Virus record (IMG/VR): IMGVR_UViG_3300005758_000578
Location: 32,001-96,000 of that record
Length of the DNA: 64,000 bases
Reading direction: 5' to 3' (one strand)
Source of the DNA: a virus
The number at the start of each line of letters is the position of its first letter. Position 1 is the stretch's first letter. The notes below the pieces were generated by a model, which was not told the origin of the DNA, ran no database searches, and saw only the letters and a list, made by a program, of their open reading frames with translations. This document shows positions 1 through 64,000 of this stretch, piece by piece. The position numbers and the translations under genes were made by a program.

Positions 1-317
1 TGATAGATAGGTGCTAACCAGGGATCCATTTTTTCTTTAATGTCTCCGGGTAAGAATCCTATATCTTCTTTAGATACTGTAGGTCTTGTGATAACTATCT
101 TATCAACCTCTTTATTAAATAACATATCTAAGGCAACCTGGCAGGCTACAAGTGTCTTACCTGAGCCCGCCATACCTTTTAATACAGTTATAGGATTATC
201 TAGAATTAGAGACTTAGCTCTTTTCTGTTCCTCATTTAAGCTTATCTGAAACTTAATGGGATTCTTAGGCCTTCTTTTTGCTTTGAAGACCTCATCTTCA
301 TGTGAGTTTGATGTCAT
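1..317 (-). CDS. phoH: PhoH-family ATPase, 5' part (runs off window; absent from ORF track)
   Basis: Manual translation from ATG 317: MTSNSHEDEVFKAKRRPKNPIKFQISLNEEQKRAK...KGMAGSGKT (Walker A)...KIVITRPTV...IGFLPGDIKEKMDPWLAPIY, the typical PhoH motifs. Confidence 0.95.
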   Translation of the reverse strand, partial: MTSNSHEDEVFKAKRRPKNPIKFQISLNEEQKRAKSLILDNPITVLKGMAGSGKTLVACQVALDMLFNKEVDKIVITRPTVSKEDIGFLPGDIKEKMDPWLAPIY

Positions 318-532
318 GCTTGTTCTCCGTTGCAGCAAGGTACAGCATTTTGTTTACATACAGGACACTGATAGTGACCATGTACAAAAATATATTCTAC
401 CTTGCTATTACAAAATACGCAATAATCAGAAGTTTTTATGCATGAGAGATTCTTGCACTCCTGATTGTCCGTGGTATTTGCTTCCTGGTTTTTTATCATA
501 TGTTTGAAGAATTTTACCAGCAACCCGCTCAA
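314..532 (-). CDS. Small zinc-ribbon protein (start uncertain)
   Basis: CVFC...VHGHYQCPVC...PCC fills the dcd-phoH gap; its stop overlaps the phoH ATG (ATGA). The only in-frame ATGs lie inside dcd. Confidence 0.6.
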   Translation of the reverse strand: MSGLLVKFFKHMIKNQEANTTDNQECKNLSCIKTSDYCVFCNSKVEYIFVHGHYQCPVCKQNAVPCCNGEQA

Positions 533-959
533 ATTTAATTTGGCAGATTTTCATGTTGGGATAAATACGTAGTGGTTTAATCACACGCATTTCTAATACA
601 AGAGATCCTACAAATCCGGAATCAATAAATCCTGCACATACATGGATATCTAAACCTAATCTACCAAGACTAGACTTACCCATAACTGTAGCACAGATAT
701 CTTCTTTTACTCCAATTGTTTCATTACAAGAGTAAAGATATAACTCACCTGGTTGCAGTACATAACCTTCTTCAGGAATATCAAACTCTTCTACAGGGTT
801 TGGTTTCCTACAATCCAATGTTTCAGCTATATAAACTTTACATTTAGGATTTAAAGTTAAATCTACAGAGTTTGGATTTAAATGTTCTTGTTTAAAAGGA
901 GAGATAATAATCATACCTCTCTCGTGTTCTAATAAGATTTCAGAGTCAGCTAATACCAT
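426..959 (-). CDS. dcd: dCTP deaminase (trimeric dUTPase-like family)
   Basis: LNPNSVDLTL, GKSSLGRLGL, AGFIDSGFVGSLVLE, PNMKICQI, KYHGQ. Confidence 0.95.
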   Translation of the reverse strand: MVLADSEILLEHERGMIIISPFKQEHLNPNSVDLTLNPKCKVYIAETLDCRKPNPVEEFDIPEEGYVLQPGELYLYSCNETIGVKEDICATVMGKSSLGRLGLDIHVCAGFIDSGFVGSLVLEMRVIKPLRIYPNMKICQIKFERVAGKILQTYDKKPGSKYHGQSGVQESLMHKNF

Positions 960-964
960 AATGA

Positions 965-972
965 CAAAGATA
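965..972 (-). promoter_or_regulatory. Bacteroidota-type -7 promoter element TATCTTTG
   Basis: Matches TAnnTTTG, 5 nt upstream of the dcd ATG, implying a near-leaderless mRNA. Confidence 0.6.
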
Positions 973-979
973 GGGATTA

Positions 980-1126
980 TTATCTACCCTGACCACGATA
1001 TTTTGATTGAGGTGTGGCTTTTGGTCCAACAGACTTATGAGCTTTACCCTTCTTCTTATTTACTTGTTTAGGAGCTAAAGTCTTAGCTAAACCGCCACTA
1101 CTTTTCTTTGCTTTTGGAGCTGCCAT
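980..1126 (-). CDS. Small Lys-rich basic protein (48 aa), possibly nucleic-acid binding
   Basis: MAAPKAKKSSGG...KYRGQGR; ATG at 1126 overlaps the upstream stop (TAATG), so preferred over the 1165 start. Confidence 0.7.
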   Translation of the reverse strand: MAAPKAKKSSGGLAKTLAPKQVNKKKGKAHKSVGPKATPQSKYRGQGR

Positions 1127-1392
1127 TATTCTGCTTTTGATAAACCTAATTTCTCTAATGCCCAATCAACCATCCAGTCAATTGATTGATCATTGTTGTT
1201 TTTCCAGTCATGAAACTCATACTGATCCATCTCAATATAATTAGCAGTTACACTGTTGTTATCTTCAAGATTATCAACGAGTTCATAGTAAAACTTAGCA
1301 GTAACATCTTCAGGAAGAATATTCATTGCACCAATGTTAAAATATTCTACTAGTACACCTTCTTCTGTAACGTATGGTTTAATATGTATCAT
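1126..1392 (-). CDS. Acidic hypothetical protein, possibly fibre-associated
   Basis: 88 aa ending DWMVDWALEKLGL; follows the fibre gene and has its own promoter motif. Confidence 0.65.
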   Translation of the reverse strand: MIHIKPYVTEEGVLVEYFNIGAMNILPEDVTAKFYYELVDNLEDNNSVTANYIEMDQYEFHDWKNNNDQSIDWMVDWALEKLGLSKAE

Positions 1393-1395
1393 ATA

Positions 1396-1404
1396 TATAA
1401 TATA
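1396..1404 (-). promoter_or_regulatory. Putative late promoter TATATTATA
   Basis: Copy of the recurring intergenic motif, 3 nt before ATG 1392 and just after a terminator. Confidence 0.55.
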
Positions 1405-1420
1405 GTCAAAAAATTAAAAT

Positions 1421-1451
1421 AAAAAAAGGCAACCGGTTAAGATTGCCTTTT
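1421..1451 (-). terminator. Rho-independent terminator
   Basis: AAAAGGCAATC-ttaacc-GGTTGCCTTTTTTT downstream of the 940-aa gene. Confidence 0.85.
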
Positions 1452-1470
1452 CTATAGAGTTAATTATATC

Positions 1471-4293
1471 TTACCAGAATATAAGAGCCCGGAATAATTC
1501 CTGACCATTATGTCTCATAATATACAAGAACTTCAAACCTTCAGGTGTACTAATAATTTCCATACGGTTTCCAACTAAAGCAGTTGAGTGACCATAAGGA
1601 ATAGTACCCGCATTTTCCATAGTTCTAGTTGTAATATCTAATCTATAAATACGGTTAGTAGATTCTTTGTTTATGTATACATATTTACCACCGTCATAAG
1701 CATACATGGTACCGGTGGTAAATGTTTCAAACTGAGGACTAATGAATGGAGTATAGTCATACTTTTCAGTAGTGATATCATATATATCAAATGCGTTCCA
1801 TCCACTACCTCTAGGTGCTAAAAAGTATTTATCCATACCTGCTCCAAATAACCAGTTAAATTCAATACCTACACCTCTTACAGGAATAGAATAAATTACG
1901 TAGTTAGTAGTTGTAGCCGGAGCAACGTTAGCACTAAATGTAAGTGTGTTACTAGTATTTGATGTAACAGTTTGCTCAATCATAGTACCGGTGGAACTTA
2001 GATACCTAAAACGTTTACCTGACCACTGGTTAGTAATCCAGTTTTTAGTAGTATCTACAAGAGTACTTGTAGAACCACCTGTAGCAAGACCAAATGTATC
2101 CATGATCTCATATCTGGTTGTTGCATCTGGAGTAAATGTTTGAGTGGGATAAGTAATTGTGGTCTCAGTGTTTGAAGTAATTGTAATCTCATTACCCAAA
2201 CCAGTACCCGCAACAATTCTTATTCTGTAACTATTCCATGCTCCTGGAATCCATGCTTTGCTTGTATCAACTAAAGTAGTTGTACTACCAGAAGTAGCAT
2301 AACCGTAAGGTTGCATGTTACTCTGTCTAAATTGTGAATCTCTACCAAGAGCAGCACAATCTTGAATAATATATCTGTTACCTGCAGCAACGTTACCTGT
2401 AGCAGCAATAAGGGTAAGTGTAGTTGCAGTATTAGAGGCAATACGCATCCAAGAAATAGCTCCAGCTGGACCTGCAGATACAGTACCAACTAATTTACCA
2501 GTATGTTCATTTACATCCCAGTTAGCAGTAGGATCAACAATCAAAGAAGTACTTAATGTATTTGCGTTTGCCATGTTAGCTGTAGCTGTAATCGCAATAT
2601 CAAATGTATTTGTAGTTGTTTGATCATTTCCAATAATAGTGTAAACAGTATTCCAAGCTGCTTCAGAACATCCGGTAATTGTTACACTATCTCCAATCTT
2701 AAAGAAATGTGCTGTGTTGGTAGTAATTAATCCAACTGTACCAATTGTAGTAATATTAATAGTACAACCAGTACCAGTACCTCCAGTAGTTGCAGAAGTA
2801 CCAGTAGCATATCCAGATCCTGCACGTCTTAATGATACAGTCAATACAGCACCCGCAGCATTAATAGTTTCTACAGTAACTTTTCCATTAGAACCAGTAG
2901 TACTTAAAGTAAGTACATCACCAATTTTATAACCAGAACCTCCAGCTACAGGAACAGAGTTTACAGCTCTTACACCGTTAGTATTTCTAACACCACTACC
3001 TACAGAAATTGGTAATGATCCATCAATAGTTGCGGAAATACCTGACATAATACCATAATCAAAGATTTCTCCAGTTGCCCATAAATCAGCTTCAATACTA
3101 TACTTTAATGTTGCAGATAAACCTGCACCACTAAACCAAATAGAATCAGTGTTACCATAAACTTCATACTGTGAAGTTGAATCGGGGTTAGTAGTCCATT
3201 TCTTTTCTACCTCAAAGTAATTTGATTTGTTAGCTACAATCCTTCTTCTTTGTCCTATACCTGTACCAGCAGTAATACGAATTTGATAGTTTCTATATCT
3301 ATCAACTTCCATTGAAGCTCCCGTATTTACTAATGTTCTTGATGTACCAGATGTAGCAGTTCCGGATGTAAACATTCCACCCACTTCACCAGTTCTTTCA
3401 ATACTTAAATCAGAACCAGCAGCTGCAGTAAATAAACCGTTAGGAATAGTTTTTACATACCAAACATCAGTTAATACATCATAAAAACTTAAAGCTGCAT
3501 AAGGAGTACCAGATTGTGCAGTAAATGCCCATAATCCACCGGTTAAAATTAAGAATCTTGATTTATCTGTAAAAGGAGCTGGAGGTAATGAACTTAAAGT
3601 TATGTACTGAGAAGAGATAACATAATCTGTTGCAGAAGTAGAACCACCTGCAGTTGGACCACTAATAAATCCCCAGTTATCCCAAGACTCATGCATTTGC
3701 AAGTTGTTATCTTGGAAATACAAAGTAGTATCAGTGTTATATAATACAGTACGTTGTTGTGTAGCATTTGTACCAAATACTACACGTACAGAATAACCAG
3801 CCCACTGATTGGTTTTCCACTTCTTTGTACTATCAGTTATAGTAGTGGTACCACCACCAGTTACGGTACCAAAATCTTCTATAATTTCATCACCTACCGC
3901 AACAATAGTTCCTTTGTAACCGGCATTAGGACCGTATAGAATTCTAAACTCTTTATTTAAAAGAGCAGTACCACCTTTAAGAAAAGGAATTTTTTTCTGT
4001 GCAGGATTTAAAGGATTCTCACCAAGAGTTCTACCACGGTTACCACTATACTTAGAATATCTTAATCCATACGTAGTTACTGGAGTATACAAGTTAGTAG
4101 CTAACTGCATCCAGGTATCAGCTTTTACAGAGTATCTAAATAAAGTAGTGTTAGGTAAATAGTAAATATACTCATCTAATCCATCTTCTGCAGTAGCCCA
4201 GGCACTTAATGCAACACTAGTTACTGGAGCAAACCTACCCCATTCCCAAACCGGTTGATCAACTACTGTTTTTAAATTATTAGTAAATGCCAT
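1471..4293 (-). CDS. Large Thr/Gly-rich virion protein, probable receptor-binding or tail appendage protein
   Basis: Kelch-like blades (LFRYSVKADTW, FYDVLTDVW, KYSIEADLW, IYDITTEKY) interleaved with about five ~65-aa repeats of type ATSGSTTTLVDTSKAW...RIVAGTG. Confidence 0.7.
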   Translation of the reverse strand: MAFTNNLKTVVDQPVWEWGRFAPVTSVALSAWATAEDGLDEYIYYLPNTTLFRYSVKADTWMQLATNLYTPVTTYGLRYSKYSGNRGRTLGENPLNPAQKKIPFLKGGTALLNKEFRILYGPNAGYKGTIVAVGDEIIEDFGTVTGGGTTTITDSTKKWKTNQWAGYSVRVVFGTNATQQRTVLYNTDTTLYFQDNNLQMHESWDNWGFISGPTAGGSTSATDYVISSQYITLSSLPPAPFTDKSRFLILTGGLWAFTAQSGTPYAALSFYDVLTDVWYVKTIPNGLFTAAAGSDLSIERTGEVGGMFTSGTATSGTSRTLVNTGASMEVDRYRNYQIRITAGTGIGQRRRIVANKSNYFEVEKKWTTNPDSTSQYEVYGNTDSIWFSGAGLSATLKYSIEADLWATGEIFDYGIMSGISATIDGSLPISVGSGVRNTNGVRAVNSVPVAGGSGYKIGDVLTLSTTGSNGKVTVETINAAGAVLTVSLRRAGSGYATGTSATTGGTGTGCTINITTIGTVGLITTNTAHFFKIGDSVTITGCSEAAWNTVYTIIGNDQTTTNTFDIAITATANMANANTLSTSLIVDPTANWDVNEHTGKLVGTVSAGPAGAISWMRIASNTATTLTLIAATGNVAAGNRYIIQDCAALGRDSQFRQSNMQPYGYATSGSTTTLVDTSKAWIPGAWNSYRIRIVAGTGLGNEITITSNTETTITYPTQTFTPDATTRYEIMDTFGLATGGSTSTLVDTTKNWITNQWSGKRFRYLSSTGTMIEQTVTSNTSNTLTFSANVAPATTTNYVIYSIPVRGVGIEFNWLFGAGMDKYFLAPRGSGWNAFDIYDITTEKYDYTPFISPQFETFTTGTMYAYDGGKYVYINKESTNRIYRLDITTRTMENAGTIPYGHSTALVGNRMEIISTPEGLKFLYIMRHNGQELFRALIFW

Positions 4294-4295
4294 AA

Positions 4296-4574
4296 TTAGA
4301 ATGTTAAGTTTTGTCTAATACCGTTAGCAAACATATTACGTGCAATATCCATAGCTTGATATCTATAATCAATACCTCCAAAAGTTTGAACGTTTTGAAT
4401 ATAAGTAGTACCTTCTATTACAATACGTTGTCTTTGGGCAATATCTTGTGTAGCAATTGGTGCAAGCATCTGCACTAGTCTTCTTAGTAAGATTATACCT
4501 TCTTCAGTAGCAGGATCAATTACAGCGCCAGTACTATCTTCTAATTGAAGTTGTTTTTCATCTATGTAACTCAT
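4296..4574 (-). CDS. Hypothetical protein co-transcribed with the appendage gene
   Basis: 92 aa, 2-nt gaps on both sides. Confidence 0.7.
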   Translation of the reverse strand: MSYIDEKQLQLEDSTGAVIDPATEEGIILLRRLVQMLAPIATQDIAQRQRIVIEGTTYIQNVQTFGGIDYRYQAMDIARNMFANGIRQNLTF

Positions 4575-4576
4575 GA

Positions 4577-4987
4577 TTATATTATATTCCAGTTTGTTAA
4601 GTGTGGGTACAAATTTAAAGAAGTCTTATTCTTCATCTGTACATTAGGATTAAATTCTATTGTTTGTCCGGAGTGTGGATTTATAATAACCGGATTAGGA
4701 CCTATATTCTTAATGGTATATCCTTGAGGATTAGCAATACTAATAATTGGTAACGTAATTGTAACTGGTCCAGATGTAGAATCCACTAAAATAATACTGT
4801 CAGTGGATGTTACTATATAGTCTCCACTGACAGTTGATTCGGTTGGTCCTTGTAATAAACTTGCAGCAATGTAGCGCAAGTGTACAGCAGCTCTCCTGTA
4901 TTGAATATCTTTAGAGCTAACGTATAACTTTTCAGTCTCGTTAGCCCACATATTTAATTCAGCGGCTATGTTCTGTATTTTTGACAT
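4577..4987 (-). CDS. Hypothetical virion/fibre-like beta protein
   Basis: DYIVTSTDSIILVDSTSGPVTITLP...YTIKN...NWNII resembles a common phage fibre beta module. Confidence 0.6.
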   Translation of the reverse strand: MSKIQNIAAELNMWANETEKLYVSSKDIQYRRAAVHLRYIAASLLQGPTESTVSGDYIVTSTDSIILVDSTSGPVTITLPIISIANPQGYTIKNIGPNPVIINPHSGQTIEFNPNVQMKNKTSLNLYPHLTNWNII

Positions 4988-5036
4988 CTCTATCCCTCAT
5001 ATATAAAATACAGCATTTCAGGGATATATGGATGCT

Positions 5037-5345
5037 TTAATCTTTTTTATTAGTGTTGCGGGGTTTGTATTTCCGCTTTTTCTTTGGTTTTGCAACAGGT
5101 TTTTCTTCTTCTGCAGTCTCTTCAGAATTAGAGATTGCTTCTTTCATAACCTTTTCTGCAGCTTCTACTGTAGAATTTACAGCAGATTTAACAGCAGATT
5201 GAATAGAAGATTGAAGACCAGCTTTGATCTTCTGCTGCATTTCTTCAACTGCAGCATTTTCTTTCTTTTCAAGACGTGCTGCAAGGATAATGAGGATGAT
5301 TAAGATAAGACCTAATCCAATTCCAAACATAATTTGTAGAGTCAT
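5037..5345 (-). CDS. Membrane-anchored protein with basic C-terminal tail
   Basis: N-terminal TM helix (IMFGIGLGLILIILIILAA), helical middle, KPKKKRKYKPR tail; ends the lysis cassette. Confidence 0.7.
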   Translation of the reverse strand: MTLQIMFGIGLGLILIILIILAARLEKKENAAVEEMQQKIKAGLQSSIQSAVKSAVNSTVEAAEKVMKEAISNSEETAEEEKPVAKPKKKRKYKPRNTNKKD

Positions 5346-5354
5346 AATTGTATA

Positions 5355-5789
5355 TTATTTATACAAATATAATCTAAAATACTCAAAATCAAGATCTCCG
5401 CCTTCTTTCTGATATTTTAAGAATGCCTCATATACAGGACCCATAAACTTTGCTTCTGGTTCTTCTGTAACTACAGTAGTTGTATCTAAACCAGCACTAA
5501 TCATTTTAATAGCATACATCTCATTAACCTGAGCCATCACTTCTACTTTCTTTTCTGCTACTACAACTGCTTCTTTTAACTCTGCTTTTTCCTCTACTTT
5601 AGTCTCTACAAGTTTTTCACTAGTCTTCTGAGCAACCTGGGTTACTTGTGAAGCTACTTGTAAATTCTTTTCAATCTTCTTAAGCATCATATCAATATCA
5701 TCTACAGGAGGTGTTGGAACAGCGCTAACTGGAAATGATATTTTAACAGCAATAACAAATACAATACAAAAGGTAATTAAAATTCTCAT
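5355..5789 (-). CDS. Signal/TM-anchored coiled-coil protein, spanin candidate
   Basis: Hydrophobic N-terminus then long heptad-like helix; ATGA overlap with upstream gene; downstream of endolysin. Confidence 0.5.
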   Translation of the reverse strand: MRILITFCIVFVIAVKISFPVSAVPTPPVDDIDMMLKKIEKNLQVASQVTQVAQKTSEKLVETKVEEKAELKEAVVVAEKKVEVMAQVNEMYAIKMISAGLDTTTVVTEEPEAKFMGPVYEAFLKYQKEGGDLDFEYFRLYLYK

Positions 5790-6064
5790 AGCTTTTTAAC
5801 AGTGTTAATGATACGTAATTCTGTAATAGCAGCAGCAAGTGCACTATCAGATTTTTTAAGAGCTGAATTCATTCTGTCAATCTTTAACTCAAGATTATTC
5901 ATCTTTTCATTAGAGATTTTAATCTGGTCCGCATAGCCTGTCTTAACGTCATAATACAGATAGCTAACAGCCACCAGCATACAAAAAGCAACGGCAGCAA
6001 CTGGGTTCTTTTTAAATTGTTCAAACGTGACAGGAAACGCATTAGGTGTTTTTTTAGTACTCAT
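5786..6064 (-). CDS. Single-TM coiled-coil protein, i-spanin or lysis accessory candidate
   Basis: TM VAAVAFCMLVAVSYLYY followed by coiled coil; in lysis cassette. Confidence 0.5.
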   Translation of the reverse strand: MSTKKTPNAFPVTFEQFKKNPVAAVAFCMLVAVSYLYYDVKTGYADQIKISNEKMNNLELKIDRMNSALKKSDSALAAAITELRIINTVKKL

Positions 6065-6110
6065 AGTGTCTTCTAATTTTTATAGTAAGCTTATTTAATA
6101 TGTATTTAAT

Positions 6111-6788
6111 TTAAATGCAATAGTCTTCAACTAAGTATATTCTTTTTGCTTTATGTTTTAGTTTTTTACATTCTCTTATTGTAGATGATCCTACTCCTAC
6201 AAATTTTGCAGCATCTTTAGAGTTTAAAAATAAATGAGTCTCTCCAGTAATAGTGTTTGTTAACTTGAGATGTTTTTTACTGTTTGAGACTTTTTGTTTT
6301 AATAGATACTCTGCTGTATGAAGTTTGCCTTGATAATTAGGATTACTAGACCCAGAAGATGCCTTAGATATTTTGCTTAAAGATTCTTGAGAATGTGTTT
6401 TCCCATAAAAAGAATTATTAGATCCGGTAGCTTTTTTGGACATTAGCTCTTTAGTTTCTAAAGAAAATACTTTCTTTTTATACTCTGTAGGTGTTAAGTA
6501 GCAATTTAATCCACTATTTACACTACAAAATAACTCCTGGTAGTATCTTTCTCTTTCTAATAACTTTTCAATACTACAAAGTTCTAGTATTTCTATTTTA
6601 TGAGACTCTGTACCGTATTTAACTAAAGAATTATAAATAGCTCTTTGTTTTTTGACTCTATTTGGAGTTAAGTAGTAACTACAACGTATACGTAAATTGC
6701 TAGCTTCTCCTACATAAATTTTACCTGTAGGAGAAGTTATTTTGTATATACCTGAAGTACTAGGGAATTCCAAAATAGAATTTTGCAT
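6111..6788 (-). CDS. Free-standing GIY-YIG homing endonuclease with NUMOD3-like repeats
   Basis: SGIYKITSPTGKIYVGEA, LERERYY, GLN, NSFYGKTHSQES, C-terminal HTH-like SKDAAKFVGV. Confidence 0.92.
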   Translation of the reverse strand: MQNSILEFPSTSGIYKITSPTGKIYVGEASNLRIRCSYYLTPNRVKKQRAIYNSLVKYGTESHKIEILELCSIEKLLERERYYQELFCSVNSGLNCYLTPTEYKKKVFSLETKELMSKKATGSNNSFYGKTHSQESLSKISKASSGSSNPNYQGKLHTAEYLLKQKVSNSKKHLKLTNTITGETHLFLNSKDAAKFVGVGSSTIRECKKLKHKAKRIYLVEDYCI

Positions 6789-6789
6789 A

Positions 6790-7347
6790 TTATTTTATAT
6801 CTTCTGATTTAATTAAAGTGTAGGTAAAAGAATCTCCTTGTAATTTAGCACCTTTTTCACAGATAGCAAGGAACTTGTCAAAATCCGCAGATTTTTTAAA
6901 TACTTGACAACCATGACTCCAATCGTTTACTTGAGAAGAGTCTAAACCAGCTTTGTGGATATTAATACCAAATACACCGGTTTCGGTCTTATCTTCTTGG
7001 TAGACTCCGTCTTTAGTGTAGTCACGGAATACAGTCAGAGGTGCTTTTTGTTTTAAACACTTATACTTTCCCTGGTGAAGTCCAATTCCGTGAGACCCTG
7101 GATATTGTCCTGGTTTAACACGAGCAGTTCCTCCACCATTATCGGTAGTACAAGGCCAGATATGAAACTTCCACTCTCCTCCTTCTTTGTAACTTAAAGT
7201 CATCCAATCATCAAATGCATTGGTAACTTTTTGTCCTGTAGCACTGTTACGAATACCAATCACATTGATATTAAAGTCTCCATTCTCAAAGTACTTATAA
7301 CCTTTTGCTTTTACAGCAGCTTCAATTTGTTCTCTAGTATAGCTCAT
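6790..7347 (-). CDS. Probable endolysin, L,D-transpeptidase (YkuD)-like Cys peptidase
   Basis: GINIHKAG...DWSHGCQVF fits the H-x(n)-S-x-G-C motif; directly after the holin-like gene. Confidence 0.75.
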   Translation of the reverse strand: MSYTREQIEAAVKAKGYKYFENGDFNINVIGIRNSATGQKVTNAFDDWMTLSYKEGGEWKFHIWPCTTDNGGGTARVKPGQYPGSHGIGLHQGKYKCLKQKAPLTVFRDYTKDGVYQEDKTETGVFGINIHKAGLDSSQVNDWSHGCQVFKKSADFDKFLAICEKGAKLQGDSFTYTLIKSEDIK

Positions 7348-7349
7348 AA

Positions 7350-7601
7350 TTATGCCTCAGCAGAGTCTCCTTCTTTTTTCTTCATGATCTTCTCTACAGA
7401 AGTCAAACCTAAACAACCAAAAGCAAGTAATGCAACAGCATCTACCAAAGGAGTAGAGGGAGCATAATGTGCTTCAGTAAAAGAGTTAGCGTACAGTGTA
7501 GCGCACAAAGTAATAGTGCAGAGTAATCCACACAAACGTTTCATAGAAACGGAGCCTTTTTCATCTTTAAAAAGACCTCCAATAAAGTTTAAAAATTTCA
7601 T
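7350..7601 (-). CDS. Probable holin (two TM helices)
   Basis: FKDEKGSVSMKRL, two hydrophobic segments, charged tail EKIMKKKE; 2 nt from the endolysin. Confidence 0.7.
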   Translation of the reverse strand: MKFLNFIGGLFKDEKGSVSMKRLCGLLCTITLCATLYANSFTEAHYAPSTPLVDAVALLAFGCLGLTSVEKIMKKKEGDSAEA

Positions 7602-7657
7602 ACGGTATAATTTTTACCGCAGTTGATTCGGGATGCAGCCCTAGAAGGTTTTTAGGG

Positions 7658-7672
7658 TACATATATAATATA
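7658..7672 (-). promoter_or_regulatory. Putative late promoter of the lysis cassette
   Basis: TATATTAT-ATA-TGTA, full copy of the recurring motif. Confidence 0.6.
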
Positions 7673-7677
7673 CGAAA

Positions 7678-10600
7678 TTATCTTCTAATTTGGTATTCTA
7701 CTCCTTTCAAAGCTTTAACTGGATCAATCTGACTACCAGTAAATCCAAATAAATATCCAAAGTCATTAAACACTTTAGGAGCACCTTCTTTTTGCCATGA
7801 GTAAGGTCCTACATCTCGTGTATAATAAGCACGGTTATCATTAGATAAAAGGTGAACTAAGTTTGTACCAAAGTCTTTGTACTTATCTACAACAGGTCCT
7901 AACGTTGGAGCACCACCATTATATACTAATCCTACATATTCTTTAGGATTCAAGAATGTAATAGTTTCTTGTCTTGTACCTAATGCTACAACAAGACCAT
8001 GATTAACTAACCAACCTCCAGCATTAAAATCATCAGATAATAAATCACCACTTCTTTGGCGCATTTTTTCAAATCTATCTTCATCATCTGGATCATACCC
8101 AAACAAGTAACCAATGATTAATGCAAGCATTGTAAGACTAATACCCTCTGTTAAAACTTTTTTAGCAGCATATGCCTCGTCATCAGTTAAATACATATTA
8201 CCGGATGAAGCTCTAGATACAAAAGACTTTAACAATTTTGCAAATGCTCTGTAATATCCTTCAGACATATCACCAGTTCTCATATTATATCTTAAAGGAC
8301 TAAATCTATTTACAAACATTCTTGTAAAGAACCTTCTTAATCCTGAGAACATTCTCCATACAGCATACTTATCAAGCATTACCTTATCCATCATTGAATA
8401 AGCACCTTGTAAGTCATTACTTTTTTCCTGTATAGTATTACGCATTGCTTTAAACTCAGCACCACCCGGAGCATAAGTTTCATCAATACCTGGTTTTAAT
8501 TTAATTACTCCAGTACCATCTTTCTCCCACGCATCTAAATAAGATATCATGTTTGTCTTACCATTAATAGTCTGCGGTACTTTTTTATATATCATTATAC
8601 CGGCAAACAAAGAAAGTGTACCTTCATTTTCTAACCACTTTCTTGGAGAAGTATAGATACCATGAGATATACCTTTACCCGCACCAAACATTAAACTATC
8701 TGCTAAGTCTGTACCAAAAGATCTTCCAAACTCAGAACCAAAACGTTCTTGGAATCTTCCTTTAATAGGATCAAAAATCTCAACTAATTGATAATCAATG
8801 CTTTTCTCACCTGGGTTATAGATATTAGCAGAGATATCTGTCATTATCTTTAAAGCTCTTGATTGTCCTTGTATGTAAGAACGTTTATTAAGATACTTAC
8901 CACCACCTGATTCAATAATCATTTGTGTAACAGCACCACCAAAGTTTTTAACTGCAGATGGTAAAACGTTAAATGCAAACATTCCAAATGAAGATTGTGA
9001 TTGTAAAATATCTACGGCTTTACTTAATGAAGTGGGTTCAGATAACCAACCTGCTTTAGTTTGTCCCTTAAACTCTCTTTCAATAAGAGTGTTGATTGCT
9101 TCAGCTCTTACATTCTTACCTTTCTTTGCAATAAAAGATTTAACATTATTAGTAACCCAGTTATAACCGTTTACTTTAGAGGTATCTTTAATAGCATTTT
9201 CAGAGTTATTTACAACTTTCTGTAACGCTTGAGCAATAGGATTTAATTCAATAAGTTTTTTCTGGTGCTCTAGTGAGAACATGTATTGCATTAAAGAGTA
9301 TGGTACATTTAATGATACCTGATCTACATCTAGTTTATATAATCCTTTTACAGGAATAGATGAGATCTCTTCATCAAACATGTCAGCTCTAACTAAGTTA
9401 AATGCATCATCATAGTTAAATCCTTGATCAAAATCATCTTGAGATTTACTTACAGCATCTTTAACTTGTTTAACAAAAGTCTTTACTTTCTCAGCACCTC
9501 TGTTTAAACTACCACCTACTAATTCACTTTTAAGCTTTCTAAATCTTGGTACATCTAGATACAATCTACTGTACTTAGTTTTATCTTCCTGGAAAAGAAG
9601 AGTGTACTTAGTAATAACATCAAGAACTTTTGCTTTATCAGGAGAATTCTTTTGTAGATCGTAATAAGCTTTGTTGATATAAGAATCATCCTTTGCTCCT
9701 TCAGCTACTGTTCTTGGTAACCAGTTACCGCGGTTATCAATGTGCACTCCTACTTTACGTTCTACTTTACCGGTAGTTTTATTATATCCAGTTCTGTATT
9801 CTTTCTTAACTACTCTTCTATAGAAATCCATAGTAGGTACTCTATTTACAGTGACCTCAGTAGTCTCACCTGTAGATGGATTTACATCATTATACGTATA
9901 AGTATTATAGTATTCTTCATCTGAAGGAATTGTTACATTCCAAACATACAATCTTTCATATACCCGCTCATCTTTTTTAGTCTTGCTGTTATACTTTTCT
10001 GTTTCAATGTGATTAGCAAGAAACCATTCTTTAAATTCAGGACTTGCTTTAAAGTATTTAGATAAGAATGCAGGTCTTAAGAAATTATCAGCATTGTCAA
10101 CATTAATCTCACTAACAGAGAAGTTAGCAAGTTTTGCTGGATCAATTGCTTCTAATACACTATTAAATGCAGATAAGTAATCATCAGTTGGTTCTTTAGA
10201 TTGCATATCAGCTAACTGACTGTATAGATTTAACAATGTCTTTTTAGTTAATCTATCTACAGCGCTTTCTCCTTTTAACTTATCTAATTCTTTAAACTCT
10301 TCTTTATCATTAATGGATGCTCTTCTGCTTTTAATTAACTTAGCTAACTCTATATATCTTTCAAATTGTAGTTTGCTTAAACCACTAAAGCCGGCCATGT
10401 TATCTTTAATCTGAAGAAGTTCTTTTTGTATTTCTTTTACTCTCTTAACTCTTTCTTCAGACATCTCTGATGCTACAATCTGACCATCAGCATTTCTAAA
10501 TCCAACTGAGATATCTATAAGTTCTTCCCAAAGTTTATCCTGTTGTAATTTTTTACTTACATCTTTTGGTAGTTTATCTACCAGAGCTTTGATCTTATCA

Positions 10601-13236
10601 AGAATTTGCATCTTGTCTTCATAGAACTTTTCATTAATAGAAGTTCTAGTATTAGACTTAACCCAGTCATCAACGTTATCTTTAAACTCTTGAGAATCAG
10701 ATAGCAATCCCTGGTCTAAAAGATCTTGCTTAAATTGATTTAATTTAAACTCAAATAATCCAGTGATCTCTTTACTTTCATAGAACTTACGGGACTCTTC
10801 TCTGTACTGTTTTTCTATCTTAGCCATCTCTAACTCATCACCTGTTTTAAGTTTACCACTCTCATCACGCAATGATGCTAATTGACTATACTTCTTCCAT
10901 AAGATTTTCTTTTCTTCAAAAGCCTCATCTTCTGTAAGATCCTCAAATACCCTTTGATCTATATCAGCAATATCAGCTAAGATATCTTGCTTTCTTTGAT
11001 ATATAATAGAACCTAAATCAGAGTCATAAATTTTCTCCTTAGCATAAAACTCTGGTATAAACTCATCATGCATATAATCACGAGAGAACTGTCTGTACTG
11101 TTTATTAAGAAGTCTTGCTTTCTCTAAGTCTCCAACTCTTTTAGCATCTTCTATATCAAACTGAAACTGACTTGTTACCTTTTCAAATGCTTTAAAAGGA
11201 TTAAGTAATACTAGCTTAGTAATAGTACTAGCATTACCATTCTCATCACGTACAATTACTTCCTGCTCAGTAACTAATTCTTTCATTAGTTCTGTGATAT
11301 TTTTATCAGAGTAACCGGCTTGTTTTAATGCTGGTAATAACTCCTGCAAGAAATCATCTTTATTCTTTTTAGCTTTTAATTCTACATCAGTGTAGGCATT
11401 ATCTAAGAATACTGAGAAACTAGCAATAATAGGATCTGGTGAACTTGCAAATGCTTCTACATAAGCAGATAATGCATTAACATCACCACGCATACCTGAC
11501 AAGTAATCATCAACTGTAGCACGGTTTAGTTTTAATCTCTCCCATTCTTGCTCTATCTCTTTTATTTGTTTTGCAGAAGCATTTTTAGATTTTAACGTAT
11601 TAAGTTTATTGGTAAAGTATGTATCTACATTTTTAGCCAAAGGCTCTATTTGTTCTGTTAATACACCACCAACACCTTTTTTATAAATCTCATTAATAAG
11701 TCTATCAGCTTGCTCTGCTTTCTTAGCCATCTTAGCAAATAAAGCAAACAAAGAACTATCTGTACGTAATCCAGAATCTGTTAAACCATTAATAGTTTCT
11801 TGAATAAATTTATTCCAGTTACGTAATAAAATATCATAATAGAATGTTTGATTAATAACCTCTTTAGTATCACCAAGAGATTTCATCTCAGCTAATTTAT
11901 CTACTATTCTATCTAGTAATACATCTGTTTGTAAAGAACTTCTTACAATTGCTTTAACCTGTTTCTCTCTTTTATCAACCTCATCCCTAAACTTCTTAAC
12001 TTTATCATCTACTGTAGTTGTTTCAGCAACACGTAAATTGTCTACAATATCTTTAAGAATAGATCTACCAGATTCTGTAGTAATAGTATTTACAAAATCA
12101 GAGTAGTTTTGGTTTGTTCTAATTCTATTTAACTGTGATCTAGAGTTAGAGAAAAATCTATTAACAACTTGGATAAGCGCATCTGTATTTACTTTATTCA
12201 GATCATTATATAAAGTCTCATTACTTCTAGCATATGATACTAAATCATCAGGTGTTATGATCTCAGTTGTAAGAATAAAGTTCTCACCCACTAACATATC
12301 AGCTAACTGATTAAGTGTGGTATCTACAGATAACTTCTCAATCTTTACTCCTTTACCAAATACTTTTCTGATTAATTGTTTTATAGCAAATAATAGATTA
12401 GAGATAAAAGAATTAAATCCAGGAGTAGAAGATATTTTATTAGCTTTTTGTACAGCTGCTTGTTCTAAGGCTCTTACAAATACTTCTTGAGCAAAGTTAG
12501 GATTAGTAATATCGTACTCAGGATACAGTTCTGTTACAGTATTTACAATTGCAGCACCCTCTGGTGTACTAATAATCTGATTGTATAGATTATTAAACAA
12601 ATCATAGTTACTTAAATATAAACTTCTAACTATAGGATGTGCATATTCATGCAATACATGATTTAGTTTAAAACCATTTTCAATAAAGTATACAGTGTCT
12701 TGATGATAGAACGCAGGTTCACCATTCCAGGGAGCAGTTGTATCTTTTGTAATCTCTGCAGCTTGCTCAGCAGAAATCATTTTATAATTAATACCTGTCT
12801 GAGATGCTAAGTTATTAGCAAACTTAGTTGCTATCTCTTGAGCTTTTACATTCTCTTGTAACTGTACAGATGGAAACAGACTATTTAAAAAGTCTTCATC
12901 AGCAACTCTATAGTAGTCAGGTGTTTCTTCAGTAATGTTATTTTTTCTTTTATACTCTTCCCAATAGTGATCAACAACATAACTAGGTGGATTAACAAAT
13001 ACTCTAGCTGTACCATCCCAGGTAATAAAATCAGCCATATTAGTTCTCCAATACTCATTTAATCCTAATACGGCTTTTGCAATAGATGCTGCGCCAGCTT
13101 TTGTGTTACCAGCTGCATTTACATAAAATGTAGTTAAACTATCTGTTGGAGATAAGAACTGTCCAACCTCTTTAGCTAAAGCTTTTTTGTACGTCTTTAG
13201 TACATCATTTTGTATATCTAATCTACACTTACTCAT
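7678..13236 (-). CDS. Giant cargo/ejection protein D with N-terminal zincin-like domain
   Basis: HEYAH (12637-12651) with downstream Glu (AQEVFV); largely helical; hydrophobic segment near C-terminus. Start MSKC at 13236 gives an ATGA overlap (ORF track starts at 13245). Confidence 0.8.
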   Translation of the reverse strand: MSKCRLDIQNDVLKTYKKALAKEVGQFLSPTDSLTTFYVNAAGNTKAGAASIAKAVLGLNEYWRTNMADFITWDGTARVFVNPPSYVVDHYWEEYKRKNNITEETPDYYRVADEDFLNSLFPSVQLQENVKAQEIATKFANNLASQTGINYKMISAEQAAEITKDTTAPWNGEPAFYHQDTVYFIENGFKLNHVLHEYAHPIVRSLYLSNYDLFNNLYNQIISTPEGAAIVNTVTELYPEYDITNPNFAQEVFVRALEQAAVQKANKISSTPGFNSFISNLLFAIKQLIRKVFGKGVKIEKLSVDTTLNQLADMLVGENFILTTEIITPDDLVSYARSNETLYNDLNKVNTDALIQVVNRFFSNSRSQLNRIRTNQNYSDFVNTITTESGRSILKDIVDNLRVAETTTVDDKVKKFRDEVDKREKQVKAIVRSSLQTDVLLDRIVDKLAEMKSLGDTKEVINQTFYYDILLRNWNKFIQETINGLTDSGLRTDSSLFALFAKMAKKAEQADRLINEIYKKGVGGVLTEQIEPLAKNVDTYFTNKLNTLKSKNASAKQIKEIEQEWERLKLNRATVDDYLSGMRGDVNALSAYVEAFASSPDPIIASFSVFLDNAYTDVELKAKKNKDDFLQELLPALKQAGYSDKNITELMKELVTEQEVIVRDENGNASTITKLVLLNPFKAFEKVTSQFQFDIEDAKRVGDLEKARLLNKQYRQFSRDYMHDEFIPEFYAKEKIYDSDLGSIIYQRKQDILADIADIDQRVFEDLTEDEAFEEKKILWKKYSQLASLRDESGKLKTGDELEMAKIEKQYREESRKFYESKEITGLFEFKLNQFKQDLLDQGLLSDSQEFKDNVDDWVKSNTRTSINEKFYEDKMQILDKIKALVDKLPKDVSKKLQQDKLWEELIDISVGFRNADGQIVASEMSEERVKRVKEIQKELLQIKDNMAGFSGLSKLQFERYIELAKLIKSRRASINDKEEFKELDKLKGESAVDRLTKKTLLNLYSQLADMQSKEPTDDYLSAFNSVLEAIDPAKLANFSVSEINVDNADNFLRPAFLSKYFKASPEFKEWFLANHIETEKYNSKTKKDERVYERLYVWNVTIPSDEEYYNTYTYNDVNPSTGETTEVTVNRVPTMDFYRRVVKKEYRTGYNKTTGKVERKVGVHIDNRGNWLPRTVAEGAKDDSYINKAYYDLQKNSPDKAKVLDVITKYTLLFQEDKTKYSRLYLDVPRFRKLKSELVGGSLNRGAEKVKTFVKQVKDAVSKSQDDFDQGFNYDDAFNLVRADMFDEEISSIPVKGLYKLDVDQVSLNVPYSLMQYMFSLEHQKKLIELNPIAQALQKVVNNSENAIKDTSKVNGYNWVTNNVKSFIAKKGKNVRAEAINTLIEREFKGQTKAGWLSEPTSLSKAVDILQSQSSFGMFAFNVLPSAVKNFGGAVTQMIIESGGGKYLNKRSYIQGQSRALKIMTDISANIYNPGEKSIDYQLVEIFDPIKGRFQERFGSEFGRSFGTDLADSLMFGAGKGISHGIYTSPRKWLENEGTLSLFAGIMIYKKVPQTINGKTNMISYLDAWEKDGTGVIKLKPGIDETYAPGGAEFKAMRNTIQEKSNDLQGAYSMMDKVMLDKYAVWRMFSGLRRFFTRMFVNRFSPLRYNMRTGDMSEGYYRAFAKLLKSFVSRASSGNMYLTDDEAYAAKKVLTEGISLTMLALIIGYLFGYDPDDEDRFEKMRQRSGDLLSDDFNAGGWLVNHGLVVALGTRQETITFLNPKEYVGLVYNGGAPTLGPVVDKYKDFGTNLVHLLSNDNRAYYTRDVGPYSWQKEGAPKVFNDFGYLFGFTGSQIDPVKALKGVEYQIRR

Positions 13237-14984
13237 AATTTGCAACTGTTGTATGTTTCATCTTGAACTTCAGGATATCCTATTGGGGCATATGTATTAA
13301 CGGGCTCTGCATTAGCATCTATATTAAAACTAGTATTACCATCTGCAAAAGAAAAATATCTATATCCTGCATTTGTAAATTTAAATGCATTATTAATAAA
13401 AGGATCATAGTAAATTAAATCTACTATATCTTTTGATCTACCCATTTTAATTTTAGCTTCAAAGATTTGTTTCCAGTCTTTAAAGTAGTTATCAAATATT
13501 TCAGGATAGTTACCTTCTGCAGTACGCACAAAGAAATCAAAAGTATAAGCTACTATATTACCTTTATCATCATACTGTTTATTACCAGCATCATCTAATA
13601 TCGGTATAATTCCTTGCACTGTTACTGTCTCCTGATTAGCTTTATGATCTTTACCAATAAATGCATTAGTCATTTCAAAGGTCGGATATTTTTCAGTAAA
13701 TGCTTTATACCAATTTTGTTGCTCAATAAACTCTTTTACCTTACTGGTAAACTCATTCTGATCTTTAATATAAATACCTTTATGATGTAGCCAACCATAA
13801 AACTCATCATAGTTCTCTTCTTTCTGAACAGTACCTAATTCTATAACGCCATCAATATCATGGATATCTTCATCTATAACTCTATAGACAGTACCATAAT
13901 ATCTTAATACCATAGAACCACTTAATTTATAACCCATGTTTGGATTATTAAGCATAAAATCTATAATTGATTTAGCTACAGGATCTTTAGATAAAGTCTG
14001 ATTATACTTTTTTAACTCTAATTGTTTAAATCCTAATTGACTATTTTTATCAGGAACTAATAAAGAATCACCAACTCTTTCTACACCACGGGTAAAAATA
14101 TTATAATTACCCTTATAAATATCATCTACTAAATCTAGTAATCTATCCTCTAAATCTTGCTGATTAAGTTTATCAAACTTATTTCTAAATAAAGACAAAA
14201 AGAAATCATGGATTTTATACCATAACTTTTTTAGAGCACTAGATTGTTTATCATATGGATTATACTTAAAACCTCGTTTTTCAAAGTATGCTTTATCTAC
14301 ATCACCATTACCTCTTTCACTTCTAACAAATGTAGTTAAATCTCTTCCATAAAAATCTGTAAGACCTTCAGCAATAAAATCTATAATTACTTGTTTATGT
14401 GCAGTAAAATTAAAATTGCTATCTGCATACATATCAACAAGATACGGGGGTAGATCACTATCTTTATCTAAATTATCTTTAGTAAAGATATCTTCTATCT
14501 CAGTAGTATCTTCTAGTTTTAATCTATATGATCTATATAGATCTTTATACTTAGACCAGCTTTTAATATTAAACCAAAGATTATTATAGAGCTCGCTTTT
14601 TTTACCTAAGAAACTAAGCATAATATTAGCTACTTGTTTAGGTACAATTTCTTCAGCACCATCTCTAATAGCTAGATACTTTTGTAATAAATCAAAACCC
14701 GCTAAAGGATTACCTGGAACATTATTTAATAATGCTTCTGCAACATTACCACCTTCAACTTTAATATTTAGTGCTCTTACAAAATCTAATAATATTTTAT
14801 TAGTTCCTGCAGATAACTTAGGATTAAGAGGAATAGAGTTATTTTTTCTATTTACAATATTCTTATATACAGTAGCTGGAGGATTACCCTCAAACTTATC
14901 CCAAAGATAAGTAGCCATCTTTGTACCTTGGAATGCTTCTAACCTTTGAAAGTCAGGATCTGATTTTATAGGACAGGTTGCCAT
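13233..14984 (-). CDS. Cargo protein C: degenerate zincin-like domain plus Pol-beta-superfamily nucleotidyltransferase domain
   Basis: YKLSGSMVL...IHDIDG (GS plus DxD), later FDFF and AKIKMGRSKDIVDL. Start MATCP at 14984 overlaps the upstream stop (TAATG). Confidence 0.7.
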   Translation of the reverse strand: MATCPIKSDPDFQRLEAFQGTKMATYLWDKFEGNPPATVYKNIVNRKNNSIPLNPKLSAGTNKILLDFVRALNIKVEGGNVAEALLNNVPGNPLAGFDLLQKYLAIRDGAEEIVPKQVANIMLSFLGKKSELYNNLWFNIKSWSKYKDLYRSYRLKLEDTTEIEDIFTKDNLDKDSDLPPYLVDMYADSNFNFTAHKQVIIDFIAEGLTDFYGRDLTTFVRSERGNGDVDKAYFEKRGFKYNPYDKQSSALKKLWYKIHDFFLSLFRNKFDKLNQQDLEDRLLDLVDDIYKGNYNIFTRGVERVGDSLLVPDKNSQLGFKQLELKKYNQTLSKDPVAKSIIDFMLNNPNMGYKLSGSMVLRYYGTVYRVIDEDIHDIDGVIELGTVQKEENYDEFYGWLHHKGIYIKDQNEFTSKVKEFIEQQNWYKAFTEKYPTFEMTNAFIGKDHKANQETVTVQGIIPILDDAGNKQYDDKGNIVAYTFDFFVRTAEGNYPEIFDNYFKDWKQIFEAKIKMGRSKDIVDLIYYDPFINNAFKFTNAGYRYFSFADGNTSFNIDANAEPVNTYAPIGYPEVQDETYNSCKL

Positions 14985-17900
14985 TAGCCACAAATTTCTT
15001 TTAATATTTCACCAATTGTATCTTCATCATATCCCATCTCTTCTAACATTTTAGAATTAATTGCAGATGCTGGATAAATATTACCATCAATCAAAGTTAC
15101 CTCTTTTTCTTTTACAACTTGATCCTCAGTATCAGGAGCACTATCTGGATCTTCTTCAAAGACTTGATTGATAGGTTGTACAGAATAAATATACTCTTTA
15201 AATTCCGGATCTTCTGCAAACACAGGATTTTTATATCCAAAGTTATAGTATAACTCTTTAAATAATTCCATGTAAGCTGCCTTATCAATATTAGGATCAT
15301 CATTTAAAATACCATAACCTTCAGTATTAAAGAGTAACGTTTTACCAGCCTCATATAATTCTATAAGAGAGGTAACCGTTTCCTCTACTAACTTCATGTT
15401 GTCAGCATTATTTGCAGCATTTAAATACTTAGGTTTACCAACAAATGATTCAAAAATAGGTAAGCCAATTGTAGTACCAGTTACTTTACTAGTATTACCT
15501 AAGTATGTATCTGAAGCAATAACATTAGTTCCGGTATTATCTTTAGCTTTACTATATACACCCACTAAGCCGGAATATCTATTTATTAACCCTACAGTGC
15601 GCATCTTACCATAAGAATAAGTATATACTCTAGGAGTTAAAGTTGAAGATGTTCCTTCAGGTAATTTAGGAATTTCATCGCCCATCTTTTCAATAGTATT
15701 ATCTACCACATAGTTTTTAAATCTATACTTAGTAATATTATTTCTAGAGTTCTGCTCATTAAACTTCTTATAGTATCTGTATAAAGCAGTATTACCTTTG
15801 TCACTCTCCAATACTTTAGTAAACTTATCAATGTTTTCTTTAATGATTTCTTTAAAGTTATTGCTAGATAAGATAGGAACAAAAGACAAGTATGATTTAT
15901 TCATACCGGACTGCATAAATCCAAAAATAGATAGCTTATTAAAGAACTCAGAAATCTCTCTATTAATAATAGGATCAGGATGCTTTTCTACATTTATATC
16001 TGATAATTCTTCAAACTGAGTATTCATATCCTCTAAGAAGTCAGTATCTTTTGTATCACCAGTTAAACGTAAATTTTTAATTGTTGCATTCTTAGTACCT
16101 GTCTTTATTTGTTGAGAATCATAAACAAGATAATCAAACAAGCTATAATCTCTATTTTCTATAAAGTTCTTTATATCTTCAAACTTATCTGGAAAACTAG
16201 TAGGACCAAAGAACATTGACTTAAGATTATATACATTATGTAATGCATCTTCAACAAGTCCTTTTTCATAGATATCCTCTGAAAAATCACCTCTATCTCT
16301 GGTAGCACGTAAGTACTCTCTCTCTAAAACAAAAGCAGTGTATTGTTTTTCAGAACTGAATAAAGGTATAACATCTGTACGTTTATCAAATGGTAACTTT
16401 GCTAAACCGGTTTCTTCATACTCAGCCTTAGAATAAGTCTTATTATTATATTCTTCACGTAGTTTAGCTCTATCTAAATAGATTTTACCTTCATAGTATA
16501 CAGCACTTCTTTTAAGACCCCTTACTTTTTCTACATCAATAGTATCACTTACAGCATATCCTTTATAATCTTTTACTGTGTTAATATCTACAGACCCAAT
16601 ACTATTTTGGATAATAAACTGCAGAAGATCATTTCTAAATAAATCCACAAATGAGTCTACATCTCCATACTCCTCACGAATAATATTGTAATTATTATTA
16701 ACTATATCAGTTAAATAAGTATTTATAGCATTACTTGCTCTTAATGGGAAGTAATCTTTAAATACATTTAAGATATAATCTTGTATAAAGAATGGAGCAA
16801 TAGAAGATTCATTCTCTAACTTAACTGTAATTTCATTAGGTAATCTACTACCTTCTTCTAACTGTTCTAACTTACTTAAACGACTCTTTGCTTGATATAA
16901 GTTACCAGACTTTTTAGTATCAACGTTAGTAGAAGAAGATATTTCCCGCATTACTTGCGCCTGATCTTCTATTTCTAAGAAATGTATAAATGCTAATTTA
17001 GCTAATGGACTTCTCTTGTATTGTTTTTGTACAATCTCTTTTATATTATCATCAGAGATAGCATAAACATTATAAGCTTTGGTCATAATGTCTACGGCTG
17101 CAGTTAAAGATTTTTTAGAACCTAATGGATTCTTTCTAGTATTTGCATTATATAGTTGCTTTAGTAAGAAAGGATCTTTTAATCTCTTCTTTAACTCACG
17201 TTTATCATCTTCATCAAATATACCATACTTGTCAATTACATACTGTTTGGCTTTAAACTTTAAGAAACCAGGACCTTTAGCACTATCTCCAGATGTATCT
17301 AGTGATTTAGTATACATACCATTTAATACTCGGTATGTAGATATATATTCTTTAATTAAAGGTTGTGATAAGAAATATGCAGCTGTTTTAACATCAACAC
17401 CAGCTTGTAACATGTATAACAAAGTAGGTATTAACTCATAAATAGCATTCATATCAAATACCCATGAATCTTTTTCAATATCCACCCAACCGTTCATAAG
17501 CTGAGAGATTACATCAGAGATATAAACAGCTGAATCTTTAGAGTTAAGATCTGATAAAGATATCTTACCGTCCTCTGTTTTATTATGTTTAAACAAAATA
17601 CGATTCTTAGCAGTTCTTTGTTTTCCTTTATTATCTAAGAAATTGTATGTCTTATCTAAATATGCACCAACACGGTTAAGAAGTACTGAGTATTTGTTTG
17701 ATACAGCACCAATACCCAATGTTAATTTACCAATGTTATTAGATTCATGCTTATACAAGTTATTTTCTGTCTCAAACATTCTTGTTGGAGAAACAGTAAA
17801 GGCAGAGTCTTGGAACTCAGCTTTAGCTCTTGGGTTATAGTCTCTATTAAACTGTGCTAATTCATCTGCAATTGGTTTAACAATATCTGTTTCGTTAGGA

Positions 17901-20900
17901 GTAATAAGCTGAACAAAGTTTTCCTTAATCTCCATTATACCAATCATAGACTTGATGATCTCATTCTCAATACCTCTTATCGTACTATCATCTGCAGTCA
18001 TACTAGCTTCTTTGTTAAATACCTCATCTAATAACTGCTTATAAGTACTTTCTTGTATTGTATCAGTAGTTTGACTAATGCTTATATTAGGCATTAGAAT
18101 ACTTAACTTATCAATATCAAAGTCACCACCAGATTTAGCAACTAGTTCAGTTGGAACAATTACAATAGATCCGGCTTCTGCAGGTAAGAATTCACCAACC
18201 TCCATGTATTCAATAGAGTTAAGACCTTGTACAGGAATACGTACACCCACCATTCTGATAGTTTCTACATTAAGATCTCGCCATTGCTTGTCTTTCAACA
18301 TCTCATTGAGTCTCTCTAATGTACCTACCTTTTTACCATCAACATGGGTTGTTAATAAAAGCTTTAAGAAATCACCTTGTAATGCAACTTTTACTTGCAT
18401 TGGTGTAATCTTACCATTTACTACATCATAAAAAGCAAGACCATTAGTACCATACTTTAATAGATCTTCTTTAGATGGATTAGTAAATTTAGGATTCTCA
18501 AATCCAGAACTAGATACTTGCACTAGCTGCTCACCTTTTACAGTAGGTCTTACAATTTTTCTTTCAATAATTGAAACCAACTGCTTCTCAATAGTATTAG
18601 AGTTAATAATACTATCAAAATCATACTTTAAACTACCATCTTCATTTACGTCTAAAATATCCATTTGATGTTCTGGAACTTCTAAACGCACTAATTCTTT
18701 CTGAATAGCTTTAATTAAATCTTTTGGATCTCCTTTAATTAACTTACCATCAGCACTAAATTCTAAACCTACCTCTTTAAATAACTTCTGCTTATAGAAC
18801 TTTACATAATTATCAATAGCTTTCTCATATCGTTCTACAATTGATTTATATTCTTTCTTAAGAGGTTTACCATTAGCATAAAGGTTTGTCTCAATGATAG
18901 TACGTAACTGAGAAGATAATGTAACCTTGCCTTTAAAGTATGGAGCAATGTCTAACTGATTCTTAAAGAAGTTTAAGTTAATACCATTTATAGCATACTC
19001 ACCTGTATACAAAGTACGCTTTGTAGCATCAGTATACATGTTAGGAATAGTACCATCTTCTAATGTAATATTAGAGATCTTACTGCCTGACTTAAATAAA
19101 GCATATGATATACCTTGCTCAAGCAATTGTTTATGGAACTGTTCTAAGTTTGTACCTTTAATAACTGTAGGAATTAAAGGCATTAATGAAAACTTATGTA
19201 ATCCAGAAGCATTTAATTTTTCTGTCTTTAAAGGACCATAGTAACTAGCTTTAAGTACCGGAAAGAATTCAGCTACTTTTTTAGGATCTACGGAATCAGG
19301 ATTATTAATAACATCATTGTATAAATCTTCCTGTATATCAGACCATTTATTTAAAGATCTTAAATAGTTCCGGTAGAAATCAAATGTAATCCAACCTTGA
19401 CCGTCACCTTCTGTAATCTTCTTATAAGGTTTTAAAATCTTCTCTGCTCTTTCTTCAGATACACCAAGACTAACTAATAACTGTTTGTAATGTGAATAGT
19501 ATACTGACTCTGGTTCTATATCATTAAGAACTGTAGTTTTAATAGCACTATCAAATCTTAACTTAGGTAAACCTTCTTTCTCAGCATATGTATTATTACT
19601 TGTATTATTTAAGTAATCAATTGTATAGTTATCTAGAATAGCAAAGTCTCCGGTAGATGCAATAGATGCATTACGTTTAGGGAATTCTTCTTTTTCATGA
19701 TTAAACTGAGAAGCATCTCCATAAAATAACTGTGTTTCAAAATTATTAAACCATGAGTTATAGGTGTATACTTCATTTATTAACTCTAATTGAGCTTGAG
19801 GATCATTAGCATATTTATTAGTTTTATCTAATCCTTTACCAATTCTAGTTTCTTCAGCAATTTTAGTTCTAATCTCAGGACTTAATAATACACTTCCAGT
19901 AACAGCACTAATTTGAGTCCAGATCTTATAATTAGTTCTAATCTGATTATTAAAATACTTACCTGAATCTTTTTTAATATCCTTCTCTAATTCTTCAGAG
20001 TAAACTATATCATCTATAGATTCTGCATTATCTACTAATTCATACAGTTTAGCTTTAGTAGCAGCAGATAGTACTGAATCAAAAGCCATGATTTTAGTAC
20101 CATTCTTTTTAAAGCTATCTACATTCTGTAAAGAAGGAATGTTTTTGATATACCAAATTCTTTCTAATTCAGCAGATAAATAATTTAAAATAATAGGCAT
20201 TGCAGAATCATGTCCATATCTAGCTACATCTTTAATAGGTACTATTAAATTATCTACTCCGGCTTCACCATAGTACTTATTCATACCAACACCATAAGAA
20301 GAACTCTTACTAGCATGTCTGGGAAGTTCTGGTGTCTTACCTAAGATGATAGCATGTACATCAAACATAAACTTATCATACTTATTAAGCTTGTTAGTCT
20401 TAATACCTTCAACAGTAATACCATTAAAGTCTCTACGAACACCACTTAAGTTCTCTAAACTAAGAATAACATCCTTTCTTCTATTACCATTAGAATCAAA
20501 AAGAGATTTCATAATATAAGAATGTTTAGAATAAGGATTAATATCCGGATGATATGCTCGTAAATAATTAAACTGAGGATCTTCTAACATATCACTTAGT
20601 TTAGTGACCTTATTAAGACCATCAATAATCTGACTTAAAGAGTTTCTTAAAGATGTTTCATACTCCATATTACCTTCAGGATTCATAATACCAGTGCTAA
20701 AATCACTAGAACTATATTTTGCTTGAAGGGTTAAAATTTTATTTACATATCCTGATTGATTACCTTGCTTAGGATCTCTAAAGAACTTAATAGGATTAGT
20801 AATTATAGTTTTATTTTCTTTAGCTTTTTTTAATGCTTCTATTAAATAATCAAAAGCAATATAAGTTTCCTTACTCTTTCTATCTAATAAAGCATTCTCT

Positions 20901-23900
20901 AATGCTTCTCTTAAAGTTGGGTTATCATCTAAATAAAAACCTACAGCTTTTAAAAAGTCAAATACATTAAGTTTATTAATTGATGAAAAGTCTTCAAATA
21001 CCTTATCTATATTCAAGATAGGTGTTGATCCCTTCTTTCTAATTACATACTTAGATCGGTTAGTTAAAAATTTAGAATTAAAACTATTAACAATTTTTGT
21101 TGTATCACTAGTAGCTCTTTGAATATATGTAGAAACCTTAGTTGATGCAGATTTATCTTCCTCTTCTTCAATAGATGTAGAAAGTCTGTGTTCTATAATA
21201 GGTGTTACAGTTTTATTAAATGTTTGAGCAAATCCTAACCAACGTTTAAAATTAGCGTTATTAGTTTGAGATTGTTCAGGATCTCCTAATTTAGCAATTA
21301 ACTGAGCTGCTTCTGGAAAACTTTCTTGCAATCCAACTAACTTAGTATAGATCTCATCAAATGTATTTGAGTTAATTAAAGTTTTAGATATTGTACTCCA
21401 AGCTTTACCAAATTCAACAAGTTTATTAAAACCTAATCTATTCTTAATAGGTTCCCCATTTGCTTTTACTTGATATAAACTCTTAACCATATAAAGAGCT
21501 TGTTTAGAAGCTAACTCTTTTAATGATTTATCATTACCTGAACGGTCAAAACTATCTACTCCTGGATCTGATTTGTCTTCTTCTGCTTCAAGAACTTTTG
21601 CTTCAAAAGCTAAGTATTTAGATTTTTGTCTATGATAAGCAATAACACCTGACTTTTCTTTACCGGAAATAACATTATCTAAATCACCAAAGTTATTAAT
21701 AGCATACTCTAGTATCCGGATATTGTTTCTATCTATAGTATTTACACCATCAGGATCATTCTCAACCCTAGCAATTGTATCATTTAAAACATCTTGAAAA
21801 TACTGCTTAGTATTTTTATATAAGAAGTCTAATGCTCTTTTATCACTATAGATTGCTGAAATATTTAATCCAGTAGCATTAATAATTTCTGAGAAAGCAC
21901 CATCAACTGATTCATTAATTAATCTGCTATCAGATAAACTGATACTGGGTTCTTCTTCATTTAATGGATCTATACCTCTGTATAAGTTACCAAACTGCAT
22001 GTTCTCTACAGAGTAAGCATACTCAAATAGATTACCCAATCTTAAGTTATCATATAACTCTTTTACTAATGGTACAACAGTAGGATCTACAATATCAGTT
22101 TGACCGGTGAAGAAAGCTTTTACAATACGCCATAATTTCTGGAAGATACTTTCATTAGGCTTAACAAGAATTTTCTTACCATCAGATAATACATAACCTC
22201 TGAAGTCCTCAGCCAAGTATTCTTCTACTTGCTTATCAGTTGCATTAGCTAAATACTTAACCCCTTTTCTTACTGAATCATATAAACTTTGCTTTTGATC
22301 CTTTGTTAATAGTAACTGTGAGAATGCATGCCATGCTTCATGATATAAAGTAGTGTAATCTTTATTACCAGCTTTTGTAAATAATGTAATACCGCTAGAA
22401 CTAAATAGTCCTAATGCATCTGAGTTAGTTAAAGCAATTGCTTCATTAACCGGGATCATTGTAGAAAGCTTTACTTTCTCACCATCTACCATAACCTCTA
22501 AAGATCCATACCAGTCTTTAATCTTTTTAATCTCTTCAGGTGTAGTATTTACAGGTTTAAATCCGGCTCTCTTCAAACTATTGTTAATCTCATTAACAAG
22601 GTCCATATCAAATGTACCTTTAAAACCAGAAGGTGTAGTATTTACATTCTGATTCTTAATAATAGTTTTAGGTTTGGCTTTTACTTTAGTTTTAGTTTTT
22701 TTACCCTCTTCTTCAACTGGTACCTCTTCTTCCTTTTTCTCAGTTGGATACATTTCTTCTAATGCATCAATAGTAAATTCATACTGCAAACTGGGGTTAA
22801 AGGTTTTAATGGTACCATCATTACGCAACACGGTAAACACTACAGTATTCTGTCTTACAAAATCATTATAATCAATCTTAGTCTTTGTAAATTTGCCTGA
22901 CTTATAATTAGGTAAATCTATCTTACCATCAATATTATCTTTTGATATATTTATATAAGCGGTAGCTAACTGTTCTGCTATAAAATCTTCATCTGCTAAA
23001 TCCGGATTTTCAGAATCATATATTACATCCTTATCTGAATAGATACTTAAAATTGGTTTCTTATTAGTGTCATCGTAACTAATATTAAAAGTACCGTCAT
23101 TAACGTTATAGATATTCTCCAGTATACCAAATTTTACAGCATTTGATACTTTAGGATCCGCAATAAGTTTTGCAAGATTCTTAGCTAATTCATTAGATGT
23201 CTTAGTAGGAAATACTTGTACAAGATCTCCAAACTTATCTAATTTTAAAAATGTTTTACCAGAGTTGTCAAACTCTATATTACTAATAGTATCTGAAGTA
23301 ATGTTACTTACCTCAGTTAATTTAACCGGTGTATCAGATAATAAGTTAAAGCCAGATCTACCACCAACTATCTTTAATGGTAAAGCTAAACTCTTATTAC
23401 CTATAAAGGTTTTAATAAATTTATCTACTAACTCTACTTCTTTAGCTCTTTGATCCTCTAATTGTTTTCTTAAAACTTCTACATCTGGAATTTCCACTCC
23501 GGCTCTAGCAGCTTTAGCAATAGTTCTTTCTACTAGTTCATCTATAGGTGCAAGACTAGTCTCACCATTCTCTACAAATATGAACTCTCTTTTACCCTTA
23601 TTAGTATTAGGAGTGATGAAATCAGTTACGGGAATAATAGCACCTTCTGCTTCATCTTGACCTTCAATATTTGTAATATAACCTCTACTATTTACAAAGA
23701 TTTTCTTGTATCCATCTTTAGTAAAAGTAGCAAAAGATAACTGCGTAATTCTACTACCTCTAGATGTAATTGTATCAGTAGGAATCATATAGATACCTTT
23801 GATTTTAGTACCATTAGATGCAGTTATCTCTATTTGTTCAGCACTATCAAGATTTAGTTTACTTAGTCTATCTAGAATAGAGCGCATAAATGCATAGGTA

Positions 23901-24430
23901 GCAATCTTTTCAGGATCTGGATCTGCCTCACCTGTTAACTCACCTTCTTCATTTACCTCTTCTTCTTGACCAGTAGTAACTAAACCAGTAGTATGTTTTG
24001 CCTGGAATTCTATATCACTACTTAATTGTGTAGCTCTCTCTAATTGAGAACTAATAATCCCGGCTTTCTTTCTTACTTGCTCTAGTCTTTCTGGACTTAA
24101 TTCTTTTACTGCAAGATATTTTTCTACAACTGTAATATCTTCAAAGCTATCTCTAAGATCTAAAATATCATCAGTACTAATTTGATTATCTCTAAAATGC
24201 TTACGAATATTAGGATTCTTATTAACTATAGTGGCAATAATTCTTGGAACCAATTGTATGTAAGTTAATCCTAAACTAGTATCATTACTAGCAGCAACTA
24301 CTTGCTCATAAAATTGATTAATATAATCTTTTAAATTATAGGGTGTTTTGTTATCTGTAATAACAGATAAGTCTTTAAAAACTTTAGCGTAAAACTGCTG
24401 CTGTTGTAATGCGGATAGTGAACAATTCAT
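14984..24430 (-). CDS. Virion-packaged single-chain DNA-dependent RNA polymerase (crAss-type), cargo protein B
   Basis: 3148 aa; VRIPVQGLNS...KSGGDFDIDKL (DFDID at 18110-18124); GDGQGW, HKFS, KSGSK, NGWVDIEKD; N-terminal zincin HEAWH (22328-22342) with EEYLAEDF. Confidence 0.92.
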   Translation of the reverse strand: MNCSLSALQQQQFYAKVFKDLSVITDNKTPYNLKDYINQFYEQVVAASNDTSLGLTYIQLVPRIIATIVNKNPNIRKHFRDNQISTDDILDLRDSFEDITVVEKYLAVKELSPERLEQVRKKAGIISSQLERATQLSSDIEFQAKHTTGLVTTGQEEEVNEEGELTGEADPDPEKIATYAFMRSILDRLSKLNLDSAEQIEITASNGTKIKGIYMIPTDTITSRGSRITQLSFATFTKDGYKKIFVNSRGYITNIEGQDEAEGAIIPVTDFITPNTNKGKREFIFVENGETSLAPIDELVERTIAKAARAGVEIPDVEVLRKQLEDQRAKEVELVDKFIKTFIGNKSLALPLKIVGGRSGFNLLSDTPVKLTEVSNITSDTISNIEFDNSGKTFLKLDKFGDLVQVFPTKTSNELAKNLAKLIADPKVSNAVKFGILENIYNVNDGTFNISYDDTNKKPILSIYSDKDVIYDSENPDLADEDFIAEQLATAYINISKDNIDGKIDLPNYKSGKFTKTKIDYNDFVRQNTVVFTVLRNDGTIKTFNPSLQYEFTIDALEEMYPTEKKEEEVPVEEEGKKTKTKVKAKPKTIIKNQNVNTTPSGFKGTFDMDLVNEINNSLKRAGFKPVNTTPEEIKKIKDWYGSLEVMVDGEKVKLSTMIPVNEAIALTNSDALGLFSSSGITLFTKAGNKDYTTLYHEAWHAFSQLLLTKDQKQSLYDSVRKGVKYLANATDKQVEEYLAEDFRGYVLSDGKKILVKPNESIFQKLWRIVKAFFTGQTDIVDPTVVPLVKELYDNLRLGNLFEYAYSVENMQFGNLYRGIDPLNEEEPSISLSDSRLINESVDGAFSEIINATGLNISAIYSDKRALDFLYKNTKQYFQDVLNDTIARVENDPDGVNTIDRNNIRILEYAINNFGDLDNVISGKEKSGVIAYHRQKSKYLAFEAKVLEAEEDKSDPGVDSFDRSGNDKSLKELASKQALYMVKSLYQVKANGEPIKNRLGFNKLVEFGKAWSTISKTLINSNTFDEIYTKLVGLQESFPEAAQLIAKLGDPEQSQTNNANFKRWLGFAQTFNKTVTPIIEHRLSTSIEEEEDKSASTKVSTYIQRATSDTTKIVNSFNSKFLTNRSKYVIRKKGSTPILNIDKVFEDFSSINKLNVFDFLKAVGFYLDDNPTLREALENALLDRKSKETYIAFDYLIEALKKAKENKTIITNPIKFFRDPKQGNQSGYVNKILTLQAKYSSSDFSTGIMNPEGNMEYETSLRNSLSQIIDGLNKVTKLSDMLEDPQFNYLRAYHPDINPYSKHSYIMKSLFDSNGNRRKDVILSLENLSGVRRDFNGITVEGIKTNKLNKYDKFMFDVHAIILGKTPELPRHASKSSSYGVGMNKYYGEAGVDNLIVPIKDVARYGHDSAMPIILNYLSAELERIWYIKNIPSLQNVDSFKKNGTKIMAFDSVLSAATKAKLYELVDNAESIDDIVYSEELEKDIKKDSGKYFNNQIRTNYKIWTQISAVTGSVLLSPEIRTKIAEETRIGKGLDKTNKYANDPQAQLELINEVYTYNSWFNNFETQLFYGDASQFNHEKEEFPKRNASIASTGDFAILDNYTIDYLNNTSNNTYAEKEGLPKLRFDSAIKTTVLNDIEPESVYYSHYKQLLVSLGVSEERAEKILKPYKKITEGDGQGWITFDFYRNYLRSLNKWSDIQEDLYNDVINNPDSVDPKKVAEFFPVLKASYYGPLKTEKLNASGLHKFSLMPLIPTVIKGTNLEQFHKQLLEQGISYALFKSGSKISNITLEDGTIPNMYTDATKRTLYTGEYAINGINLNFFKNQLDIAPYFKGKVTLSSQLRTIIETNLYANGKPLKKEYKSIVERYEKAIDNYVKFYKQKLFKEVGLEFSADGKLIKGDPKDLIKAIQKELVRLEVPEHQMDILDVNEDGSLKYDFDSIINSNTIEKQLVSIIERKIVRPTVKGEQLVQVSSSGFENPKFTNPSKEDLLKYGTNGLAFYDVVNGKITPMQVKVALQGDFLKLLLTTHVDGKKVGTLERLNEMLKDKQWRDLNVETIRMVGVRIPVQGLNSIEYMEVGEFLPAEAGSIVIVPTELVAKSGGDFDIDKLSILMPNISISQTTDTIQESTYKQLLDEVFNKEASMTADDSTIRGIENEIIKSMIGIMEIKENFVQLITPNETDIVKPIADELAQFNRDYNPRAKAEFQDSAFTVSPTRMFETENNLYKHESNNIGKLTLGIGAVSNKYSVLLNRVGAYLDKTYNFLDNKGKQRTAKNRILFKHNKTEDGKISLSDLNSKDSAVYISDVISQLMNGWVDIEKDSWVFDMNAIYELIPTLLYMLQAGVDVKTAAYFLSQPLIKEYISTYRVLNGMYTKSLDTSGDSAKGPGFLKFKAKQYVIDKYGIFDEDDKRELKKRLKDPFLLKQLYNANTRKNPLGSKKSLTAAVDIMTKAYNVYAISDDNIKEIVQKQYKRSPLAKLAFIHFLEIEDQAQVMREISSSTNVDTKKSGNLYQAKSRLSKLEQLEEGSRLPNEITVKLENESSIAPFFIQDYILNVFKDYFPLRASNAINTYLTDIVNNNYNIIREEYGDVDSFVDLFRNDLLQFIIQNSIGSVDINTVKDYKGYAVSDTIDVEKVRGLKRSAVYYEGKIYLDRAKLREEYNNKTYSKAEYEETGLAKLPFDKRTDVIPLFSSEKQYTAFVLEREYLRATRDRGDFSEDIYEKGLVEDALHNVYNLKSMFFGPTSFPDKFEDIKNFIENRDYSLFDYLVYDSQQIKTGTKNATIKNLRLTGDTKDTDFLEDMNTQFEELSDINVEKHPDPIINREISEFFNKLSIFGFMQSGMNKSYLSFVPILSSNNFKEIIKENIDKFTKVLESDKGNTALYRYYKKFNEQNSRNNITKYRFKNYVVDNTIEKMGDEIPKLPEGTSSTLTPRVYTYSYGKMRTVGLINRYSGLVGVYSKAKDNTGTNVIASDTYLGNTSKVTGTTIGLPIFESFVGKPKYLNAANNADNMKLVEETVTSLIELYEAGKTLLFNTEGYGILNDDPNIDKAAYMELFKELYYNFGYKNPVFAEDPEFKEYIYSVQPINQVFEEDPDSAPDTEDQVVKEKEVTLIDGNIYPASAINSKMLEEMGYDEDTIGEILKEICG

Positions 24431-24434
24431 ATTA

Positions 24435-27400
24435 TTAACAACCTATATTATTAAAGAAATCATTATTTACATCTTTCTCAGACTTATTATTAGTCTGATC
24501 TTCAAGCTTTTTAGTAGCTTCTTCGTTATCTAAGAAGTCATCTATATTTTGTGAGTTGGTCTCAATAATCTTCTTCTCTTCTGCTGAAGGAGAAGGAACA
24601 TCTTTAGTACCAACTACTACATTGGCTTCTGTATCGTATAATGATTTTACCATTTTTGAGAAATCTTTCTTTAAAACTGTAATGCGTTTATTAGCATCTT
24701 TTGCCGGAGTCATACGCTCACCATACAAAGGTACTACAACTAATTTAGTACTTGTAACTTTCTCAACCAAACCAAACTTATTATCTCCAAATACTAATAC
24801 ATCTCCCTTTTTAACATTCTCATATTTTACAGACTTACTTAACTCTTGTTTACGAGACTCAATTGCTTGATTAATAGTATCAATATTAGTTGGATCTTCA
24901 GCTAGTAAATCTAAATCTAATTCTTCTAACATAGTATCTAATTCACTAAGTGACTTAGCTTTACTAATTGTATCTAGGATTGGTTGTAATGGATCAGTAA
25001 CTACTTCAGTTTCTGTAACTGGCTGTTCTAAAGCAACTAGTTCTGCGTTATATTTTACATCATCACTTTTAATGCCTACATCCATTTTACCAAACTGGGT
25101 AGTATAAACACTTACTACACTACTAAATCTTGAACTGGTAGGTGCTCTTTTTACTTTTATTACTGTAATCCTTGAGTCATCATCTAATCCTTCAAATATT
25201 TCTGCATAATCCTCGTCTAATGGAAACTCTTCTTTAAATTCTTTAAGAGTCATTGATTTACCTCCCAGTGTCTCAGTAGTATCTCCAACATTTGCTTCAT
25301 ACTCTGTGACACTTACTAATGTACCATCTAAATCTGTAATAGAATTAGTCTGACTTACGGTTCTTGTTTGACCTTTTCTATTTCCTTTTTCTACAATTTC
25401 AGAAGATATTATTTTTGTAGTTCTTTTTTCTATATTAGCTCTAGCATCTGTAGGTTGAGTAGAAGTAGGTTTAGCAGGTTCAGCTTTAGGTGCTTCTGCT
25501 GGTTTTGCTGGAGCTTTCTTTTCATTAAATGCTTTAACGTCTGCAGCATTCTCAGGATCTTTAAAGAACTTACTAATAATTCTTCTAACAGATGCTGTAC
25601 GTAAAAATCTATCTAATGGTAATTCATCTTCTCCATCAGCTTCTCTAGCAGAATTTTGTTGAGCTAATGCGGATCTGATTAAACCTTGTAGCTTAAGTGG
25701 TAATCCATTAAACTGTTTAACTGATTGAATTAAAGGTACACCCTCTTCTTGTTGAATCTCATCGGATACTGCAGGTTGCTCTTCTACTACCTCTTCTTCT
25801 GTAACGACTTCTTCAACTGGAGCTTCCTCTGTTTTTTCTTCAGTTACAATACCATCAAACTCGTTAATGATATTAAAGATGAGTAAAGACCTTGGATCAG
25901 TTTTATCAAACTCTCTATCTGAATTAAAATCTATAAATACTACATCTAGATCATTAATTACAGTCTTTACAAATTCGTCATAGTCTTTACTTACATCTTT
26001 AGGTAAAGAAGATAATTTTATACCAAAACCTCTATCAGCTAAAAACTGAATAAAGTCTCTAAGTTTTACAGAGTTAATGAAAGCCTTTCTAGCTTTTTGC
26101 ATATAGGCTACTTGTTTTTCTTGCCTATACTTTTGCTGTTCTATAAGTCTATTTACATAATTATAGAAAGTTTGAGGATCATATAATGAGTTTAGATTTT
26201 CTGTAAATATATTTACATCATCTGCTAACGAATAGTAATCCGTTACAATATTATAAGCTTCTTCAGATTGACCTTTAGAGATAGTTGTTCCGGCTTCCTG
26301 AGCTAGAGTATTGAAGTACTTAACAAAAGCATCTTTTAAAAATCTTTTATTCTTTAACTCTTGAGGATCAGATACATCTCCAACTTTTTCAAGATTTGTT
26401 TTATATAATTCTAAAGCTTTCTTCTTAGCTTTTTTATAGTTAAGAATCTTTAAAGTTTCTTTGTCTGTTGAACCAGTTAATGATTTGATTTCACTATCTA
26501 ATAAGTCTAACTCTTGTTCAAGATTATTAGAGTTTAATAAAGGTGTGATATCTGAATATGTTAACTTACCAATTGTACCAATAGCAGTAAGTCTATCGGT
26601 AAGATCACCCATTCTTTTTTGGGCCTGTTCTCTACCATGTAAACTAAATACAGCAACTTTTCTTGCCTCTTCAAATGCTTTATAGTTTATTACTTCTTTA
26701 ACATATGCATCTTTAGTTTCAGGATCTGATAGATTAGTTCTTCTAAATTTATTAGGATTAAAAGGATTTTTATAATCTGAAAATTCTTTATACTGTTCTT
26801 TAATTTGCTTAGCTCTTTCAATACTAACATCTAATATTTTTAAAGCTTGTTCATCAGTTACATCTTCAGTTAAATCAAAGGCTTGCTTTAATTCATCACC
26901 CTTCATATCCTTTAAATTCTGTAACTTTTCTATTAATAGATCAAACTTACCAGATTCTAATGCTGTATAGATACTGTTAAATCGGGCCATATCTTTTAGA
27001 TCATGGAAGGCTTTTTCATCAAAGTTCTTCCGGGCTTCTACCATATCTGTACCTAATCTAACTTGTGTTAGTAGATCTTCAATATCTAAGGTTAAAACCT
27101 TCTGACCATTCTTAATAGCATCATCTAATTCGCTAACTATATTTTTAAATCTTTCTTGTTCTGCTTTATATAACTGATTGTACTTTTCAGGATCATTCTT
27201 TATATAGTTATAATAGATATTAGAACCTGCTCTTCTTGATACGTTAGCTAAATTACCAGCAATACCAGTAAGACCACCCATTAAGAATCCTGATGCAAAC
27301 ACTTCAAGACCTTGCATAGATGCTTGTTTCTTAGTATTCTCATAAGCATCAGCTAAGTAGATCATAATACCTCCAGCTTCTGGAGTATCATATAATCTAT

Positions 27401-28847
27401 CATAATAATTTTTAGAGGCACCTGCTACAACTTCTTGAGAAATTTCTTGAAGACCTTCAGATAGATTTCTCTTAAAGTATTGAGCTCCAAAACTTAAATA
27501 CTCTTTTGGTTTTAATATTTTCTTAGCTGCTTCTTTTGCAGTTAATACTGTAGCACCTTCTGTACTTGCAATGATTTGTTCTCCAGTTAGTGCTGATCTT
27601 GCAATAACATCATTTGTTGGAGCATTTAACATTGCTGATTTGCCTTTAAATAAGTTATTAAAAGTAATAGCATTAGTTAAATATATAAGAGGAGTATTAA
27701 TAGCACTTGTAGTAAAACCAGCATCACTAGCTAAACTATAAATTCTATTCATCTCTTCTTGCTCTGGATAATATCCATTCTCTGCAACAAATTGATTTAT
27801 CTTATCATCAATAAACTCATTCTTAACAGCACCACCTTCCATAGAAGCTTCAGCAACTGTATATCCAACTTGCTTAAGATCTAATATAAAATCACCAACA
27901 CCTCTTACAGCATTAGCATAACCAATCACATTGTCTCCAGCATTTATTGTATTTCTAACATTTGATAATGTTCTTGGTACAAGCGCTTCTGCAACACTCT
28001 TAACACCTTGACCAAGACGTGTAGCATCTAAACCTTTAATAGCACTGTATGCTTCTCTTGCACCATTAGCAGTAAATAACTTACGCATATTAGCTAAGTC
28101 TTTAGCTGCTTTAACTGTTTTAGCAGAACTAGCTCCCAAAGCTGCTGGTAAAGTAGCACCTTCTGTTAGGGCAACACTACCCGCAATTACAGCTTCAGTT
28201 AATAAATAGTCACCAACAATACCTGCTACAAATCCAGATTGTAATAATAAGTTAGAGGCAAACTGTGTAGCACCACCTTTAGTACTACCATACTCTGCCA
28301 TAATCTGAGCAAACTCATCAGCTGCTTTTTCATCAGTCATTGAGAAATCACCGGTAAGCATCTCACCCATTCCTCTATAACTAGACTTTACTACAGATAA
28401 TCCTAAAGCTGGAACACCTAGTAATCCTCTGCCAAGATCTTCATACCAAGATCTATTTTGATTATAGATCTCATCATTATTAGATAAAGGATCAAAACCT
28501 AACTTATAGAAGTTATCATTGTCATTGTAATATCTATTAAAGTTAGTTTTCTGATATCCGGATTGAAAAGTTTTAATCTTAGACTTTTCAAAAACAAGAT
28601 CAGATTCAGTAATAGGAGATGATAAAACATCCTTAGTAATATCAAAAGGATTATTTTTACTATAATTTACTTCAAATCCTCCGGTAGGAACTGCTGGTAT
28701 ACTAACATCTTCATTGTAAGGAACCAACTGTGCACCAGACGGTAAAGAATTCATACCATCTACAAATACCATATCTGGTCCTTGTAATGAATTAGGTATA
28801 CCGGGCTCTATACCTGGAGGTGGTAAAATGTTTTCAAAATCCGCCAT
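24435..28847 (-). CDS. Giant cargo/ejection protein A with possible membrane-inserting segments
   Basis: 1470 aa; Gly/Ala-rich hydrophobic stretches, SEGLQEISQ, FASGFLMGGLTG, long helical region; directly upstream of the RNAP. Confidence 0.75.
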   Translation of the reverse strand: MADFENILPPPGIEPGIPNSLQGPDMVFVDGMNSLPSGAQLVPYNEDVSIPAVPTGGFEVNYSKNNPFDITKDVLSSPITESDLVFEKSKIKTFQSGYQKTNFNRYYNDNDNFYKLGFDPLSNNDEIYNQNRSWYEDLGRGLLGVPALGLSVVKSSYRGMGEMLTGDFSMTDEKAADEFAQIMAEYGSTKGGATQFASNLLLQSGFVAGIVGDYLLTEAVIAGSVALTEGATLPAALGASSAKTVKAAKDLANMRKLFTANGAREAYSAIKGLDATRLGQGVKSVAEALVPRTLSNVRNTINAGDNVIGYANAVRGVGDFILDLKQVGYTVAEASMEGGAVKNEFIDDKINQFVAENGYYPEQEEMNRIYSLASDAGFTTSAINTPLIYLTNAITFNNLFKGKSAMLNAPTNDVIARSALTGEQIIASTEGATVLTAKEAAKKILKPKEYLSFGAQYFKRNLSEGLQEISQEVVAGASKNYYDRLYDTPEAGGIMIYLADAYENTKKQASMQGLEVFASGFLMGGLTGIAGNLANVSRRAGSNIYYNYIKNDPEKYNQLYKAEQERFKNIVSELDDAIKNGQKVLTLDIEDLLTQVRLGTDMVEARKNFDEKAFHDLKDMARFNSIYTALESGKFDLLIEKLQNLKDMKGDELKQAFDLTEDVTDEQALKILDVSIERAKQIKEQYKEFSDYKNPFNPNKFRRTNLSDPETKDAYVKEVINYKAFEEARKVAVFSLHGREQAQKRMGDLTDRLTAIGTIGKLTYSDITPLLNSNNLEQELDLLDSEIKSLTGSTDKETLKILNYKKAKKKALELYKTNLEKVGDVSDPQELKNKRFLKDAFVKYFNTLAQEAGTTISKGQSEEAYNIVTDYYSLADDVNIFTENLNSLYDPQTFYNYVNRLIEQQKYRQEKQVAYMQKARKAFINSVKLRDFIQFLADRGFGIKLSSLPKDVSKDYDEFVKTVINDLDVVFIDFNSDREFDKTDPRSLLIFNIINEFDGIVTEEKTEEAPVEEVVTEEEVVEEQPAVSDEIQQEEGVPLIQSVKQFNGLPLKLQGLIRSALAQQNSAREADGEDELPLDRFLRTASVRRIISKFFKDPENAADVKAFNEKKAPAKPAEAPKAEPAKPTSTQPTDARANIEKRTTKIISSEIVEKGNRKGQTRTVSQTNSITDLDGTLVSVTEYEANVGDTTETLGGKSMTLKEFKEEFPLDEDYAEIFEGLDDDSRITVIKVKRAPTSSRFSSVVSVYTTQFGKMDVGIKSDDVKYNAELVALEQPVTETEVVTDPLQPILDTISKAKSLSELDTMLEELDLDLLAEDPTNIDTINQAIESRKQELSKSVKYENVKKGDVLVFGDNKFGLVEKVTSTKLVVVPLYGERMTPAKDANKRITVLKKDFSKMVKSLYDTEANVVVGTKDVPSPSAEEKKIIETNSQNIDDFLDNEEATKKLEDQTNNKSEKDVNNDFFNNIGC

Positions 28848-28855
28848 TATAATTT

Positions 28856-31423
28856 TTATTCAGTAATCTGATCAAACCTGCTAAGGAGATTGTTAAAGTA
28901 TATAGAATTCATGTTATCCTGAATAAATGGATCAATTCTTCCAGTAGATGAATTATATGCTGTTCCTGATGCAGAAATGCTACCATCATTATTCTGAGTA
29001 AATGTAATATCAATATTACTATTAGGATTTTTATATCTATAAGAACCAGTATTATTTAAAATCAATTGTCTATCAGATGTCTCTAATCTAGTAGCAATAG
29101 GATTTGTAACAATCTCTCTTGGAATAACTGCTGTAATACCTCTAGCAATAATATTATTATATTGAGCTTCACTAATAAGACCGGATTCTTTTAAAGCTTT
29201 TAACTCTTTGTCATTAGAAGAAGGTCTTACAGTTAATGAATGATAATTATTATTACCTAAAGCTCTTCCAGCATAATCATATGCAATAGCTGTTTTATCA
29301 ACAGCCATCTTAGAACGTAAATTATTAAAGTAAGCTTTTAATTCAGGTATTGATTCCATATCTGCAAATACACCTTGGCTTTGCGCTGTAACATCAGCAG
29401 CATTACCAACACCTACTTTAACTACTGGATTATTTACATCATTCATTACACCAATAAATCCAATTGTAGTTGGTGACATAAACTTCTTAGGATCAGCAAC
29501 ACCAGTTACATAGTTAGAGATATACTGACCATCTCCTCCTGCACCTACAGGTTTATACCCAGCTTTATTTTGAGCTAGATTTACATAATTAGCTTTATAC
29601 TCTTCAGAAACATCTGCATAGTTTTCAGCAAAAGTTTCAAATGACATAGAATAACCAGAATTAGCTAATGCTTTATATGCAGAATTAACATCTCTTAATG
29701 ATCCATCTTTAGTAAACATAGCTCCTAAAATATTTGGATTATATTCATTGCTAGCAATCATATTACTAACTACTACTTTATTATTACTTGCTACTACTGC
29801 AGAATTAGAATAAGCTAATTGTTTCCTATCATTTGCAGCAATTAATAAAGGCGCCATCTTTTTACTTAAATTAGGATCAGCAGATAGCATATTCTCTATT
29901 CTTTCCTGAATTTTATTAAGTCCAGTTAAACCAATCTTACCTTGTTTAAGAGCAGTCATGGTAAATCCAGCACCTGATACAGCAGATTCAATTGCACTTT
30001 GTAATTCAGGATCATTAGTATTATAGATACTTTGAGCTAATGCAGAAACACTTCCAGCATATTGCTTCCAACTAGTATTAAATTCTTGTCTATCTGCAGC
30101 AAGAGGATCACCAGAAACACCAGCTTGATAACTTGTAGAACCTGCCATAAACTGATCTTGTCCACCAGCTTGAAAAAGCATTTTCTCTCTTTCAAAATCT
30201 TGTCTGATTTTTTCTTTTTTTGTCCAAGTAGAAAATTCTAAACTATTTTTGAATGCCTCAAGTCTATAAGGATCAGCCTCTCTTTTAACAGAGTAATTTT
30301 TATATGCTTCTGTTTCAGAAGCTCTAGCTAATTCATCAGAAATAAAACTTGTAGCTTTAGAAGCCTGAAAAGCTCTGCCTAATAAATCTATATCTTGTGT
30401 TTCAATGGCACTATTAATCTGTTTAATTCTATCTTCTAAATTAGTAAGTATTTGATCACCAGTAGCTTTTTCTTTTGCTAATGTTTGATATTGTGCTTGT
30501 TCTTTTGGTGAAAGTTTATCTCCCCTGTTTATTCTAGACTCATATACACTTAGTTTACTAGAGGTTGTAGATACACTTTCTCTAATATCCTCTAATCTAG
30601 ACATATCATTTTCTAAAGCTACATCAGCATTATTAATATAATATTCTTGTTTAGCAGCATTGATATCACCATTATACTTTTGATTTGCTAAAGTGGTAAT
30701 ATCATTCATAGATCTAACATAAGCATCTTCTTGAGCATAAGCTCTAACATTAGGATCATTTCCTAATGCCATACTTAAATATTGTCTAATTACATTTATA
30801 GATTTTGGACCACCGGTAGTAGTAATATTATAACCACCTTTTAACTCTTCAACTGATATGTTTTTAAAATCATCACCGATTAACTCATGAGCCATCTTTG
30901 CAATGTTCACAGCTGGCACATATTTAGGTAAAGGCATTTTGTATGCCTTATCTGCAGATGACATTTTAAATTCCATCTGTCTATACTGTAGACCTTGTAC
31001 TCCTACTGGAGACCATTTAGCTTGTGTTTCAGGATCATTAGCAGTTCTATAAGCTTCTGCTTCACGTTGACCTTGCCTAACACCTTTAGTAAACATGATG
31101 TCATACTGCATCTTTTTATCATCTACAAAAGGTTGAAATACTTGCTGAGCTAATTGTACATTAGCGGGATCAGAGAGATCTAAAGATGTAATTTGCTGAA
31201 TAGCTTTTTCAGAGTTCTTCAGAAAGTTATCTCTAGCAATTCTATTATCATCTCTTGTAAGATCAGCATATACAATACTACCGTATGCGCCACTTAATTG
31301 ATTAAGTGCGCTATCATACCTAGCCTGTCTTGTTGCTAAAACCGTATTAAGAAAATCAAAATTGGGTTTGTAAGGTTCAGCCTTTGGTATATAATCGGTA
31401 AGACCTTGAATGTAACTAGCCAT
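28856..31423 (-). CDS. Cargo/ejection protein (855 aa)
   Basis: PYKPNFDFLNTVLATRQARYD N-terminus, helical, no Cys seen; syntenic with crAss cargo genes. Confidence 0.7.
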   Translation of the reverse strand: MASYIQGLTDYIPKAEPYKPNFDFLNTVLATRQARYDSALNQLSGAYGSIVYADLTRDDNRIARDNFLKNSEKAIQQITSLDLSDPANVQLAQQVFQPFVDDKKMQYDIMFTKGVRQGQREAEAYRTANDPETQAKWSPVGVQGLQYRQMEFKMSSADKAYKMPLPKYVPAVNIAKMAHELIGDDFKNISVEELKGGYNITTTGGPKSINVIRQYLSMALGNDPNVRAYAQEDAYVRSMNDITTLANQKYNGDINAAKQEYYINNADVALENDMSRLEDIRESVSTTSSKLSVYESRINRGDKLSPKEQAQYQTLAKEKATGDQILTNLEDRIKQINSAIETQDIDLLGRAFQASKATSFISDELARASETEAYKNYSVKREADPYRLEAFKNSLEFSTWTKKEKIRQDFEREKMLFQAGGQDQFMAGSTSYQAGVSGDPLAADRQEFNTSWKQYAGSVSALAQSIYNTNDPELQSAIESAVSGAGFTMTALKQGKIGLTGLNKIQERIENMLSADPNLSKKMAPLLIAANDRKQLAYSNSAVVASNNKVVVSNMIASNEYNPNILGAMFTKDGSLRDVNSAYKALANSGYSMSFETFAENYADVSEEYKANYVNLAQNKAGYKPVGAGGDGQYISNYVTGVADPKKFMSPTTIGFIGVMNDVNNPVVKVGVGNAADVTAQSQGVFADMESIPELKAYFNNLRSKMAVDKTAIAYDYAGRALGNNNYHSLTVRPSSNDKELKALKESGLISEAQYNNIIARGITAVIPREIVTNPIATRLETSDRQLILNNTGSYRYKNPNSNIDITFTQNNDGSISASGTAYNSSTGRIDPFIQDNMNSIYFNNLLSRFDQITE

Positions 31424-31433
31424 TATCTATATT

Positions 31434-31451
31434 ATAAATATAACAAATATA
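31434..31451 (-). promoter_or_regulatory. Possible promoter(s) for the distal cargo genes
   Basis: TATATTTG (31444-31451) and a late-motif variant TATATTTAT (31434-31442) in a 54-nt gap. Confidence 0.4.
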
Positions 31452-31477
31452 AAGTTAAACTATTAAACCTTTAAGAT

Positions 31478-34400
31478 TTAAGCAGTCTTATTCCTTCTTT
31501 TAGACATACCAGCTTGAGCAGCTGCAATATTACCACGCTCATCTACATTTACATCACCCATAATACCTTTAAGCAAAGCAGCTTGTACTGAAGGATCTGT
31601 AAAATCAAATGGTATACCAGTTGATTCTAAATAAGCCATCATATCATTACCTCTTTGTGCTGGGGTAATCTGTCTACCAGGTGTATAATAAGTTTTAAGA
31701 TAAGCAGGATCAACAAAGAAATTAGGATATAGACTATTCATTTGATCAGTCATAAATCTATTATCTAATGCAGCATTTGCATAATCTACAACTTGTCTTC
31801 TACCAGCTCTTCTAGCATTATCATATTGCTGATTAGTAGTAACTGTCTTATCATAGAAGTCATTAGCGGCTAATTGATTTCTAAAGTTAGCTTCATTAAT
31901 CAATTGCTTATTGGCTTGTTCAAACTGATTAGCTACACCAACGTTTAAGTTATTATATCTACCCAAGATATTAGCTGCATTAGCTAAACCTTTACCTTGT
32001 ACATCAGAGAATCTAGCATTAAATGATTGCGGTCCGGTAAACTGTGCTAAATTACTAGCAGCAATATTAGCCATCTCAGCATTAGCGGCCAACTCTCTAT
32101 TAGGATCATAGAATGTAGGCTTCATAGGCTCTGCGGTAAACTGTGCCATTCTAGGAAAGTATCTATTAATACTAGCTAAGTCACCAACAGCAGCTGCAGT
32201 ATTTAATACATCTTGAGGATAGAAACCAATTGGTCTTCTTTTAGCTGGTGGTGGAGGAATTAATTCTCCTGGAGGAATCTCTTCTCTTGGAGTTTCTGGT
32301 GGTGGTGGAATTTTATCAATAGTAATAGTTGGACGAGACCATGTATAATGACCAAACATTTTATCTAATCTATTGGGATCTTTTGAATTAGGATCAAAAC
32401 CAAATTCTAATACATTCTTCTTAGCTTCTTCTTCACTTAAACCAGCTTTAATAGATTGATCATAAATATCATTGTTATACCAGTTTTGGAAAATTTCATT
32501 GTCAGCTTGATTTTTAGGATTAAAATTAGGATAGAATTTTAAAAATCTTGCTTGTCTTCTAGTAAAGTCATCTTTGTTTTCACCAGCATACCAGTCTTCA
32601 GTACCAAATGTTCCACTACCTTCTCTTCCACCTTGACGACCTGGAGTCATACTCCATTCTTTACCTTCATATCTTTTAGGTACAGTAAGTTTAATACCAG
32701 CTTTTTCTAACTCAGAAAGTCTAGCAGGATTAATAGTTCTATAGTTAGGTTCAATAGTTTTAGAACCTAATTCTTTACCTGATGCATCTACAATACTTAC
32801 AGTATTACCTTTAGTAATTCTTTTACCTTTACTACCATCTGGTAATGTAACTACTTCTACATATTCTTTCTCTCCAGTTACTTGACCTGCTGTTTGGTAT
32901 TGTTCTAATTCTCCACCATATTCTTTTTGATCAAGCATGCTATTAATTTTTTCATTAAGCAAATCATCAATTGTTAATGGTGTAGTTTGTGTTTGTGGTT
33001 TAGCTACATTAACAGGTTTTGGAGTTTGAGTAATAGGTTTAGCTTTTTGTGTTACTGGAGCAGCTTGTTTAACTGGTGCTGCAGGAACTGTATCCACTTG
33101 TTGTTTAGCAAATGGTTGATTAATAGAATTTAAAAATTCTTGTCTTCCTTTATCTACTCTTTGAATATAAGAAGGAATACCACTAGATTTAATAACTAAA
33201 TCAATTGCAGCTTCTGGATTATTAAATGTATAATCCTGAAATCTTTGAGGAGACATGTTAACCGCAGATACACTATATGGTGCAGCTTGCATATTGGCTG
33301 TAGGTTTAACTTGCCATCTACCATCTTTAAATTCAATATCTTCTGCTGTATATGGTTTTGTTCTATTAACACGAACATTAGCACCAGTTTGAGCTTTAGG
33401 AATACCACCATATCTAGCCATCATCATACCTTCTTCAGGAGATGGTGGTAAGAACTGTGCAGGATCTAATCCTACTTTATCCATATAAGGAACAGCAATC
33501 TGTGGAATACCTTGTGGGAATCCTTTTTGAGATTCTTGTACAAGAGCTAACTTACCTAAGTTAGAGATATAGTTATCAGCCATCATAACAGATGTAGCTT
33601 TACGTAAAAGATCATTTTCAGAATATAAACCCTCACGTAATTCTTTATTGTTAAGATCAAACTTCTTAGAAATTTGAGCAGGAGTGTAGCCACCTTTCTT
33701 AGCAGCAAAGCCAAAAGATTCTAAGATAGCCGGATCTTTAATCTTCATAGCTTTTGTATCTGAGTAAATAAAACTATCTGGTGTAGCTTTTTCTCCAGAT
33801 AATGGAGTACCACCTTGAGAGTGACGTTTACCACCAATAGTAAAGAACTCAGGAATTGTACTATCAGTACCCTTACGTACTAAAGTTTCTCCCTTCTCTG
33901 CTTCCAATACAGAAATAGATCTAGGATCCGGTCCTAATGTCTGACCATATTGTTCTTGTGGTTCACCTTTAGTTGCACCATTAAACATGTTCATCATATA
34001 AGCCGAGTTACCATATAACTGATTAACAGCTTTAGCATCTTGAGTACCACCATATCCAGCTTGTGGTAAACTTGTAATTTTTACTTTTCTTTTCATTTCT
34101 CCACCCATCTGGGCAATTTTATTGTAACCTTCAATTATAGCTTCATCAGGTCTAAAGTCTAAACCAAAACCAGGAGTATTTACTAAATAGTCTCCTCTAT
34201 TACCAGAATAATCTTCAGGTCTTACATTATATAAGTTATCAGATAAAAGCTGATTTCTGAAATCTTGTTTAACATTTCTATCTTGAAGTTTTCTAGAAAC
34301 AGATTTAAATATATCTGTACCGGCTAATAACATTGGTCCTATATAAGGATTAGCATTATTAGAATTATTAGTGTTAGTAGCCTTTAATGATTTACCTGGT

Positions 34401-34816
34401 ATTTGATAATCCCAAGATTGATAAGCTGTTGGTTTCCAATCACTTGGCATTTCTAATGGTACACCTGTTGATAATGCTGGAGTTAAATTATTTTGTCCTT
34501 GATAAACATCAGCTGGCAAAAAATTAGCAAATGATGTACCTCTTATATTAGAGGTGTTTTCATTTATTTTATTTCCTACATTAAAAGATCCTGTAGTATT
34601 AGGATCTCCTTGATATACATCTGCATAAAATGAAGGACTAGTATTTAAATTAAATGTAGGCATTCCCACATTAAAATTACCAGTAAACTGTGGTACATTA
34701 CCATAAGGATTTTGCTGACCATAGTACTTAAGTCTTTGATCTGGTGTTAAAACCATAGATGCTTCTGTACCAACTTGAGCTTTTGGTAAGCTCTTAATTT
34801 TTACTTTCTTCTTCAT
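31478..34816 (-). CDS. Modular cargo protein with xxxGG motifs
   Basis: 1112 aa; EAEKGE...GGKRHSQGGTPL...FIYSD module, Pro-rich linker, Gln/Asn/Ala-rich C-terminal helix; AQMGG, AGYGG, ARYGG, KEYGG. Confidence 0.7.
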   Translation of the reverse strand: MKKKVKIKSLPKAQVGTEASMVLTPDQRLKYYGQQNPYGNVPQFTGNFNVGMPTFNLNTSPSFYADVYQGDPNTTGSFNVGNKINENTSNIRGTSFANFLPADVYQGQNNLTPALSTGVPLEMPSDWKPTAYQSWDYQIPGKSLKATNTNNSNNANPYIGPMLLAGTDIFKSVSRKLQDRNVKQDFRNQLLSDNLYNVRPEDYSGNRGDYLVNTPGFGLDFRPDEAIIEGYNKIAQMGGEMKRKVKITSLPQAGYGGTQDAKAVNQLYGNSAYMMNMFNGATKGEPQEQYGQTLGPDPRSISVLEAEKGETLVRKGTDSTIPEFFTIGGKRHSQGGTPLSGEKATPDSFIYSDTKAMKIKDPAILESFGFAAKKGGYTPAQISKKFDLNNKELREGLYSENDLLRKATSVMMADNYISNLGKLALVQESQKGFPQGIPQIAVPYMDKVGLDPAQFLPPSPEEGMMMARYGGIPKAQTGANVRVNRTKPYTAEDIEFKDGRWQVKPTANMQAAPYSVSAVNMSPQRFQDYTFNNPEAAIDLVIKSSGIPSYIQRVDKGRQEFLNSINQPFAKQQVDTVPAAPVKQAAPVTQKAKPITQTPKPVNVAKPQTQTTPLTIDDLLNEKINSMLDQKEYGGELEQYQTAGQVTGEKEYVEVVTLPDGSKGKRITKGNTVSIVDASGKELGSKTIEPNYRTINPARLSELEKAGIKLTVPKRYEGKEWSMTPGRQGGREGSGTFGTEDWYAGENKDDFTRRQARFLKFYPNFNPKNQADNEIFQNWYNNDIYDQSIKAGLSEEEAKKNVLEFGFDPNSKDPNRLDKMFGHYTWSRPTITIDKIPPPPETPREEIPPGELIPPPPAKRRPIGFYPQDVLNTAAAVGDLASINRYFPRMAQFTAEPMKPTFYDPNRELAANAEMANIAASNLAQFTGPQSFNARFSDVQGKGLANAANILGRYNNLNVGVANQFEQANKQLINEANFRNQLAANDFYDKTVTTNQQYDNARRAGRRQVVDYANAALDNRFMTDQMNSLYPNFFVDPAYLKTYYTPGRQITPAQRGNDMMAYLESTGIPFDFTDPSVQAALLKGIMGDVNVDERGNIAAAQAGMSKRRNKTA

Positions 34817-34820
34817 TGCA

Positions 34821-37079
34821 TTAATCTAAATACTCAATACCATACCCCTGATCAATTAATGCTTGAATTTCATCGGGATGTAATTCTAATTCAGCACCTT
34901 CAGTCATACCACCAAATTGTTTTTTCCATTTAGCAGCGTTTCTAGCAAAGTTAGCTCTTTTTACTTGTGTTGCACTATAGTCCTCTTTATTTGCAAGTAC
35001 GTGTCTAGCAAACTCTTGCACACCCATGCCGGCTCTATTAGCTGACTCTGTAAACTTACCTTTATTAGCAGGATTGATATGAATACCACCATTCTTCATT
35101 TGATCAGTTTGTGCTTCTTGAATAGCCTGCATAATCTTTTGAATAGCTTCTTGCTGTTGTATAGGAGGTAAAGATTGTAATTGTGCCATAAGTTGTTGAG
35201 GATCAGTTTGAGTCATTTGTGCATACATTTGAATAGCTTGCATAATTTCATCCTGTTGACCACCTTGTTGATACGTATTACCACCTTTCATCATCTGGTA
35301 CATGGCATCCATATCCATTTCACCACCATACATATCAGTGTCACCACCATACATCTTTCTACTATTTCTATAAATCTGACGTAATTCTTTAGCATCAGGA
35401 TCATTACCAGTACCAAGTCTAGGATCATTAGAGTTTCTATAAATATCTAATCCCTCTCTTTCTTGTTTGTTTCTGATTTCATTACCAATCATAAATCCTA
35501 CAGTGCCTAATCCAGCAACTGCAGTAGCTATTGCATCATTACGCTTCTTTTTCTTAGCGGCTTTAGCGGCAGCTTCTGCAGCGGCTTTTTGTTCTTCAGT
35601 TAATGGAGCTCCACCATCCTGGAATGATTTCTTATATGGTTCTTTAAATACAGGATTACCCAAAGGTTTACCAGTTCTTGGATCTACACTTTCTGTAAAA
35701 GTCTTCCCAGTTGGCATTTTTGGATTAGCTGTATTAAATATCATACGCCCGGTTTGATCTGTATAAGTAGGAGGATTAGTATTTATAAAGTATTCATATA
35801 ACTGATCACGTGATGGCATATCACGTTTCTGTACTCCAGCTTGGTTTAACTGCTGCACTTGTTGATTATAATACTGTTCAAATCTAGGATCTTCTACTGG
35901 CTGACCACCATCTTGCATAAAAGGATAAGTCATACCACCGTATGCCATATTAGATAAGATCTTAGCTTGTACATAATCTGGCAATGCTTGGAATCCAGCA
36001 TTAGTTGGTTCACCACCATTAGCCCAAGTACCAAAACGCTTGTGCCAGTATAAAGGAGAGAATGGATCTTTAGCTTTAGCTGAATTCTTACCACCCATTC
36101 TATTCCAGAAATTATCCTTACGCTTCTCAGAATGATGTTGGCTAAAATCTTTCATACCGGTATAGCCACCATGTACAATTTTATACTTATCACCTTTCTT
36201 AGCTAGTACCATCCACTTCTTACCAGCTCTATCAGATTTTCTCTTAACTCCTACTTTAGTAAAACCTCTACTCTTATAACGCTGAGGAATACCACCCATC
36301 TTCATCTCTTCCATTTCACCCATGCTCATATCAATATCTTCCTCTTCTTCCTCTTCCTCACCTTCATTATATTGCATATAATCAGCAACAGTATTTAAAT
36401 AATCATCTGCTAATGTAATCTTACTAGCTACCCAGGGATCAATCTCTGTATTACCGTTGATGAAGTTTTGTAATCTAGATAGTTTATCATGCATTGCCAT
36501 AATCTGACCAGCTGCCATTTCACCACCTTCATCATACTGAGTATCACGCATCATAATACCGGCACCACCCATTTGCATAGCTGGCATACCCATAACATTC
36601 ATAGCTAATTTTGCCATCTGCATTTTATCTCCGCTATCTCCCTCAGCATTATTCATAGCAGTACTAGCAGCCATTGCACCATTAAGTACAAAATCACCAA
36701 TAGCATTCATAGGATTATTAGCTCTATCCTCATTCATCTTTTGATAATAAGAAACCATATTACCATTATAGTTAGGATATTGGAAAATCTCTTGGTCTTG
36801 TAATCCACCACCAGTTTGAGCTTTTCTATATCCACCACCACGACTCTTATAAGTTTTAACTAACCAGGCAGAACCATATGCACTAGGCCATCTATCAAAT
36901 TTAGATTTAGCTTCAGCTTTAACACGAGAATATAATTCAGGATTAGTGGGTACATTACCACCTTTCTTCATCTGTCTAGCTTCAGGATAGGCTTGAAAGA
37001 ATGCTTCTTCTGTAGGAAACATAGAATAGAATTCCTTCTCAGATTTAACACCAGCTATCTTTAAAAATTTATCTTTCAT
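34821..37079 (-). CDS. Polyprotein-like internal virion protein with 15 xxxGG motifs
   Basis: 752 aa of short basic, acidic and Met/Gln-rich modules delimited by MKKGG-like motifs. Confidence 0.7.
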   Translation of the reverse strand: MKDKFLKIAGVKSEKEFYSMFPTEEAFFQAYPEARQMKKGGNVPTNPELYSRVKAEAKSKFDRWPSAYGSAWLVKTYKSRGGGYRKAQTGGGLQDQEIFQYPNYNGNMVSYYQKMNEDRANNPMNAIGDFVLNGAMAASTAMNNAEGDSGDKMQMAKLAMNVMGMPAMQMGGAGIMMRDTQYDEGGEMAAGQIMAMHDKLSRLQNFINGNTEIDPWVASKITLADDYLNTVADYMQYNEGEEEEEEEDIDMSMGEMEEMKMGGIPQRYKSRGFTKVGVKRKSDRAGKKWMVLAKKGDKYKIVHGGYTGMKDFSQHHSEKRKDNFWNRMGGKNSAKAKDPFSPLYWHKRFGTWANGGEPTNAGFQALPDYVQAKILSNMAYGGMTYPFMQDGGQPVEDPRFEQYYNQQVQQLNQAGVQKRDMPSRDQLYEYFINTNPPTYTDQTGRMIFNTANPKMPTGKTFTESVDPRTGKPLGNPVFKEPYKKSFQDGGAPLTEEQKAAAEAAAKAAKKKKRNDAIATAVAGLGTVGFMIGNEIRNKQEREGLDIYRNSNDPRLGTGNDPDAKELRQIYRNSRKMYGGDTDMYGGEMDMDAMYQMMKGGNTYQQGGQQDEIMQAIQMYAQMTQTDPQQLMAQLQSLPPIQQQEAIQKIMQAIQEAQTDQMKNGGIHINPANKGKFTESANRAGMGVQEFARHVLANKEDYSATQVKRANFARNAAKWKKQFGGMTEGAELELHPDEIQALIDQGYGIEYLD

Positions 37080-37083
37080 TTTG

Positions 37084-39231
37084 TTATTTGTATTTTTTTA
37101 ACCAGTCTATTTGACCACCTTGTTTCTTTTGTTTAACATATATTGGTTTACCTGTTGCATCTTTTTTATAATAGAATCTATCATAAAACTCATATGGTTT
37201 TCTATTACTACCATATACAACTGCATCCATATATGGTAAGTTAAAATCATACTTATCATAAATAGATACATATCTTCCTCTTTCATCCTCACCTTGTGAT
37301 AATATAAATTTCTGTAAAGGATCTGTCTGAGTAAATGGTATTTCATTATCAGTAGTCATCATATCTTGATTAATGATATATGGACTTAATGCATCCATTT
37401 GAATAGTTTGTCCAGGTTTACCTTGAGATTTTTGTATATATGCATCAATAAGTTTTTGAGGATCATATACATTATTTAAAGCATAGTACTGGGCATTAGG
37501 ATCATTAGCTTTACTTGGTTTATATTTAGATGGACTAATATATTTTGGTTTAGTTGGTAATCCTAAAGCTAATCTCCAAGCTTCTTCACTAACATGATAA
37601 TCTCCTTGCCAATCTCTTAATGGTACATCTTTACCACTATTAACTACAGCACCAATAACATCAGGATAATCAATAGGACGATATCTATCAAATATTTGTT
37701 GTTTAGAAACATCACCAACTTTTTCTGCAACTTTAGTTGTGCCCTTATCAACTAATGCTTTTGCAACATGACCTCTTACTTCAGGAGTTAATGCCAACTT
37801 TAATAGATTAGTAAAAGATCCACCACTTTGATATTGTTCTAACCACCCTCCATACTTTGCAACATTAAGTTTAGGTTGTTCTATTTTAGAAACATTATTT
37901 AATAACCATAGAAGATCATCCTCATTATAAAGAGATTTTAAATCTTCATAATCTTGATGTATAATTGCATTATCATTATTAAAAATTTCAAACTTATTTA
38001 GATCTTTATATTTAATTTTATCATTAAATACATCAACTCCAAAATTTTGATTTAAAAGTTTTCTAGTTGAATTTAGTCTAGCTCTAACTTCAGTAGGATC
38101 AGAATAGTAATTAATAGCTCCTTCTTCAGGAGTATTACCATGATCTTGCCAAAAACCAATGCTCTCTACATTTGGATTTTTTCTTATTCTCTTACTGATC
38201 TCAGCTGTATCTTGTTCTGGAATAAGTCTATCCCAAGAAACATTAAGTATTGGTCTATCAACTGAATGAGATATTTCATGAGGAAAAACCTCGTTTTTAA
38301 AAAAATTTGGAGACGATGATGGATTAACTGTTATACTACCAGTTATATTTGAAGAATATCCTCCAATTCCTCTATTTATTTCCCCATTTGTTAATCTATT
38401 TAACTCAGTAGGAATAGTTAATAAATTATATGCTCTACCAACTTCAATTTGAGAATCTTCATCTTTACCTTGAAGCATATCTCTATATCTAGGAGATGAC
38501 ATATATTTTTTAGTCCAGTTATAAGCAGCTTCAAAATCGGAATTAGAAAAATTTCTATCTGCGGGTACTTCACTAAAATCTATCTTTTTACTAAATTCAT
38601 GGTCTCGTAAAGCATCTTCCATAGTATAATTACGTTCTCTCGTATTAGGTATAACAAAAGAATTAAAAAATCTATTTAAAGCACTTTTAGGTTTAATATG
38701 AACTTCAGATATTTTATCAGGATTTAAGAAAGTAGTTGTCTCAATCCCACCGTCTTGATACTGATCTAACCAAGTCTCACCACCATCTTCTCTACGCTTA
38801 TGATTATAGTCTATACGCTTACCAGATGTTTTCTCTCTTTTAAATTTAGCTTTCTCTGCAGATGACATCTCTGATGTAGTTTTAGGAGTTGTTTCATTTA
38901 CCCGCTTCTTAGGTCTGCATGCAGGATAAGGTCTAGAACCTTTTTCATCACCTGATCTACCACATGGTTTACCGGTCTTAACATCAGTCCACTCTTCAGC
39001 AAACCATTGTCTTAAACCACCTTTACCCATCTGTGGAATTTCAGTTACATAATTACCAGGAAAATTGTAATCCTTACCAGGCATCATCATTTGACTGTTA
39101 CCTAAATCATCTACACCTAATACTGGGTAATTTACCCCCTTCATTGTTATGTTAGAAGAGGGTATGATTGTAACTTCACCGGGATATGCCCACTGACCTA
39201 AAGGAGATACTATAGGTTTTTTCTTAGCCAT
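37084..39231 (-). CDS. Polyprotein-like protein with xxxGG motifs and a zincin module
   Basis: 715 aa; MGKGG, REDGG, YQDGG, AKYGG, YQSGG, KKQGG; HEISH (38266-38280) with YYSDPTEVRARL. Confidence 0.7.
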   Translation of the reverse strand: MAKKKPIVSPLGQWAYPGEVTIIPSSNITMKGVNYPVLGVDDLGNSQMMMPGKDYNFPGNYVTEIPQMGKGGLRQWFAEEWTDVKTGKPCGRSGDEKGSRPYPACRPKKRVNETTPKTTSEMSSAEKAKFKREKTSGKRIDYNHKRREDGGETWLDQYQDGGIETTTFLNPDKISEVHIKPKSALNRFFNSFVIPNTRERNYTMEDALRDHEFSKKIDFSEVPADRNFSNSDFEAAYNWTKKYMSSPRYRDMLQGKDEDSQIEVGRAYNLLTIPTELNRLTNGEINRGIGGYSSNITGSITVNPSSSPNFFKNEVFPHEISHSVDRPILNVSWDRLIPEQDTAEISKRIRKNPNVESIGFWQDHGNTPEEGAINYYSDPTEVRARLNSTRKLLNQNFGVDVFNDKIKYKDLNKFEIFNNDNAIIHQDYEDLKSLYNEDDLLWLLNNVSKIEQPKLNVAKYGGWLEQYQSGGSFTNLLKLALTPEVRGHVAKALVDKGTTKVAEKVGDVSKQQIFDRYRPIDYPDVIGAVVNSGKDVPLRDWQGDYHVSEEAWRLALGLPTKPKYISPSKYKPSKANDPNAQYYALNNVYDPQKLIDAYIQKSQGKPGQTIQMDALSPYIINQDMMTTDNEIPFTQTDPLQKFILSQGEDERGRYVSIYDKYDFNLPYMDAVVYGSNRKPYEFYDRFYYKKDATGKPIYVKQKKQGGQIDWLKKYK

Positions 39232-42200
39232 TACCTAAATGATGCAAGTAGTTTATTATTAGAGAGCTTCAATAAGAACTTAGATGATCCAGAAACAATT
39301 TTCTTTAACAGAACCTTATTAATGTAATGTCTAAATTTCTTTCTTTGTGTAGCTCCCTTATTATAATTTACATAAGTTGGATTAATATTCCTAATGTAAC
39401 CGTTGGATTCAGTGGCCCACATAGGTGTAAATGTACCAGTAAATTCACCACGGTCATTAGTAATATCCCAGAATTGATTGAATCTATATTTCTGTTCTTC
39501 TTTAGAGAATAAGATATCAATGTTATTAGCATTTACTAATGGATAACTATTAATCAAATATGGATCATTCTTAGGAGATAGATTTAATCTTAGATCACCA
39601 GAAATTTGTTCTGTGTTATAGATGATAGCCCGGTCAAAGTTCTCATCTAATAAATGATGATAGTCTAAACAGTTGGGAGAATATCTATAGCACTCTAAGA
39701 TATATTCTACTGATCTAGTTGTTGTAACAGTTTGACCTTGGTTCTGTACATACTCTACCTCAAATGGATAGTTAACACCATAATAGTTACAGAAAGAATC
39801 ACATACTAAGTTATGTTTCCAGATACCATTATCCTTTACAGTCATGTAGTAAGTCTTACTAGACATTACTAAGTTAGGATGCCAGTCATGGAATGAAATA
39901 AATGCTCTAGCTTTAGGGTCATAACTTACTGTCCAGGAAGCATTTTCAAAATATGTAGGATCTCCTAAATCAAATTGATATCCGGGGAAATCTACATGAC
40001 CAAACTTATTACTGTACAGATAAGTTACTTTACCCTTATACTGTGGCTTAAGTTGGAAGTCACGCTTACAGAAGAATACAATCTCATTGATGTTGTCATA
40101 TGTTGTTTGACAACCTATACCAATAATTGTATTGTCTATAATATTAGGATCCAAATTAGGGAAGTCTACTAATAAAGCATATGGACTATACTGTGAGAAC
40201 CACCACTTCATACCAGACTTAGATATATCTTGTAAGCCTTGACCATAGGAGAATACTTTACCCTGGTTTTGACTCATGTAAAATAATCCGGCTGGTGTAT
40301 TAATTACAGACAATCTATTCTGGCAGCTCCCATATTCAAACTCAGGATCTGAGTTTACTAAATTCTGTAATGGTTGTGCATTAAATAACTGACCATCACC
40401 AATAGATAATTTAGTACCACCGTTAAGATCTAATGTTTCTACACCCTGGAATAAGATAGGAGAGTTATTATTTAACATAATAATTGCTCCGGTCTTACCT
40501 ACAGAACGCATGCTAACTACTTGAGAATCAAAGTCTTTATAGTTATTAGCTAAGAACTGTCTCCAGTTATCTTTACTTAATTCAAACTGTTGTTGCAATG
40601 AATAGATAACCCGTTTATCATATGTTGTATAACATGATACATTAGCCGGATCATAAATTCTAGATTGCATATTACCCCATGATGCAAAGTTTGAGAAGTG
40701 CTTACTAATACTTAAAGCATAGTCATACTTCTGATAGTTTGTATCTTTAATATATGGAGTACGGAACATCTCCTCATAATCAGTGTAAGTAGTAAAGTCA
40801 TAATGTCTCTTACCTGGATCATCTCCGTAATCTCTATATGCTAAGTTAATCTCTGATTCTACATAAAAGTCCCGGATACCAGAGTTAAACAAATACATAT
40901 ATGCATATCTAACCATGAATGCTCCAGATATAGTCCTTCTATCTAAATGGTGAAAATCATTAGGTAATGCTTGATCACCACCAAATATACCACCTAATAA
41001 ATCAGCAGCATTATATTTAGTAGTATCCATCCAATATCTTGGATAAGGAAGCATGTTATATAATCTATAATCCCACTCAGTATTATCTGGCATATCCTGC
41101 ATCCACTGAGAGAAATAGAAGAATGTAGATTTCTCAGTGTAGCGGTTAACATACATGTCACCACCAAAGATTACAGCTGATGTAGACTTAGAAGATATTA
41201 CAGGAAATAAATTAATGCAACCAATAGGCACTTGTCTAATATTATCCAATTGACCATATTGATTATCATTCTTAATCTTTAATGCAGCATAGTGAGCAGA
41301 TGTAGTTGATGACTGAACAAAGTCTTCTGGTTTCTTCCAGATATCTTTTGCTTTAATTGGTTTATTATCATTGTCTACACCATATGAACTAGGTAAAGGT
41401 CTTCCATTCTCTCCTCTAGCAATTTGACCAATTGTAAATAAAGTATTATCTACAACTGTAGGATCTGCAATAGGAGAATTTAAAGATACAGTTACAGTGC
41501 TAGCACGGAACAAATTATTAATCCGGTAAGTAGTATCATAATCCTGAATAACTGGATCAATGTAAAGAGACTTAATAATCTCTCTTCTTCTGTTACCTAC
41601 AGGTGATGCAGCAAAGTTTTTATAGAAACCATGTGATACATATTGATAAGCAAACTGTCTTTTACCACCAGCTGCTTCAATACCCTCAATTAAATTTTGA
41701 GTAGATGCTAACCAGTAATAAGAGAATAAGATTGCATACTGAGCCATTGCACCTATTAATCCGGCAATTGCACCCGTAAATGGTTGAGCTGTTGTAGCAG
41801 TTCCAGCAATAGCAGGAATAGCCGCAGTAATACCAGCAGCAATAAGAAAATCTGTAATGGGAACAGCAGCTCTTGCGGCAGCAACACCTAAAGCAACACC
41901 CGCAAGATTAGCAATGATTGCAGAAGTATCTGTAATAAACTTATCTTTAGGATGATTATCTACTGGTCTAAATCTACCTTCTACATCACCCCATACTTGA
42001 CCATATACTTTTAATTCTGTAGCTGATAGAAAAGGATTCCGGAATGTAGTTTCAGGTGAGTGAAAAGAGAAGATATCTCTTTTAACTCCATCAAACAATT
42101 GTACATCAACAGCACCAGAATTTCCAGTGTGATACTTATCATCATCCATAGTACCACCACGAGTCTGTCTTATTTTAGGTAATTTCTTCTTATCTCTACC

Positions 42201-43922
42201 TAAGAAAGAATCATGATCTAAGAAATTGTACGGATAGTTTACGTACAATCCGGTAATATTGCTATCTACAATATCATAAGATCTCATGTTGTTAATAAGA
42301 CCCTTTGCAATAATAGATCTATTAGCTTCTCTTGATCCTCTTAAGATCTCATAACCAATAATACTTCTGATAGGATTACCTGTTGAATCTTTAGGAAACT
42401 CAATATTAGAGAACTCTACACCTAAAGAAATAATGTTATTATTAACCGGATTATAGTTAGGCATAATAATATCATCAGGAAACTTATGGTGTCTAATTTC
42501 TTGGCCACATAAGGTATCCCATACATCTGGTTTATTATCTGGATATTTTTCAGTAGACTGCCAATAAGCCATCTCACCTTTAAATACAATTGTACCACCA
42601 TCATCAGTGGTTCCAGTTGCAGGTACTTTGGTAGCAGTATTGTTTACTTGCCAGTTTTGTTCTGGACCAAAGTTTACAATATGATCAGGGCCAGAGTTAT
42701 TACTAAGTTCTCCGGGTTTTGATATACGTCCTGGAATATGATAGCTTGCAGATTTTGCACCTGTGTCATAAATCCAGCGTATAAAGAAACTATATACTTC
42801 ATCTCTTAAAAATGTTGGTTTGTTTCCGCCTTTATAATAATAGTCAGCGGGATATTCTACACCTACCCAATTAGTGCTAATCTTATTAGCTAAGGGTTGG
42901 TAATTAAAATCTTCATAAGTGGTAGGAGCAATACGGATAAGGTATTCATTTACATTATACATACCCTGTGATTTCTCATAAGCCGGGGTACGTAAAGGTA
43001 TTTGCTCCAAAGGAACTGTAGGTAATGTAGGATCTACAGCATCTAATGATATAGTACTAGTCTGAGTAGAATAGTAACCAATTCTTCTAGCTACAGCTTG
43101 TTGATTAACAAAACCAATAACTACTAACTCAAACTCATCATACTCTGTATCTAAACCATTAATAAAAATATCTAATGACCCGTTTACATTATCATGTGTC
43201 CATAAAGCCTGTACGTTAGAAATAGCTAAGTAGTCAGATACTTTAACACCATTAACTGAGTAAGCAATTGTAGCTTGGTATGATCCATTAAGTAAGGTAC
43301 CTAAACCATTACCTTTCTTTACCTGAATACAAGGAGTCTTAGCATATGCTGCTAATCTTAATTTATCACAATCAATTACTCCAGTTGATACTTCATCTTT
43401 ACAAGGTCCTGGAAGAACATCTGTTGTAAGATAAGGAACACCATCCCAATTACCTACAGGATAAGGCCATGATTCTTCCTTACCAATATTCATAGTCCGG
43501 GATACATTGTATCCATGATCCCAGTATAAAGACCAAGTACAATCAGAGTTATACTTAGATACACCAATTACTGGATATTCTTTAAAGAACTTAAAGCATT
43601 GGTTTAAAGGATCATTGTGAATAGTATTATATGCACATGTTTCTTCATGAAATAATCCTACTTCAGAAGCAAAATTATTAGAGGAATAAACAGCCCAATA
43701 ACCGTTATTAATATATACAGTACCAATGATTGTATAAGGAGCTCTTGCACAAAGTACATTACTAGGCTCATTACCTAATACACCAACATCTCCAGAAGGA
43801 GAGTTGTTTACTGCATTTCTAGCATGTGTCCAATAACCTTCACCTATATAAGTATCACTTACGTCTTTAAGTAAGCCTTTGTTATATAGCTCGGTGTGTA
43901 TTAAACTGGTTTTACCGTCCAT
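39231..43922 (-). CDS. Tail muzzle/stabilisation protein (crAss-like, P22 gp10-related)
   Basis: About 1563 aa, beta-rich; WTHARNA, FLRDEVYSFFIRW, FGGDMYVNRY, WTVSYDP...ISFHDW; follows ring genes. Start 43922 overlaps the upstream stop. Confidence 0.8.
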   Translation of the reverse strand: MDGKTSLIHTELYNKGLLKDVSDTYIGEGYWTHARNAVNNSPSGDVGVLGNEPSNVLCARAPYTIIGTVYINNGYWAVYSSNNFASEVGLFHEETCAYNTIHNDPLNQCFKFFKEYPVIGVSKYNSDCTWSLYWDHGYNVSRTMNIGKEESWPYPVGNWDGVPYLTTDVLPGPCKDEVSTGVIDCDKLRLAAYAKTPCIQVKKGNGLGTLLNGSYQATIAYSVNGVKVSDYLAISNVQALWTHDNVNGSLDIFINGLDTEYDEFELVVIGFVNQQAVARRIGYYSTQTSTISLDAVDPTLPTVPLEQIPLRTPAYEKSQGMYNVNEYLIRIAPTTYEDFNYQPLANKISTNWVGVEYPADYYYKGGNKPTFLRDEVYSFFIRWIYDTGAKSASYHIPGRISKPGELSNNSGPDHIVNFGPEQNWQVNNTATKVPATGTTDDGGTIVFKGEMAYWQSTEKYPDNKPDVWDTLCGQEIRHHKFPDDIIMPNYNPVNNNIISLGVEFSNIEFPKDSTGNPIRSIIGYEILRGSREANRSIIAKGLINNMRSYDIVDSNITGLYVNYPYNFLDHDSFLGRDKKKLPKIRQTRGGTMDDDKYHTGNSGAVDVQLFDGVKRDIFSFHSPETTFRNPFLSATELKVYGQVWGDVEGRFRPVDNHPKDKFITDTSAIIANLAGVALGVAAARAAVPITDFLIAAGITAAIPAIAGTATTAQPFTGAIAGLIGAMAQYAILFSYYWLASTQNLIEGIEAAGGKRQFAYQYVSHGFYKNFAASPVGNRRREIIKSLYIDPVIQDYDTTYRINNLFRASTVTVSLNSPIADPTVVDNTLFTIGQIARGENGRPLPSSYGVDNDNKPIKAKDIWKKPEDFVQSSTTSAHYAALKIKNDNQYGQLDNIRQVPIGCINLFPVISSKSTSAVIFGGDMYVNRYTEKSTFFYFSQWMQDMPDNTEWDYRLYNMLPYPRYWMDTTKYNAADLLGGIFGGDQALPNDFHHLDRRTISGAFMVRYAYMYLFNSGIRDFYVESEINLAYRDYGDDPGKRHYDFTTYTDYEEMFRTPYIKDTNYQKYDYALSISKHFSNFASWGNMQSRIYDPANVSCYTTYDKRVIYSLQQQFELSKDNWRQFLANNYKDFDSQVVSMRSVGKTGAIIMLNNNSPILFQGVETLDLNGGTKLSIGDGQLFNAQPLQNLVNSDPEFEYGSCQNRLSVINTPAGLFYMSQNQGKVFSYGQGLQDISKSGMKWWFSQYSPYALLVDFPNLDPNIIDNTIIGIGCQTTYDNINEIVFFCKRDFQLKPQYKGKVTYLYSNKFGHVDFPGYQFDLGDPTYFENASWTVSYDPKARAFISFHDWHPNLVMSSKTYYMTVKDNGIWKHNLVCDSFCNYYGVNYPFEVEYVQNQGQTVTTTRSVEYILECYRYSPNCLDYHHLLDENFDRAIIYNTEQISGDLRLNLSPKNDPYLINSYPLVNANNIDILFSKEEQKYRFNQFWDITNDRGEFTGTFTPMWATESNGYIRNINPTYVNYNKGATQRKKFRHYINKVLLKKIVSGSSKFLLKLSNNKLLASFR

Positions 43923-44788
43923 TATCTCCAACTATTAAAATTATAACTTTTAAATTGATCGTAATATTTGCCATATTGAGCCTTACGGTTCATCTGCCAC
44001 ATCTTATACATCTCAGCAAAGTCTGGAGTATTTACTAATGACAAGGCATTATTACGGGCTGCTCTTAATCTCTGTTCAATTAAATTAAGTTTCTGTACTA
44101 CATCTTCCCCATTCATATACAAGTTCTCAAGCAATCTCTGTTTAAGAGCATATTCATAATACTCATTTACATATGGGTTATCTAATACCATCAAGTTACC
44201 CTCTTCATCTTCCATAGTACCTTCATAGTTGATGTATACTTTACCGTGGTCTAGATTTAGATAAATGTAACCATTCTTAAGTTGTCCTTTATACGGTGAC
44301 TTCCAGGTAAGATTAGGACAGTCACAAGAAATAGTTTTAGAGTTATTATCTAAAGAGATAACTGTACTAATCTCATATGTCCGGGTCTCATACTGTGTAG
44401 TCTGAATTACTTGTAATAAATCACCACACTGAGTCAAACAAGTATTAGGTTGACAAGTACAGGGATCATCACAATTTGGATTAAAGGGTACAATAGTATC
44501 CTCTCTATGCGTACCAGAAATAGCGGGCTGTGTAATGCTATATTCACCACACAACATTGCATAGTTTAATACATAGAAATCATCAGGTAGTCTTACTTTA
44601 CTATTGACAATATCAAGTACTGCTTCCTTAGTTTTATTAATCCTAAGACCTAAATCATAATTAACTCTCTGAACAACTTTAATAAGTTGCTGAGGCTCTA
44701 TCATATTCTCTAAAGCATACATAGAGAAATCAACACTTACATCTTCAAGTAATTGATTAAATGTACGATATTTTAATTCTGTAAGCAT
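43922..44788 (-). CDS. Tail ring/tubular protein
   Basis: 288 aa; VRLPDDFY, GKVYINYEG...DEEGNLMVLD; directly before the muzzle gene. Confidence 0.7.
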   Translation of the reverse strand: MLTELKYRTFNQLLEDVSVDFSMYALENMIEPQQLIKVVQRVNYDLGLRINKTKEAVLDIVNSKVRLPDDFYVLNYAMLCGEYSITQPAISGTHREDTIVPFNPNCDDPCTCQPNTCLTQCGDLLQVIQTTQYETRTYEISTVISLDNNSKTISCDCPNLTWKSPYKGQLKNGYIYLNLDHGKVYINYEGTMEDEEGNLMVLDNPYVNEYYEYALKQRLLENLYMNGEDVVQKLNLIEQRLRAARNNALSLVNTPDFAEMYKMWQMNRKAQYGKYYDQFKSYNFNSWR

Positions 44789-45456
44789 TATCTATTTGGA
44801 TTAATATTGTCATCACTAAGATCTGTAGGAATAGATAATCTAGATCCTAAATCTTTAATTGCCATTGCTTCAATTTCAGCTAATAAGAATTCAGGTACAT
44901 TAATACCCAAATCCTGTTTCTTAGTACATGCATTAGCATCATTAGTTGCATCTTCTGTAAAAATTGCCTCTACCTTAATAGCATCCCAATCAAGATTAGG
45001 CATGTATAAATATCCATTCAAGTACCAAAAGTATTTAAACTTGTTATACTTAAAGCCGGTTGTTTTAGTCATAGAGGTATATTGACCAGGTGTGGTTGCA
45101 TATAACTCTTCAGATGCATCAATAGAGCTCACTGTGCGAATCAAAGGACCCCAGTAACCCTCTAACATAGTAGGAAGTTTTTCTTTTGTTCTACGGATAG
45201 TGCAGCCGGATTTAATACCAGCACAACATGCCTCAATTTTATCTACTTCAATTAACTCTAAACAGTCTAGAGTTCTCCAGATAGAATTAAATTTCATTAG
45301 CTTATTCTGAGAATCTTGTCTTCTCATTAAAAGCTGTGAGTATTTTACTACTACACTATAAACATATCTATCTGTCAGAAAAGCATCTTGCCTTACTGCT
45401 TTTACTTGATTCTTTACCCGTGATATTACGGTGCCAATAGTTATCATTTTTATCAA
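44788..45456 (-). CDS. Tail ring-like structural protein
   Basis: CLELIEVD...C...RTKEKLP, YFWYLNGYLY; crAss-like tail synteny. True start may be 45447. Confidence 0.65.
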   Translation of the reverse strand: MIKMITIGTVISRVKNQVKAVRQDAFLTDRYVYSVVVKYSQLLMRRQDSQNKLMKFNSIWRTLDCLELIEVDKIEACCAGIKSGCTIRRTKEKLPTMLEGYWGPLIRTVSSIDASEELYATTPGQYTSMTKTTGFKYNKFKYFWYLNGYLYMPNLDWDAIKVEAIFTEDATNDANACTKKQDLGINVPEFLLAEIEAMAIKDLGSRLSIPTDLSDDNINPNR

Positions 45457-46034
45457 AATTCAAATTCATCATATAACTTTAGCACCTCTTGATCTTGTTT
45501 TTTACCACCCTCTTTTCTCATGGCTTTAGAAAACATCTCAGATACTTTTTTATATGAATCCACAACAATGTATTTCTGCCAAGACACAGGATACTCTTTA
45601 GCTACTGATCTCTTGAATTGTCTTATAGCTTGAAAACCCCATAACTCACGGTTTGCAAACTTATATTTAGTTTGATAATTAGTATAGAATATCTTAGCTA
45701 ACTTAGAATCTGATTCTAAATTCCTGTTCTTTATTTCTTTACCGTATTTAACTGATAGACCATAATTTACATTAGTCTCTCTGTTAAATGTACAGGTACC
45801 TATGAACAGGTATCCCAGACTTTCAGGTAACTCAACTCCATCCCTATACGCAATTACCTCTTTCCAAATATTTTCATTAAATGTCATCACTATCTTTTTT
45901 ATAGTTTTGTCATCTAATGATGAGAACTCAGGATGCTTCTCTTTAAACTCAACCAGAAAGTCTTTATTCAAGATTCTTTTAGGTTTTATTCTCAGTCTTG
46001 AAGCGTGTAAATCAGGTGCTTTATAACCTCTCAT
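45453..46034 (-). CDS. IHF/HU-like DNA-binding protein
   Basis: IKKIVMTFNENIWKEVI...GVELPESLGYLFI and WGFQAIRQFKR resemble the HU/IHF fold; IHF-like genes precede tail genes in crAss-like phages. Confidence 0.65.
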   Translation of the reverse strand: MRGYKAPDLHASRLRIKPKRILNKDFLVEFKEKHPEFSSLDDKTIKKIVMTFNENIWKEVIAYRDGVELPESLGYLFIGTCTFNRETNVNYGLSVKYGKEIKNRNLESDSKLAKIFYTNYQTKYKFANRELWGFQAIRQFKRSVAKEYPVSWQKYIVVDSYKKVSEMFSKAMRKEGGKKQDQEVLKLYDEFEF

Positions 46035-46042
46035 GCCTTGAC

Positions 46043-46057
46043 TACATTAATAAGATA
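46043..46057 (-). promoter_or_regulatory. Putative late promoter of the tail/cargo operon
   Basis: TATCTTAT-TAA-TGTA in a 39-nt gap. Confidence 0.5.
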
Positions 46058-46073
46058 CAAAATTTAATCCAGA

Positions 46074-47282
46074 TTAAATACAGTTATAAACAAACTCTCC
46101 AATCTTACCGTTGTCATAATCATGAACTTCAATAATAGCAGCTCTTTTGCTACCAATAAATTTATTATGATAATGCCAGTAGTCAGTTTTAGATAAACTA
46201 GGTATGATTTTAATAGAAAAACCGGTTATCTCATCCTCTGTAATATACTCCACAGTCTTCTTTTTGTGATAATGCCCGGTATATAAAGTTCTAAACTTAG
46301 TATTACCCCAAGATTCTGAGAACTCAGTAGCATATACTAATAAAGAGTTTTTAGTATTTACATCACCATGCTCAAATGCAAAGAAGTTATTATTAAATGT
46401 AAGTACTTTTCTTTCTGCATAATCAGAGTGCCATACAATATTTTCTTCCTGGATAGCTTTAGATAAAGCATGTACTAAATGATATGATGATAATCTATCA
46501 TGATTACCCGGAATGTACATAATATGTAATGTCTCACATCTCTCCTTTAAAAAACGAATGCCCTGGTATAGGGCATCAAAGGCATCAGCATATACTTTAT
46601 AAGCTTTATCAGAATTCTCTACAGGAGTACCTGATGTGGTTGTACCATTAAACGTATCCATGTTTAATATATCACCACCTATCACGTACACTAGATCATC
46701 TATAAAATAATTATTACTTACACTTTCTGTAAGTTGTTCTAATGAAGCAAAGTATTGTTCTATGATATCATCATTACCATCTTTTCCAATATGCATATCT
46801 TGCATAGATAGTACACAGCTTACATACCGGTGTCTCTTTTGCTTCTTTATAACTACCGGCTGATACTTAGGTTTAAAATTATCAATGATATCTTTTAAAT
46901 AGTCCTCTTTAGTTTTTACAATCTTAGTTACTAAAGCTGATACTAACCATTTATCATTCTTCTCTTTGTTCCAGTACTGAGATAATTTCCATTCTGTAGT
47001 ATCTATACCCAAAATAGCTATGATCTCTTCAGGAGTTTTAGGATTCACTGATACTAGTTTCTCTATTTTTCCGGTGCCTTTTTCTAAATCATAAGACTCA
47101 GAATTGATTCTTTCCGTATTGTTATCAGAGTTATATTTTAATTTTTTAGATTTAAATCCCAGAGACTTTTTAATCTTTAAATATTCATCTAATGTAATAC
47201 CTAATCTTCTTGCACACTCAACGTTAGATAGCTTCCAAGTCGTGCTTTTAGCTACTCTATCTTTTAATTCTTGTGAGTACAT
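46074..47282 (-). CDS. Calcineurin-like metallophosphoesterase with N-terminal HTH
   Basis: DMHIG, GGDILN, PGNHD, EHGD, TGHYH; N-terminal SNVECARRLGIT. Confidence 0.9.
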   Translation of the reverse strand: MYSQELKDRVAKSTTWKLSNVECARRLGITLDEYLKIKKSLGFKSKKLKYNSDNNTERINSESYDLEKGTGKIEKLVSVNPKTPEEIIAILGIDTTEWKLSQYWNKEKNDKWLVSALVTKIVKTKEDYLKDIIDNFKPKYQPVVIKKQKRHRYVSCVLSMQDMHIGKDGNDDIIEQYFASLEQLTESVSNNYFIDDLVYVIGGDILNMDTFNGTTTSGTPVENSDKAYKVYADAFDALYQGIRFLKERCETLHIMYIPGNHDRLSSYHLVHALSKAIQEENIVWHSDYAERKVLTFNNNFFAFEHGDVNTKNSLLVYATEFSESWGNTKFRTLYTGHYHKKKTVEYITEDEITGFSIKIIPSLSKTDYWHYHNKFIGSKRAAIIEVHDYDNGKIGEFVYNCI

Positions 47283-47298
47283 GTAGTAATTGTTTTAT

Positions 47299-47306
47299 CA
47301 AATGTA
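47299..47306 (-). promoter_or_regulatory. Bacteroidota-type -7 element TACATTTG
   Basis: TAnnTTTG 16 nt upstream of the phosphoesterase ATG. Confidence 0.55.
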
Positions 47307-47335
47307 ATAAAAATAGTTTATAATCAAGTTATTAT

Positions 47336-47365
47336 ACAATAAACCCCGGCTTTTTACACCGGGGT
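47336..47365 (-). terminator. Rho-independent terminator
   Basis: ACCCCGG-tgtaaaaag-CCGGGGT-TTATTGT. Confidence 0.75.
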
Positions 47366-47411
47366 CTAAATCAGAGGGATAAACCAACAAACCCTCTTTG
47401 TACTTATATAC
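47336..47411 (-). ncRNA. Candidate ~75-nt small RNA
   Basis: Late promoter motif (47409-47423), hairpin AGAGGG/CCCUCU with a 13-nt loop, then a terminator; no ORF between. Confidence 0.45.
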
Positions 47412-47447
47412 AATAATAATATACTGCAGTTGGTTTAATTAAGCAAG

Positions 47448-48320
47448 CTATTTTTCTAAAGCTTTTATAATATCTTTTGCATCAAAGATATCAGCATCTA
47501 CTACATATGGATATTCCATAGGATCACCAATAATATTATACTTATGGAGATAAGAATATTTTAAACTTGGTTTTCTAGTAGCTGGTTTAGCAACAACGTT
47601 TGTATGTAAATCATAACCAAAAACATTTGGATCATTAGCAATCCAACAAACTACTGAAGGTAAACCTAATGCCGCAGTAGCATGATTTGCAAAAGAATCA
47701 ATTAATAAACGTTTGGTAGACAGCATTAACAATACACACAATGATCTAAATCCTTCATTGACAGTTACTGTATTATGTAAAGCCGGTTGATCTTCTCTAC
47801 GGATATGACAGATTACATAATCTTTAGAGAAATGATCTACTACTTCTTGTGCAATTGGAATAGGTAGATCTCTGGCCCAAGAATGTTTAGTCTCTTGACC
47901 TACGGCACCACCATTAGTTTGAATAACCATAATAGGCTTATCAACTATGTACTTGTTAGTAAAGTAACTAATCTCTGAATTAGTTAAAAATAATTGTGGA
48001 AATTCTTCCTGGTAAGTATAGTTAAACATCTTTGACCAGGTAACAATTAAGTGCTCCTCACCTTTAATATGAGCTGCCTCTAAATAAGGGTTGTGGGCAT
48101 GTACCTTAACTTCTTGATTCTCAATGTAATCTTCATAGAAGTATGTCTGTTGTCCTAAAATAAAAACCCTATCTACAATAGGGTTATTTAAAAACACTTC
48201 AGGAAAACCAGTAATGACAATTAATTTAGATTCTGGATGTGCTTTTTTAATTACCTCACATACAGCCGTGGCCATTATAGACTTACCTAGACCACCATCA
48301 ATTTGAAAAATAACATTCAT
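47448..48320 (-). CDS. Glycosyltransferase, GT9/heptosyltransferase-like
   Basis: IDGGLGKSIMAT, PEVFLNNPIVD, LLIDSFANHATAALGLPSVVCW...FGY. Confidence 0.8.
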   Translation of the reverse strand: MNVIFQIDGGLGKSIMATAVCEVIKKAHPESKLIVITGFPEVFLNNPIVDRVFILGQQTYFYEDYIENQEVKVHAHNPYLEAAHIKGEEHLIVTWSKMFNYTYQEEFPQLFLTNSEISYFTNKYIVDKPIMVIQTNGGAVGQETKHSWARDLPIPIAQEVVDHFSKDYVICHIRREDQPALHNTVTVNEGFRSLCVLLMLSTKRLLIDSFANHATAALGLPSVVCWIANDPNVFGYDLHTNVVAKPATRKPSLKYSYLHKYNIIGDPMEYPYVVDADIFDAKDIIKALEK

Positions 48321-48338
48321 AGATTAAATATATTTAAG

Positions 48339-48346
48339 CAAATATA
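48339..48346 (-). promoter_or_regulatory. Bacteroidota-type -7 element TATATTTG
   Basis: TAnnTTTG 18 nt upstream of the glycosyltransferase ATG. Confidence 0.55.
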
Positions 48347-48378
48347 AGTAATCTATGAATGTTATATAGATTTTTTTA

Positions 48379-49785
48379 TTATGGTACAATAGTCAATACA
48401 CCAGCATTGCTCCAAACCGCACCGCTTGGAAGACCTACACTTGATGTAGGAATATTAGTTAATACTAAACGGTTAGCGTGAAAAGCACAAGCTAATCTAG
48501 AAGTAACAGCACAACCTACAACAGAACTATAGTCATGACTTGCCACGTTTAATAAACCTCCTAAAATATATGTATGAAGTCCACAAGCAGTATTTTGACC
48601 ACCTGCAAATACACCAGACCAACATCCACTAGCTACGTTGCAACAACCACCACCAATTGCACTTACCCAACCAGTAACACAGTTTAAGAATCCAGATCCT
48701 ACAAAACCATTATTGCAACTTGCAAGGTTACGACCTCCACCACCAATAAATGTATATGGTCCAGTTGCCACGTTCAAGTAACCACCACCAATAAATGATG
48801 GGTCACCACCTGCTGTATTGCTATCACCACCCATAATTGAAGAACGGGTATTAGAAGTCATATTACATTGACCGCCTCCAATAAAATTTTGGAGTGAACA
48901 TGTTCTATTATAATATCCACCACCAATAAAACTATTACTACCACCTGAAATATTATTACCACCACCACCAATAAAACTTTGAGATCCATTTGTAACATTA
49001 TACTGACCACCACCAACAAATGAAAGAGATGCTCCAGGATTTACAGTATTATTATATCCACCAACAATTGTAGAAAATCCAGAATGTACATAATTAGTAC
49101 TACCTCCTAAAATAGCAGAACATGCTTCATTCATATAATTGTTTGTACCATTACCAATAAATGAATATCTAGGTTGATTTCCTGTACAAACAACAAGGTT
49201 ATTATTACCTCCAACAACAGCATTTCCAAAAGTGTTAATTTGTATAGTATTAGCACTCCCACCACCAATAAAACCATAAGGACTACAAATTCTATTACCA
49301 CCACCACTAATAATTACAGAATAAGTACTTGCAGCTATACTATTATTACAACCACCAATAATACTATTAATATCGTCAACGCCACTTGTTCCAGATATAG
49401 TATTATTACTACCACCACCAATATTAGAATATTTTACAGATACATTATTAGTAAATCCACCTGAAATATTAGAATATGGTCCAGATACTGCATTTACAGT
49501 ACCTCCACTAATAGTAGAATAGCAACCAGTAGCATTATTTAATTCTCCAGATAATACTCCAGAATAAGCACCACTAGCACAGTTACTGGCAGCATCTCTT
49601 AAAGTAGATTTTAATCCGGTACCTTCTACAATAATAGATGATCCACTAGGAGGTGTAGGTCCTGGGGTAAGTGTATTAACATAATCCACTAAGGTATTAA
49701 GGTGACCCATTCTAGCCACATCAAAATCCTGACTATTTCTAATAAAGGGATCAGGTGATTTCGGTATAAATCTTTCAATTGTCAT
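48379..49785 (-). CDS. Fibre protein with ~15-aa SFIGGGxxN repeats
   Basis: More than 20 tandem repeats, many with Cys; C-terminal LTNIPTSSVGLPSGAVWSNAGVLTIV. Confidence 0.8.
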   Translation of the reverse strand: MTIERFIPKSPDPFIRNSQDFDVARMGHLNTLVDYVNTLTPGPTPPSGSSIIVEGTGLKSTLRDAASNCASGAYSGVLSGELNNATGCYSTISGGTVNAVSGPYSNISGGFTNNVSVKYSNIGGGSNNTISGTSGVDDINSIIGGCNNSIAASTYSVIISGGGNRICSPYGFIGGGSANTIQINTFGNAVVGGNNNLVVCTGNQPRYSFIGNGTNNYMNEACSAILGGSTNYVHSGFSTIVGGYNNTVNPGASLSFVGGGQYNVTNGSQSFIGGGGNNISGGSNSFIGGGYYNRTCSLQNFIGGGQCNMTSNTRSSIMGGDSNTAGGDPSFIGGGYLNVATGPYTFIGGGGRNLASCNNGFVGSGFLNCVTGWVSAIGGGCCNVASGCWSGVFAGGQNTACGLHTYILGGLLNVASHDYSSVVGCAVTSRLACAFHANRLVLTNIPTSSVGLPSGAVWSNAGVLTIVP

Positions 49786-49818
49786 TTTTATAATTATTAA
49801 ATTTTATCAAATATTTTA

Positions 49819-50016
49819 TTAATTAGGTGCGGCACGTTCTGTAAGAACTTCCTCAATTTCACCAAATTCCACATCAGGTTGACTATTAATAAACTGTACA
49901 GCTAATACAATATTAGTTGTTTCTACTAAACCATAACATCCTTTAGTCATAGCAATGTTTAATGCTTCGCTGATAATTTGTTTAGCTAACTGTGGGGTCA
50001 TTTTGTTGTTGTTCAT
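49819..50016 (-). CDS. Small hypothetical protein
   Basis: 65 aa with A-rich leader, between fibre genes. Confidence 0.6.
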   Translation of the reverse strand: MNNNKMTPQLAKQIISEALNIAMTKGCYGLVETTNIVLAVQFINSQPDVEFGEIEEVLTERAAPN

Positions 50017-50047
50017 AATTTATATATTTATTGGTTTTTAATATTAA

Positions 50048-50383
50048 TTATTCAGGAGCTACCCAGGGCAATGGTGTATTTTGAGGAACTACTGGAGGAT
50101 TCTTTTTAGCATTAATAGCACCTTCAATACATTTCTCAATAGAAATGATACCGTTCTCTCCTAATTCCTGTTTAATCCAACTTACTACAATATCATTTGT
50201 AAGATCTGCATAAGGAATAAAAGGAGTGGTTTTTTCAGTAGAAAACCGTGACATATTACTTAGAGAATATTCATATTCACCATCAGTACCTGTTACTTTG
50301 TAGTTAGCAACTACAACATAATCTTGCTCATCACCTACAGGTTTAGTATAAAGTGATGTAATTGTCCAATTATAAGTTATCAT
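50048..50383 (-). CDS. Fibre-associated small protein
   Basis: ITYNWTI...FIPYADLT...VVSWIK...PLPW pattern common after phage fibre genes; start MITYNW at 50383 avoids overlap. Confidence 0.7.
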   Translation of the reverse strand: MITYNWTITSLYTKPVGDEQDYVVVANYKVTGTDGEYEYSLSNMSRFSTEKTTPFIPYADLTNDIVVSWIKQELGENGIISIEKCIEGAINAKKNPPVVPQNTPLPWVAPE

Positions 50384-50405
50384 ATTATTATATTTAATTT
50401 CAAAT

Positions 50406-52244
50406 TTATGCCAATAATATCTTCTGGGCAACCCCGTTGATAGTGACGTTCCATACTTGTGTAGATGTATTGACTTCAGTTGCTACAGACCCAGCAGGAT
50501 ATGTTAAACTTCCAACAACCATTTCATTTGTAGTAGTTGCAGTTGCTCCATGACCAATTACGATAGAACCTCCATTATTACCATTACTTGCAGAATTCCC
50601 GATAACAATACAATCATCACCTATTATATCAATACTCATCGCTTGATGACCTATTGCTATAGTGTTATTTATCAAACTAATATTATTATCGTATAAAGCA
50701 CGAAATCCCAATGCTGTATTATTTAATGACGTACCACTTTGATACATAGATTCACTACCAACAGCGGTGTTTTGCGTTCCTGATGATATATTGAACATAC
50801 AATTGTATCCAATAGCAGTGTTGTCATCAGCATCTGAAAAAGTTAAAGCGTATTGACCCACAGCCGTATTGTAGTTTCCTATCACGTTGCCTGATAAACT
50901 CGCATGACCCAACGCAGTATTTCCACCACCTGCTATATTAGAATACATAGAATAACTACCAACAGCAACTTGTTGATTTTGCGTATTATAGTACATAGAT
51001 TGGATACCAATAGCAACATTTTCTGTTGTATCTATTTGTTGATTTAGGGCTTCAAAACCTATAGCCACGTTATTGGTTGAAATTTGGCTATTTAACATAG
51101 CGTCCTTACCGATACTTACATTGTTCTGTCCGCTTGTATTGAAAGTCATTGAATTTTTCCCAATAGCCACATTAGAAGCACCTGTAGAGTTAGATGTTAA
51201 GGCAGATGCTCCTATAGCAACGTTTGAAATACCCGATAGATTATTGTTTAACGAATCTGTACCCACAGCCACGTTTGAACTCCCTGTTGTATTAGCACTT
51301 AAAGCCCTATATCCAACAGCCGTGTTACTTTGCCCAGTAGTATTAGTTGATAAGGCTAACGAGCCAACAGCCGTATTAAAACTCACTGTATTAAATCGCA
51401 ATGCTTGATGTCCTACAGCCACGTTTGAGCCTCCAGTAGTATTAGCCGATAAAGCACCTGTACCTATTGCTACGTTGAGACTGCCAGTAGTATTTAATTG
51501 TAGTGATTGATATCCAAGTGAAATATTGTTTGAACCAGATGTGGTAGATTGTAAAGCATATGTTCCGAGAGCCGTATTAAAATTACCTGTTGTAACTGCA
51601 CTTAATGCTAAACGACCAATGGAAACAGCCCCTGCTCCTCCTTTTGCTCCTGAACCTATAATAATAGATTCTGAACCTCCAATTGCATTTGCCCCGATAA
51701 TGACCGCATCAACCACAGTTGCTGAGCCAACATTTGCAAGATATCCAATAGCAGTATTATTAGTACCCGTAGTTGTGGTTAGTAGAGACTGATATCCAAT
51801 CCCAGTATTCCCACTAGCAGTTGTGTTGTTTCGTAATGCTTGATATCCAATAGCAGTTGTACCAGTTCCAGTTGTATTGCTCAATCCTGCTTGATGCCCA
51901 ACTCCAGTATTATTAGATGCAGTATTAAATCCTAAAGCAGAATAACCTATTGCAGTTATGCCCACTCCTACAGTATTTGCATATCCTGCTTCATATCCAA
52001 TGGTAGTGTTCCAAGTTCCAGTTGTATTACTAGCAAGAGCTGATTTACCAAATGCTGTATTAGTTATAACATTACCACCACCATAGTTTGTAACACTATT
52101 AGTAGAAAGTCTTAATGGACTAACTGTATTATTTTGATCCACTACATTTCTTAATGTAGCATCTAATGGTAAACCATTTTGAATTTGTAATATACCAGTA
52201 TTTAATGCTGATCCTAGTGAAAAAAACTTAGCGTATTTTGCCAT
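50406..52244 (-). CDS. Fibre protein with YadA-head-like NTAxGxxAL repeats
   Basis: 612 aa; roughly 30 repeats of N(T/V)A(I/V)GxxALxxNTTG. Confidence 0.82.
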   Translation of the reverse strand: MAKYAKFFSLGSALNTGILQIQNGLPLDATLRNVVDQNNTVSPLRLSTNSVTNYGGGNVITNTAFGKSALASNTTGTWNTTIGYEAGYANTVGVGITAIGYSALGFNTASNNTGVGHQAGLSNTTGTGTTAIGYQALRNNTTASGNTGIGYQSLLTTTTGTNNTAIGYLANVGSATVVDAVIIGANAIGGSESIIIGSGAKGGAGAVSIGRLALSAVTTGNFNTALGTYALQSTTSGSNNISLGYQSLQLNTTGSLNVAIGTGALSANTTGGSNVAVGHQALRFNTVSFNTAVGSLALSTNTTGQSNTAVGYRALSANTTGSSNVAVGTDSLNNNLSGISNVAIGASALTSNSTGASNVAIGKNSMTFNTSGQNNVSIGKDAMLNSQISTNNVAIGFEALNQQIDTTENVAIGIQSMYYNTQNQQVAVGSYSMYSNIAGGGNTALGHASLSGNVIGNYNTAVGQYALTFSDADDNTAIGYNCMFNISSGTQNTAVGSESMYQSGTSLNNTALGFRALYDNNISLINNTIAIGHQAMSIDIIGDDCIVIGNSASNGNNGGSIVIGHGATATTTNEMVVGSLTYPAGSVATEVNTSTQVWNVTINGVAQKILLA

Positions 52245-52264
52245 GATTAATTATTTTTTATTTT

Positions 52265-52774
52265 TTATCCTACTCTATCTACTGTTAAAATAACAGATGG
52301 TATTCCTGGTAATCCTAATGGTGCAGCATCATAATTTAACTGAATATGTGAGTCTGTTGCATACCATGCAATTTCTAAATAGTCTCCAGCGTTCATTGAT
52401 TCCATAAAGTTCCAAGCAGGAACTAATAAATCATTATTATTAGCTAATGTAAGCGCTGTATTGCTATCCGGAATATCTGCACCATTCTTTTTAAACCAAA
52501 TATATAATGTCTGTGATGATCCACCAGAAGTTTTTAAAACTTGAGCAGAGAACTGAAAATTATATACTCCAGGATTTGCTACAGTAATTCTAGAAGCTTT
52601 ACCTCCAAAAGTTACTATAGATACACCACTTGATAAAGCAGTGTTATTAAATGTCATTACTTCAGCAGCACTTCCAAGAGTAGTCTGAGTAACGGTAGAA
52701 TAAAAACTACCGTAGTAGTTTGTTACACCACCACCAGAACTTGTTCCAAATTGGAAATACTTTGAATAACGCAT
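52265..52774 (-). CDS. C1q/TNF-like (BclA-CTD-like) trimeric domain protein
   Basis: YGSFYST...GVYNFQFSAQ...WFKKNG...GDYLEIAW...PSVILTV. Confidence 0.65.
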   Translation of the reverse strand: MRYSKYFQFGTSSGGGVTNYYGSFYSTVTQTTLGSAAEVMTFNNTALSSGVSIVTFGGKASRITVANPGVYNFQFSAQVLKTSGGSSQTLYIWFKKNGADIPDSNTALTLANNNDLLVPAWNFMESMNAGDYLEIAWYATDSHIQLNYDAAPLGLPGIPSVILTVDRVG

Positions 52775-53076
52775 TACTTACTTACAATATATGATAAAGT
52801 TCCTACACCAGATACAGAAATTGTTGCGGGATCTACTGTATCAATAGTAATACCAGCTCTATCTGGAAGCATTATAGAACTACCACCATCAATAGATAAG
52901 TCAATACTTCCACCAGTTGTATTGATAATAGTTACATAAACAGCTGACTCAGAAGCTAAAGGAGTTAATACACCACCTAAAACTACTGTCCGGGAAATAT
53001 CATTACCACGTCTTACTGCATTGTATAATCTCTCAATGAGTGATCGGGTCCAAACTTCAAAACTTTTAGTTAACAT
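52774..53076 (-). CDS. Hypothetical virion protein
   Basis: 100 aa, beta-rich C-terminal half; TAATG coupling to the next gene. Confidence 0.65.
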   Translation of the reverse strand: MLTKSFEVWTRSLIERLYNAVRRGNDISRTVVLGGVLTPLASESAVYVTIINTTGGSIDLSIDGGSSIMLPDRAGITIDTVDPATISVSGVGTLSYIVSK

Positions 53077-53096
53077 CGTTTTATTATTTTAAATTA

Positions 53097-53543
53097 TTAT
53101 GGGGTACAAGGTGATCCTGTAAGTACAGTTAATCCACCTGGGTTACTATATGGTCCACCAAAACCATTGCTTAAACAAAAAGGACCTGCTGTATCACCAT
53201 TAGCTACAGTAATAGTAACAGTGTTAGTTGGATCACTGCACAATACATAAGATAATGACTGTGAACTACCTGTTGCATTGTTAAAAGTATATTCTTGGCA
53301 ATCATTTAAATCTGATTGTACTTCATTACCAGCAGCATAAATACCATCACCACAGTAAGATTGTACTTCTACATCATATGTAACACCACTAGTTAAACTA
53401 CCAATAGTAAATTCTTCAGGAGATAAACCTGTACTAGGTACTATTAATTCTGTAAAACTAATGTCAGTACTCTTCTTATACCGGATTTTATATTGAACCG
53501 GTACAGGAAATGGGGGTGTGAAGGTTATAAATAAAGTGCTCAT
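53097..53543 (-). CDS. Fibronectin type III-like virion protein
   Basis: YKIRYKKS...IGSLTSGVTYDVEVQSYC. Confidence 0.7.
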   Translation of the reverse strand: MSTLFITFTPPFPVPVQYKIRYKKSTDISFTELIVPSTGLSPEEFTIGSLTSGVTYDVEVQSYCGDGIYAAGNEVQSDLNDCQEYTFNNATGSSQSLSYVLCSDPTNTVTITVANGDTAGPFCLSNGFGGPYSNPGGLTVLTGSPCTP

Positions 53544-54073
53544 GCAGTTAATGTTTTAAAACTTAATGTGATAGAAACGCAACAATCAGTAGATACAGAA
53601 GTACTTGTTTTAATTCTTACATAGTAAGTAGTATTTGCTACTAAGTTAATTGCAGTCCATTGAGTATATGTATTATTCAAAGGTACTTGAGTTACACCAA
53701 CAGCAAATGTAGGATCAGTGCTATACTCCAATTTTACTGCAGTAATTGCTGCAGGTGCTGGAGGATATGACCAAAACAAAGTTGCTTCAGTTGACTTAAT
53801 ATCTAAGATTTCAAAGTCTTTAATACTTTGACAAACAGCTGTAGGATCATAACAAGTAGGATCTGTAAGATACAAAGCCAACTTCTTAATCACTACATCT
53901 AATCTATCTCCATTATTAATCCCAATATCATAGATATTATTTCCGGTATATAGTACGCACTCAAATGCGGTAATCTCCTCACAAGGCTCAGCATTAGTAC
54001 ATACTGTAGTTACTGGAGAAGTCAAAGCGGTTTCAGTGCATCCGCATGGTGTTGATATACAATTGCAGCTCAT
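53540..54073 (-). CDS. Cys-rich virion protein with C-terminal FN3 domain
   Basis: MSCNCISTPCGC...CVLYTG; ATLFW...NLVANTTYYVRIKT. Confidence 0.7.
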   Translation of the reverse strand: MSCNCISTPCGCTETALTSPVTTVCTNAEPCEEITAFECVLYTGNNIYDIGINNGDRLDVVIKKLALYLTDPTCYDPTAVCQSIKDFEILDIKSTEATLFWSYPPAPAAITAVKLEYSTDPTFAVGVTQVPLNNTYTQWTAINLVANTTYYVRIKTSTSVSTDCCVSITLSFKTLTA

Positions 54074-54075
54074 GA

Positions 54076-55596
54076 TTAGTTAATTAAATATGCTTCTACG
54101 CCAGTTGGAGATGTACATCCAGTACTTGTAATTGCAATCAATTCTTTAGGACAAGTACGTACAACAGTTGGAATACCATCTACTGGTGTATTAATAATTT
54201 GTACTTCAAAGTAGTAGTTACCCAAAGTCAATCCAGTTACAGCTCCAGTTACAGGATTAGGTAATAATGTAGCAGCATTAGTATCAGAAGTAGATACTAA
54301 AGCTAATGTAGCATCATATACGTTTAATCTGTAAGAAGTAGTAGGACTAGTAGAGAACAGGTTATTAAATGAGTACTGAATCTCTCCAACACCAAACAAG
54401 TAACTAGAAGTAAGAGTTAATGTAGGACATCCAACTGTATTAACTACAGGGAATGTAATAGTATTCTGACAAGTCAAATCACTAGTACCATTAAAGAAAC
54501 AGTAGTTAACTGATACAGTAAAGTCCTCAGCTAAGTTTAATGAAGAACCAGAAAGATCAAAATCAGCAGATGATGCACCATCTAAGATACCTACAATGTT
54601 ATTAAAGGTATATGTAGCACTATTAGCGCTGCTATCTGTAATGGTAATGGTAGAACTTGGAGTAGGACATTGTACAAACTGACTAGGTACAACACTTCCA
54701 GGACTAGCAAAAATGCTTAAAGTACTTCCGCTAAGTTGACCAAAGAATCCTAAGTCAATATCAGCACAAGTCTTATTGCAGCAATCTTGTAACTGGGTTA
54801 CTAAACCACGCATATCACAGAGAGCAATCCATAAGTTATTGATGGTATCAGCTAATGTATTTACAGATACTTTCCAATCAGGATATGCTGAAGCCATTGT
54901 ACCAGGTAATGATAAAGCTGGCTCATTAGTAATATTACAGAAAGGAACAATCTCAGCAGCTAATTCTGCAGGTGTTCCGGTAACAGCTTCTAAATCACAT
55001 ACTGCTTGTTCTACTGTTGCAAGAATAGTAGCCAGACTAGCAGTACCAGTTCCTAAACACACATACGTAGAATTTAATGGAGCATACGTGCTAGGTAAAG
55101 TAAGTAAGGTATTATTGATAGTAGTAATACTTGAACCATATCCACTAACCACACTAGATAAGTTAGTTACTGTAGTTTCAAGATCACAAAACTGATTACC
55201 AATTAATTCAGCATATGCTACTACACCTAATGTAGTACTTCCGGCTTCTGCTTGTAAGCAAGGAGCTACATCACATGTTAAATTAATAGGACTAGGAATA
55301 ACAATACCATCTACAATAGTGTAAAGATCACACAGCTTATTTACAACGTACTGAATTAAATCATTATAGTTTGTGTATACAAAATCTCCACCACCTAAAC
55401 ATGCAACATTTACAGAAACTTCTGCAGCTCTGGTATTAATATCACAGAGCAACTCTCCAAGTTTAGCTACTACATCAGTAACAGTATCTCCTTTGCATAA
55501 CCCAATACATGGAATATCAGGTCCTTGCCAAGAAACACAGTTGGAAGATATTACACTACATGGTGTGCTTTTATTATTTGATCCTACGGGTAACAT
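54076..55596 (-). CDS. Cys-rich fibre-like virion protein
   Basis: SSNCVSWQGPDIPCIGLCKGD, short coiled coils ending LCD, Ig-like C-terminus. Confidence 0.7.
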   Translation of the reverse strand: MLPVGSNNKSTPCSVISSNCVSWQGPDIPCIGLCKGDTVTDVVAKLGELLCDINTRAAEVSVNVACLGGGDFVYTNYNDLIQYVVNKLCDLYTIVDGIVIPSPINLTCDVAPCLQAEAGSTTLGVVAYAELIGNQFCDLETTVTNLSSVVSGYGSSITTINNTLLTLPSTYAPLNSTYVCLGTGTASLATILATVEQAVCDLEAVTGTPAELAAEIVPFCNITNEPALSLPGTMASAYPDWKVSVNTLADTINNLWIALCDMRGLVTQLQDCCNKTCADIDLGFFGQLSGSTLSIFASPGSVVPSQFVQCPTPSSTITITDSSANSATYTFNNIVGILDGASSADFDLSGSSLNLAEDFTVSVNYCFFNGTSDLTCQNTITFPVVNTVGCPTLTLTSSYLFGVGEIQYSFNNLFSTSPTTSYRLNVYDATLALVSTSDTNAATLLPNPVTGAVTGLTLGNYYFEVQIINTPVDGIPTVVRTCPKELIAITSTGCTSPTGVEAYLIN

Positions 55597-55609
55597 GGTT
55601 ATATAAAGA

Positions 55610-55645
55610 TATAGTGCACACCGGTATAGTGTACACTATAATATA
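55610..55645 (-). promoter_or_regulatory. Late promoter motif overlapped by a palindrome/hairpin
   Basis: TATATTAT-AG-TGTA; perfect 16-bp palindrome TATAGTGTACACTATA (55625-55640); near-copy half site at 55610-55621. Confidence 0.6.
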
Positions 55646-55687
55646 AGAAAACTTTCTAATAAAATCAAAAGTATTAACTTACATAAC

Positions 55688-55722
55688 AAAAATACCCCGT
55701 TAATTACTTTATAACGGGGTAT
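55688..55722 (-). terminator. Rho-independent terminator
   Basis: ATACCCCGTTA...TAACGGGGTAT-TTTTGT. Confidence 0.85.
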
Positions 55723-55741
55723 AATCAATATTATGTACTAA

Positions 55742-56068
55742 TTAGTTAGCGGGATCTACAAATTCAGTAGTAACAATTGTAACGGTATCAGGACCAGTTA
55801 CTACTTGAATTTGCTCAATTGCTTTATTGTGAATCAAAGTGATCAAACCATCTCCCCAAAATTCTTCTACAGTCAGGTCAGTATTAATACGTCCTGGTAA
55901 AGAAGAGAAATTCAAGGGTTGCTTACCAGCTTTCCAATCTGCTTCAGATTTGTAATAAGCTACAGAAGCCCAATCACCATTAAGCAAATAGATATTCAAA
56001 TATCCAAATGCATCAGTTACTTCAAAACCTTCATCGGTTACAAGTGTTGTGTTTATAGAAAGTGCCAT
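55742..56068 (-). CDS. Hypothetical protein (monocistronic unit)
   Basis: 108 aa, bounded by a late promoter motif and a terminator. Confidence 0.75.
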   Translation of the reverse strand: MALSINTTLVTDEGFEVTDAFGYLNIYLLNGDWASVAYYKSEADWKAGKQPLNFSSLPGRINTDLTVEEFWGDGLITLIHNKAIEQIQVVTGPDTVTIVTTEFVDPAN

Positions 56069-56091
56069 ATTAAATTTTTTTATTTTTTGTT

Positions 56092-56105
56092 TACAGTATA
56101 ATATA
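56092..56105 (-). promoter_or_regulatory. Putative late promoter
   Basis: TATATTAT-AC-TGTA. Confidence 0.6.
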
Positions 56106-56129
56106 CAAATTTATAATGAGTTAACCAAT

Positions 56130-56333
56130 TTAACTTTGGTTAAGCACCAAATCCGTATCTAGTTTAGCATTCATATCACATAACTCTTTGTTATAGATAT
56201 CTAATTCCCAGTTTTCATCACAGCATGTTGCAATGCCGTATTTCATTCTCTTGAACACTGTGTATACAGCTTCAGCAAACTTTACGTTTGTTGATTCGGA
56301 TCCACAGTTGTAACAGTTGCTGCATGCTTCCAT
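56130..56333 (-). CDS. Small Cys-containing hypothetical protein
   Basis: FAEAVY...KYGIATCC; overlaps the upstream ORF by 52 nt, start uncertain. Confidence 0.6.
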   Translation of the reverse strand: MEACSNCYNCGSESTNVKFAEAVYTVFKRMKYGIATCCDENWELDIYNKELCDMNAKLDTDLVLNQS

Positions 56334-56476
56334 TCTATTCTATTTTTAAGTTGTTCTTCATAACTGGTTATGCAGCTATTGCATACCCTTGTTCCATCAC
56401 TAGCAGATTTAATCTGACATCCGCAAGATAATTGTGTGTTACATCTTGGACATTTCATATTACCTTTTACTCCCAT
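56282..56476 (-). CDS. Small Cys-rich protein
   Basis: KCPRC...SCGCQ...VCNSC; start 56476 or 56458. Confidence 0.65.
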   Translation of the reverse strand: MGVKGNMKCPRCNTQLSCGCQIKSASDGTRVCNSCITSYEEQLKNRIEWKHAATVTTVDPNQQT

Positions 56477-56482
56477 TTTGGT

Positions 56483-57031
56483 TTAATTACAATATGTGCA
56501 GGAAAGTTTATCAAGTTGTGTAAGAGCATAATTATAGATTGCCATACCTTGATCAGCATTGTGGCAAAATTCTACTTTAGCTTTTGCACCATCCAGCATA
56601 GTACGTAATAACCTCAACTTTGTAAGCTTCTCTTTCTCTGGGGCTAAAGGCTCACAACCAGATAGATTAACATTACAGAAGATGTTATAGTACTTATTCA
56701 TTGCTGCTGTAATACGAAGATAATTATATTCTACAAATACTTTATCATTTGGTGCTACACTATAACGAATTACATAAATACCATCAGGTAATGCTACAGG
56801 AACAGTATCACAGTTAGTGCTTTGAATACCTAACATGCATGCGGTAACTAAAGTTTCCCCTCCTTCTACCATTGTTACAGTAACAGGATCTGTATATCCG
56901 GGAACTAAGATTTGTAATGTAGGACATGCTACAGCCAAATCAGCACTATAAATACTAGTATCCACAACCCTCAATACATTTAAATTGAGAGTATCTGGAA
57001 TATCTAAACTAAGGATGTGTTTGTTTGCCAT
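56483..57031 (-). CDS. Structural protein of the capsid-tail cluster
   Basis: LPDGIYVIRYSVAPN, AKAKVEFC; follows the 452-aa structural gene. Confidence 0.65.
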   Translation of the reverse strand: MANKHILSLDIPDTLNLNVLRVVDTSIYSADLAVACPTLQILVPGYTDPVTVTMVEGGETLVTACMLGIQSTNCDTVPVALPDGIYVIRYSVAPNDKVFVEYNYLRITAAMNKYYNIFCNVNLSGCEPLAPEKEKLTKLRLLRTMLDGAKAKVEFCHNADQGMAIYNYALTQLDKLSCTYCN

Positions 57032-57053
57032 AATTGTAAAGTAGCATTAACTA

Positions 57054-57068
57054 CTCATATATAATTTA
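57054..57068 (-). promoter_or_regulatory. Putative late promoter variant
   Basis: TAAATTAT-ATA-TGAG just after a terminator. Confidence 0.45.
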
Positions 57069-57084
57069 ATCATAATTTGCAAAT

Positions 57085-57120
57085 AAAAAAAGGGGAAGAT
57101 TTCTCCTCCCCTTCTTTTTT
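57085..57120. terminator. Rho-independent terminator, possibly bidirectional
   Basis: AAAAAAAGGGGAAGA-tt-TCTCCTCCCCTTCTTTTTT with A/T tracts on both sides. Confidence 0.8.
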
Positions 57121-57135
57121 ATGATACGCTCTGAA

Positions 57136-58494
57136 TTATTTCAATTCAGTTAAGGTAACAGGGTTACCAGCTGCAGTTAAGATAGCAGCAATATCACTAG
57201 CAAAATCAGAGGCTGCAGCACTTGCAAAAGTCAAGTTAGCAGCAGCTACACCAGCTACAGACAAGGTAGAAGTGGTAGCAACCAATTCCAACAAGTACTG
57301 ATCATTATCAAAAGTACCAGTAGGGTTGTTGAAACGAGGTACACTGTGCTGTACATAGAAGCGACCATAAGTACCAGTACGGCTAATTACACTCAAAGGA
57401 GCATTACCCAAAGTGATTTCACGGATACGTGGATCATCATTCCAGTTGTTTTGACGGTAGCGCTCAGACAAGATCAAGTCACGTACTACAGTTTCTCCAA
57501 AGCCTTCACCTTGAATACCCAATACAGGACCTAAACCAGCAGTAGCAGGATCATTGTCAGCACCAGTACCACGCTTAACGCACAATCCAGTAAATACGCA
57601 AGGATCACCAGTTTCATCTACTTCAGAAGCATAAATCTGAATAGGCTCTTTTTCAAAGTAATCAGTAGGCTCAAAAGAACAATCTCCAAAACGGGTATCA
57701 ACATAAGCACCAGCCAAAATCAAACCAGCACATACATCAGCAGCAGCAACACCAACAGGAGTTACATAAGTATCCCAGTCAGAAGTAGCAATAACAGAAC
57801 CATTGATAGTTACGTTACCACCATCTTTACTCCAGTAAGTCCAAGTAACAGTACTAGGATCATAAGTTTGTACTACAGGTAATACAAAAGGAGAGAGGAT
57901 AGGGTTAGCATCATTGTAAGGAGTGGTTTGAGTACCAGCAATTTGCTTAGCCCAACCAATCATTACAAATGCAGGATCTACTTCATTAGGAGTAGTAGTA
58001 GAGCAGCAGCCAGTGTAGTAAGACAATACTTGGTAAGCATTGTGATTCAAGAAACGCAAAGCTGGGCTACCTTTAATATCAATACGCAAATAGTAGGTCT
58101 CACCACACAAGAAGTTAGGGCAAGCACAGCTATAAGGAGCAGCTTTAGTAGTAGCAGTCTGACCTACGTAAGTAACTGCTTGGCTAGCAGTTTTAGGAGC
58201 AGAATAGAAGAATCCGCTAACATACTTAGGGTTGATAGCCTTTGACTTCATACTTTCAGAGAAACCACCAATGAAGGGGCTAATCTTGTCAGTACCAGGA
58301 GTTAAGCTAGAACTAGCAATAATGAAAGGGCTAGAAGTTCCAGCACCTGCCAAGTTAGCAAAGCTTTTAGCATCATACAAACCAAATTTACCTAAGTTAG
58401 CTGATCCAACTAACTGGCTGTTGGTAGTTCCAGCAGCGGTCTGATAAATACCGATTGTTGGAAATACCTTTTTGAAGGCGTGATTAAAATACAT
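57136..58494 (-). CDS. Abundant structural protein, probable auxiliary capsid protein
   Basis: 452 aa; own promoter and terminator; codon choice (TTC, AAC, CGT, TTG) looks highly expressed; HSVPRFNNPTGTFDNDQY; position in capsid cluster. Confidence 0.6.
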   Translation of the reverse strand: MYFNHAFKKVFPTIGIYQTAAGTTNSQLVGSANLGKFGLYDAKSFANLAGAGTSSPFIIASSSLTPGTDKISPFIGGFSESMKSKAINPKYVSGFFYSAPKTASQAVTYVGQTATTKAAPYSCACPNFLCGETYYLRIDIKGSPALRFLNHNAYQVLSYYTGCCSTTTPNEVDPAFVMIGWAKQIAGTQTTPYNDANPILSPFVLPVVQTYDPSTVTWTYWSKDGGNVTINGSVIATSDWDTYVTPVGVAAADVCAGLILAGAYVDTRFGDCSFEPTDYFEKEPIQIYASEVDETGDPCVFTGLCVKRGTGADNDPATAGLGPVLGIQGEGFGETVVRDLILSERYRQNNWNDDPRIREITLGNAPLSVISRTGTYGRFYVQHSVPRFNNPTGTFDNDQYLLELVATTSTLSVAGVAAANLTFASAAASDFASDIAAILTAAGNPVTLTELK

Positions 58495-58525
58495 AATTTT
58501 TATTTTTTATTGTTATACAAATAGA

Positions 58526-58540
58526 TACACTAATATTATA
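58526..58540 (-). promoter_or_regulatory. Putative late promoter
   Basis: TATAATAT-TAG-TGTA. Confidence 0.5.
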
Positions 58541-58554
58541 GTGAATTTTTTTTA

Positions 58555-58983
58555 TTATTGCAAGAAAATTAATTTATACTTAGCAGAATTGATATCTGAC
58601 TTAATAGTATCTAAGTCATTAACAATTTCTGAGTAAGGCATAATCTTCTGTAAACTATTTACTTTATTATACAATGAACGTAAATAAACTACAGCTTCAT
58701 CTGCGGTCTTAATAGCTGGCAAACTTACTTCAGGGTAGTTAAGTAGTTTTTCTGCAGCACCCTGATATGCTTCTGCAATAGTGTCAGCATGACCAGGTAA
58801 TGCATCATAAATTTCATTAAGAGCTTTGTGAGCTGCGTAAGAACCAACACCAGTAACTAACAAGTGTGCAATATGTAACTTAGTTCCAGCATGCATCATC
58901 TCAACAACTAAATCAGCTGTTGCTTTATCTACATTGTTATTGCTAGAACCAGGAAATCCGGGACGTTGTAATTTTTGTATCAT
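58555..58983 (-). CDS. Ferritin/Dps-like four-helix-bundle protein
   Basis: LHIAHL...SYAAHKALNEIYD...ADTIAEAYQG...NDLDTI...KYKL. Confidence 0.8.
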   Translation of the reverse strand: MIQKLQRPGFPGSSNNNVDKATADLVVEMMHAGTKLHIAHLLVTGVGSYAAHKALNEIYDALPGHADTIAEAYQGAAEKLLNYPEVSLPAIKTADEAVVYLRSLYNKVNSLQKIMPYSEIVNDLDTIKSDINSAKYKLIFLQ

Positions 58984-58988
58984 TTTAA

Positions 58989-59690
58989 TTAATTATTTCT
59001 ATCAGCATTTTGAGAACCACGGGCAAACTGATTTACAGACTCAATATCTCCAGCAAGAATACTTACTGCTTCATCAATAATTAATTCTGTAATATCATCT
59101 TTAAACTCGCAAGTAACATCACTAAGAGAGAGATTACCAGTATAGGGATCTATACTATTAGCAATCTGAATATATCTAGGTTTTCTGTAATAGGTAAGAG
59201 TAGCATTTACTACATCAAAATCTCCAGCTGTATAAATCCGGATTTTATTACCCATAATAGTACAGAAAGTTTCACCCCACTCATAGCTAGGTTTTCTAAA
59301 ATCATCATCTAATAACTCATCTACATTGGCTTCTTCTGCTAGATATACAGTCATACTATCTGGTCCACAACATTTTGTCTTAGCAAAAGTACTAACACGT
59401 TTATATTCTAGATAGTCTGCAGGTAAGTCTGTAGTTTCATAGTACAAAGTAGTCTGGGTTCCGGACAAAGGAACTTGCAATAACAATAATTGCAAATCAT
59501 CAATCCTTCTTTTAGATCCTTCATCACCTTCTCTGTACTGGTTACCACCATGTAACTGTCTTCTAACCCACTCAATCTGAGCTTTGTTAAAAGCCTCAAT
59601 AATCTGCCATACCTCTAGATTATCATAATCATTAGAGTCCAGCTTATTAAGCCTTTGCTTAACCTTTAGTTGTAGTATAGAGTTATTCAT
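58989..59690 (-). CDS. Head-tail ring/adaptor-like protein
   Basis: RLNKLDSNDYD, FNKAQ, LPADYL, LTYYRKP, ELIIDEAVSIL. Confidence 0.7.
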   Translation of the reverse strand: MNNSILQLKVKQRLNKLDSNDYDNLEVWQIIEAFNKAQIEWVRRQLHGGNQYREGDEGSKRRIDDLQLLLLQVPLSGTQTTLYYETTDLPADYLEYKRVSTFAKTKCCGPDSMTVYLAEEANVDELLDDDFRKPSYEWGETFCTIMGNKIRIYTAGDFDVVNATLTYYRKPRYIQIANSIDPYTGNLSLSDVTCEFKDDITELIIDEAVSILAGDIESVNQFARGSQNADRNN

Positions 59691-59700
59691 AATAGATAAT

Positions 59701-59723
59701 AAGGGGGAGTGTTAATCCCCCTT
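59701..59723 (-). terminator. Stem-loop, weak terminator or processing site
   Basis: AAGGGGGA-ttaacac-TCCCCCTT followed by only an AT-rich tail. Confidence 0.6.
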
Positions 59724-59728
59724 TTAGA

Positions 59729-59872
59729 TTAACATTTCTTCTTAGTTCCAGATTTCTTAACTGTTCCACCCATTTTCATGTAACCACCCATCATAGATGA
59801 TTCACGTCCAGTAGGCTTACCTTTAGGTACAGGTTTAGAGAAATTTGGTTTACTTGCTTTTTTAGTTGCCAT
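59729..59872 (-). CDS. 47-aa basic peptide with two xxxGG motifs (below ORF-track cutoff)
   Basis: MATKKASKPNFSKPVPKGKPTGRESSMMGGYMKMGGTVKKSGTKKKC; fills the gap exactly and is followed by a hairpin. Confidence 0.8.
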   Translation of the reverse strand: MATKKASKPNFSKPVPKGKPTGRESSMMGGYMKMGGTVKKSGTKKKC

Positions 59873-59879
59873 GATATTA

Positions 59880-60890
59880 TTATTTCCAGTGTTGTTCTAC
59901 TTTATTAATAATTGCATCAGCTACATCTTGATTAAGAGGGTTCTTCAAGAACTCTACAATATCACTAGATGTTTTACCTAACATTGTACTGCTAGCTAAA
60001 TGATAGATGAATCCATCAGATTTAGTAACAATGTACTTGTAAGTAGCAGCATCTTTTACAATAGCCCGCAATTTTAAAGTGGTAAGATCATTCTCAGCAA
60101 CAGCCAAGAATCTTTCTGCACACTTCTTCTTATCTCTATCTACACTTTCTCCGTTAATAAATTTATCCATGTTATCATAGATAATATCATTAGGTGTAGA
60201 TTTCTTATACTGTGCACTATCAATATCAATGATCTTAGCAACATAGAACAACTTAGTTTGATTCTTATCAAACATCTTCTGTAATTCAGAAAGAGCTTTG
60301 TTCCTAGTTTTCTTAGTCTCTGTTTTGATAGTAACAGTTTCTTCCATCTTATCTAAAAAGAACTTAGGAGGTTTAGGCATTTTTCTAGCTTCATCATATG
60401 ACTTAGCTACAATACTAAATCCACCTGCTTCAATTGCATAAAGCTTAATAAGATCATAAGGATCTGTAGCTGGATCTAAATAAAGAGGATCATTACCAAC
60501 TCTAATTACAATCTTACTCCAGAACTCATCATTATCCGGCTTTAACAATTTAATCTTATTCCAGAACTCAGGATCTTCAGGATTAACAACATTAGCTGCT
60601 AATTCTTTTTCTAGTTGTGAAACAACTTTTCTAATTTCTTTAATCTTACTCTCTCTTTCATCATCTGGTAAGAATTTTACTTCAGGAGCAAATTCATTTA
60701 ATCCGGTTAAATAACGCTTAATCCCGTTAATCTCCAGACATGCTAACTGTTCTTCATGGAATACACCATCAAAAAGAGAGAGACCATAAGACTCTAATCC
60801 CATGTTACTCACATTAGGATCAAAGTAAGATTTAATACTCAAGGTACCTTTTTTGTTTTGAGGATACCTGTCTACAATTGTTACACTCAT
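59880..60890 (-). CDS. Conserved capsid-cluster protein (assembly factor or structural)
   Basis: 336 aa; YLTGL, FWSKIVIRVG...LYLD...DPYDLI, IVEFLKNPLNQD; resembles the gene that usually follows the major capsid gene in crAss-like phages. Confidence 0.65.
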   Translation of the reverse strand: MSVTIVDRYPQNKKGTLSIKSYFDPNVSNMGLESYGLSLFDGVFHEEQLACLEINGIKRYLTGLNEFAPEVKFLPDDERESKIKEIRKVVSQLEKELAANVVNPEDPEFWNKIKLLKPDNDEFWSKIVIRVGNDPLYLDPATDPYDLIKLYAIEAGGFSIVAKSYDEARKMPKPPKFFLDKMEETVTIKTETKKTRNKALSELQKMFDKNQTKLFYVAKIIDIDSAQYKKSTPNDIIYDNMDKFINGESVDRDKKKCAERFLAVAENDLTTLKLRAIVKDAATYKYIVTKSDGFIYHLASSTMLGKTSSDIVEFLKNPLNQDVADAIINKVEQHWK

Positions 60891-60922
60891 TGGTTTATAT
60901 ATTATTTGGTTGGTTTAATATT

Positions 60923-60930
60923 CAAATATA
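60923..60930 (-). promoter_or_regulatory. Bacteroidota-type -7 element TATATTTG
   Basis: TAnnTTTG 32 nt upstream of ATG 60890. Confidence 0.5.
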
Positions 60931-60934
60931 TTGG

Positions 60935-60985
60935 AACCTAGTAAGAGTTACAAGCTCTATTCTCAGATGTATCACTAGGTTATAC
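60935..60985 (-). ncRNA. Candidate small structured RNA or 5' leader element
   Basis: 8-bp closing stem AACCUAGU/ACUAGGUU enclosing AGAG-CUUGUAA-CUCU; preceded by TAAATTAA-TAC-TGTA (60983-60997). Confidence 0.4.
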
Positions 60986-61040
60986 AGTATTAATTTACTA
61001 TATTTTTATCAGATTTAATAATTTATTAAATTTTTAATGT

Positions 61041-63251
61041 TTAAACTAGTCCTCCGTCTGTAATTACCCAACCTAAATCATTAATTAATCCATCTCTACT
61101 AGACTCACCAGCTAATGTATATTGTACATCTGTTTCAAAAGTAGCAGATGGAAAATTACTATCAGTCATATAACTAGCATACCAGTTATTATAAATGTTA
61201 TCTAAATTAGCAGGACTAAGTGATGTATTATAAATAAAATTATAAGCATTTAAATTTCCACTCCAAGCATATCGTCCAGGAACAAGATTACTTAAATCTT
61301 GATTAAATGCCATAGTAGTAGTATCTGAATAAAACATTTCAGAAATATCTTCAACATAAGGTAATGTCCAGTTATTTAATGGTTGATTGAATGATATAGC
61401 GTTATAAAACATGTTATACATATAAGCAGCATTAGATACATCCCAAGTATTTAATGGTTGGTTAAACGATGTACAATTAGCAAACATACCTGAATAATCA
61501 CTTAAATTATAAGGAGTCCAATTATTTATGTCTGGACTTCCTCCATTATTAAATGATATAGCTCCATAAAACATATATGATGGTTCTATATTAAAATTAT
61601 TATAAATATTAGTAACATTAGATATATCCCAACTTCCTATATTTTGGTTAAATGAAGATGCTGCCATAAACATTTTAGCCATGTTTGTAACAGCACTTGT
61701 ATCCCATAAATTTAAAGGTTGGTTGAATGCCGATGCACCATTAAACATTTCTCGCATTGTAGTAACAACTAATGTATTCCAAGTATTAATATTTTGATTA
61801 AATGCTGCTGCATTACGAAAAGTACTTTCCATATTCCATACTTTACTTACATTCCAGTTATCTAATGGTTGGTTAAATACTAAAGCTCCATCAAATGTAT
61901 ATAATAAATTAACTAATGCTGTAGTAGTCCAAGTATTAATGTTTTGGTTAAATGCTGTTGCGTTCTGAAACATACCAGCAAAAGTTATTACTTTAGATAC
62001 ATTCCAATTACCAATTGGTTGATTAAAAGATGTAGTATCTTTAAATACAGCCTGCATATCAGTAACATTTGAAGTATCCCAAGTATTTAATGGTTGGTTA
62101 AATAATGTTGCCCCAGAAAACATTTGAAGCATAGAACTTATTTTACTAGTATTCCAGTTACTGATATCCTGATTAAATGCTTTTGCATTTCTAAACATAC
62201 TAGTCATATACTGTACATTACTAGTATTCCAATTGTTTAATGGTTGATTAAACACAGTACAACCATCAAACATAGAAGATAAGTTGGTATTAAGACTAGT
62301 ATTCCAAGAGTTTAAGGGTTGATTAAATAATTGACAGTTAACAAACATCTGACTCATATTGGTAACTTTAGATGTATTCCAGTTGTCTAATGGTTGGTTA
62401 AATTGAAGACATCCACTAAACATCTGTCCCATGAAAGTAACAGATGAAGTATCCCAATTATTTATATCTGAACTACCTCCGTTGTTAAAAGATCTATTAA
62501 ATTGGAACATACCACCCATATTAGTTACTTTAGAAGTATCCCATCCTCCAATATTCTGATTAAATACCATATATGGTGTAGTATTTGGGAATTTTCTAAA
62601 CATATTATTCATACTAGTAACTTTAGATGTATTCCACATACCAATTGGTTGATTAAATGATGTCGCAGCCTGAAACATACCATTCATATTAGTTACATTA
62701 CCTGTATCCCAATTATCTAAAGGTTGGTTAAATGCAGCAGCTGCATTAAATAAACCAGACATGCTGGTTACTTTAGATACATCCCAGTGATTAATATTAG
62801 AGTTAAATACTGTACATCCATTAAAACCACTACTTATATCTGTAGTACTTATAATAGGTGCATCTATAGCAGATATTTGTAAATTATTGCAACCTCTAAA
62901 AAATGAATTTATACTTAGTATAAAACTATTTCCAAACTGAGAAATATTTGTAATCTTACTTCTATCACCAGTGTTACCTTGATACCAACCTTTACATAAT
63001 CCTAAAATAACAATATTATATATCCCGGTTGATGAATAAGTATGAGTAGTAGCAGGATCATTCCAAGTAGTTATAACACTACTAGTACCATCGCCCCAAT
63101 CTACAGTCATATTATATGTACCCTCAAAAAGTAATGGTAATTTATATTGTAGATTAGTAGTACTTCCTGCACTAATATTAGCAGTATTAACTGTGAATCT
63201 GAAACCTTGAGGTACAGAAACCCCTTCTAAAAAATTTAATGGTGTTAACAT
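61041..63251 (-). CDS. BspA-type (DUF285) repeat protein with PKD-like N-terminus
   Basis: VDWGDGT...HTYSSTGIYNI, then about 20 repeats FNQPLxxWDTSxVTNMxxMF; ends GWVITDGGLV. Confidence 0.9.
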   Translation of the reverse strand: MLTPLNFLEGVSVPQGFRFTVNTANISAGSTTNLQYKLPLLFEGTYNMTVDWGDGTSSVITTWNDPATTHTYSSTGIYNIVILGLCKGWYQGNTGDRSKITNISQFGNSFILSINSFFRGCNNLQISAIDAPIISTTDISSGFNGCTVFNSNINHWDVSKVTSMSGLFNAAAAFNQPLDNWDTGNVTNMNGMFQAATSFNQPIGMWNTSKVTSMNNMFRKFPNTTPYMVFNQNIGGWDTSKVTNMGGMFQFNRSFNNGGSSDINNWDTSSVTFMGQMFSGCLQFNQPLDNWNTSKVTNMSQMFVNCQLFNQPLNSWNTSLNTNLSSMFDGCTVFNQPLNNWNTSNVQYMTSMFRNAKAFNQDISNWNTSKISSMLQMFSGATLFNQPLNTWDTSNVTDMQAVFKDTTSFNQPIGNWNVSKVITFAGMFQNATAFNQNINTWTTTALVNLLYTFDGALVFNQPLDNWNVSKVWNMESTFRNAAAFNQNINTWNTLVVTTMREMFNGASAFNQPLNLWDTSAVTNMAKMFMAASSFNQNIGSWDISNVTNIYNNFNIEPSYMFYGAISFNNGGSPDINNWTPYNLSDYSGMFANCTSFNQPLNTWDVSNAAYMYNMFYNAISFNQPLNNWTLPYVEDISEMFYSDTTTMAFNQDLSNLVPGRYAWSGNLNAYNFIYNTSLSPANLDNIYNNWYASYMTDSNFPSATFETDVQYTLAGESSRDGLINDLGWVITDGGLV

Positions 63252-63270
63252 CTTATTTATTATTTATTTA

Positions 63271-64000
63271 TTAAGCTAGACCTCCGTCTGTAATAGTCCA
63301 GCCAAATGTATTAACTAATTCATCACGAGAAGTTTGAGCAGCAACTGTATATTTTGCAGTACCAAAACTAACTTCTAAATTATATGGTAGATTACCTCCA
63401 TTATTTGCCCAACCATTAAGCAATGCATCATAAGTTGTGGGAGGATATGTAACTGGAGTTTTATCACCCATAAATCCTGTTGCTGAATACGGAGAAAACA
63501 TATTATAAAATATCCAATTTTGCAAAGATTGATTAAATGCAGTACAACCATAAAACATATCATTCATTGATGGAATGTCAAACACTGCTGAATCATTAAT
63601 ATCAGGACTTTCACCATTATTAAAAATAGTACATCCATAAAATAAACCATCAACAAGACCAGATGAAAAATTAATTTGTCCAACATTCTGATTAAAAGAA
63701 GTACATCCCTTAAACATATACTGCGCATCACCATAAATCTCAAGAGGATTCAAAGGTTGTCCACCATTATTAAAGGATATACAACCATCAAACATATAAT
63801 TAGCAGGACTACCTAATAATCCAGATGCATTAATAATACCATTTATATTTTGATTAAATGATACACATCCTGCAAACATTGAACTAGTATCCTTACCAGG
63901 ATAACTAAATATATCATTTAAAGGCATTGGTTGTCCGCCATTATTGAATGCTGTTGCATTAAGAAACATAGAATTGGTATCAACACAATAAAGGGCATTC
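63271..64000 (-). CDS. Second BspA/DUF285 repeat protein, 3' part
   Basis: Degenerate MFxGCxSFNQ repeats; ends GWTITDGGLA; frame is open to the window edge. Confidence 0.85.
   Translation of the reverse strand, partial: NALYCVDTNSMFLNATAFNNGGQPMPLNDIFSYPGKDTSSMFAGCVSFNQNINGIINASGLLGSPANYMFDGCISFNNGGQPLNPLEIYGDAQYMFKGCTSFNQNVGQINFSSGLVDGLFYGCTIFNNGESPDINDSAVFDIPSMNDMFYGCTAFNQSLQNWIFYNMFSPYSATGFMGDKTPVTYPPTTYDALLNGWANNGGNLPYNLEVSFGTAKYTVAAQTSRDELVNTFGWTITDGGLA

Follow-up and report, generated by a model that had tools for sequence, protein, structure and literature searches.

Paired terminal cysteines suggest a head-to-tail chain of giant cargo proteins in a crAss-like phage

Among the phages of the human gut, crassviruses are the most abundant; crAss-like phages package their RNA polymerase together with other cargo and eject these proteins through the tail. 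About 0.8 MDa of crassvirus protein, including the polymerase that starts the infection, has to be packed and injected, and the locus described here may bear on how this is done. It is contained in a stretch of 64,000 nucleotides (the window; positions 32,001 to 96,000 of IMG/VR record IMGVR_UViG_3300005758_000578), in which four consecutive genes encode large proteins, designated A to D, with cysteines only at their ends.

A scripted ORF scan of the window placed all four ORFs on the minus strand (Table 1). Together they contain six cysteines in 7,053 residues, whereas about 106 would be expected from the background content of 1.5% (156 in 10,406 amino acids of the window's other ORFs). All six are situated within four residues of a terminus which faces an adjoining gene, and the two outer ends, the N-terminus of A and the C-terminus of D, are free of cysteine; the chance that six randomly placed cysteines would fall one on each facing end is about 2e-17. 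Script count, codon positions and ORF translations agree in this respect with the original prediction, and the junctions (a gap of 4 nt, TAATG and ATGA), which are tightly coupled in the window, were the same on re-examination. The three upstream cargo-type ORFs had been described as free of cysteine, and none was counted; they are outside the chain and illustrate the cysteine-free background. Searches of A to D against Pfam and PHROGs matched no family.

Table 1. Location in the window of the chain proteins, their cysteine codons, selected motifs and the upstream cargo-type ORFs
Feature	Position	Strand	Remarks
Protein A	24435..28847	-	1470 aa; first chain member; ends NNIGC; sole Cys is the last residue
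A Cys1470 codon TGT	24438..24440	-	
Protein B, assigned as virion RNA polymerase	14984..24430	-	3148 aa; MNC start, EICG end; Cys3 and Cys3147 only
B Cys3 codon TGT	24422..24424	-	
B Cys3147 codon TGT	14990..14992	-	
B HEAWH zincin-type motif, residues 697-701	22328..22342	-	H697 and E698 invariant, H701 nearly so, in alignment A1
B DFDID catalytic RNA polymerase motif, residues 2103-2107	18110..18124	-	D2103, D2105 and D2107 invariant in A1
Protein C	13233..14984	-	583 aa from ATG; MATC start, SCKL end; middle member, Cys4 and Cys581
C Cys4 codon TGT	14973..14975	-	
C Cys581 codon TGC	13242..13244	-	
Protein D	7678..13236	-	1852 aa from ATG; MSKC start; last member, Cys4 only
D Cys4 codon TGT	13225..13227	-	
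D HEYAH motif, residue 196	12637-12651	-	
Three upstream cargo-type ORFs	28856..37079	-	855, 1112 and 752 aa; zero Cys

By tblastn, B matches gp66 of phage phi14:2 (E 8e-19) and the RNA polymerase of crAss002; judged by these matches and by its DFDID motif, which gp66 shares, it is the virion RNA polymerase. The order of ORFs, i.e., three cysteine-free cargo ORFs followed by A, B and C/D, is shared by 73 loci. The presence of cargo proteins in virions is known from mass spectrometry for phi14:2 (annotation) and for crAss001 (PMC10172136), and we infer by homology that A to D of the present phage are likewise carried in the virion and ejected.

The survey of related loci comprised 73 IMG/VR loci in 49 sequence clusters (70 of the 73 loci clustered). 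Cysteines were present on both sides at 138 of 139 junctions, and the expected conservation of facing pairs across crAss-like cargo operons was borne out. None of the 61 complete last members had a C-terminal cysteine, and an N-terminal one was absent from 52 of 53 complete first members; terminal cysteines numbered 264 and internal ones 22 in 503,283 amino acids. The rule common to the loci is a first member with cysteine at the C-end only, any number of middle members with cysteines at both ends, and a last member with cysteine at the N-end only. When proteins were clustered at 50% identity, 142 of 149 representatives possessed a cysteine at position 3-7; the starts of the others would seem to be miscalled or clipped. 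Both terminal cysteines were found in 99 of 107 full-length representatives of the B type. Homologues of A (P0082-P0118) contain a single cysteine 0-3 residues from the C-end, which was the sole invariant column in 41 aligned C-terminal regions. Homologues of D, with identities down to 22%, have a cysteine at position 3-5 in 39 of 40 cases, mostly as their only one; in the phage collection, tblastn with D as the query found a single weak match. Extra middle proteins, namely C of the window and those of loci L031, L052, L054, L073, L075/L079 and L082, all possess both terminal cysteines. Overall, the terminal cysteines are at positions 3-7 from the N-end and 0-9 residues from the C-end.

Two cultured crassviruses contain giant virion proteins which follow the same rule. 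In the block gp67-gp66-gp65 of phi14:2 the sole cysteine of gp67 is its last residue, gp66 has cysteines at positions 3 and 2179, and gp65 at position 3; in gp47-gp50-gp49 of crAss001 the cysteines are at position 2339 of 2341 in gp47, at 5 and 2404 plus one internal in gp50, and at 5 in gp49. These blocks have three members and the window has four, because the D-type protein is there divided into two, C and D. In crAss001 the gene for the A-type protein gp47 has an orientation opposite to those for gp50 and gp49 and is not adjacent to gp50, but the C-terminal cysteine of gp47 is kept; gene adjacency with coupled translation, which had been part of the original prediction, is therefore not a requirement. 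In the preprint on phi14:2 the words "cysteine" and "Cys" are absent. The disulfides resolved in the crAss001 virion, which are the only ones reported, belong to the tail and the portal vertex, and the cargo is unresolved in the cryo-EM structure (PMC10172136).

Protein C had been regarded as an optional insertion between B and D. The alignments speak against this notion: residues 1-564 of C align with residues 1-563 of a longer D-type protein of locus L068 (41% identity) and residues 131-1847 of the window's D with residues 594-2348 of the same protein, so that C and D are colinear with a single polypeptide. By this alignment C is no foreign insert but the N-terminal module of a longer D-type protein, from which it has been split off. 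Unsplit D-type proteins have no cysteine at the position of the C/D break. Motifs like those of pol-beta nucleotidyltransferases (LSGS, HDIDG, GRSKD) are present in C, and an Atlas lead pointed to the catalytic domain of poly(A) polymerase. Structure prediction for C gave a model of low quality (pLDDT 44), and no match was obtained when PDB sequences were searched with a profile.

Fusions were also found. A fused A+B protein of locus L058 (4665 aa) has zero internal cysteines, and that of locus L080 has two, both inside the RNA polymerase core and none at the junction. The A/B boundary in these proteins was taken from synteny and the offset of the HExxH motif, since A is poorly conserved and BLAST was unable to fix it exactly; no A+B fusion was among the best 150 matches of a search of the representative library. 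The cysteine pairs follow the gene breaks, being present at splits and absent from fusions. Fused RNA polymerase polyproteins exist in some crass-like phages, as is mentioned with reference to Yutin 2018 in a passage of a preprint (bioRxiv 10.1101/2020.03.07.982082). Their modules and the order of these are as in the window, where, in contrast, each module is an ORF of its own with a stop codon; a cysteine-linked chain would functionally equal one polypeptide.

Complex modelling was carried out with the last 350 amino acids of A and the first 400 of B, using alignments built in this analysis. The complex score was 0.68, compared to 0.02 for the best control; 58 of 80 solved complexes attained that mark, as did 2 of 110 mismatched pairs. 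Model runs agreed in at least 52% of contacts, with modest pLDDT values of the partners (56-63). The predicted interface comprises residues 300-350 of A (numbering of the 350-aa piece) and residues 2-23, 43-72, 97-100 and 123-126 of B, and it takes in residues 347-350 of the A piece with its cysteine as well as residues 2-5 of B with Cys3. The C-terminal helix of A, including its cysteine, is thus predicted to dock on the N-terminus of B, including Cys3.

The modelled dock would be of the kind found in cyanopodophage A4 (Anabaena phage A-4L, Saffermanviridae), where cryo-EM revealed a disulfide between Cys1715 of gp27 and Cys5 of gp26, with the C-terminal helix of gp27 inserted into gp26 (PMC12002296). 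These are the only cysteines of gp27 (1717 aa) and gp26 (1114 aa). Both are giant ejection proteins; as with A to D, their genes are consecutive, and there are cysteines at the facing ends and none elsewhere. A4 belongs to a different family of phages, however, and has one link between two proteins, without an RNA polymerase, and the bond is presented as a structural detail (PMC12002296), whereas there would be three links in series in the window and the rule is order-wide and tracks gene fission and fusion. For Crassvirales no description of the terminal cysteine pattern was found in the literature searched; for a single link, the A4 structure is a published precedent (PMC12002296). A phmmer comparison of A4 gp26-gp29 with all chain proteins gave no match at E <= 1, and the likeness would appear to be one of mechanism, not of family, i.e., a precedent by analogy.

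In phage N4 (Schitoviridae) the giant virion RNA polymerase gp50 is ejected together with gp51 and gp52. These proteins (3500, 644 and 150 aa) contain zero cysteines; cysteine is excluded as in the window, but there are no terminal ones and hence no cysteine-based tether. Exclusion of cysteine is therefore common to ejected proteins, the terminal pairs being the special feature.

The most probable reading, to which we assign a probability of about two in three, is that A to D are packaged cargo, joined head to tail by terminal disulfides into one linear thread. At every joint the C-terminal helix of one protein would dock on the N-terminal domain of its successor, and a disulfide between the terminal cysteines would staple the two. 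The product, A-B-C-D, would be about 7,050 residues long, a counterpart of the polyproteins that other crassviruses possess as single fusions. The exclusion of other cysteines would ensure that wrong bonds cannot form. Equimolar co-packaging and ordered exit via the tail would be likely uses, and the links would be reduced in the host cytoplasm. The original prediction is thus supported in part. Comparative evidence, i.e., the conserved cysteine rule and the splits and fusions, strongly supports the head-to-tail link; the A-B model places both cysteines in one predicted interface, and the A4 structure contains a disulfide of this form. Bond formation in the chain, the sequence in which its members would be ejected and their release by reduction are what we infer. 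If true, this reading would explain the extreme cysteine depletion of proteins of the A to D type and the free splitting and fusing of cargo genes, and it would offer a means by which the proteins could be ejected in equal amounts and in a fixed order. What is a single structural detail in cyanophage A4 would then become a general principle. The reading predicts that the polymerase module travels as a single disulfide-linked thread, which is directly testable in phi14:2 and crAss001.

Some facts speak against a disulfide. Virion assembly takes place in the reducing cytoplasm, many crassviruses inhabit the anoxic gut, and no thioredoxin-fold protein is encoded in the 112-kb genome; a search of this genome for an Erv1-type oxidase found nothing, and control genomes gave no match either. 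A non-covalent chain, in which the termini dock as predicted for A and B and the cysteines remain unbonded thiols or coordinate a metal ion that bridges them, simply as preferred interface residues, would suit the reducing milieu and the failure to find a phage oxidase. We consider it unlikely: in the terminal peptides a single thiol is available on either side and no His, Asp or second Cys is conserved nearby, which is poor for a metal site; free interface cysteines would leave the purge of every other cysteine unexplained; and the same arrangement in A4 is a resolved disulfide (PMC12002296). The many structural disulfides of crAss001 virions (PMC10172136) could suggest that the terminal cysteines form bonds elsewhere, with a component of the portal, capsid or tail or between two copies of one protein, and that no chain exists. 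Such partners would account neither for first members without N-terminal and last members without C-terminal cysteines, nor for the loss of pairs in fusions and their presence at splits, nor for the predicted A-B dock, and this reading is regarded as improbable.

Still less credit is given to a role of the cysteines as chemical nucleophiles, e.g., in terminal self-cleavage or thioester-based ligation, instead of as disulfide partners. Zincin-type motifs are present in B and D, and the cysteines are never at position 2 but always some residues inward of the end, which would speak for such a role; yet Pfam revealed no domain of the intein, Hint or protease-like kind in A to D, the position of the cysteines varies without fixed flanking catalytic residues, and the fused forms do without them. 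A further reading, that the pattern merely reflects nucleotide signals where coupled genes meet, for which the tight coupling in the window might be quoted, or that it arose by chance, is refuted. Since gp47 of crAss001 retains its cysteine on the opposite strand, away from gp50, a junction motif at the nucleotide level is excluded; moreover, the terminal cysteines persist where protein identity is 20-30%, TGT as well as TGC codons are used and the spacing varies, and the chance value given above is minute. Two further candidates were rejected. A bacterial lipoprotein lipobox does not fit, since the cysteines at positions 3-7 come right after the start methionine, without a signal peptide of about 15-25 residues; splicing by an intein or split intein would need a Hint/intein domain at the junction, but A to D lack a Pfam match of this kind, and the cysteines are 0-6 residues from the ends, without a domain beyond them.

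A broader view of the disulfide-linked thread, which is tentative and less probable than the thread itself, would be that of a portable plug-and-socket connector stapled by cysteines, a modular delivery train released by reduction, which unrelated podophages, e.g., A4, may also possess. A payload with an N-terminal socket of the D type and a C-terminal plug of the B type could then be spliced into the ejected thread, and injected enzymes, e.g., the nucleotidyltransferase-like C, could be added, dropped, split or fused while packaging and ejection are undisturbed.

For annotation, the cysteine rule may be of use in exposing truncated gene calls and wrong start codons, as in gp33 of crAss002. 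In some gut lineages the rule is looser, which speaks against the thread: the gp33 product proposed from an internal MSC start contains six cysteines beyond the N-terminal one, and gp059 and gp060 of cr50_1 have two internal cysteines each. Protein P0029 has an additional cysteine near its C-terminus, which is absent in its relatives of loci L007 and L008 (73-74% identity).

A script count found six cysteines in the four consecutive cargo-type proteins A, B (the virion RNA polymerase, RNAP), C and D, one at each end that faces a neighbour and none at the outer ends of the chain (the N-terminus of A and the C-terminus of D), fully as in the original prediction. The predicted tight coupling of the ORFs, with a 4-nt gap, TAATG and ATGA at successive junctions, and the freedom from Cys of the three upstream cargo-type ORFs were likewise confirmed. 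Cys makes up 1.5% of the other ORFs in the window, a rate at which about 106 would be expected in the 7,053 residues of A to D. Among plus-strand ORFs of 300 aa or more that lie outside the chain in related loci, 18 Cys were counted in 43,718 aa.

Chain members, motifs and neighbouring features (positions in the window, or in the locus named)
Feature	Positions	Strand	Details
A	24435-28847	minus	1470 aa; single Cys is the last residue (Cys1470)
B	14984-24430	minus	3148 aa; Cys3, Cys3147
HEAWH in B, zincin-type	22328-22342	minus	residues 697-701
C	13233-14984	minus	583 aa; Cys4, Cys581; middle protein; conserved Pol-beta-type nucleotidyltransferase-like motifs LSGS (residue 354), HDIDG (375), GRSKD (515)
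D	7678-13236	minus	1852 aa; Cys4
HEYAH in D, zincin-type	12637-12651	minus	residue 196
Three upstream cargo-type ORFs	28856-37079	minus	2,719 aa together; 0 Cys
Start of crAss002 gp33 (L084, MN917146)	17193-17300		in-frame MSCTPSN 32 codons downstream, after the hairpin following gp32
Extra middle proteins			L031, 655 aa; L052, 396 aa; L054, 304 aa; L073, 506 aa; L075/L079, about 170 aa; L082, 289 aa
Small ORF between B and D, L057	17409-17762		internal Cys, no terminal pattern
Small ORF between B and D, L061	11711-12361		as above
Small ORF between B and D, L080	19792-20286		as above
Small ORF between B and D, L073	10024-10638		as above
Small ORF between B and D, L052	21952-22542		as above

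A profile-guided scan of IMG/VR yielded 75 loci, mostly with 25–33% identity to B; 70 carried the strict RNAP motif (49 clusters), and 73 were analysed for the placement of Cys. All chains of these 73 loci followed one grammar, namely a first member with Cys at the C-end only, n members with Cys at both ends, and a last member with Cys at the N-end only. Conservation of facing Cys pairs, a check proposed with the original prediction, was evident at 138 of 139 junctions; a C-terminal Cys occurred in none of 61 complete last members, and an N-terminal one was absent from 52 of 53 complete first members, the upstream partner of the sole exception lying outside the locus. The 503,283 chain residues contained 264 terminal versus 22 internal Cys.

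Homologues of A have a single Cys, 0-3 residues from the C-end, which was the sole invariant column in 41 aligned C-terminal regions of 15% mean identity. Nearly all B homologues (3,100-4,650 aa) have exactly two, one at position 3-5 and the other 0-6 residues before the C-end, and 39 of 40 D homologues (1,800-2,900 aa; identity down to 22%) have Cys at position 3-5, in most of them the only one. When a library of 1.84 billion protein representatives was searched with a profile, the matches listed included 149 new B N-terminal representatives, 142 of them with Cys at position 3-7; the other seven look like miscalled or truncated starts. Position 2 was never Cys, either among these listed matches or in the terminal peptides of loci L009-L083. 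The C-termini of P0104 and P0155 (EIGRAHV), which we take to be translated Illumina adapter, are contig-end artefacts and no real exceptions. The Cys pattern is real and conserved across the phage order. In the terminal peptides of L009-L083, the two sides of a junction seemed to match in motif: a DPFKC-type end of B was followed by an MxC[EQDS]-type N-end, and a CKL- or CF-type end in most cases by MxxCPN, shared ancestry being a confounder throughout.

The pattern extends to cultured phages, in which a disulfide-linked chain is directly testable. In phi14:2, gp67 has its sole Cys as last residue (1797), gp66 has Cys3 and Cys2179, and gp65 Cys3 only. In crAss001, gp47 (2341 residues) contains Cys2339 only, gp50 Cys5, Cys2404 and one internal Cys, and gp49 Cys5 only. 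In crAss002, gp32 ends with FVCS; gp33 has probably been annotated with the wrong start, and the MSCTPSN start would fit the N-terminal rule. The gene for crAss001 gp47 lies on the opposite strand, convergent with those for gp50 and gp49, and the C-terminal Cys is kept; the Cys are therefore no side effect of a nucleotide signal where coupled genes meet. Since, in addition, six random Cys would land one per facing end with a chance of about 2e-17, an explanation by nucleotide artefact or chance is scarcely credible.

All extra middle proteins have Cys at both termini, and all but one have no further Cys. The original prediction had regarded C as an optional gene inserted between B and D, which was not borne out: residues 1-564 of C align to 1-563 of a single 2352-aa D-type protein of L068 (41% identity), and residues 131-1847 of D align to 594-2348 of the same protein, so that C arose by fission of a D-type protein. 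Where the C/D break would fall in the L068 protein, there is no Cys. The middle protein of L031 resembles the C-terminal part of the L022 B, that of L052 the N-terminus of the L048 D, and those of L054 and L082 consist of a D-type N-terminal and a B-type C-terminal part; foreign inserts were thus rejected. The 4665-aa A+B fusion of L058 has no internal Cys, and the L080 fusion has two, both in the RNAP core, away from the junction. The Cys pair occurs at breaks of the polypeptide and is missing where the polypeptide is continuous, as expected if the pair substitutes for a peptide bond. Small ORFs between B and D in five loci are probably non-virion or mobile genes which the chain skips.

Complex prediction was carried out with the last 350 residues of A and the first 400 of B (41-row alignment each, three runs, three controls). 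The median score was 0.68, versus 0.02 for the best control; of 80 solved complexes, 58 reached this mark, as did 2 of the 110 mismatched pairs. Between runs, at least 52% of contacts were shared, with a partner pLDDT of at least 56. The modelled interface comprised residues 300-350 of the A piece, including 347-350 with Cys1470, and B residues 2-23 (including Cys3), 43-72, 97-100 and 123-126, the closest contacts being A-piece 344 with B 12-16 and 347 with B 9-12. The models indicate that the C-end of A and the N-end of B would form antiparallel helices bringing the ends together.

A single-link disulfide of this form is already known: cryo-EM of cyanopodophage A4 showed that gp27 inserts its C-terminal helix into gp26 and that gp27 Cys1715 and gp26 Cys5 form a disulfide (PMC12002296). 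In the A-4L genome, the genes for gp27 (1717 aa) and gp26 (1114 aa) follow one another, and each protein contains a single Cys, the bonded residue; hence, in at least one phage, the same grammar coincides with a disulfide that has been resolved. A4 shares the facing-end grammar with the window and differs in having one link; phmmer detected no similarity between its proteins and A to D, and the precedent is therefore an analogy. The virion RNAP gp50 (3500 aa) and ejection proteins gp51 and gp52 of phage N4 contain no Cys. Thus, exclusion of Cys, common to N4 and the chain, seems general for ejected proteins, whereas the terminal pairs, which N4 lacks, seem to be the distinguishing feature.

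With a probability of about two in three, we favour a plug-and-socket dock in which a disulfide would staple the termini at the A-B, the B-C and the C-D junction, so that the virion would hold one linear thread equivalent to a fused polyprotein. Such a chain could allow its members to be packaged in equal numbers, ejected in order and released by reduction. The predicted disulfide chain is well supported by the comparative evidence, apart from the role of C as an insert, and has a one-link precedent. Against it count the assembly of phages in reducing cytoplasm and the anoxic habitats of many relatives, the several internal Cys in some gut lineages, and the finding of no phage thioredoxin in the 112-kb source record (estimated 94% complete); a search for Erv1-type oxidases gave no matches, and none in control genomes. 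A non-covalent or metal-bridged dock is unlikely; bonding of the terminal Cys to other partners is considerably less probable, and a role as nucleophiles would be still more surprising. In crAss001 virions, disulfides were resolved in the tail and portal vertex, the cargo not being resolved (PMC10172136). A preprint on the phi14:2 RNAP describes the three proteins as fused in some phages and does not mention cysteines (bioRxiv 10.1101/2020.03.07.982082); our literature search found no account of the terminal Cys pattern in crAss phages.

A to D gave no matches to Pfam or PHROGs. By tblastn, B matched the virion RNAPs phi14:2 gp66 and that of crAss002 with about 23% identity; the RNAP catalytic motif SGSDFDIDK (B residues 2101-2108) is conserved in the B-homologue alignment, most columns being invariant. 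For C, the protein Atlas suggested the catalytic domain of a poly(A) polymerase (score 0.94); the fold model of C was poor. Zincin-type metalloprotease motifs are present in two chain members, B and D; in the B-homologue alignment, H697 and E698 are invariant and H701 nearly so.

Follow-up and report, generated by a model that had tools for sequence, protein, structure and literature searches.

Three consecutive genes in the window analysed here (a stretch of 64,000 nucleotides that is part of a crAss-like phage) encode proteins punctuated by motifs of the form xxxGG, and the question that they raise is whether these motifs are sites at which a protease releases small proteins, parts of chains that stay whole, traces of recombination or a by-product of composition. 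The genes, termed A, B and C (Table 1), follow those for tail ring protein 2, tail ring protein 1 and the muzzle protein and precede large proteins that include an RNAP-sized ORF of 3148 aa. The order ring, muzzle, cargo is common to the window and crAss001, in which gp45 and gp46 are virion cargo (PMC10172136). Because A, B and C come immediately after the genes for tail ring and muzzle, as the crAss001 cargo genes do, their products are probably carried in the phage particle, a location suggested by synteny with crAss001.

Table 1. Genes, modules and joints of the cargo locus (positions in the window; residues in the protein named)
Feature	Position	Strand	Description	Basis
Gene A	37084..39231	-	715 aa, A-type cargo string	ORF call
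Gene B	34821..37079	-	752 aa, B-type cargo string, ~16 small modules	
Gene C	31478..34816	-	1112 aa, third of the cargo-position proteins, weak member at most	
Muzzle protein gene	39231..43931	-	directly upstream of gene A	PF25731 crAss_MUZ, E=1.3e-34
Tail ring protein 1	43922-44788	-		PF24228, E=7e-12
Tail ring protein 2	44788-45456	-		PF25702, E=1e-18
A 1-72	39016..39231	-	beta-rich conserved N-terminal domain ending PQMGKGG	AF2 pLDDT about 85-91
A 68-138	38818..39030	-	DUF5872 C-terminal half (PF19197 positions 51-113)	Pfam E=1e-11
A 150-162	38746..38784	-	compound joint GGETWLDQYQDGG	same place in 6/9 orthologues from related loci
A 163-460	37852..38745	-	module M7	zincin-like by motif only
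A 461-471	37819..37851	-	compound joint GGWLEQYQSGG	DNA-pattern search
A 472-704	37120..37818	-	module M4, folded alpha/beta	AF2
A 705-715	37087..37119	-	terminal half-joint GGQIDWLKKYK, then stop codon	A-family comparison
B joint ends			residues 41, 92, 172, 186, 263, 356, 382, 392, 490, 579, 586, 600, 607, 665, 724	
B 44-86	36822..36950	-	DUF5872 N-terminal half (PF19197 positions 1-43), between MKKGG and KSRGGG	Pfam E=7e-9
B 280-328	36096..36242	-	DUF5754 (PF19058)	Pfam E=5e-6, 26.9 bits, just below the 27.4-bit cut-off
B 664-724	34908..35090	-	GG-bounded phrog_20603-like module	PHROG match
B 725-752	34824..34907	-	obligately C-terminal tail ...ELELHPDEIQALIDQGYGIEYLD	149 diverse representatives

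All xxxGG motifs listed for the three ORFs in the preliminary description are present, and those listed for B make up 15 of its 18 GG runs; A has 7 runs and C has 8. The simple joint has the consensus [M/Y/F/W/K]-[Q/K/A/M]-x-G-G, and the A family also has a compound joint, K-x-GG-(0-3 residues)-W-L-x-x-Y-Q-x-GG. Enrichment was assessed with the family-derived pattern [MYFWK][QKAM]xGG against 2000 composition-preserving shuffles of each protein. B contains 12 matches (shuffle mean 0.6; maximum 5) and A contains 3 (shuffle mean 0.14; P=0.0005), whereas C contains 0. The profile is likewise enriched over the rest of the proteome, as had been proposed as a check, with 16 matches per 1000 aa in B against 0.09 per 1000 (3 matches) in the remaining 33,118 aa. 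GG dipeptides were also compared with the expectation from glycine frequency (fG^2), giving 20 vs 7.7 in B, 7 vs 3.4 in A and 8 vs 7.0 in C. The earlier view of the motif as a non-random feature thus stands for A and B, which exceed shuffles and proteome, and fails for C, where GG occurs at chance. Per-position conservation at the joints is 0.88 bit at P5, where a bulky conserved residue sits, 0.66 at P4, 0.54 at P3, 0.55 at P1' and ≤0.3 beyond; at the compound joint, residues flanking the first GG are conserved on both sides.

Relatives of A and B exchange whole modules at these sites. Of 118 clean indels in the B family, 73 are bounded on both sides by GG in the same register (random-placement null 2.0 +/- 1.5, maximum 7), and the same test performed with KK, QQ, MM, EE, AA and six other control dipeptides gave 0 for each; of the 5 clean indels in the A family, 4 run from GG to GG. 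Homology blocks stop at the joints: in a set of 149 diverse representatives, 226 of the 332 block ends fall no more than 4 aa from a joint (expectation 71.8). Modules are shared by 4,573 cluster representatives. Orthologues of A range from 509 to 1934 aa and are assembled from cassettes M0-M13, the order being M0, M7, M4 in the window, M5, M10, M3, M1, M11 in L011 and M0, M1, M2 in L010. ORF boundaries shift between joints across phages, and some modules are stand-alone genes. The placing of the motifs at module boundaries, and the question of whether modules swap exactly at GG, were therefore both answered in the affirmative for A and B by comparison with their relatives, and in the negative for C, with 0 of 3 clean indels at GG. 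The GG-ending joints in A and B are real, selected and widespread punctuation between exchangeable modules. Nucleotide identity from joint to joint is 0.31-0.76 and close to the identity of the amino acids, and synonymous codons alternate (TTA/CTT/CTA; GGT/GGA); because the one tracks the other and synonymous sites vary freely, selection acts on the joint peptide, not on the DNA.

Gene A consists of an N-terminal domain, the DUF5872 C-half, a joint, the zincin-like M7, a joint, M4 and a terminal half-joint; 6 of its 7 GG runs are joint-like, and RGIGG at 290 is module-internal. The N-terminal domain also precedes GGWL joints in other phages (YVTEYPMMKEGGWL) and can be internal to another chain (P0300). 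M7 carries HEISH at residues 318-322 (window 38266-38280) with a PTEVRAR motif downstream, and the related module M1 has HEGTH...PTEVHAR; M7 gave no Pfam match and its AF2 model is poor. The preliminary description had named the zincin modules as candidate processing enzymes. Since the HExxH module of A occurs in just 6 of 10 orthologues, we regard it as cargo rather than as a universal processing enzyme. The DNA pattern of the GGWLEQYQSGG type had 51 in-frame matches in 47 IMG/VR contigs. M4, for which AF2 pLDDT is about 84-93 across residues 540-703, is common to L009 and most of the 49 A-family members, and its matches in the protein atlas are viral hypothetical clusters only.

Gene B encodes a protein with much G (10.1%), M (6.8%) and Q (7.7%). 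Its mean pLDDT in AF2 is 44, which predicts a chain that is largely disordered or forms short helices. Across 75 relatives the glycines of its joints are either invariant or conserved at ≥90%, the exceptions being those at 40-41, 381-382, 391-392 and 489-490. Three GG runs fall outside the joint list: KSRGGG at 81 closes the DUF5872 N-half, and DUF5754 contains the other two, IVHGG (304) and NRMGG (329). DUF5872 is split between the two genes, with the C-half in A and the matching N-half in B, and in L013 the N-half module is deleted exactly, together with one joint. DUF5754, whose module is edged by MKMGG (262-263) and WANGG (355-356), is the most widely shared block, and its place in the chain varies greatly among proteins of 180-2662 aa. 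The module at residues 664-724 aligns with crAss001 gp45 residues 374-428 (BLASTP E=1e-4), both flanking GG included, and is found elsewhere as a stand-alone 75-aa gene (cr10_1), at the N-terminus of a lysozyme gene (cr127_1) and internally (cr108_1). The idea that these genes load many small effectors found no support, as DUF5872 and DUF5754 are the only Pfam matches and B is predicted mostly disordered.

Gene C has the motifs AQMGG238, AGYGG256, ARYGG470 and KEYGG634 plus KAQxG variants, repeats its own N-terminus internally (MKRKVKITSLPQAGYGG), and had no Pfam or PHROG match. Because its GG are at chance and no clean indel falls at GG, C is at best a weak member of the joint-bearing set.

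Dedicated peptides close the chains of A and B. In the A family, 36 of 49 proteins terminate in GG-x(0-4)-W-[LIMV]-x-x-[YF]-x without a second GG or a further module, and the terminal half-joint or a close variant is present in 10 of 10 A orthologues; WLxxY thus persists at sites that have neither a module to release nor one to join. Some ORFs begin with M-x-WLDxY/F-x-x-GG. The B-type tail, of 25 residues and the form ...E-h-x-x-h-x3-G-Y-x-h-E-h-h, closes 100 of the 149 diverse representatives (180-1844 aa), of which 98 place a GG joint 16-45 aa from the C-terminus, and its strict motif was found 35 times at termini and 0 times internally. Among short terminal peptides that, with a flexible Gly-rich spacer, bring cargo into an HK97-fold shell are the cargo-loading peptides of encapsulins and the capsid-targeting sequence of T4 internal proteins; gp21 removes the latter, an N-terminal tag. 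Compared by form only, the A-type GG-WLNKYK end and the B-type C-terminal tail resemble them, but they have no sequence similarity to them and window-type peptides also occur internally between modules. The targeting tag that the preliminary description had offered as an alternative to cleavage fits these conserved chain ends.

The closest described counterpart is gp45 of crAss001 (cargo protein C1; Bayfield et al. 2023, PMC10172136; PDB 7QOG, 7QOI, 7QOJ, 7QOL, 8CKB), encoded directly behind the muzzle gene, as in the window. It has the same joints (SAYGG; AFGG-WLNTQGG, in full NAFGG-WLNTQGG; FAYGG; AKGG) and shares with B the one GG-bounded module described above, and its cryo-EM-resolved pieces, 214-245 and 425-552, start or end near joints. 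Joints, module swapping and terminal tags are not mentioned in the structure paper (PMC10172136), which describes the modelled 425-552 as one compact portal-bound domain. This segment, from a phage of another family, includes GG427-428, 434-435 and 447-448, which are three joints. Unlike crAss001, which has two cargo-position genes, the window has three; it has no detectable crAss_CARG1 portal-binding domain (PF25725), and A and C have no significant similarity to gp45.

We infer, with moderate confidence, that the joints are most likely uncut hinges or handles which, with the terminal tags, permit cassette evolution. A, B and weakly C would be packed in the particle and ejected into the host, each chain being a series of modules, every one of which folds or remains floppy on its own, with the joints remaining uncut inside the particle. 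Gly-Gly would act as a hinge, so that each module could unfold and thread through portal and tail separately, and the residues preceding it, with the small hydrophobic WLxxY core, may form a handle that docks on the portal, the capsid interior or the tail barrel. The chain ends would bear the dedicated tags (A-type GG-x3-WLNKYK; B-type 25-residue tail). The joints resemble one another and lie in frame, so that any pair could recombine and thereby add, remove or swap whole modules without damage to the rest, giving cassette-like diversity.

Adenovirus protease (C5), ASFV pS273R and Ulp1-like C48 enzymes process polyproteins at Gly-Gly-X. The joints resemble such sites in having Gly-Gly at P2-P1 and a bulky residue preferred upstream, in proteins probably packaged in virions, and the preliminary description had proposed a site of this type. 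That proposal was not upheld: the 94%-complete genome, where a search for Ulp1/C48/C5-like or prohead proteases had been suggested, yielded no protease of the C5, C39, C48, S77 or S78 families; the bulky residue sits at P5 and not at P4 as in the adenain rule, (M/L/I)xGG; compound joints are conserved after GG too; and the gp45 model runs across three joints. A broader polyprotein reading, in which a packaged zincin or a host protease cuts after Gly-Gly in the filled head or after ejection to give many small proteins, is possible but rather doubtful. The P side of GG is conserved and the P' side variable at simple joints, the pattern expected of a protease site, which speaks against uncut joints. 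Every module boundary has a joint, and floating ORF boundaries and stand-alone module genes would be tolerated most easily if the mature products were single modules; the start of the module in cr127_1 coincides exactly with the end that cleavage after GG would produce. HExxH motifs are present in three cargo proteins (residue 318 of A, 199 of the 1855-aa ORF and 697 of the 3148-aa ORF), and such cargo could process the chains after packaging or after ejection. Precedents are the processing of P1 DarA/DdrB, the zincin-like peptidase modules that are common in polyvalent proteins and have been proposed to process the chain (PMC5512222), and the fused crAss RNAP polyproteins called 'likely cleaved' (bioRxiv 10.1101/2020.03.07.982082). 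Against cleavage, Pfam scans of about 40 ORFs gave no protease save one DUF2201_N putative metallopeptidase domain, no prohead protease was found in the head module, and 4 of 10 A orthologues lack the zincin and retain all joints. The gp45 segment is described as one compact domain, the obligately C-terminal tail implies handling of the whole chain at least until packaging, and WLNKY is kept in terminal half-joints lacking a second GG, which means that the peptide serves some purpose other than cleavage.

The remaining explanations assign the joints no function in the protein. Were they scars or substrates of illegitimate recombination between module genes, in-register indels from joint to joint would be expected, as from short direct repeats, and the joints do share a core of ~10-14 nt, GGTGG(A/T)TGGTT(A/G)GA. 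This is improbable given that nucleotide identity follows amino-acid identity, that most joint glycines are conserved in the 75 relatives, and that the same peptide recurs in 47 distant contigs and at chain ends with no recombination partner following. That Gly-, Met- and Gln-rich low complexity yields xxxGG by chance would suit the composition of B and accounts most simply for the majority of GG in C; as an account of the locus it is barely tenable, and for A and B it is refuted by the shuffles and by the coincidence of joints with indel and homology-block boundaries.

Two other classes of modular protein invite comparison with the uncut, tagged chains that we favour. Polyvalent proteins of phages and conjugative elements (Iyer, Burroughs, Anand, de Souza, Aravind 2017, PMC5512222) are multi-module, adjoin late virion genes and are thought to be delivered with DNA, and their module order varies between relatives, as here. 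That class is defined by recognisable enzymatic domains, and the word 'linker' has 0 occurrences in PMC5512222, whereas nearly all window modules are unassigned, save DUF5872, DUF5754 and a motif-level zincin, and the defining feature is the conserved joint with terminal tags. Polymorphic toxins have one junction (VENN in CdiA, PxxxxDPxGL in Rhs; Zhang et al. 2012, PMC3482391) before one C-terminal toxin and an immunity gene, in contrast to the many junctions per chain, without an immunity gene, in what is probably phage virion cargo. The likeness lies in a short conserved peptide that marks the point of recombinational cassette exchange.

The putative cargo ORFs A (715 aa), B (752 aa) and, weakly, C (1112 aa) carry short peptides ending in Gly-Gly, hereafter joints. 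Every motif that the preliminary description listed in these proteins was found; the enrichment over the rest of the proteome that it proposed to test held for A and B and failed for C. GG dipeptides numbered 20 in B, 7 in A and 8 in C, against 7.7, 3.4 and 7.0 expected from composition. Among the four residues preceding GG, three or more were M, Q, K, Y or F at 14 of the 33 GG sites of the three proteins, compared with 2 of 134 elsewhere in the genome. The pattern [MYFWK][QKAM]xGG had 12 matches in B (2000 shuffles: mean 0.6; maximum 5), 3 in A (shuffle mean 0.14; P=0.0005), 0 in C and 3 in the remaining 33,118 aa of the proteome. Because both the GG count and the context pattern exceed chance in A and B, the joint motif is real in these two proteins; C is at chance and is a weak member of the joint-bearing set. 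A joint logo of 647 unique contexts, taken from 169 family members, had 0.88 bit at P5 (M 25%, Y 23%, K 15%), 0.66 at P4 (Q/K/A), 0.54 at P3 and 0.55 at P1'. An origin of the Met before GG as fossil start codons is not needed, Met being only one among several bulky P5 residues.

Ten related IMG/VR loci with the same three genes encode proteins of 509-1934 aa (A), 541-838 aa (B) and 894-1369 aa (C). Modules swap exactly at GG in the A and B families, as the preliminary description anticipated, on the evidence of indel tests and cassette strings. In the B alignment, large indels start and stop at joints, the N-half of DUF5872 (PF19197) and one joint are lost exactly from the related locus L013, and the mini-module MPxEIARARFAAAGNLDKLDxYGYAxGG occupies three different positions among B orthologues. 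Indels in the B family (120 proteins) were counted from pairwise global alignments with flank filters and a dipeptide control. Of 118 clean indels of ≥12 aa, 73 had GG at each end in matching register, compared with 2.0 ± 1.5 under random placement (maximum 7 in 300 trials); under the strictest indel definition, 45 of 175 were at GG vs 1.1 expected. The control gave 0 for KK, QQ, MM, EE, AA, NN, DD, SS, MG, GM, QM and GE, and small counts only for YG and KG, both of which are part of the joint. B comprises ~16 small modules with indels running from joint to joint. Clean indels passed the GG test in 4 of 5 cases in the A family and 0 of 3 in C. Indel statistics based on a multiple alignment (E-INS-i, 120 sequences) were dropped, as they yielded 1213 inflated segments and only 2-5x enrichment.

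A contains a compound joint, K-x-GG-(0-3 residues)-W-L-x-x-Y-Q-x-GG. A multiple alignment of the A family was unreadable since its cassettes differ; it was replaced by splitting the A orthologues (n=10) at the compound joint and clustering the pieces into cassettes. The resulting strings were M0|M7|M4 in the window, M9|M4 in L009, M0|M3|M1 in L006, M5|M10|M3|M1|M11 in L011, M0|M1|M2 in L010 and M6|M2 in L013. A has 3-5 cassettes in variable combinations. A back-translated DNA pattern for GGWLxxYQxGG had 51 matches in 47 viral contigs, all in frame within large ORFs; the surrounding sequence reads K-[N/Y/E]-GGWL-[D/S/N]-[K/Q/E]-YQ-[D/S/E]-GG. The muzzle gene was present in 7 of 10 sampled contigs with this pattern.

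An exhaustive HMMER search with B returned 4,573 cluster representatives at E ≤ 0.001, of which 1,618 remained at E ≤ 1e-10. Blocks common to B and its relatives lie at widely differing positions in proteins of 180-2662 aa, and of the 332 internal block ends in the best 149 representatives, 226 fell within 4 aa of a B joint vs 71.8 expected. The module at B 664-724 also occurs as a stand-alone 75-aa gene beside the capsid gene (cr10_1), at the N-terminus of a lysozyme gene (cr127_1) and inside a cargo gene (cr108_1). DUF5872 is itself split at its own internal GG, with profile positions 1-43 in B and 51-113 in A (Pfam), and in the protein P0300 a DUF5754 module precedes the N-terminal domain of A within a single ORF. 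In P0091, a B-family relative from outside the window, a 312-aa insertion (residues 66-377) lies within the DUF5872 N-half, flanked by RWP and SAY; its first residue is Cys and its last is Asn, with Ser next, a candidate intein-like arrangement in which Pfam found no Hint or intein domain. The T4-GC_119 protein, encoded beside the small terminase gene of Synechococcus phage S-BM3, a T4-like cyanophage, has both DUF5872 halves in the opposite order, and the basic stretches between them contain KKGG, KAGGG and KKKGG. Mini-modules punctuated in a joint-like way may therefore also occur outside Crassvirales.

The IMG/VR record is 112,048 bp long and 94% complete, and its bases 32001-96000 form the window. 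Genes for tail ring protein 2, tail ring protein 1 and the muzzle protein are followed on the minus strand by A, B and C and then by ORFs of 855, 1470, 3148, 586 and 1855 aa; a crassvirus major capsid protein and a P22-like portal are encoded outside the window (Pfam). In crAss001 the muzzle gene (gp44) is followed by the cargo genes gp45 and gp46 and then by the RNA-polymerase proteins, all detected in virions (PMC10172136). The order of ring, muzzle and cargo genes upstream of virion RNAP genes is the same as crAss001 gp43-gp47, and because of this match we infer that A, B and C are packed in the virion; among these cargo proteins, virion mass-spectrometry support belongs to crAss001 gp45 and gp46 (PMC10172136). 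Spacing is 4 nt at both A/B and B/C (34816-34821 and 37079-37084), and the genes are tightly coupled. In the relative L004 an alternative upstream start overlaps the end of A, and in relatives the ORF boundaries move between joints. Between the portal and capsid genes lie just two others, one for a GIY-YIG endonuclease and one for an acidic, scaffold-like 409-aa protein. The 409-aa gene, which adjoins the capsid gene, was considered as a protease and rejected, given its scaffold-like composition and its lack of similarity to the annotated peptidase at the same position in cr10_1.

Coordinates of the features discussed (window positions unless a further DNA locus, L062-L065, is named)
Feature	Location	Strand	Basis
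Tail ring protein 2	44788-45456	-	Pfam
Tail ring protein 1	43922-44788	-	Pfam
Crassvirus muzzle protein	39231-43931	-	Pfam, E=1.3e-34
A, 715-aa ORF	37084-39231	-	
B, 752-aa ORF	34821-37079	-	
B residues ~505-534, hydrophobic stretch	35476-35565	-	
C, 1112-aa ORF	31478-34816	-	
HEAWH, residue 697 of 3148-aa ORF	22328-22342	-	
HEYAH, residue 199 of 1855-aa ORF	12637-12651	-	
468-aa ORF	48379-49785	-	
736-aa ORF	61041-63251		phrog_17273, phrog_22899
889-aa protein	63271-64000 and beyond; L062:271-2940	-	Eight DUF285 repeats, E=9e-131
Homing endonuclease gene	L062:7036-7752	-	
Homing endonuclease gene	L063:1953-2822	+	
Homing endonuclease gene	L064:5050-5844	+	
Homing endonuclease gene	L064:2731-3573	+	
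S-BM3 T4-GC_119 protein	L065:121-1134		

Conserved peptides also mark the ends of the chains. Of 49 A-family proteins, 36, including some only 30-45% identical, end in GG-x(0-4)-WL-x-KY-x without a second GG, and a few ORFs start with M-x-WLDxY/F-x-x-GG. The ~25-residue C-terminal tail of B (ELELHPDEIQALIDQGYGIEYLD in the window) also ends 100 of 149 diverse B-type representatives, with a joint 16-45 aa before the end in 98 of these 100; its strict form was terminal 35 times and internal 0 times. These terminal half-joints and the tail show that the peptide preceding GG is retained even where nothing remains for it to join or release, and that every chain has a defined end.

AlphaFold2 modeled A as folded islands, namely an N-terminal domain (residues 1-68, pLDDT ~90) and the folded module M4 (540-703, ~85-93), with joints and the zincin-like module M7 at pLDDT <50; B was mostly of low confidence with short helices (mean pLDDT 44). 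Foldseek of the A model against PDB returned no informative match (nothing below E=0.1), a protein atlas search with M4 returned viral hypothetical clusters only, and Pfam on seven long A orthologues returned DUF5872 only. The HEISH and PTEVRAR motifs of M7 are the only sign of an effector or enzymatic domain; the AF2 model is poor in M7, which had no Pfam or PHROG match and no Foldseek hit. HExxH motifs also occur in two other giant proteins at cargo positions, the 1855-aa and 3148-aa ORFs, and may correspond to the zincin-like domain reported beside crAss virion RNAPs (bioRxiv 10.1101/2020.03.07.982082). Following a KKKKR run, B has the hydrophobic stretch AIATAVAGLGTVGFMIG, a candidate membrane-insertion helix resembling the helix predicted for crAss001 gp45 (136-158), which, if so, would fit a role in forming an ejection channel.

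On balance we favor a reading in which the joints are uncut hinges or handles, with terminal tags, that make cassette exchange safe. That they are an artefact of chance or composition is barely credible in view of the counts in A and B, even though C conforms to chance. Nor are they at all likely to be pure DNA-level recombination scars: modules do exchange at joints, but joints within one genome vary at synonymous sites and their DNA likeness is no higher than their protein likeness, which points to selection acting on the joint peptide.

Cleavage of a polyprotein at the joints is the rival with most to recommend it, although we consider it unlikely. Conservation is biased to the P side of GG, ORF boundaries float between joints, zincins (HExxH motifs) are present in cargo proteins, and precedents exist in the processing of P1 DarA/DdrB, in zincin-like peptidases proposed to process polyvalent proteins (PMC5512222) and in fused crAss RNAP polyproteins called "likely cleaved" (bioRxiv 10.1101/2020.03.07.982082). 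Against it, a search of the 94%-complete genome, of the kind proposed in the preliminary description, found no C48 or C5 (PF02902, PF00770), C39 (PF03412), or S78 or S77 prohead protease (PF04586, PF03420), and no prohead protease lies between the portal and capsid genes. Pfam scans of ~40 ORFs detected no peptidase except the DUF2201_N putative metallopeptidase of a DUF2201_N/VWA protein in the replication module; peptidase-like elements are limited to this protein and the HExxH motifs of three cargo proteins. The zincin of A was rejected as a universal protease because its module is missing from 4 of 10 orthologues. The adenain-type consensus, (M/L/I)-x-G-G, puts a hydrophobic residue at P4, whereas the logo has its bulky residue (M/Y/K) at P5 and Q/K/A at P4. 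Moreover, crAss001 gp45 has the same joints, and its residues 425-552, a range that includes GG427-428, WLNTQ, GG434-435 and GG447-448, are described as one compact portal-bound domain (PMC10172136). On gp45 band assignment in crAss001 SDS-PAGE, the 2018 paper gives band sizes only.

A broader and rather doubtful proposal is that joints and end tags constitute a three-part modular cargo code, made up of the simple joint (bulky-Q/K-x-GG), the GG-WLxxY handle and the obligately C-terminal 25-residue tail. These peptides would dock chains or modules to the portal, tail barrel or capsid interior, and modules between joints would be packed and injected automatically, perhaps combined with cutting at joints by a packaged zincin after assembly or ejection. 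Crassvirales include the most abundant human-gut viruses and load and eject megadaltons of protein cargo; a cargo code, if true, would give this order a natural plug-in system for delivery. A conserved joint at module boundaries together with chain-end tags offers a testable rule for cargo packing and for evolution by cassette exchange. According to the crAss001 model, a single gp45 chain extends through both capsid and tail (PMC10172136); if joints are cut, the two resolved gp45 pieces would be separate polypeptides. If instead joints act as handles, laboratory phage-host systems could exploit them to bring foreign proteins into phage particles.

Among known systems, crAss001 gp45 shares its joints with A and B and one GG-bounded module with B (E=1e-4). 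The portal-binding domain crAss_CARG1 (PF25725) had no match at E ≤ 10 in a six-frame search of the whole genome, nor was it hit when A, B, C and the ORFs of 855 and 1470 aa were scanned with Pfam. A by-eye reading of C as a gp45 homologue was dropped, as BLASTP between the two was not significant and PF25725 was absent. Polyvalent proteins of phages and conjugative elements combine two to fifteen distinct domains per polypeptide in variable combinations (PMC5512222), and A, with its variable cassettes, and B, with its small modules, fit both this concept and that of the crAss001 cargo proteins (PMC10172136). Polyvalent proteins also carry recognisable effector or enzymatic domains (peptidase, ART, nuclease, methylase and others), for which the HEISH and PTEVRAR motifs of M7 are the only indication here. 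Double-glycine leader peptides differ in being single, N-terminal and paired with C39, whereas the joints are internal and repeated; HK97 S78 and T4 S77 head-maturation substrates depend on a head-module gene for a prohead protease, which is absent here. Full-text searches returned no paper describing the joint motif, and neither PMC5512222 nor PMC10172136 describes joints or end tags.

Other genes were annotated alongside. Homing endonuclease genes include at least three GIY-YIG/NUMOD and one LAGLIDADG-like, with one GIY-YIG gene placed between the scaffold-like and portal genes. The 736-aa ORF matches the PHROG families of the 889-aa DUF285 protein, and the two are probably a receptor-binding or fibre pair. 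The 468-aa ORF (18% Gly, 16 Cys, weak antifreeze beta-roll match) has 33 GG dipeptides vs 15.8 expected; its Gly richness is of a different, repeat type and unrelated to the joints, and the ORF is probably part of a tail fibre or spike.
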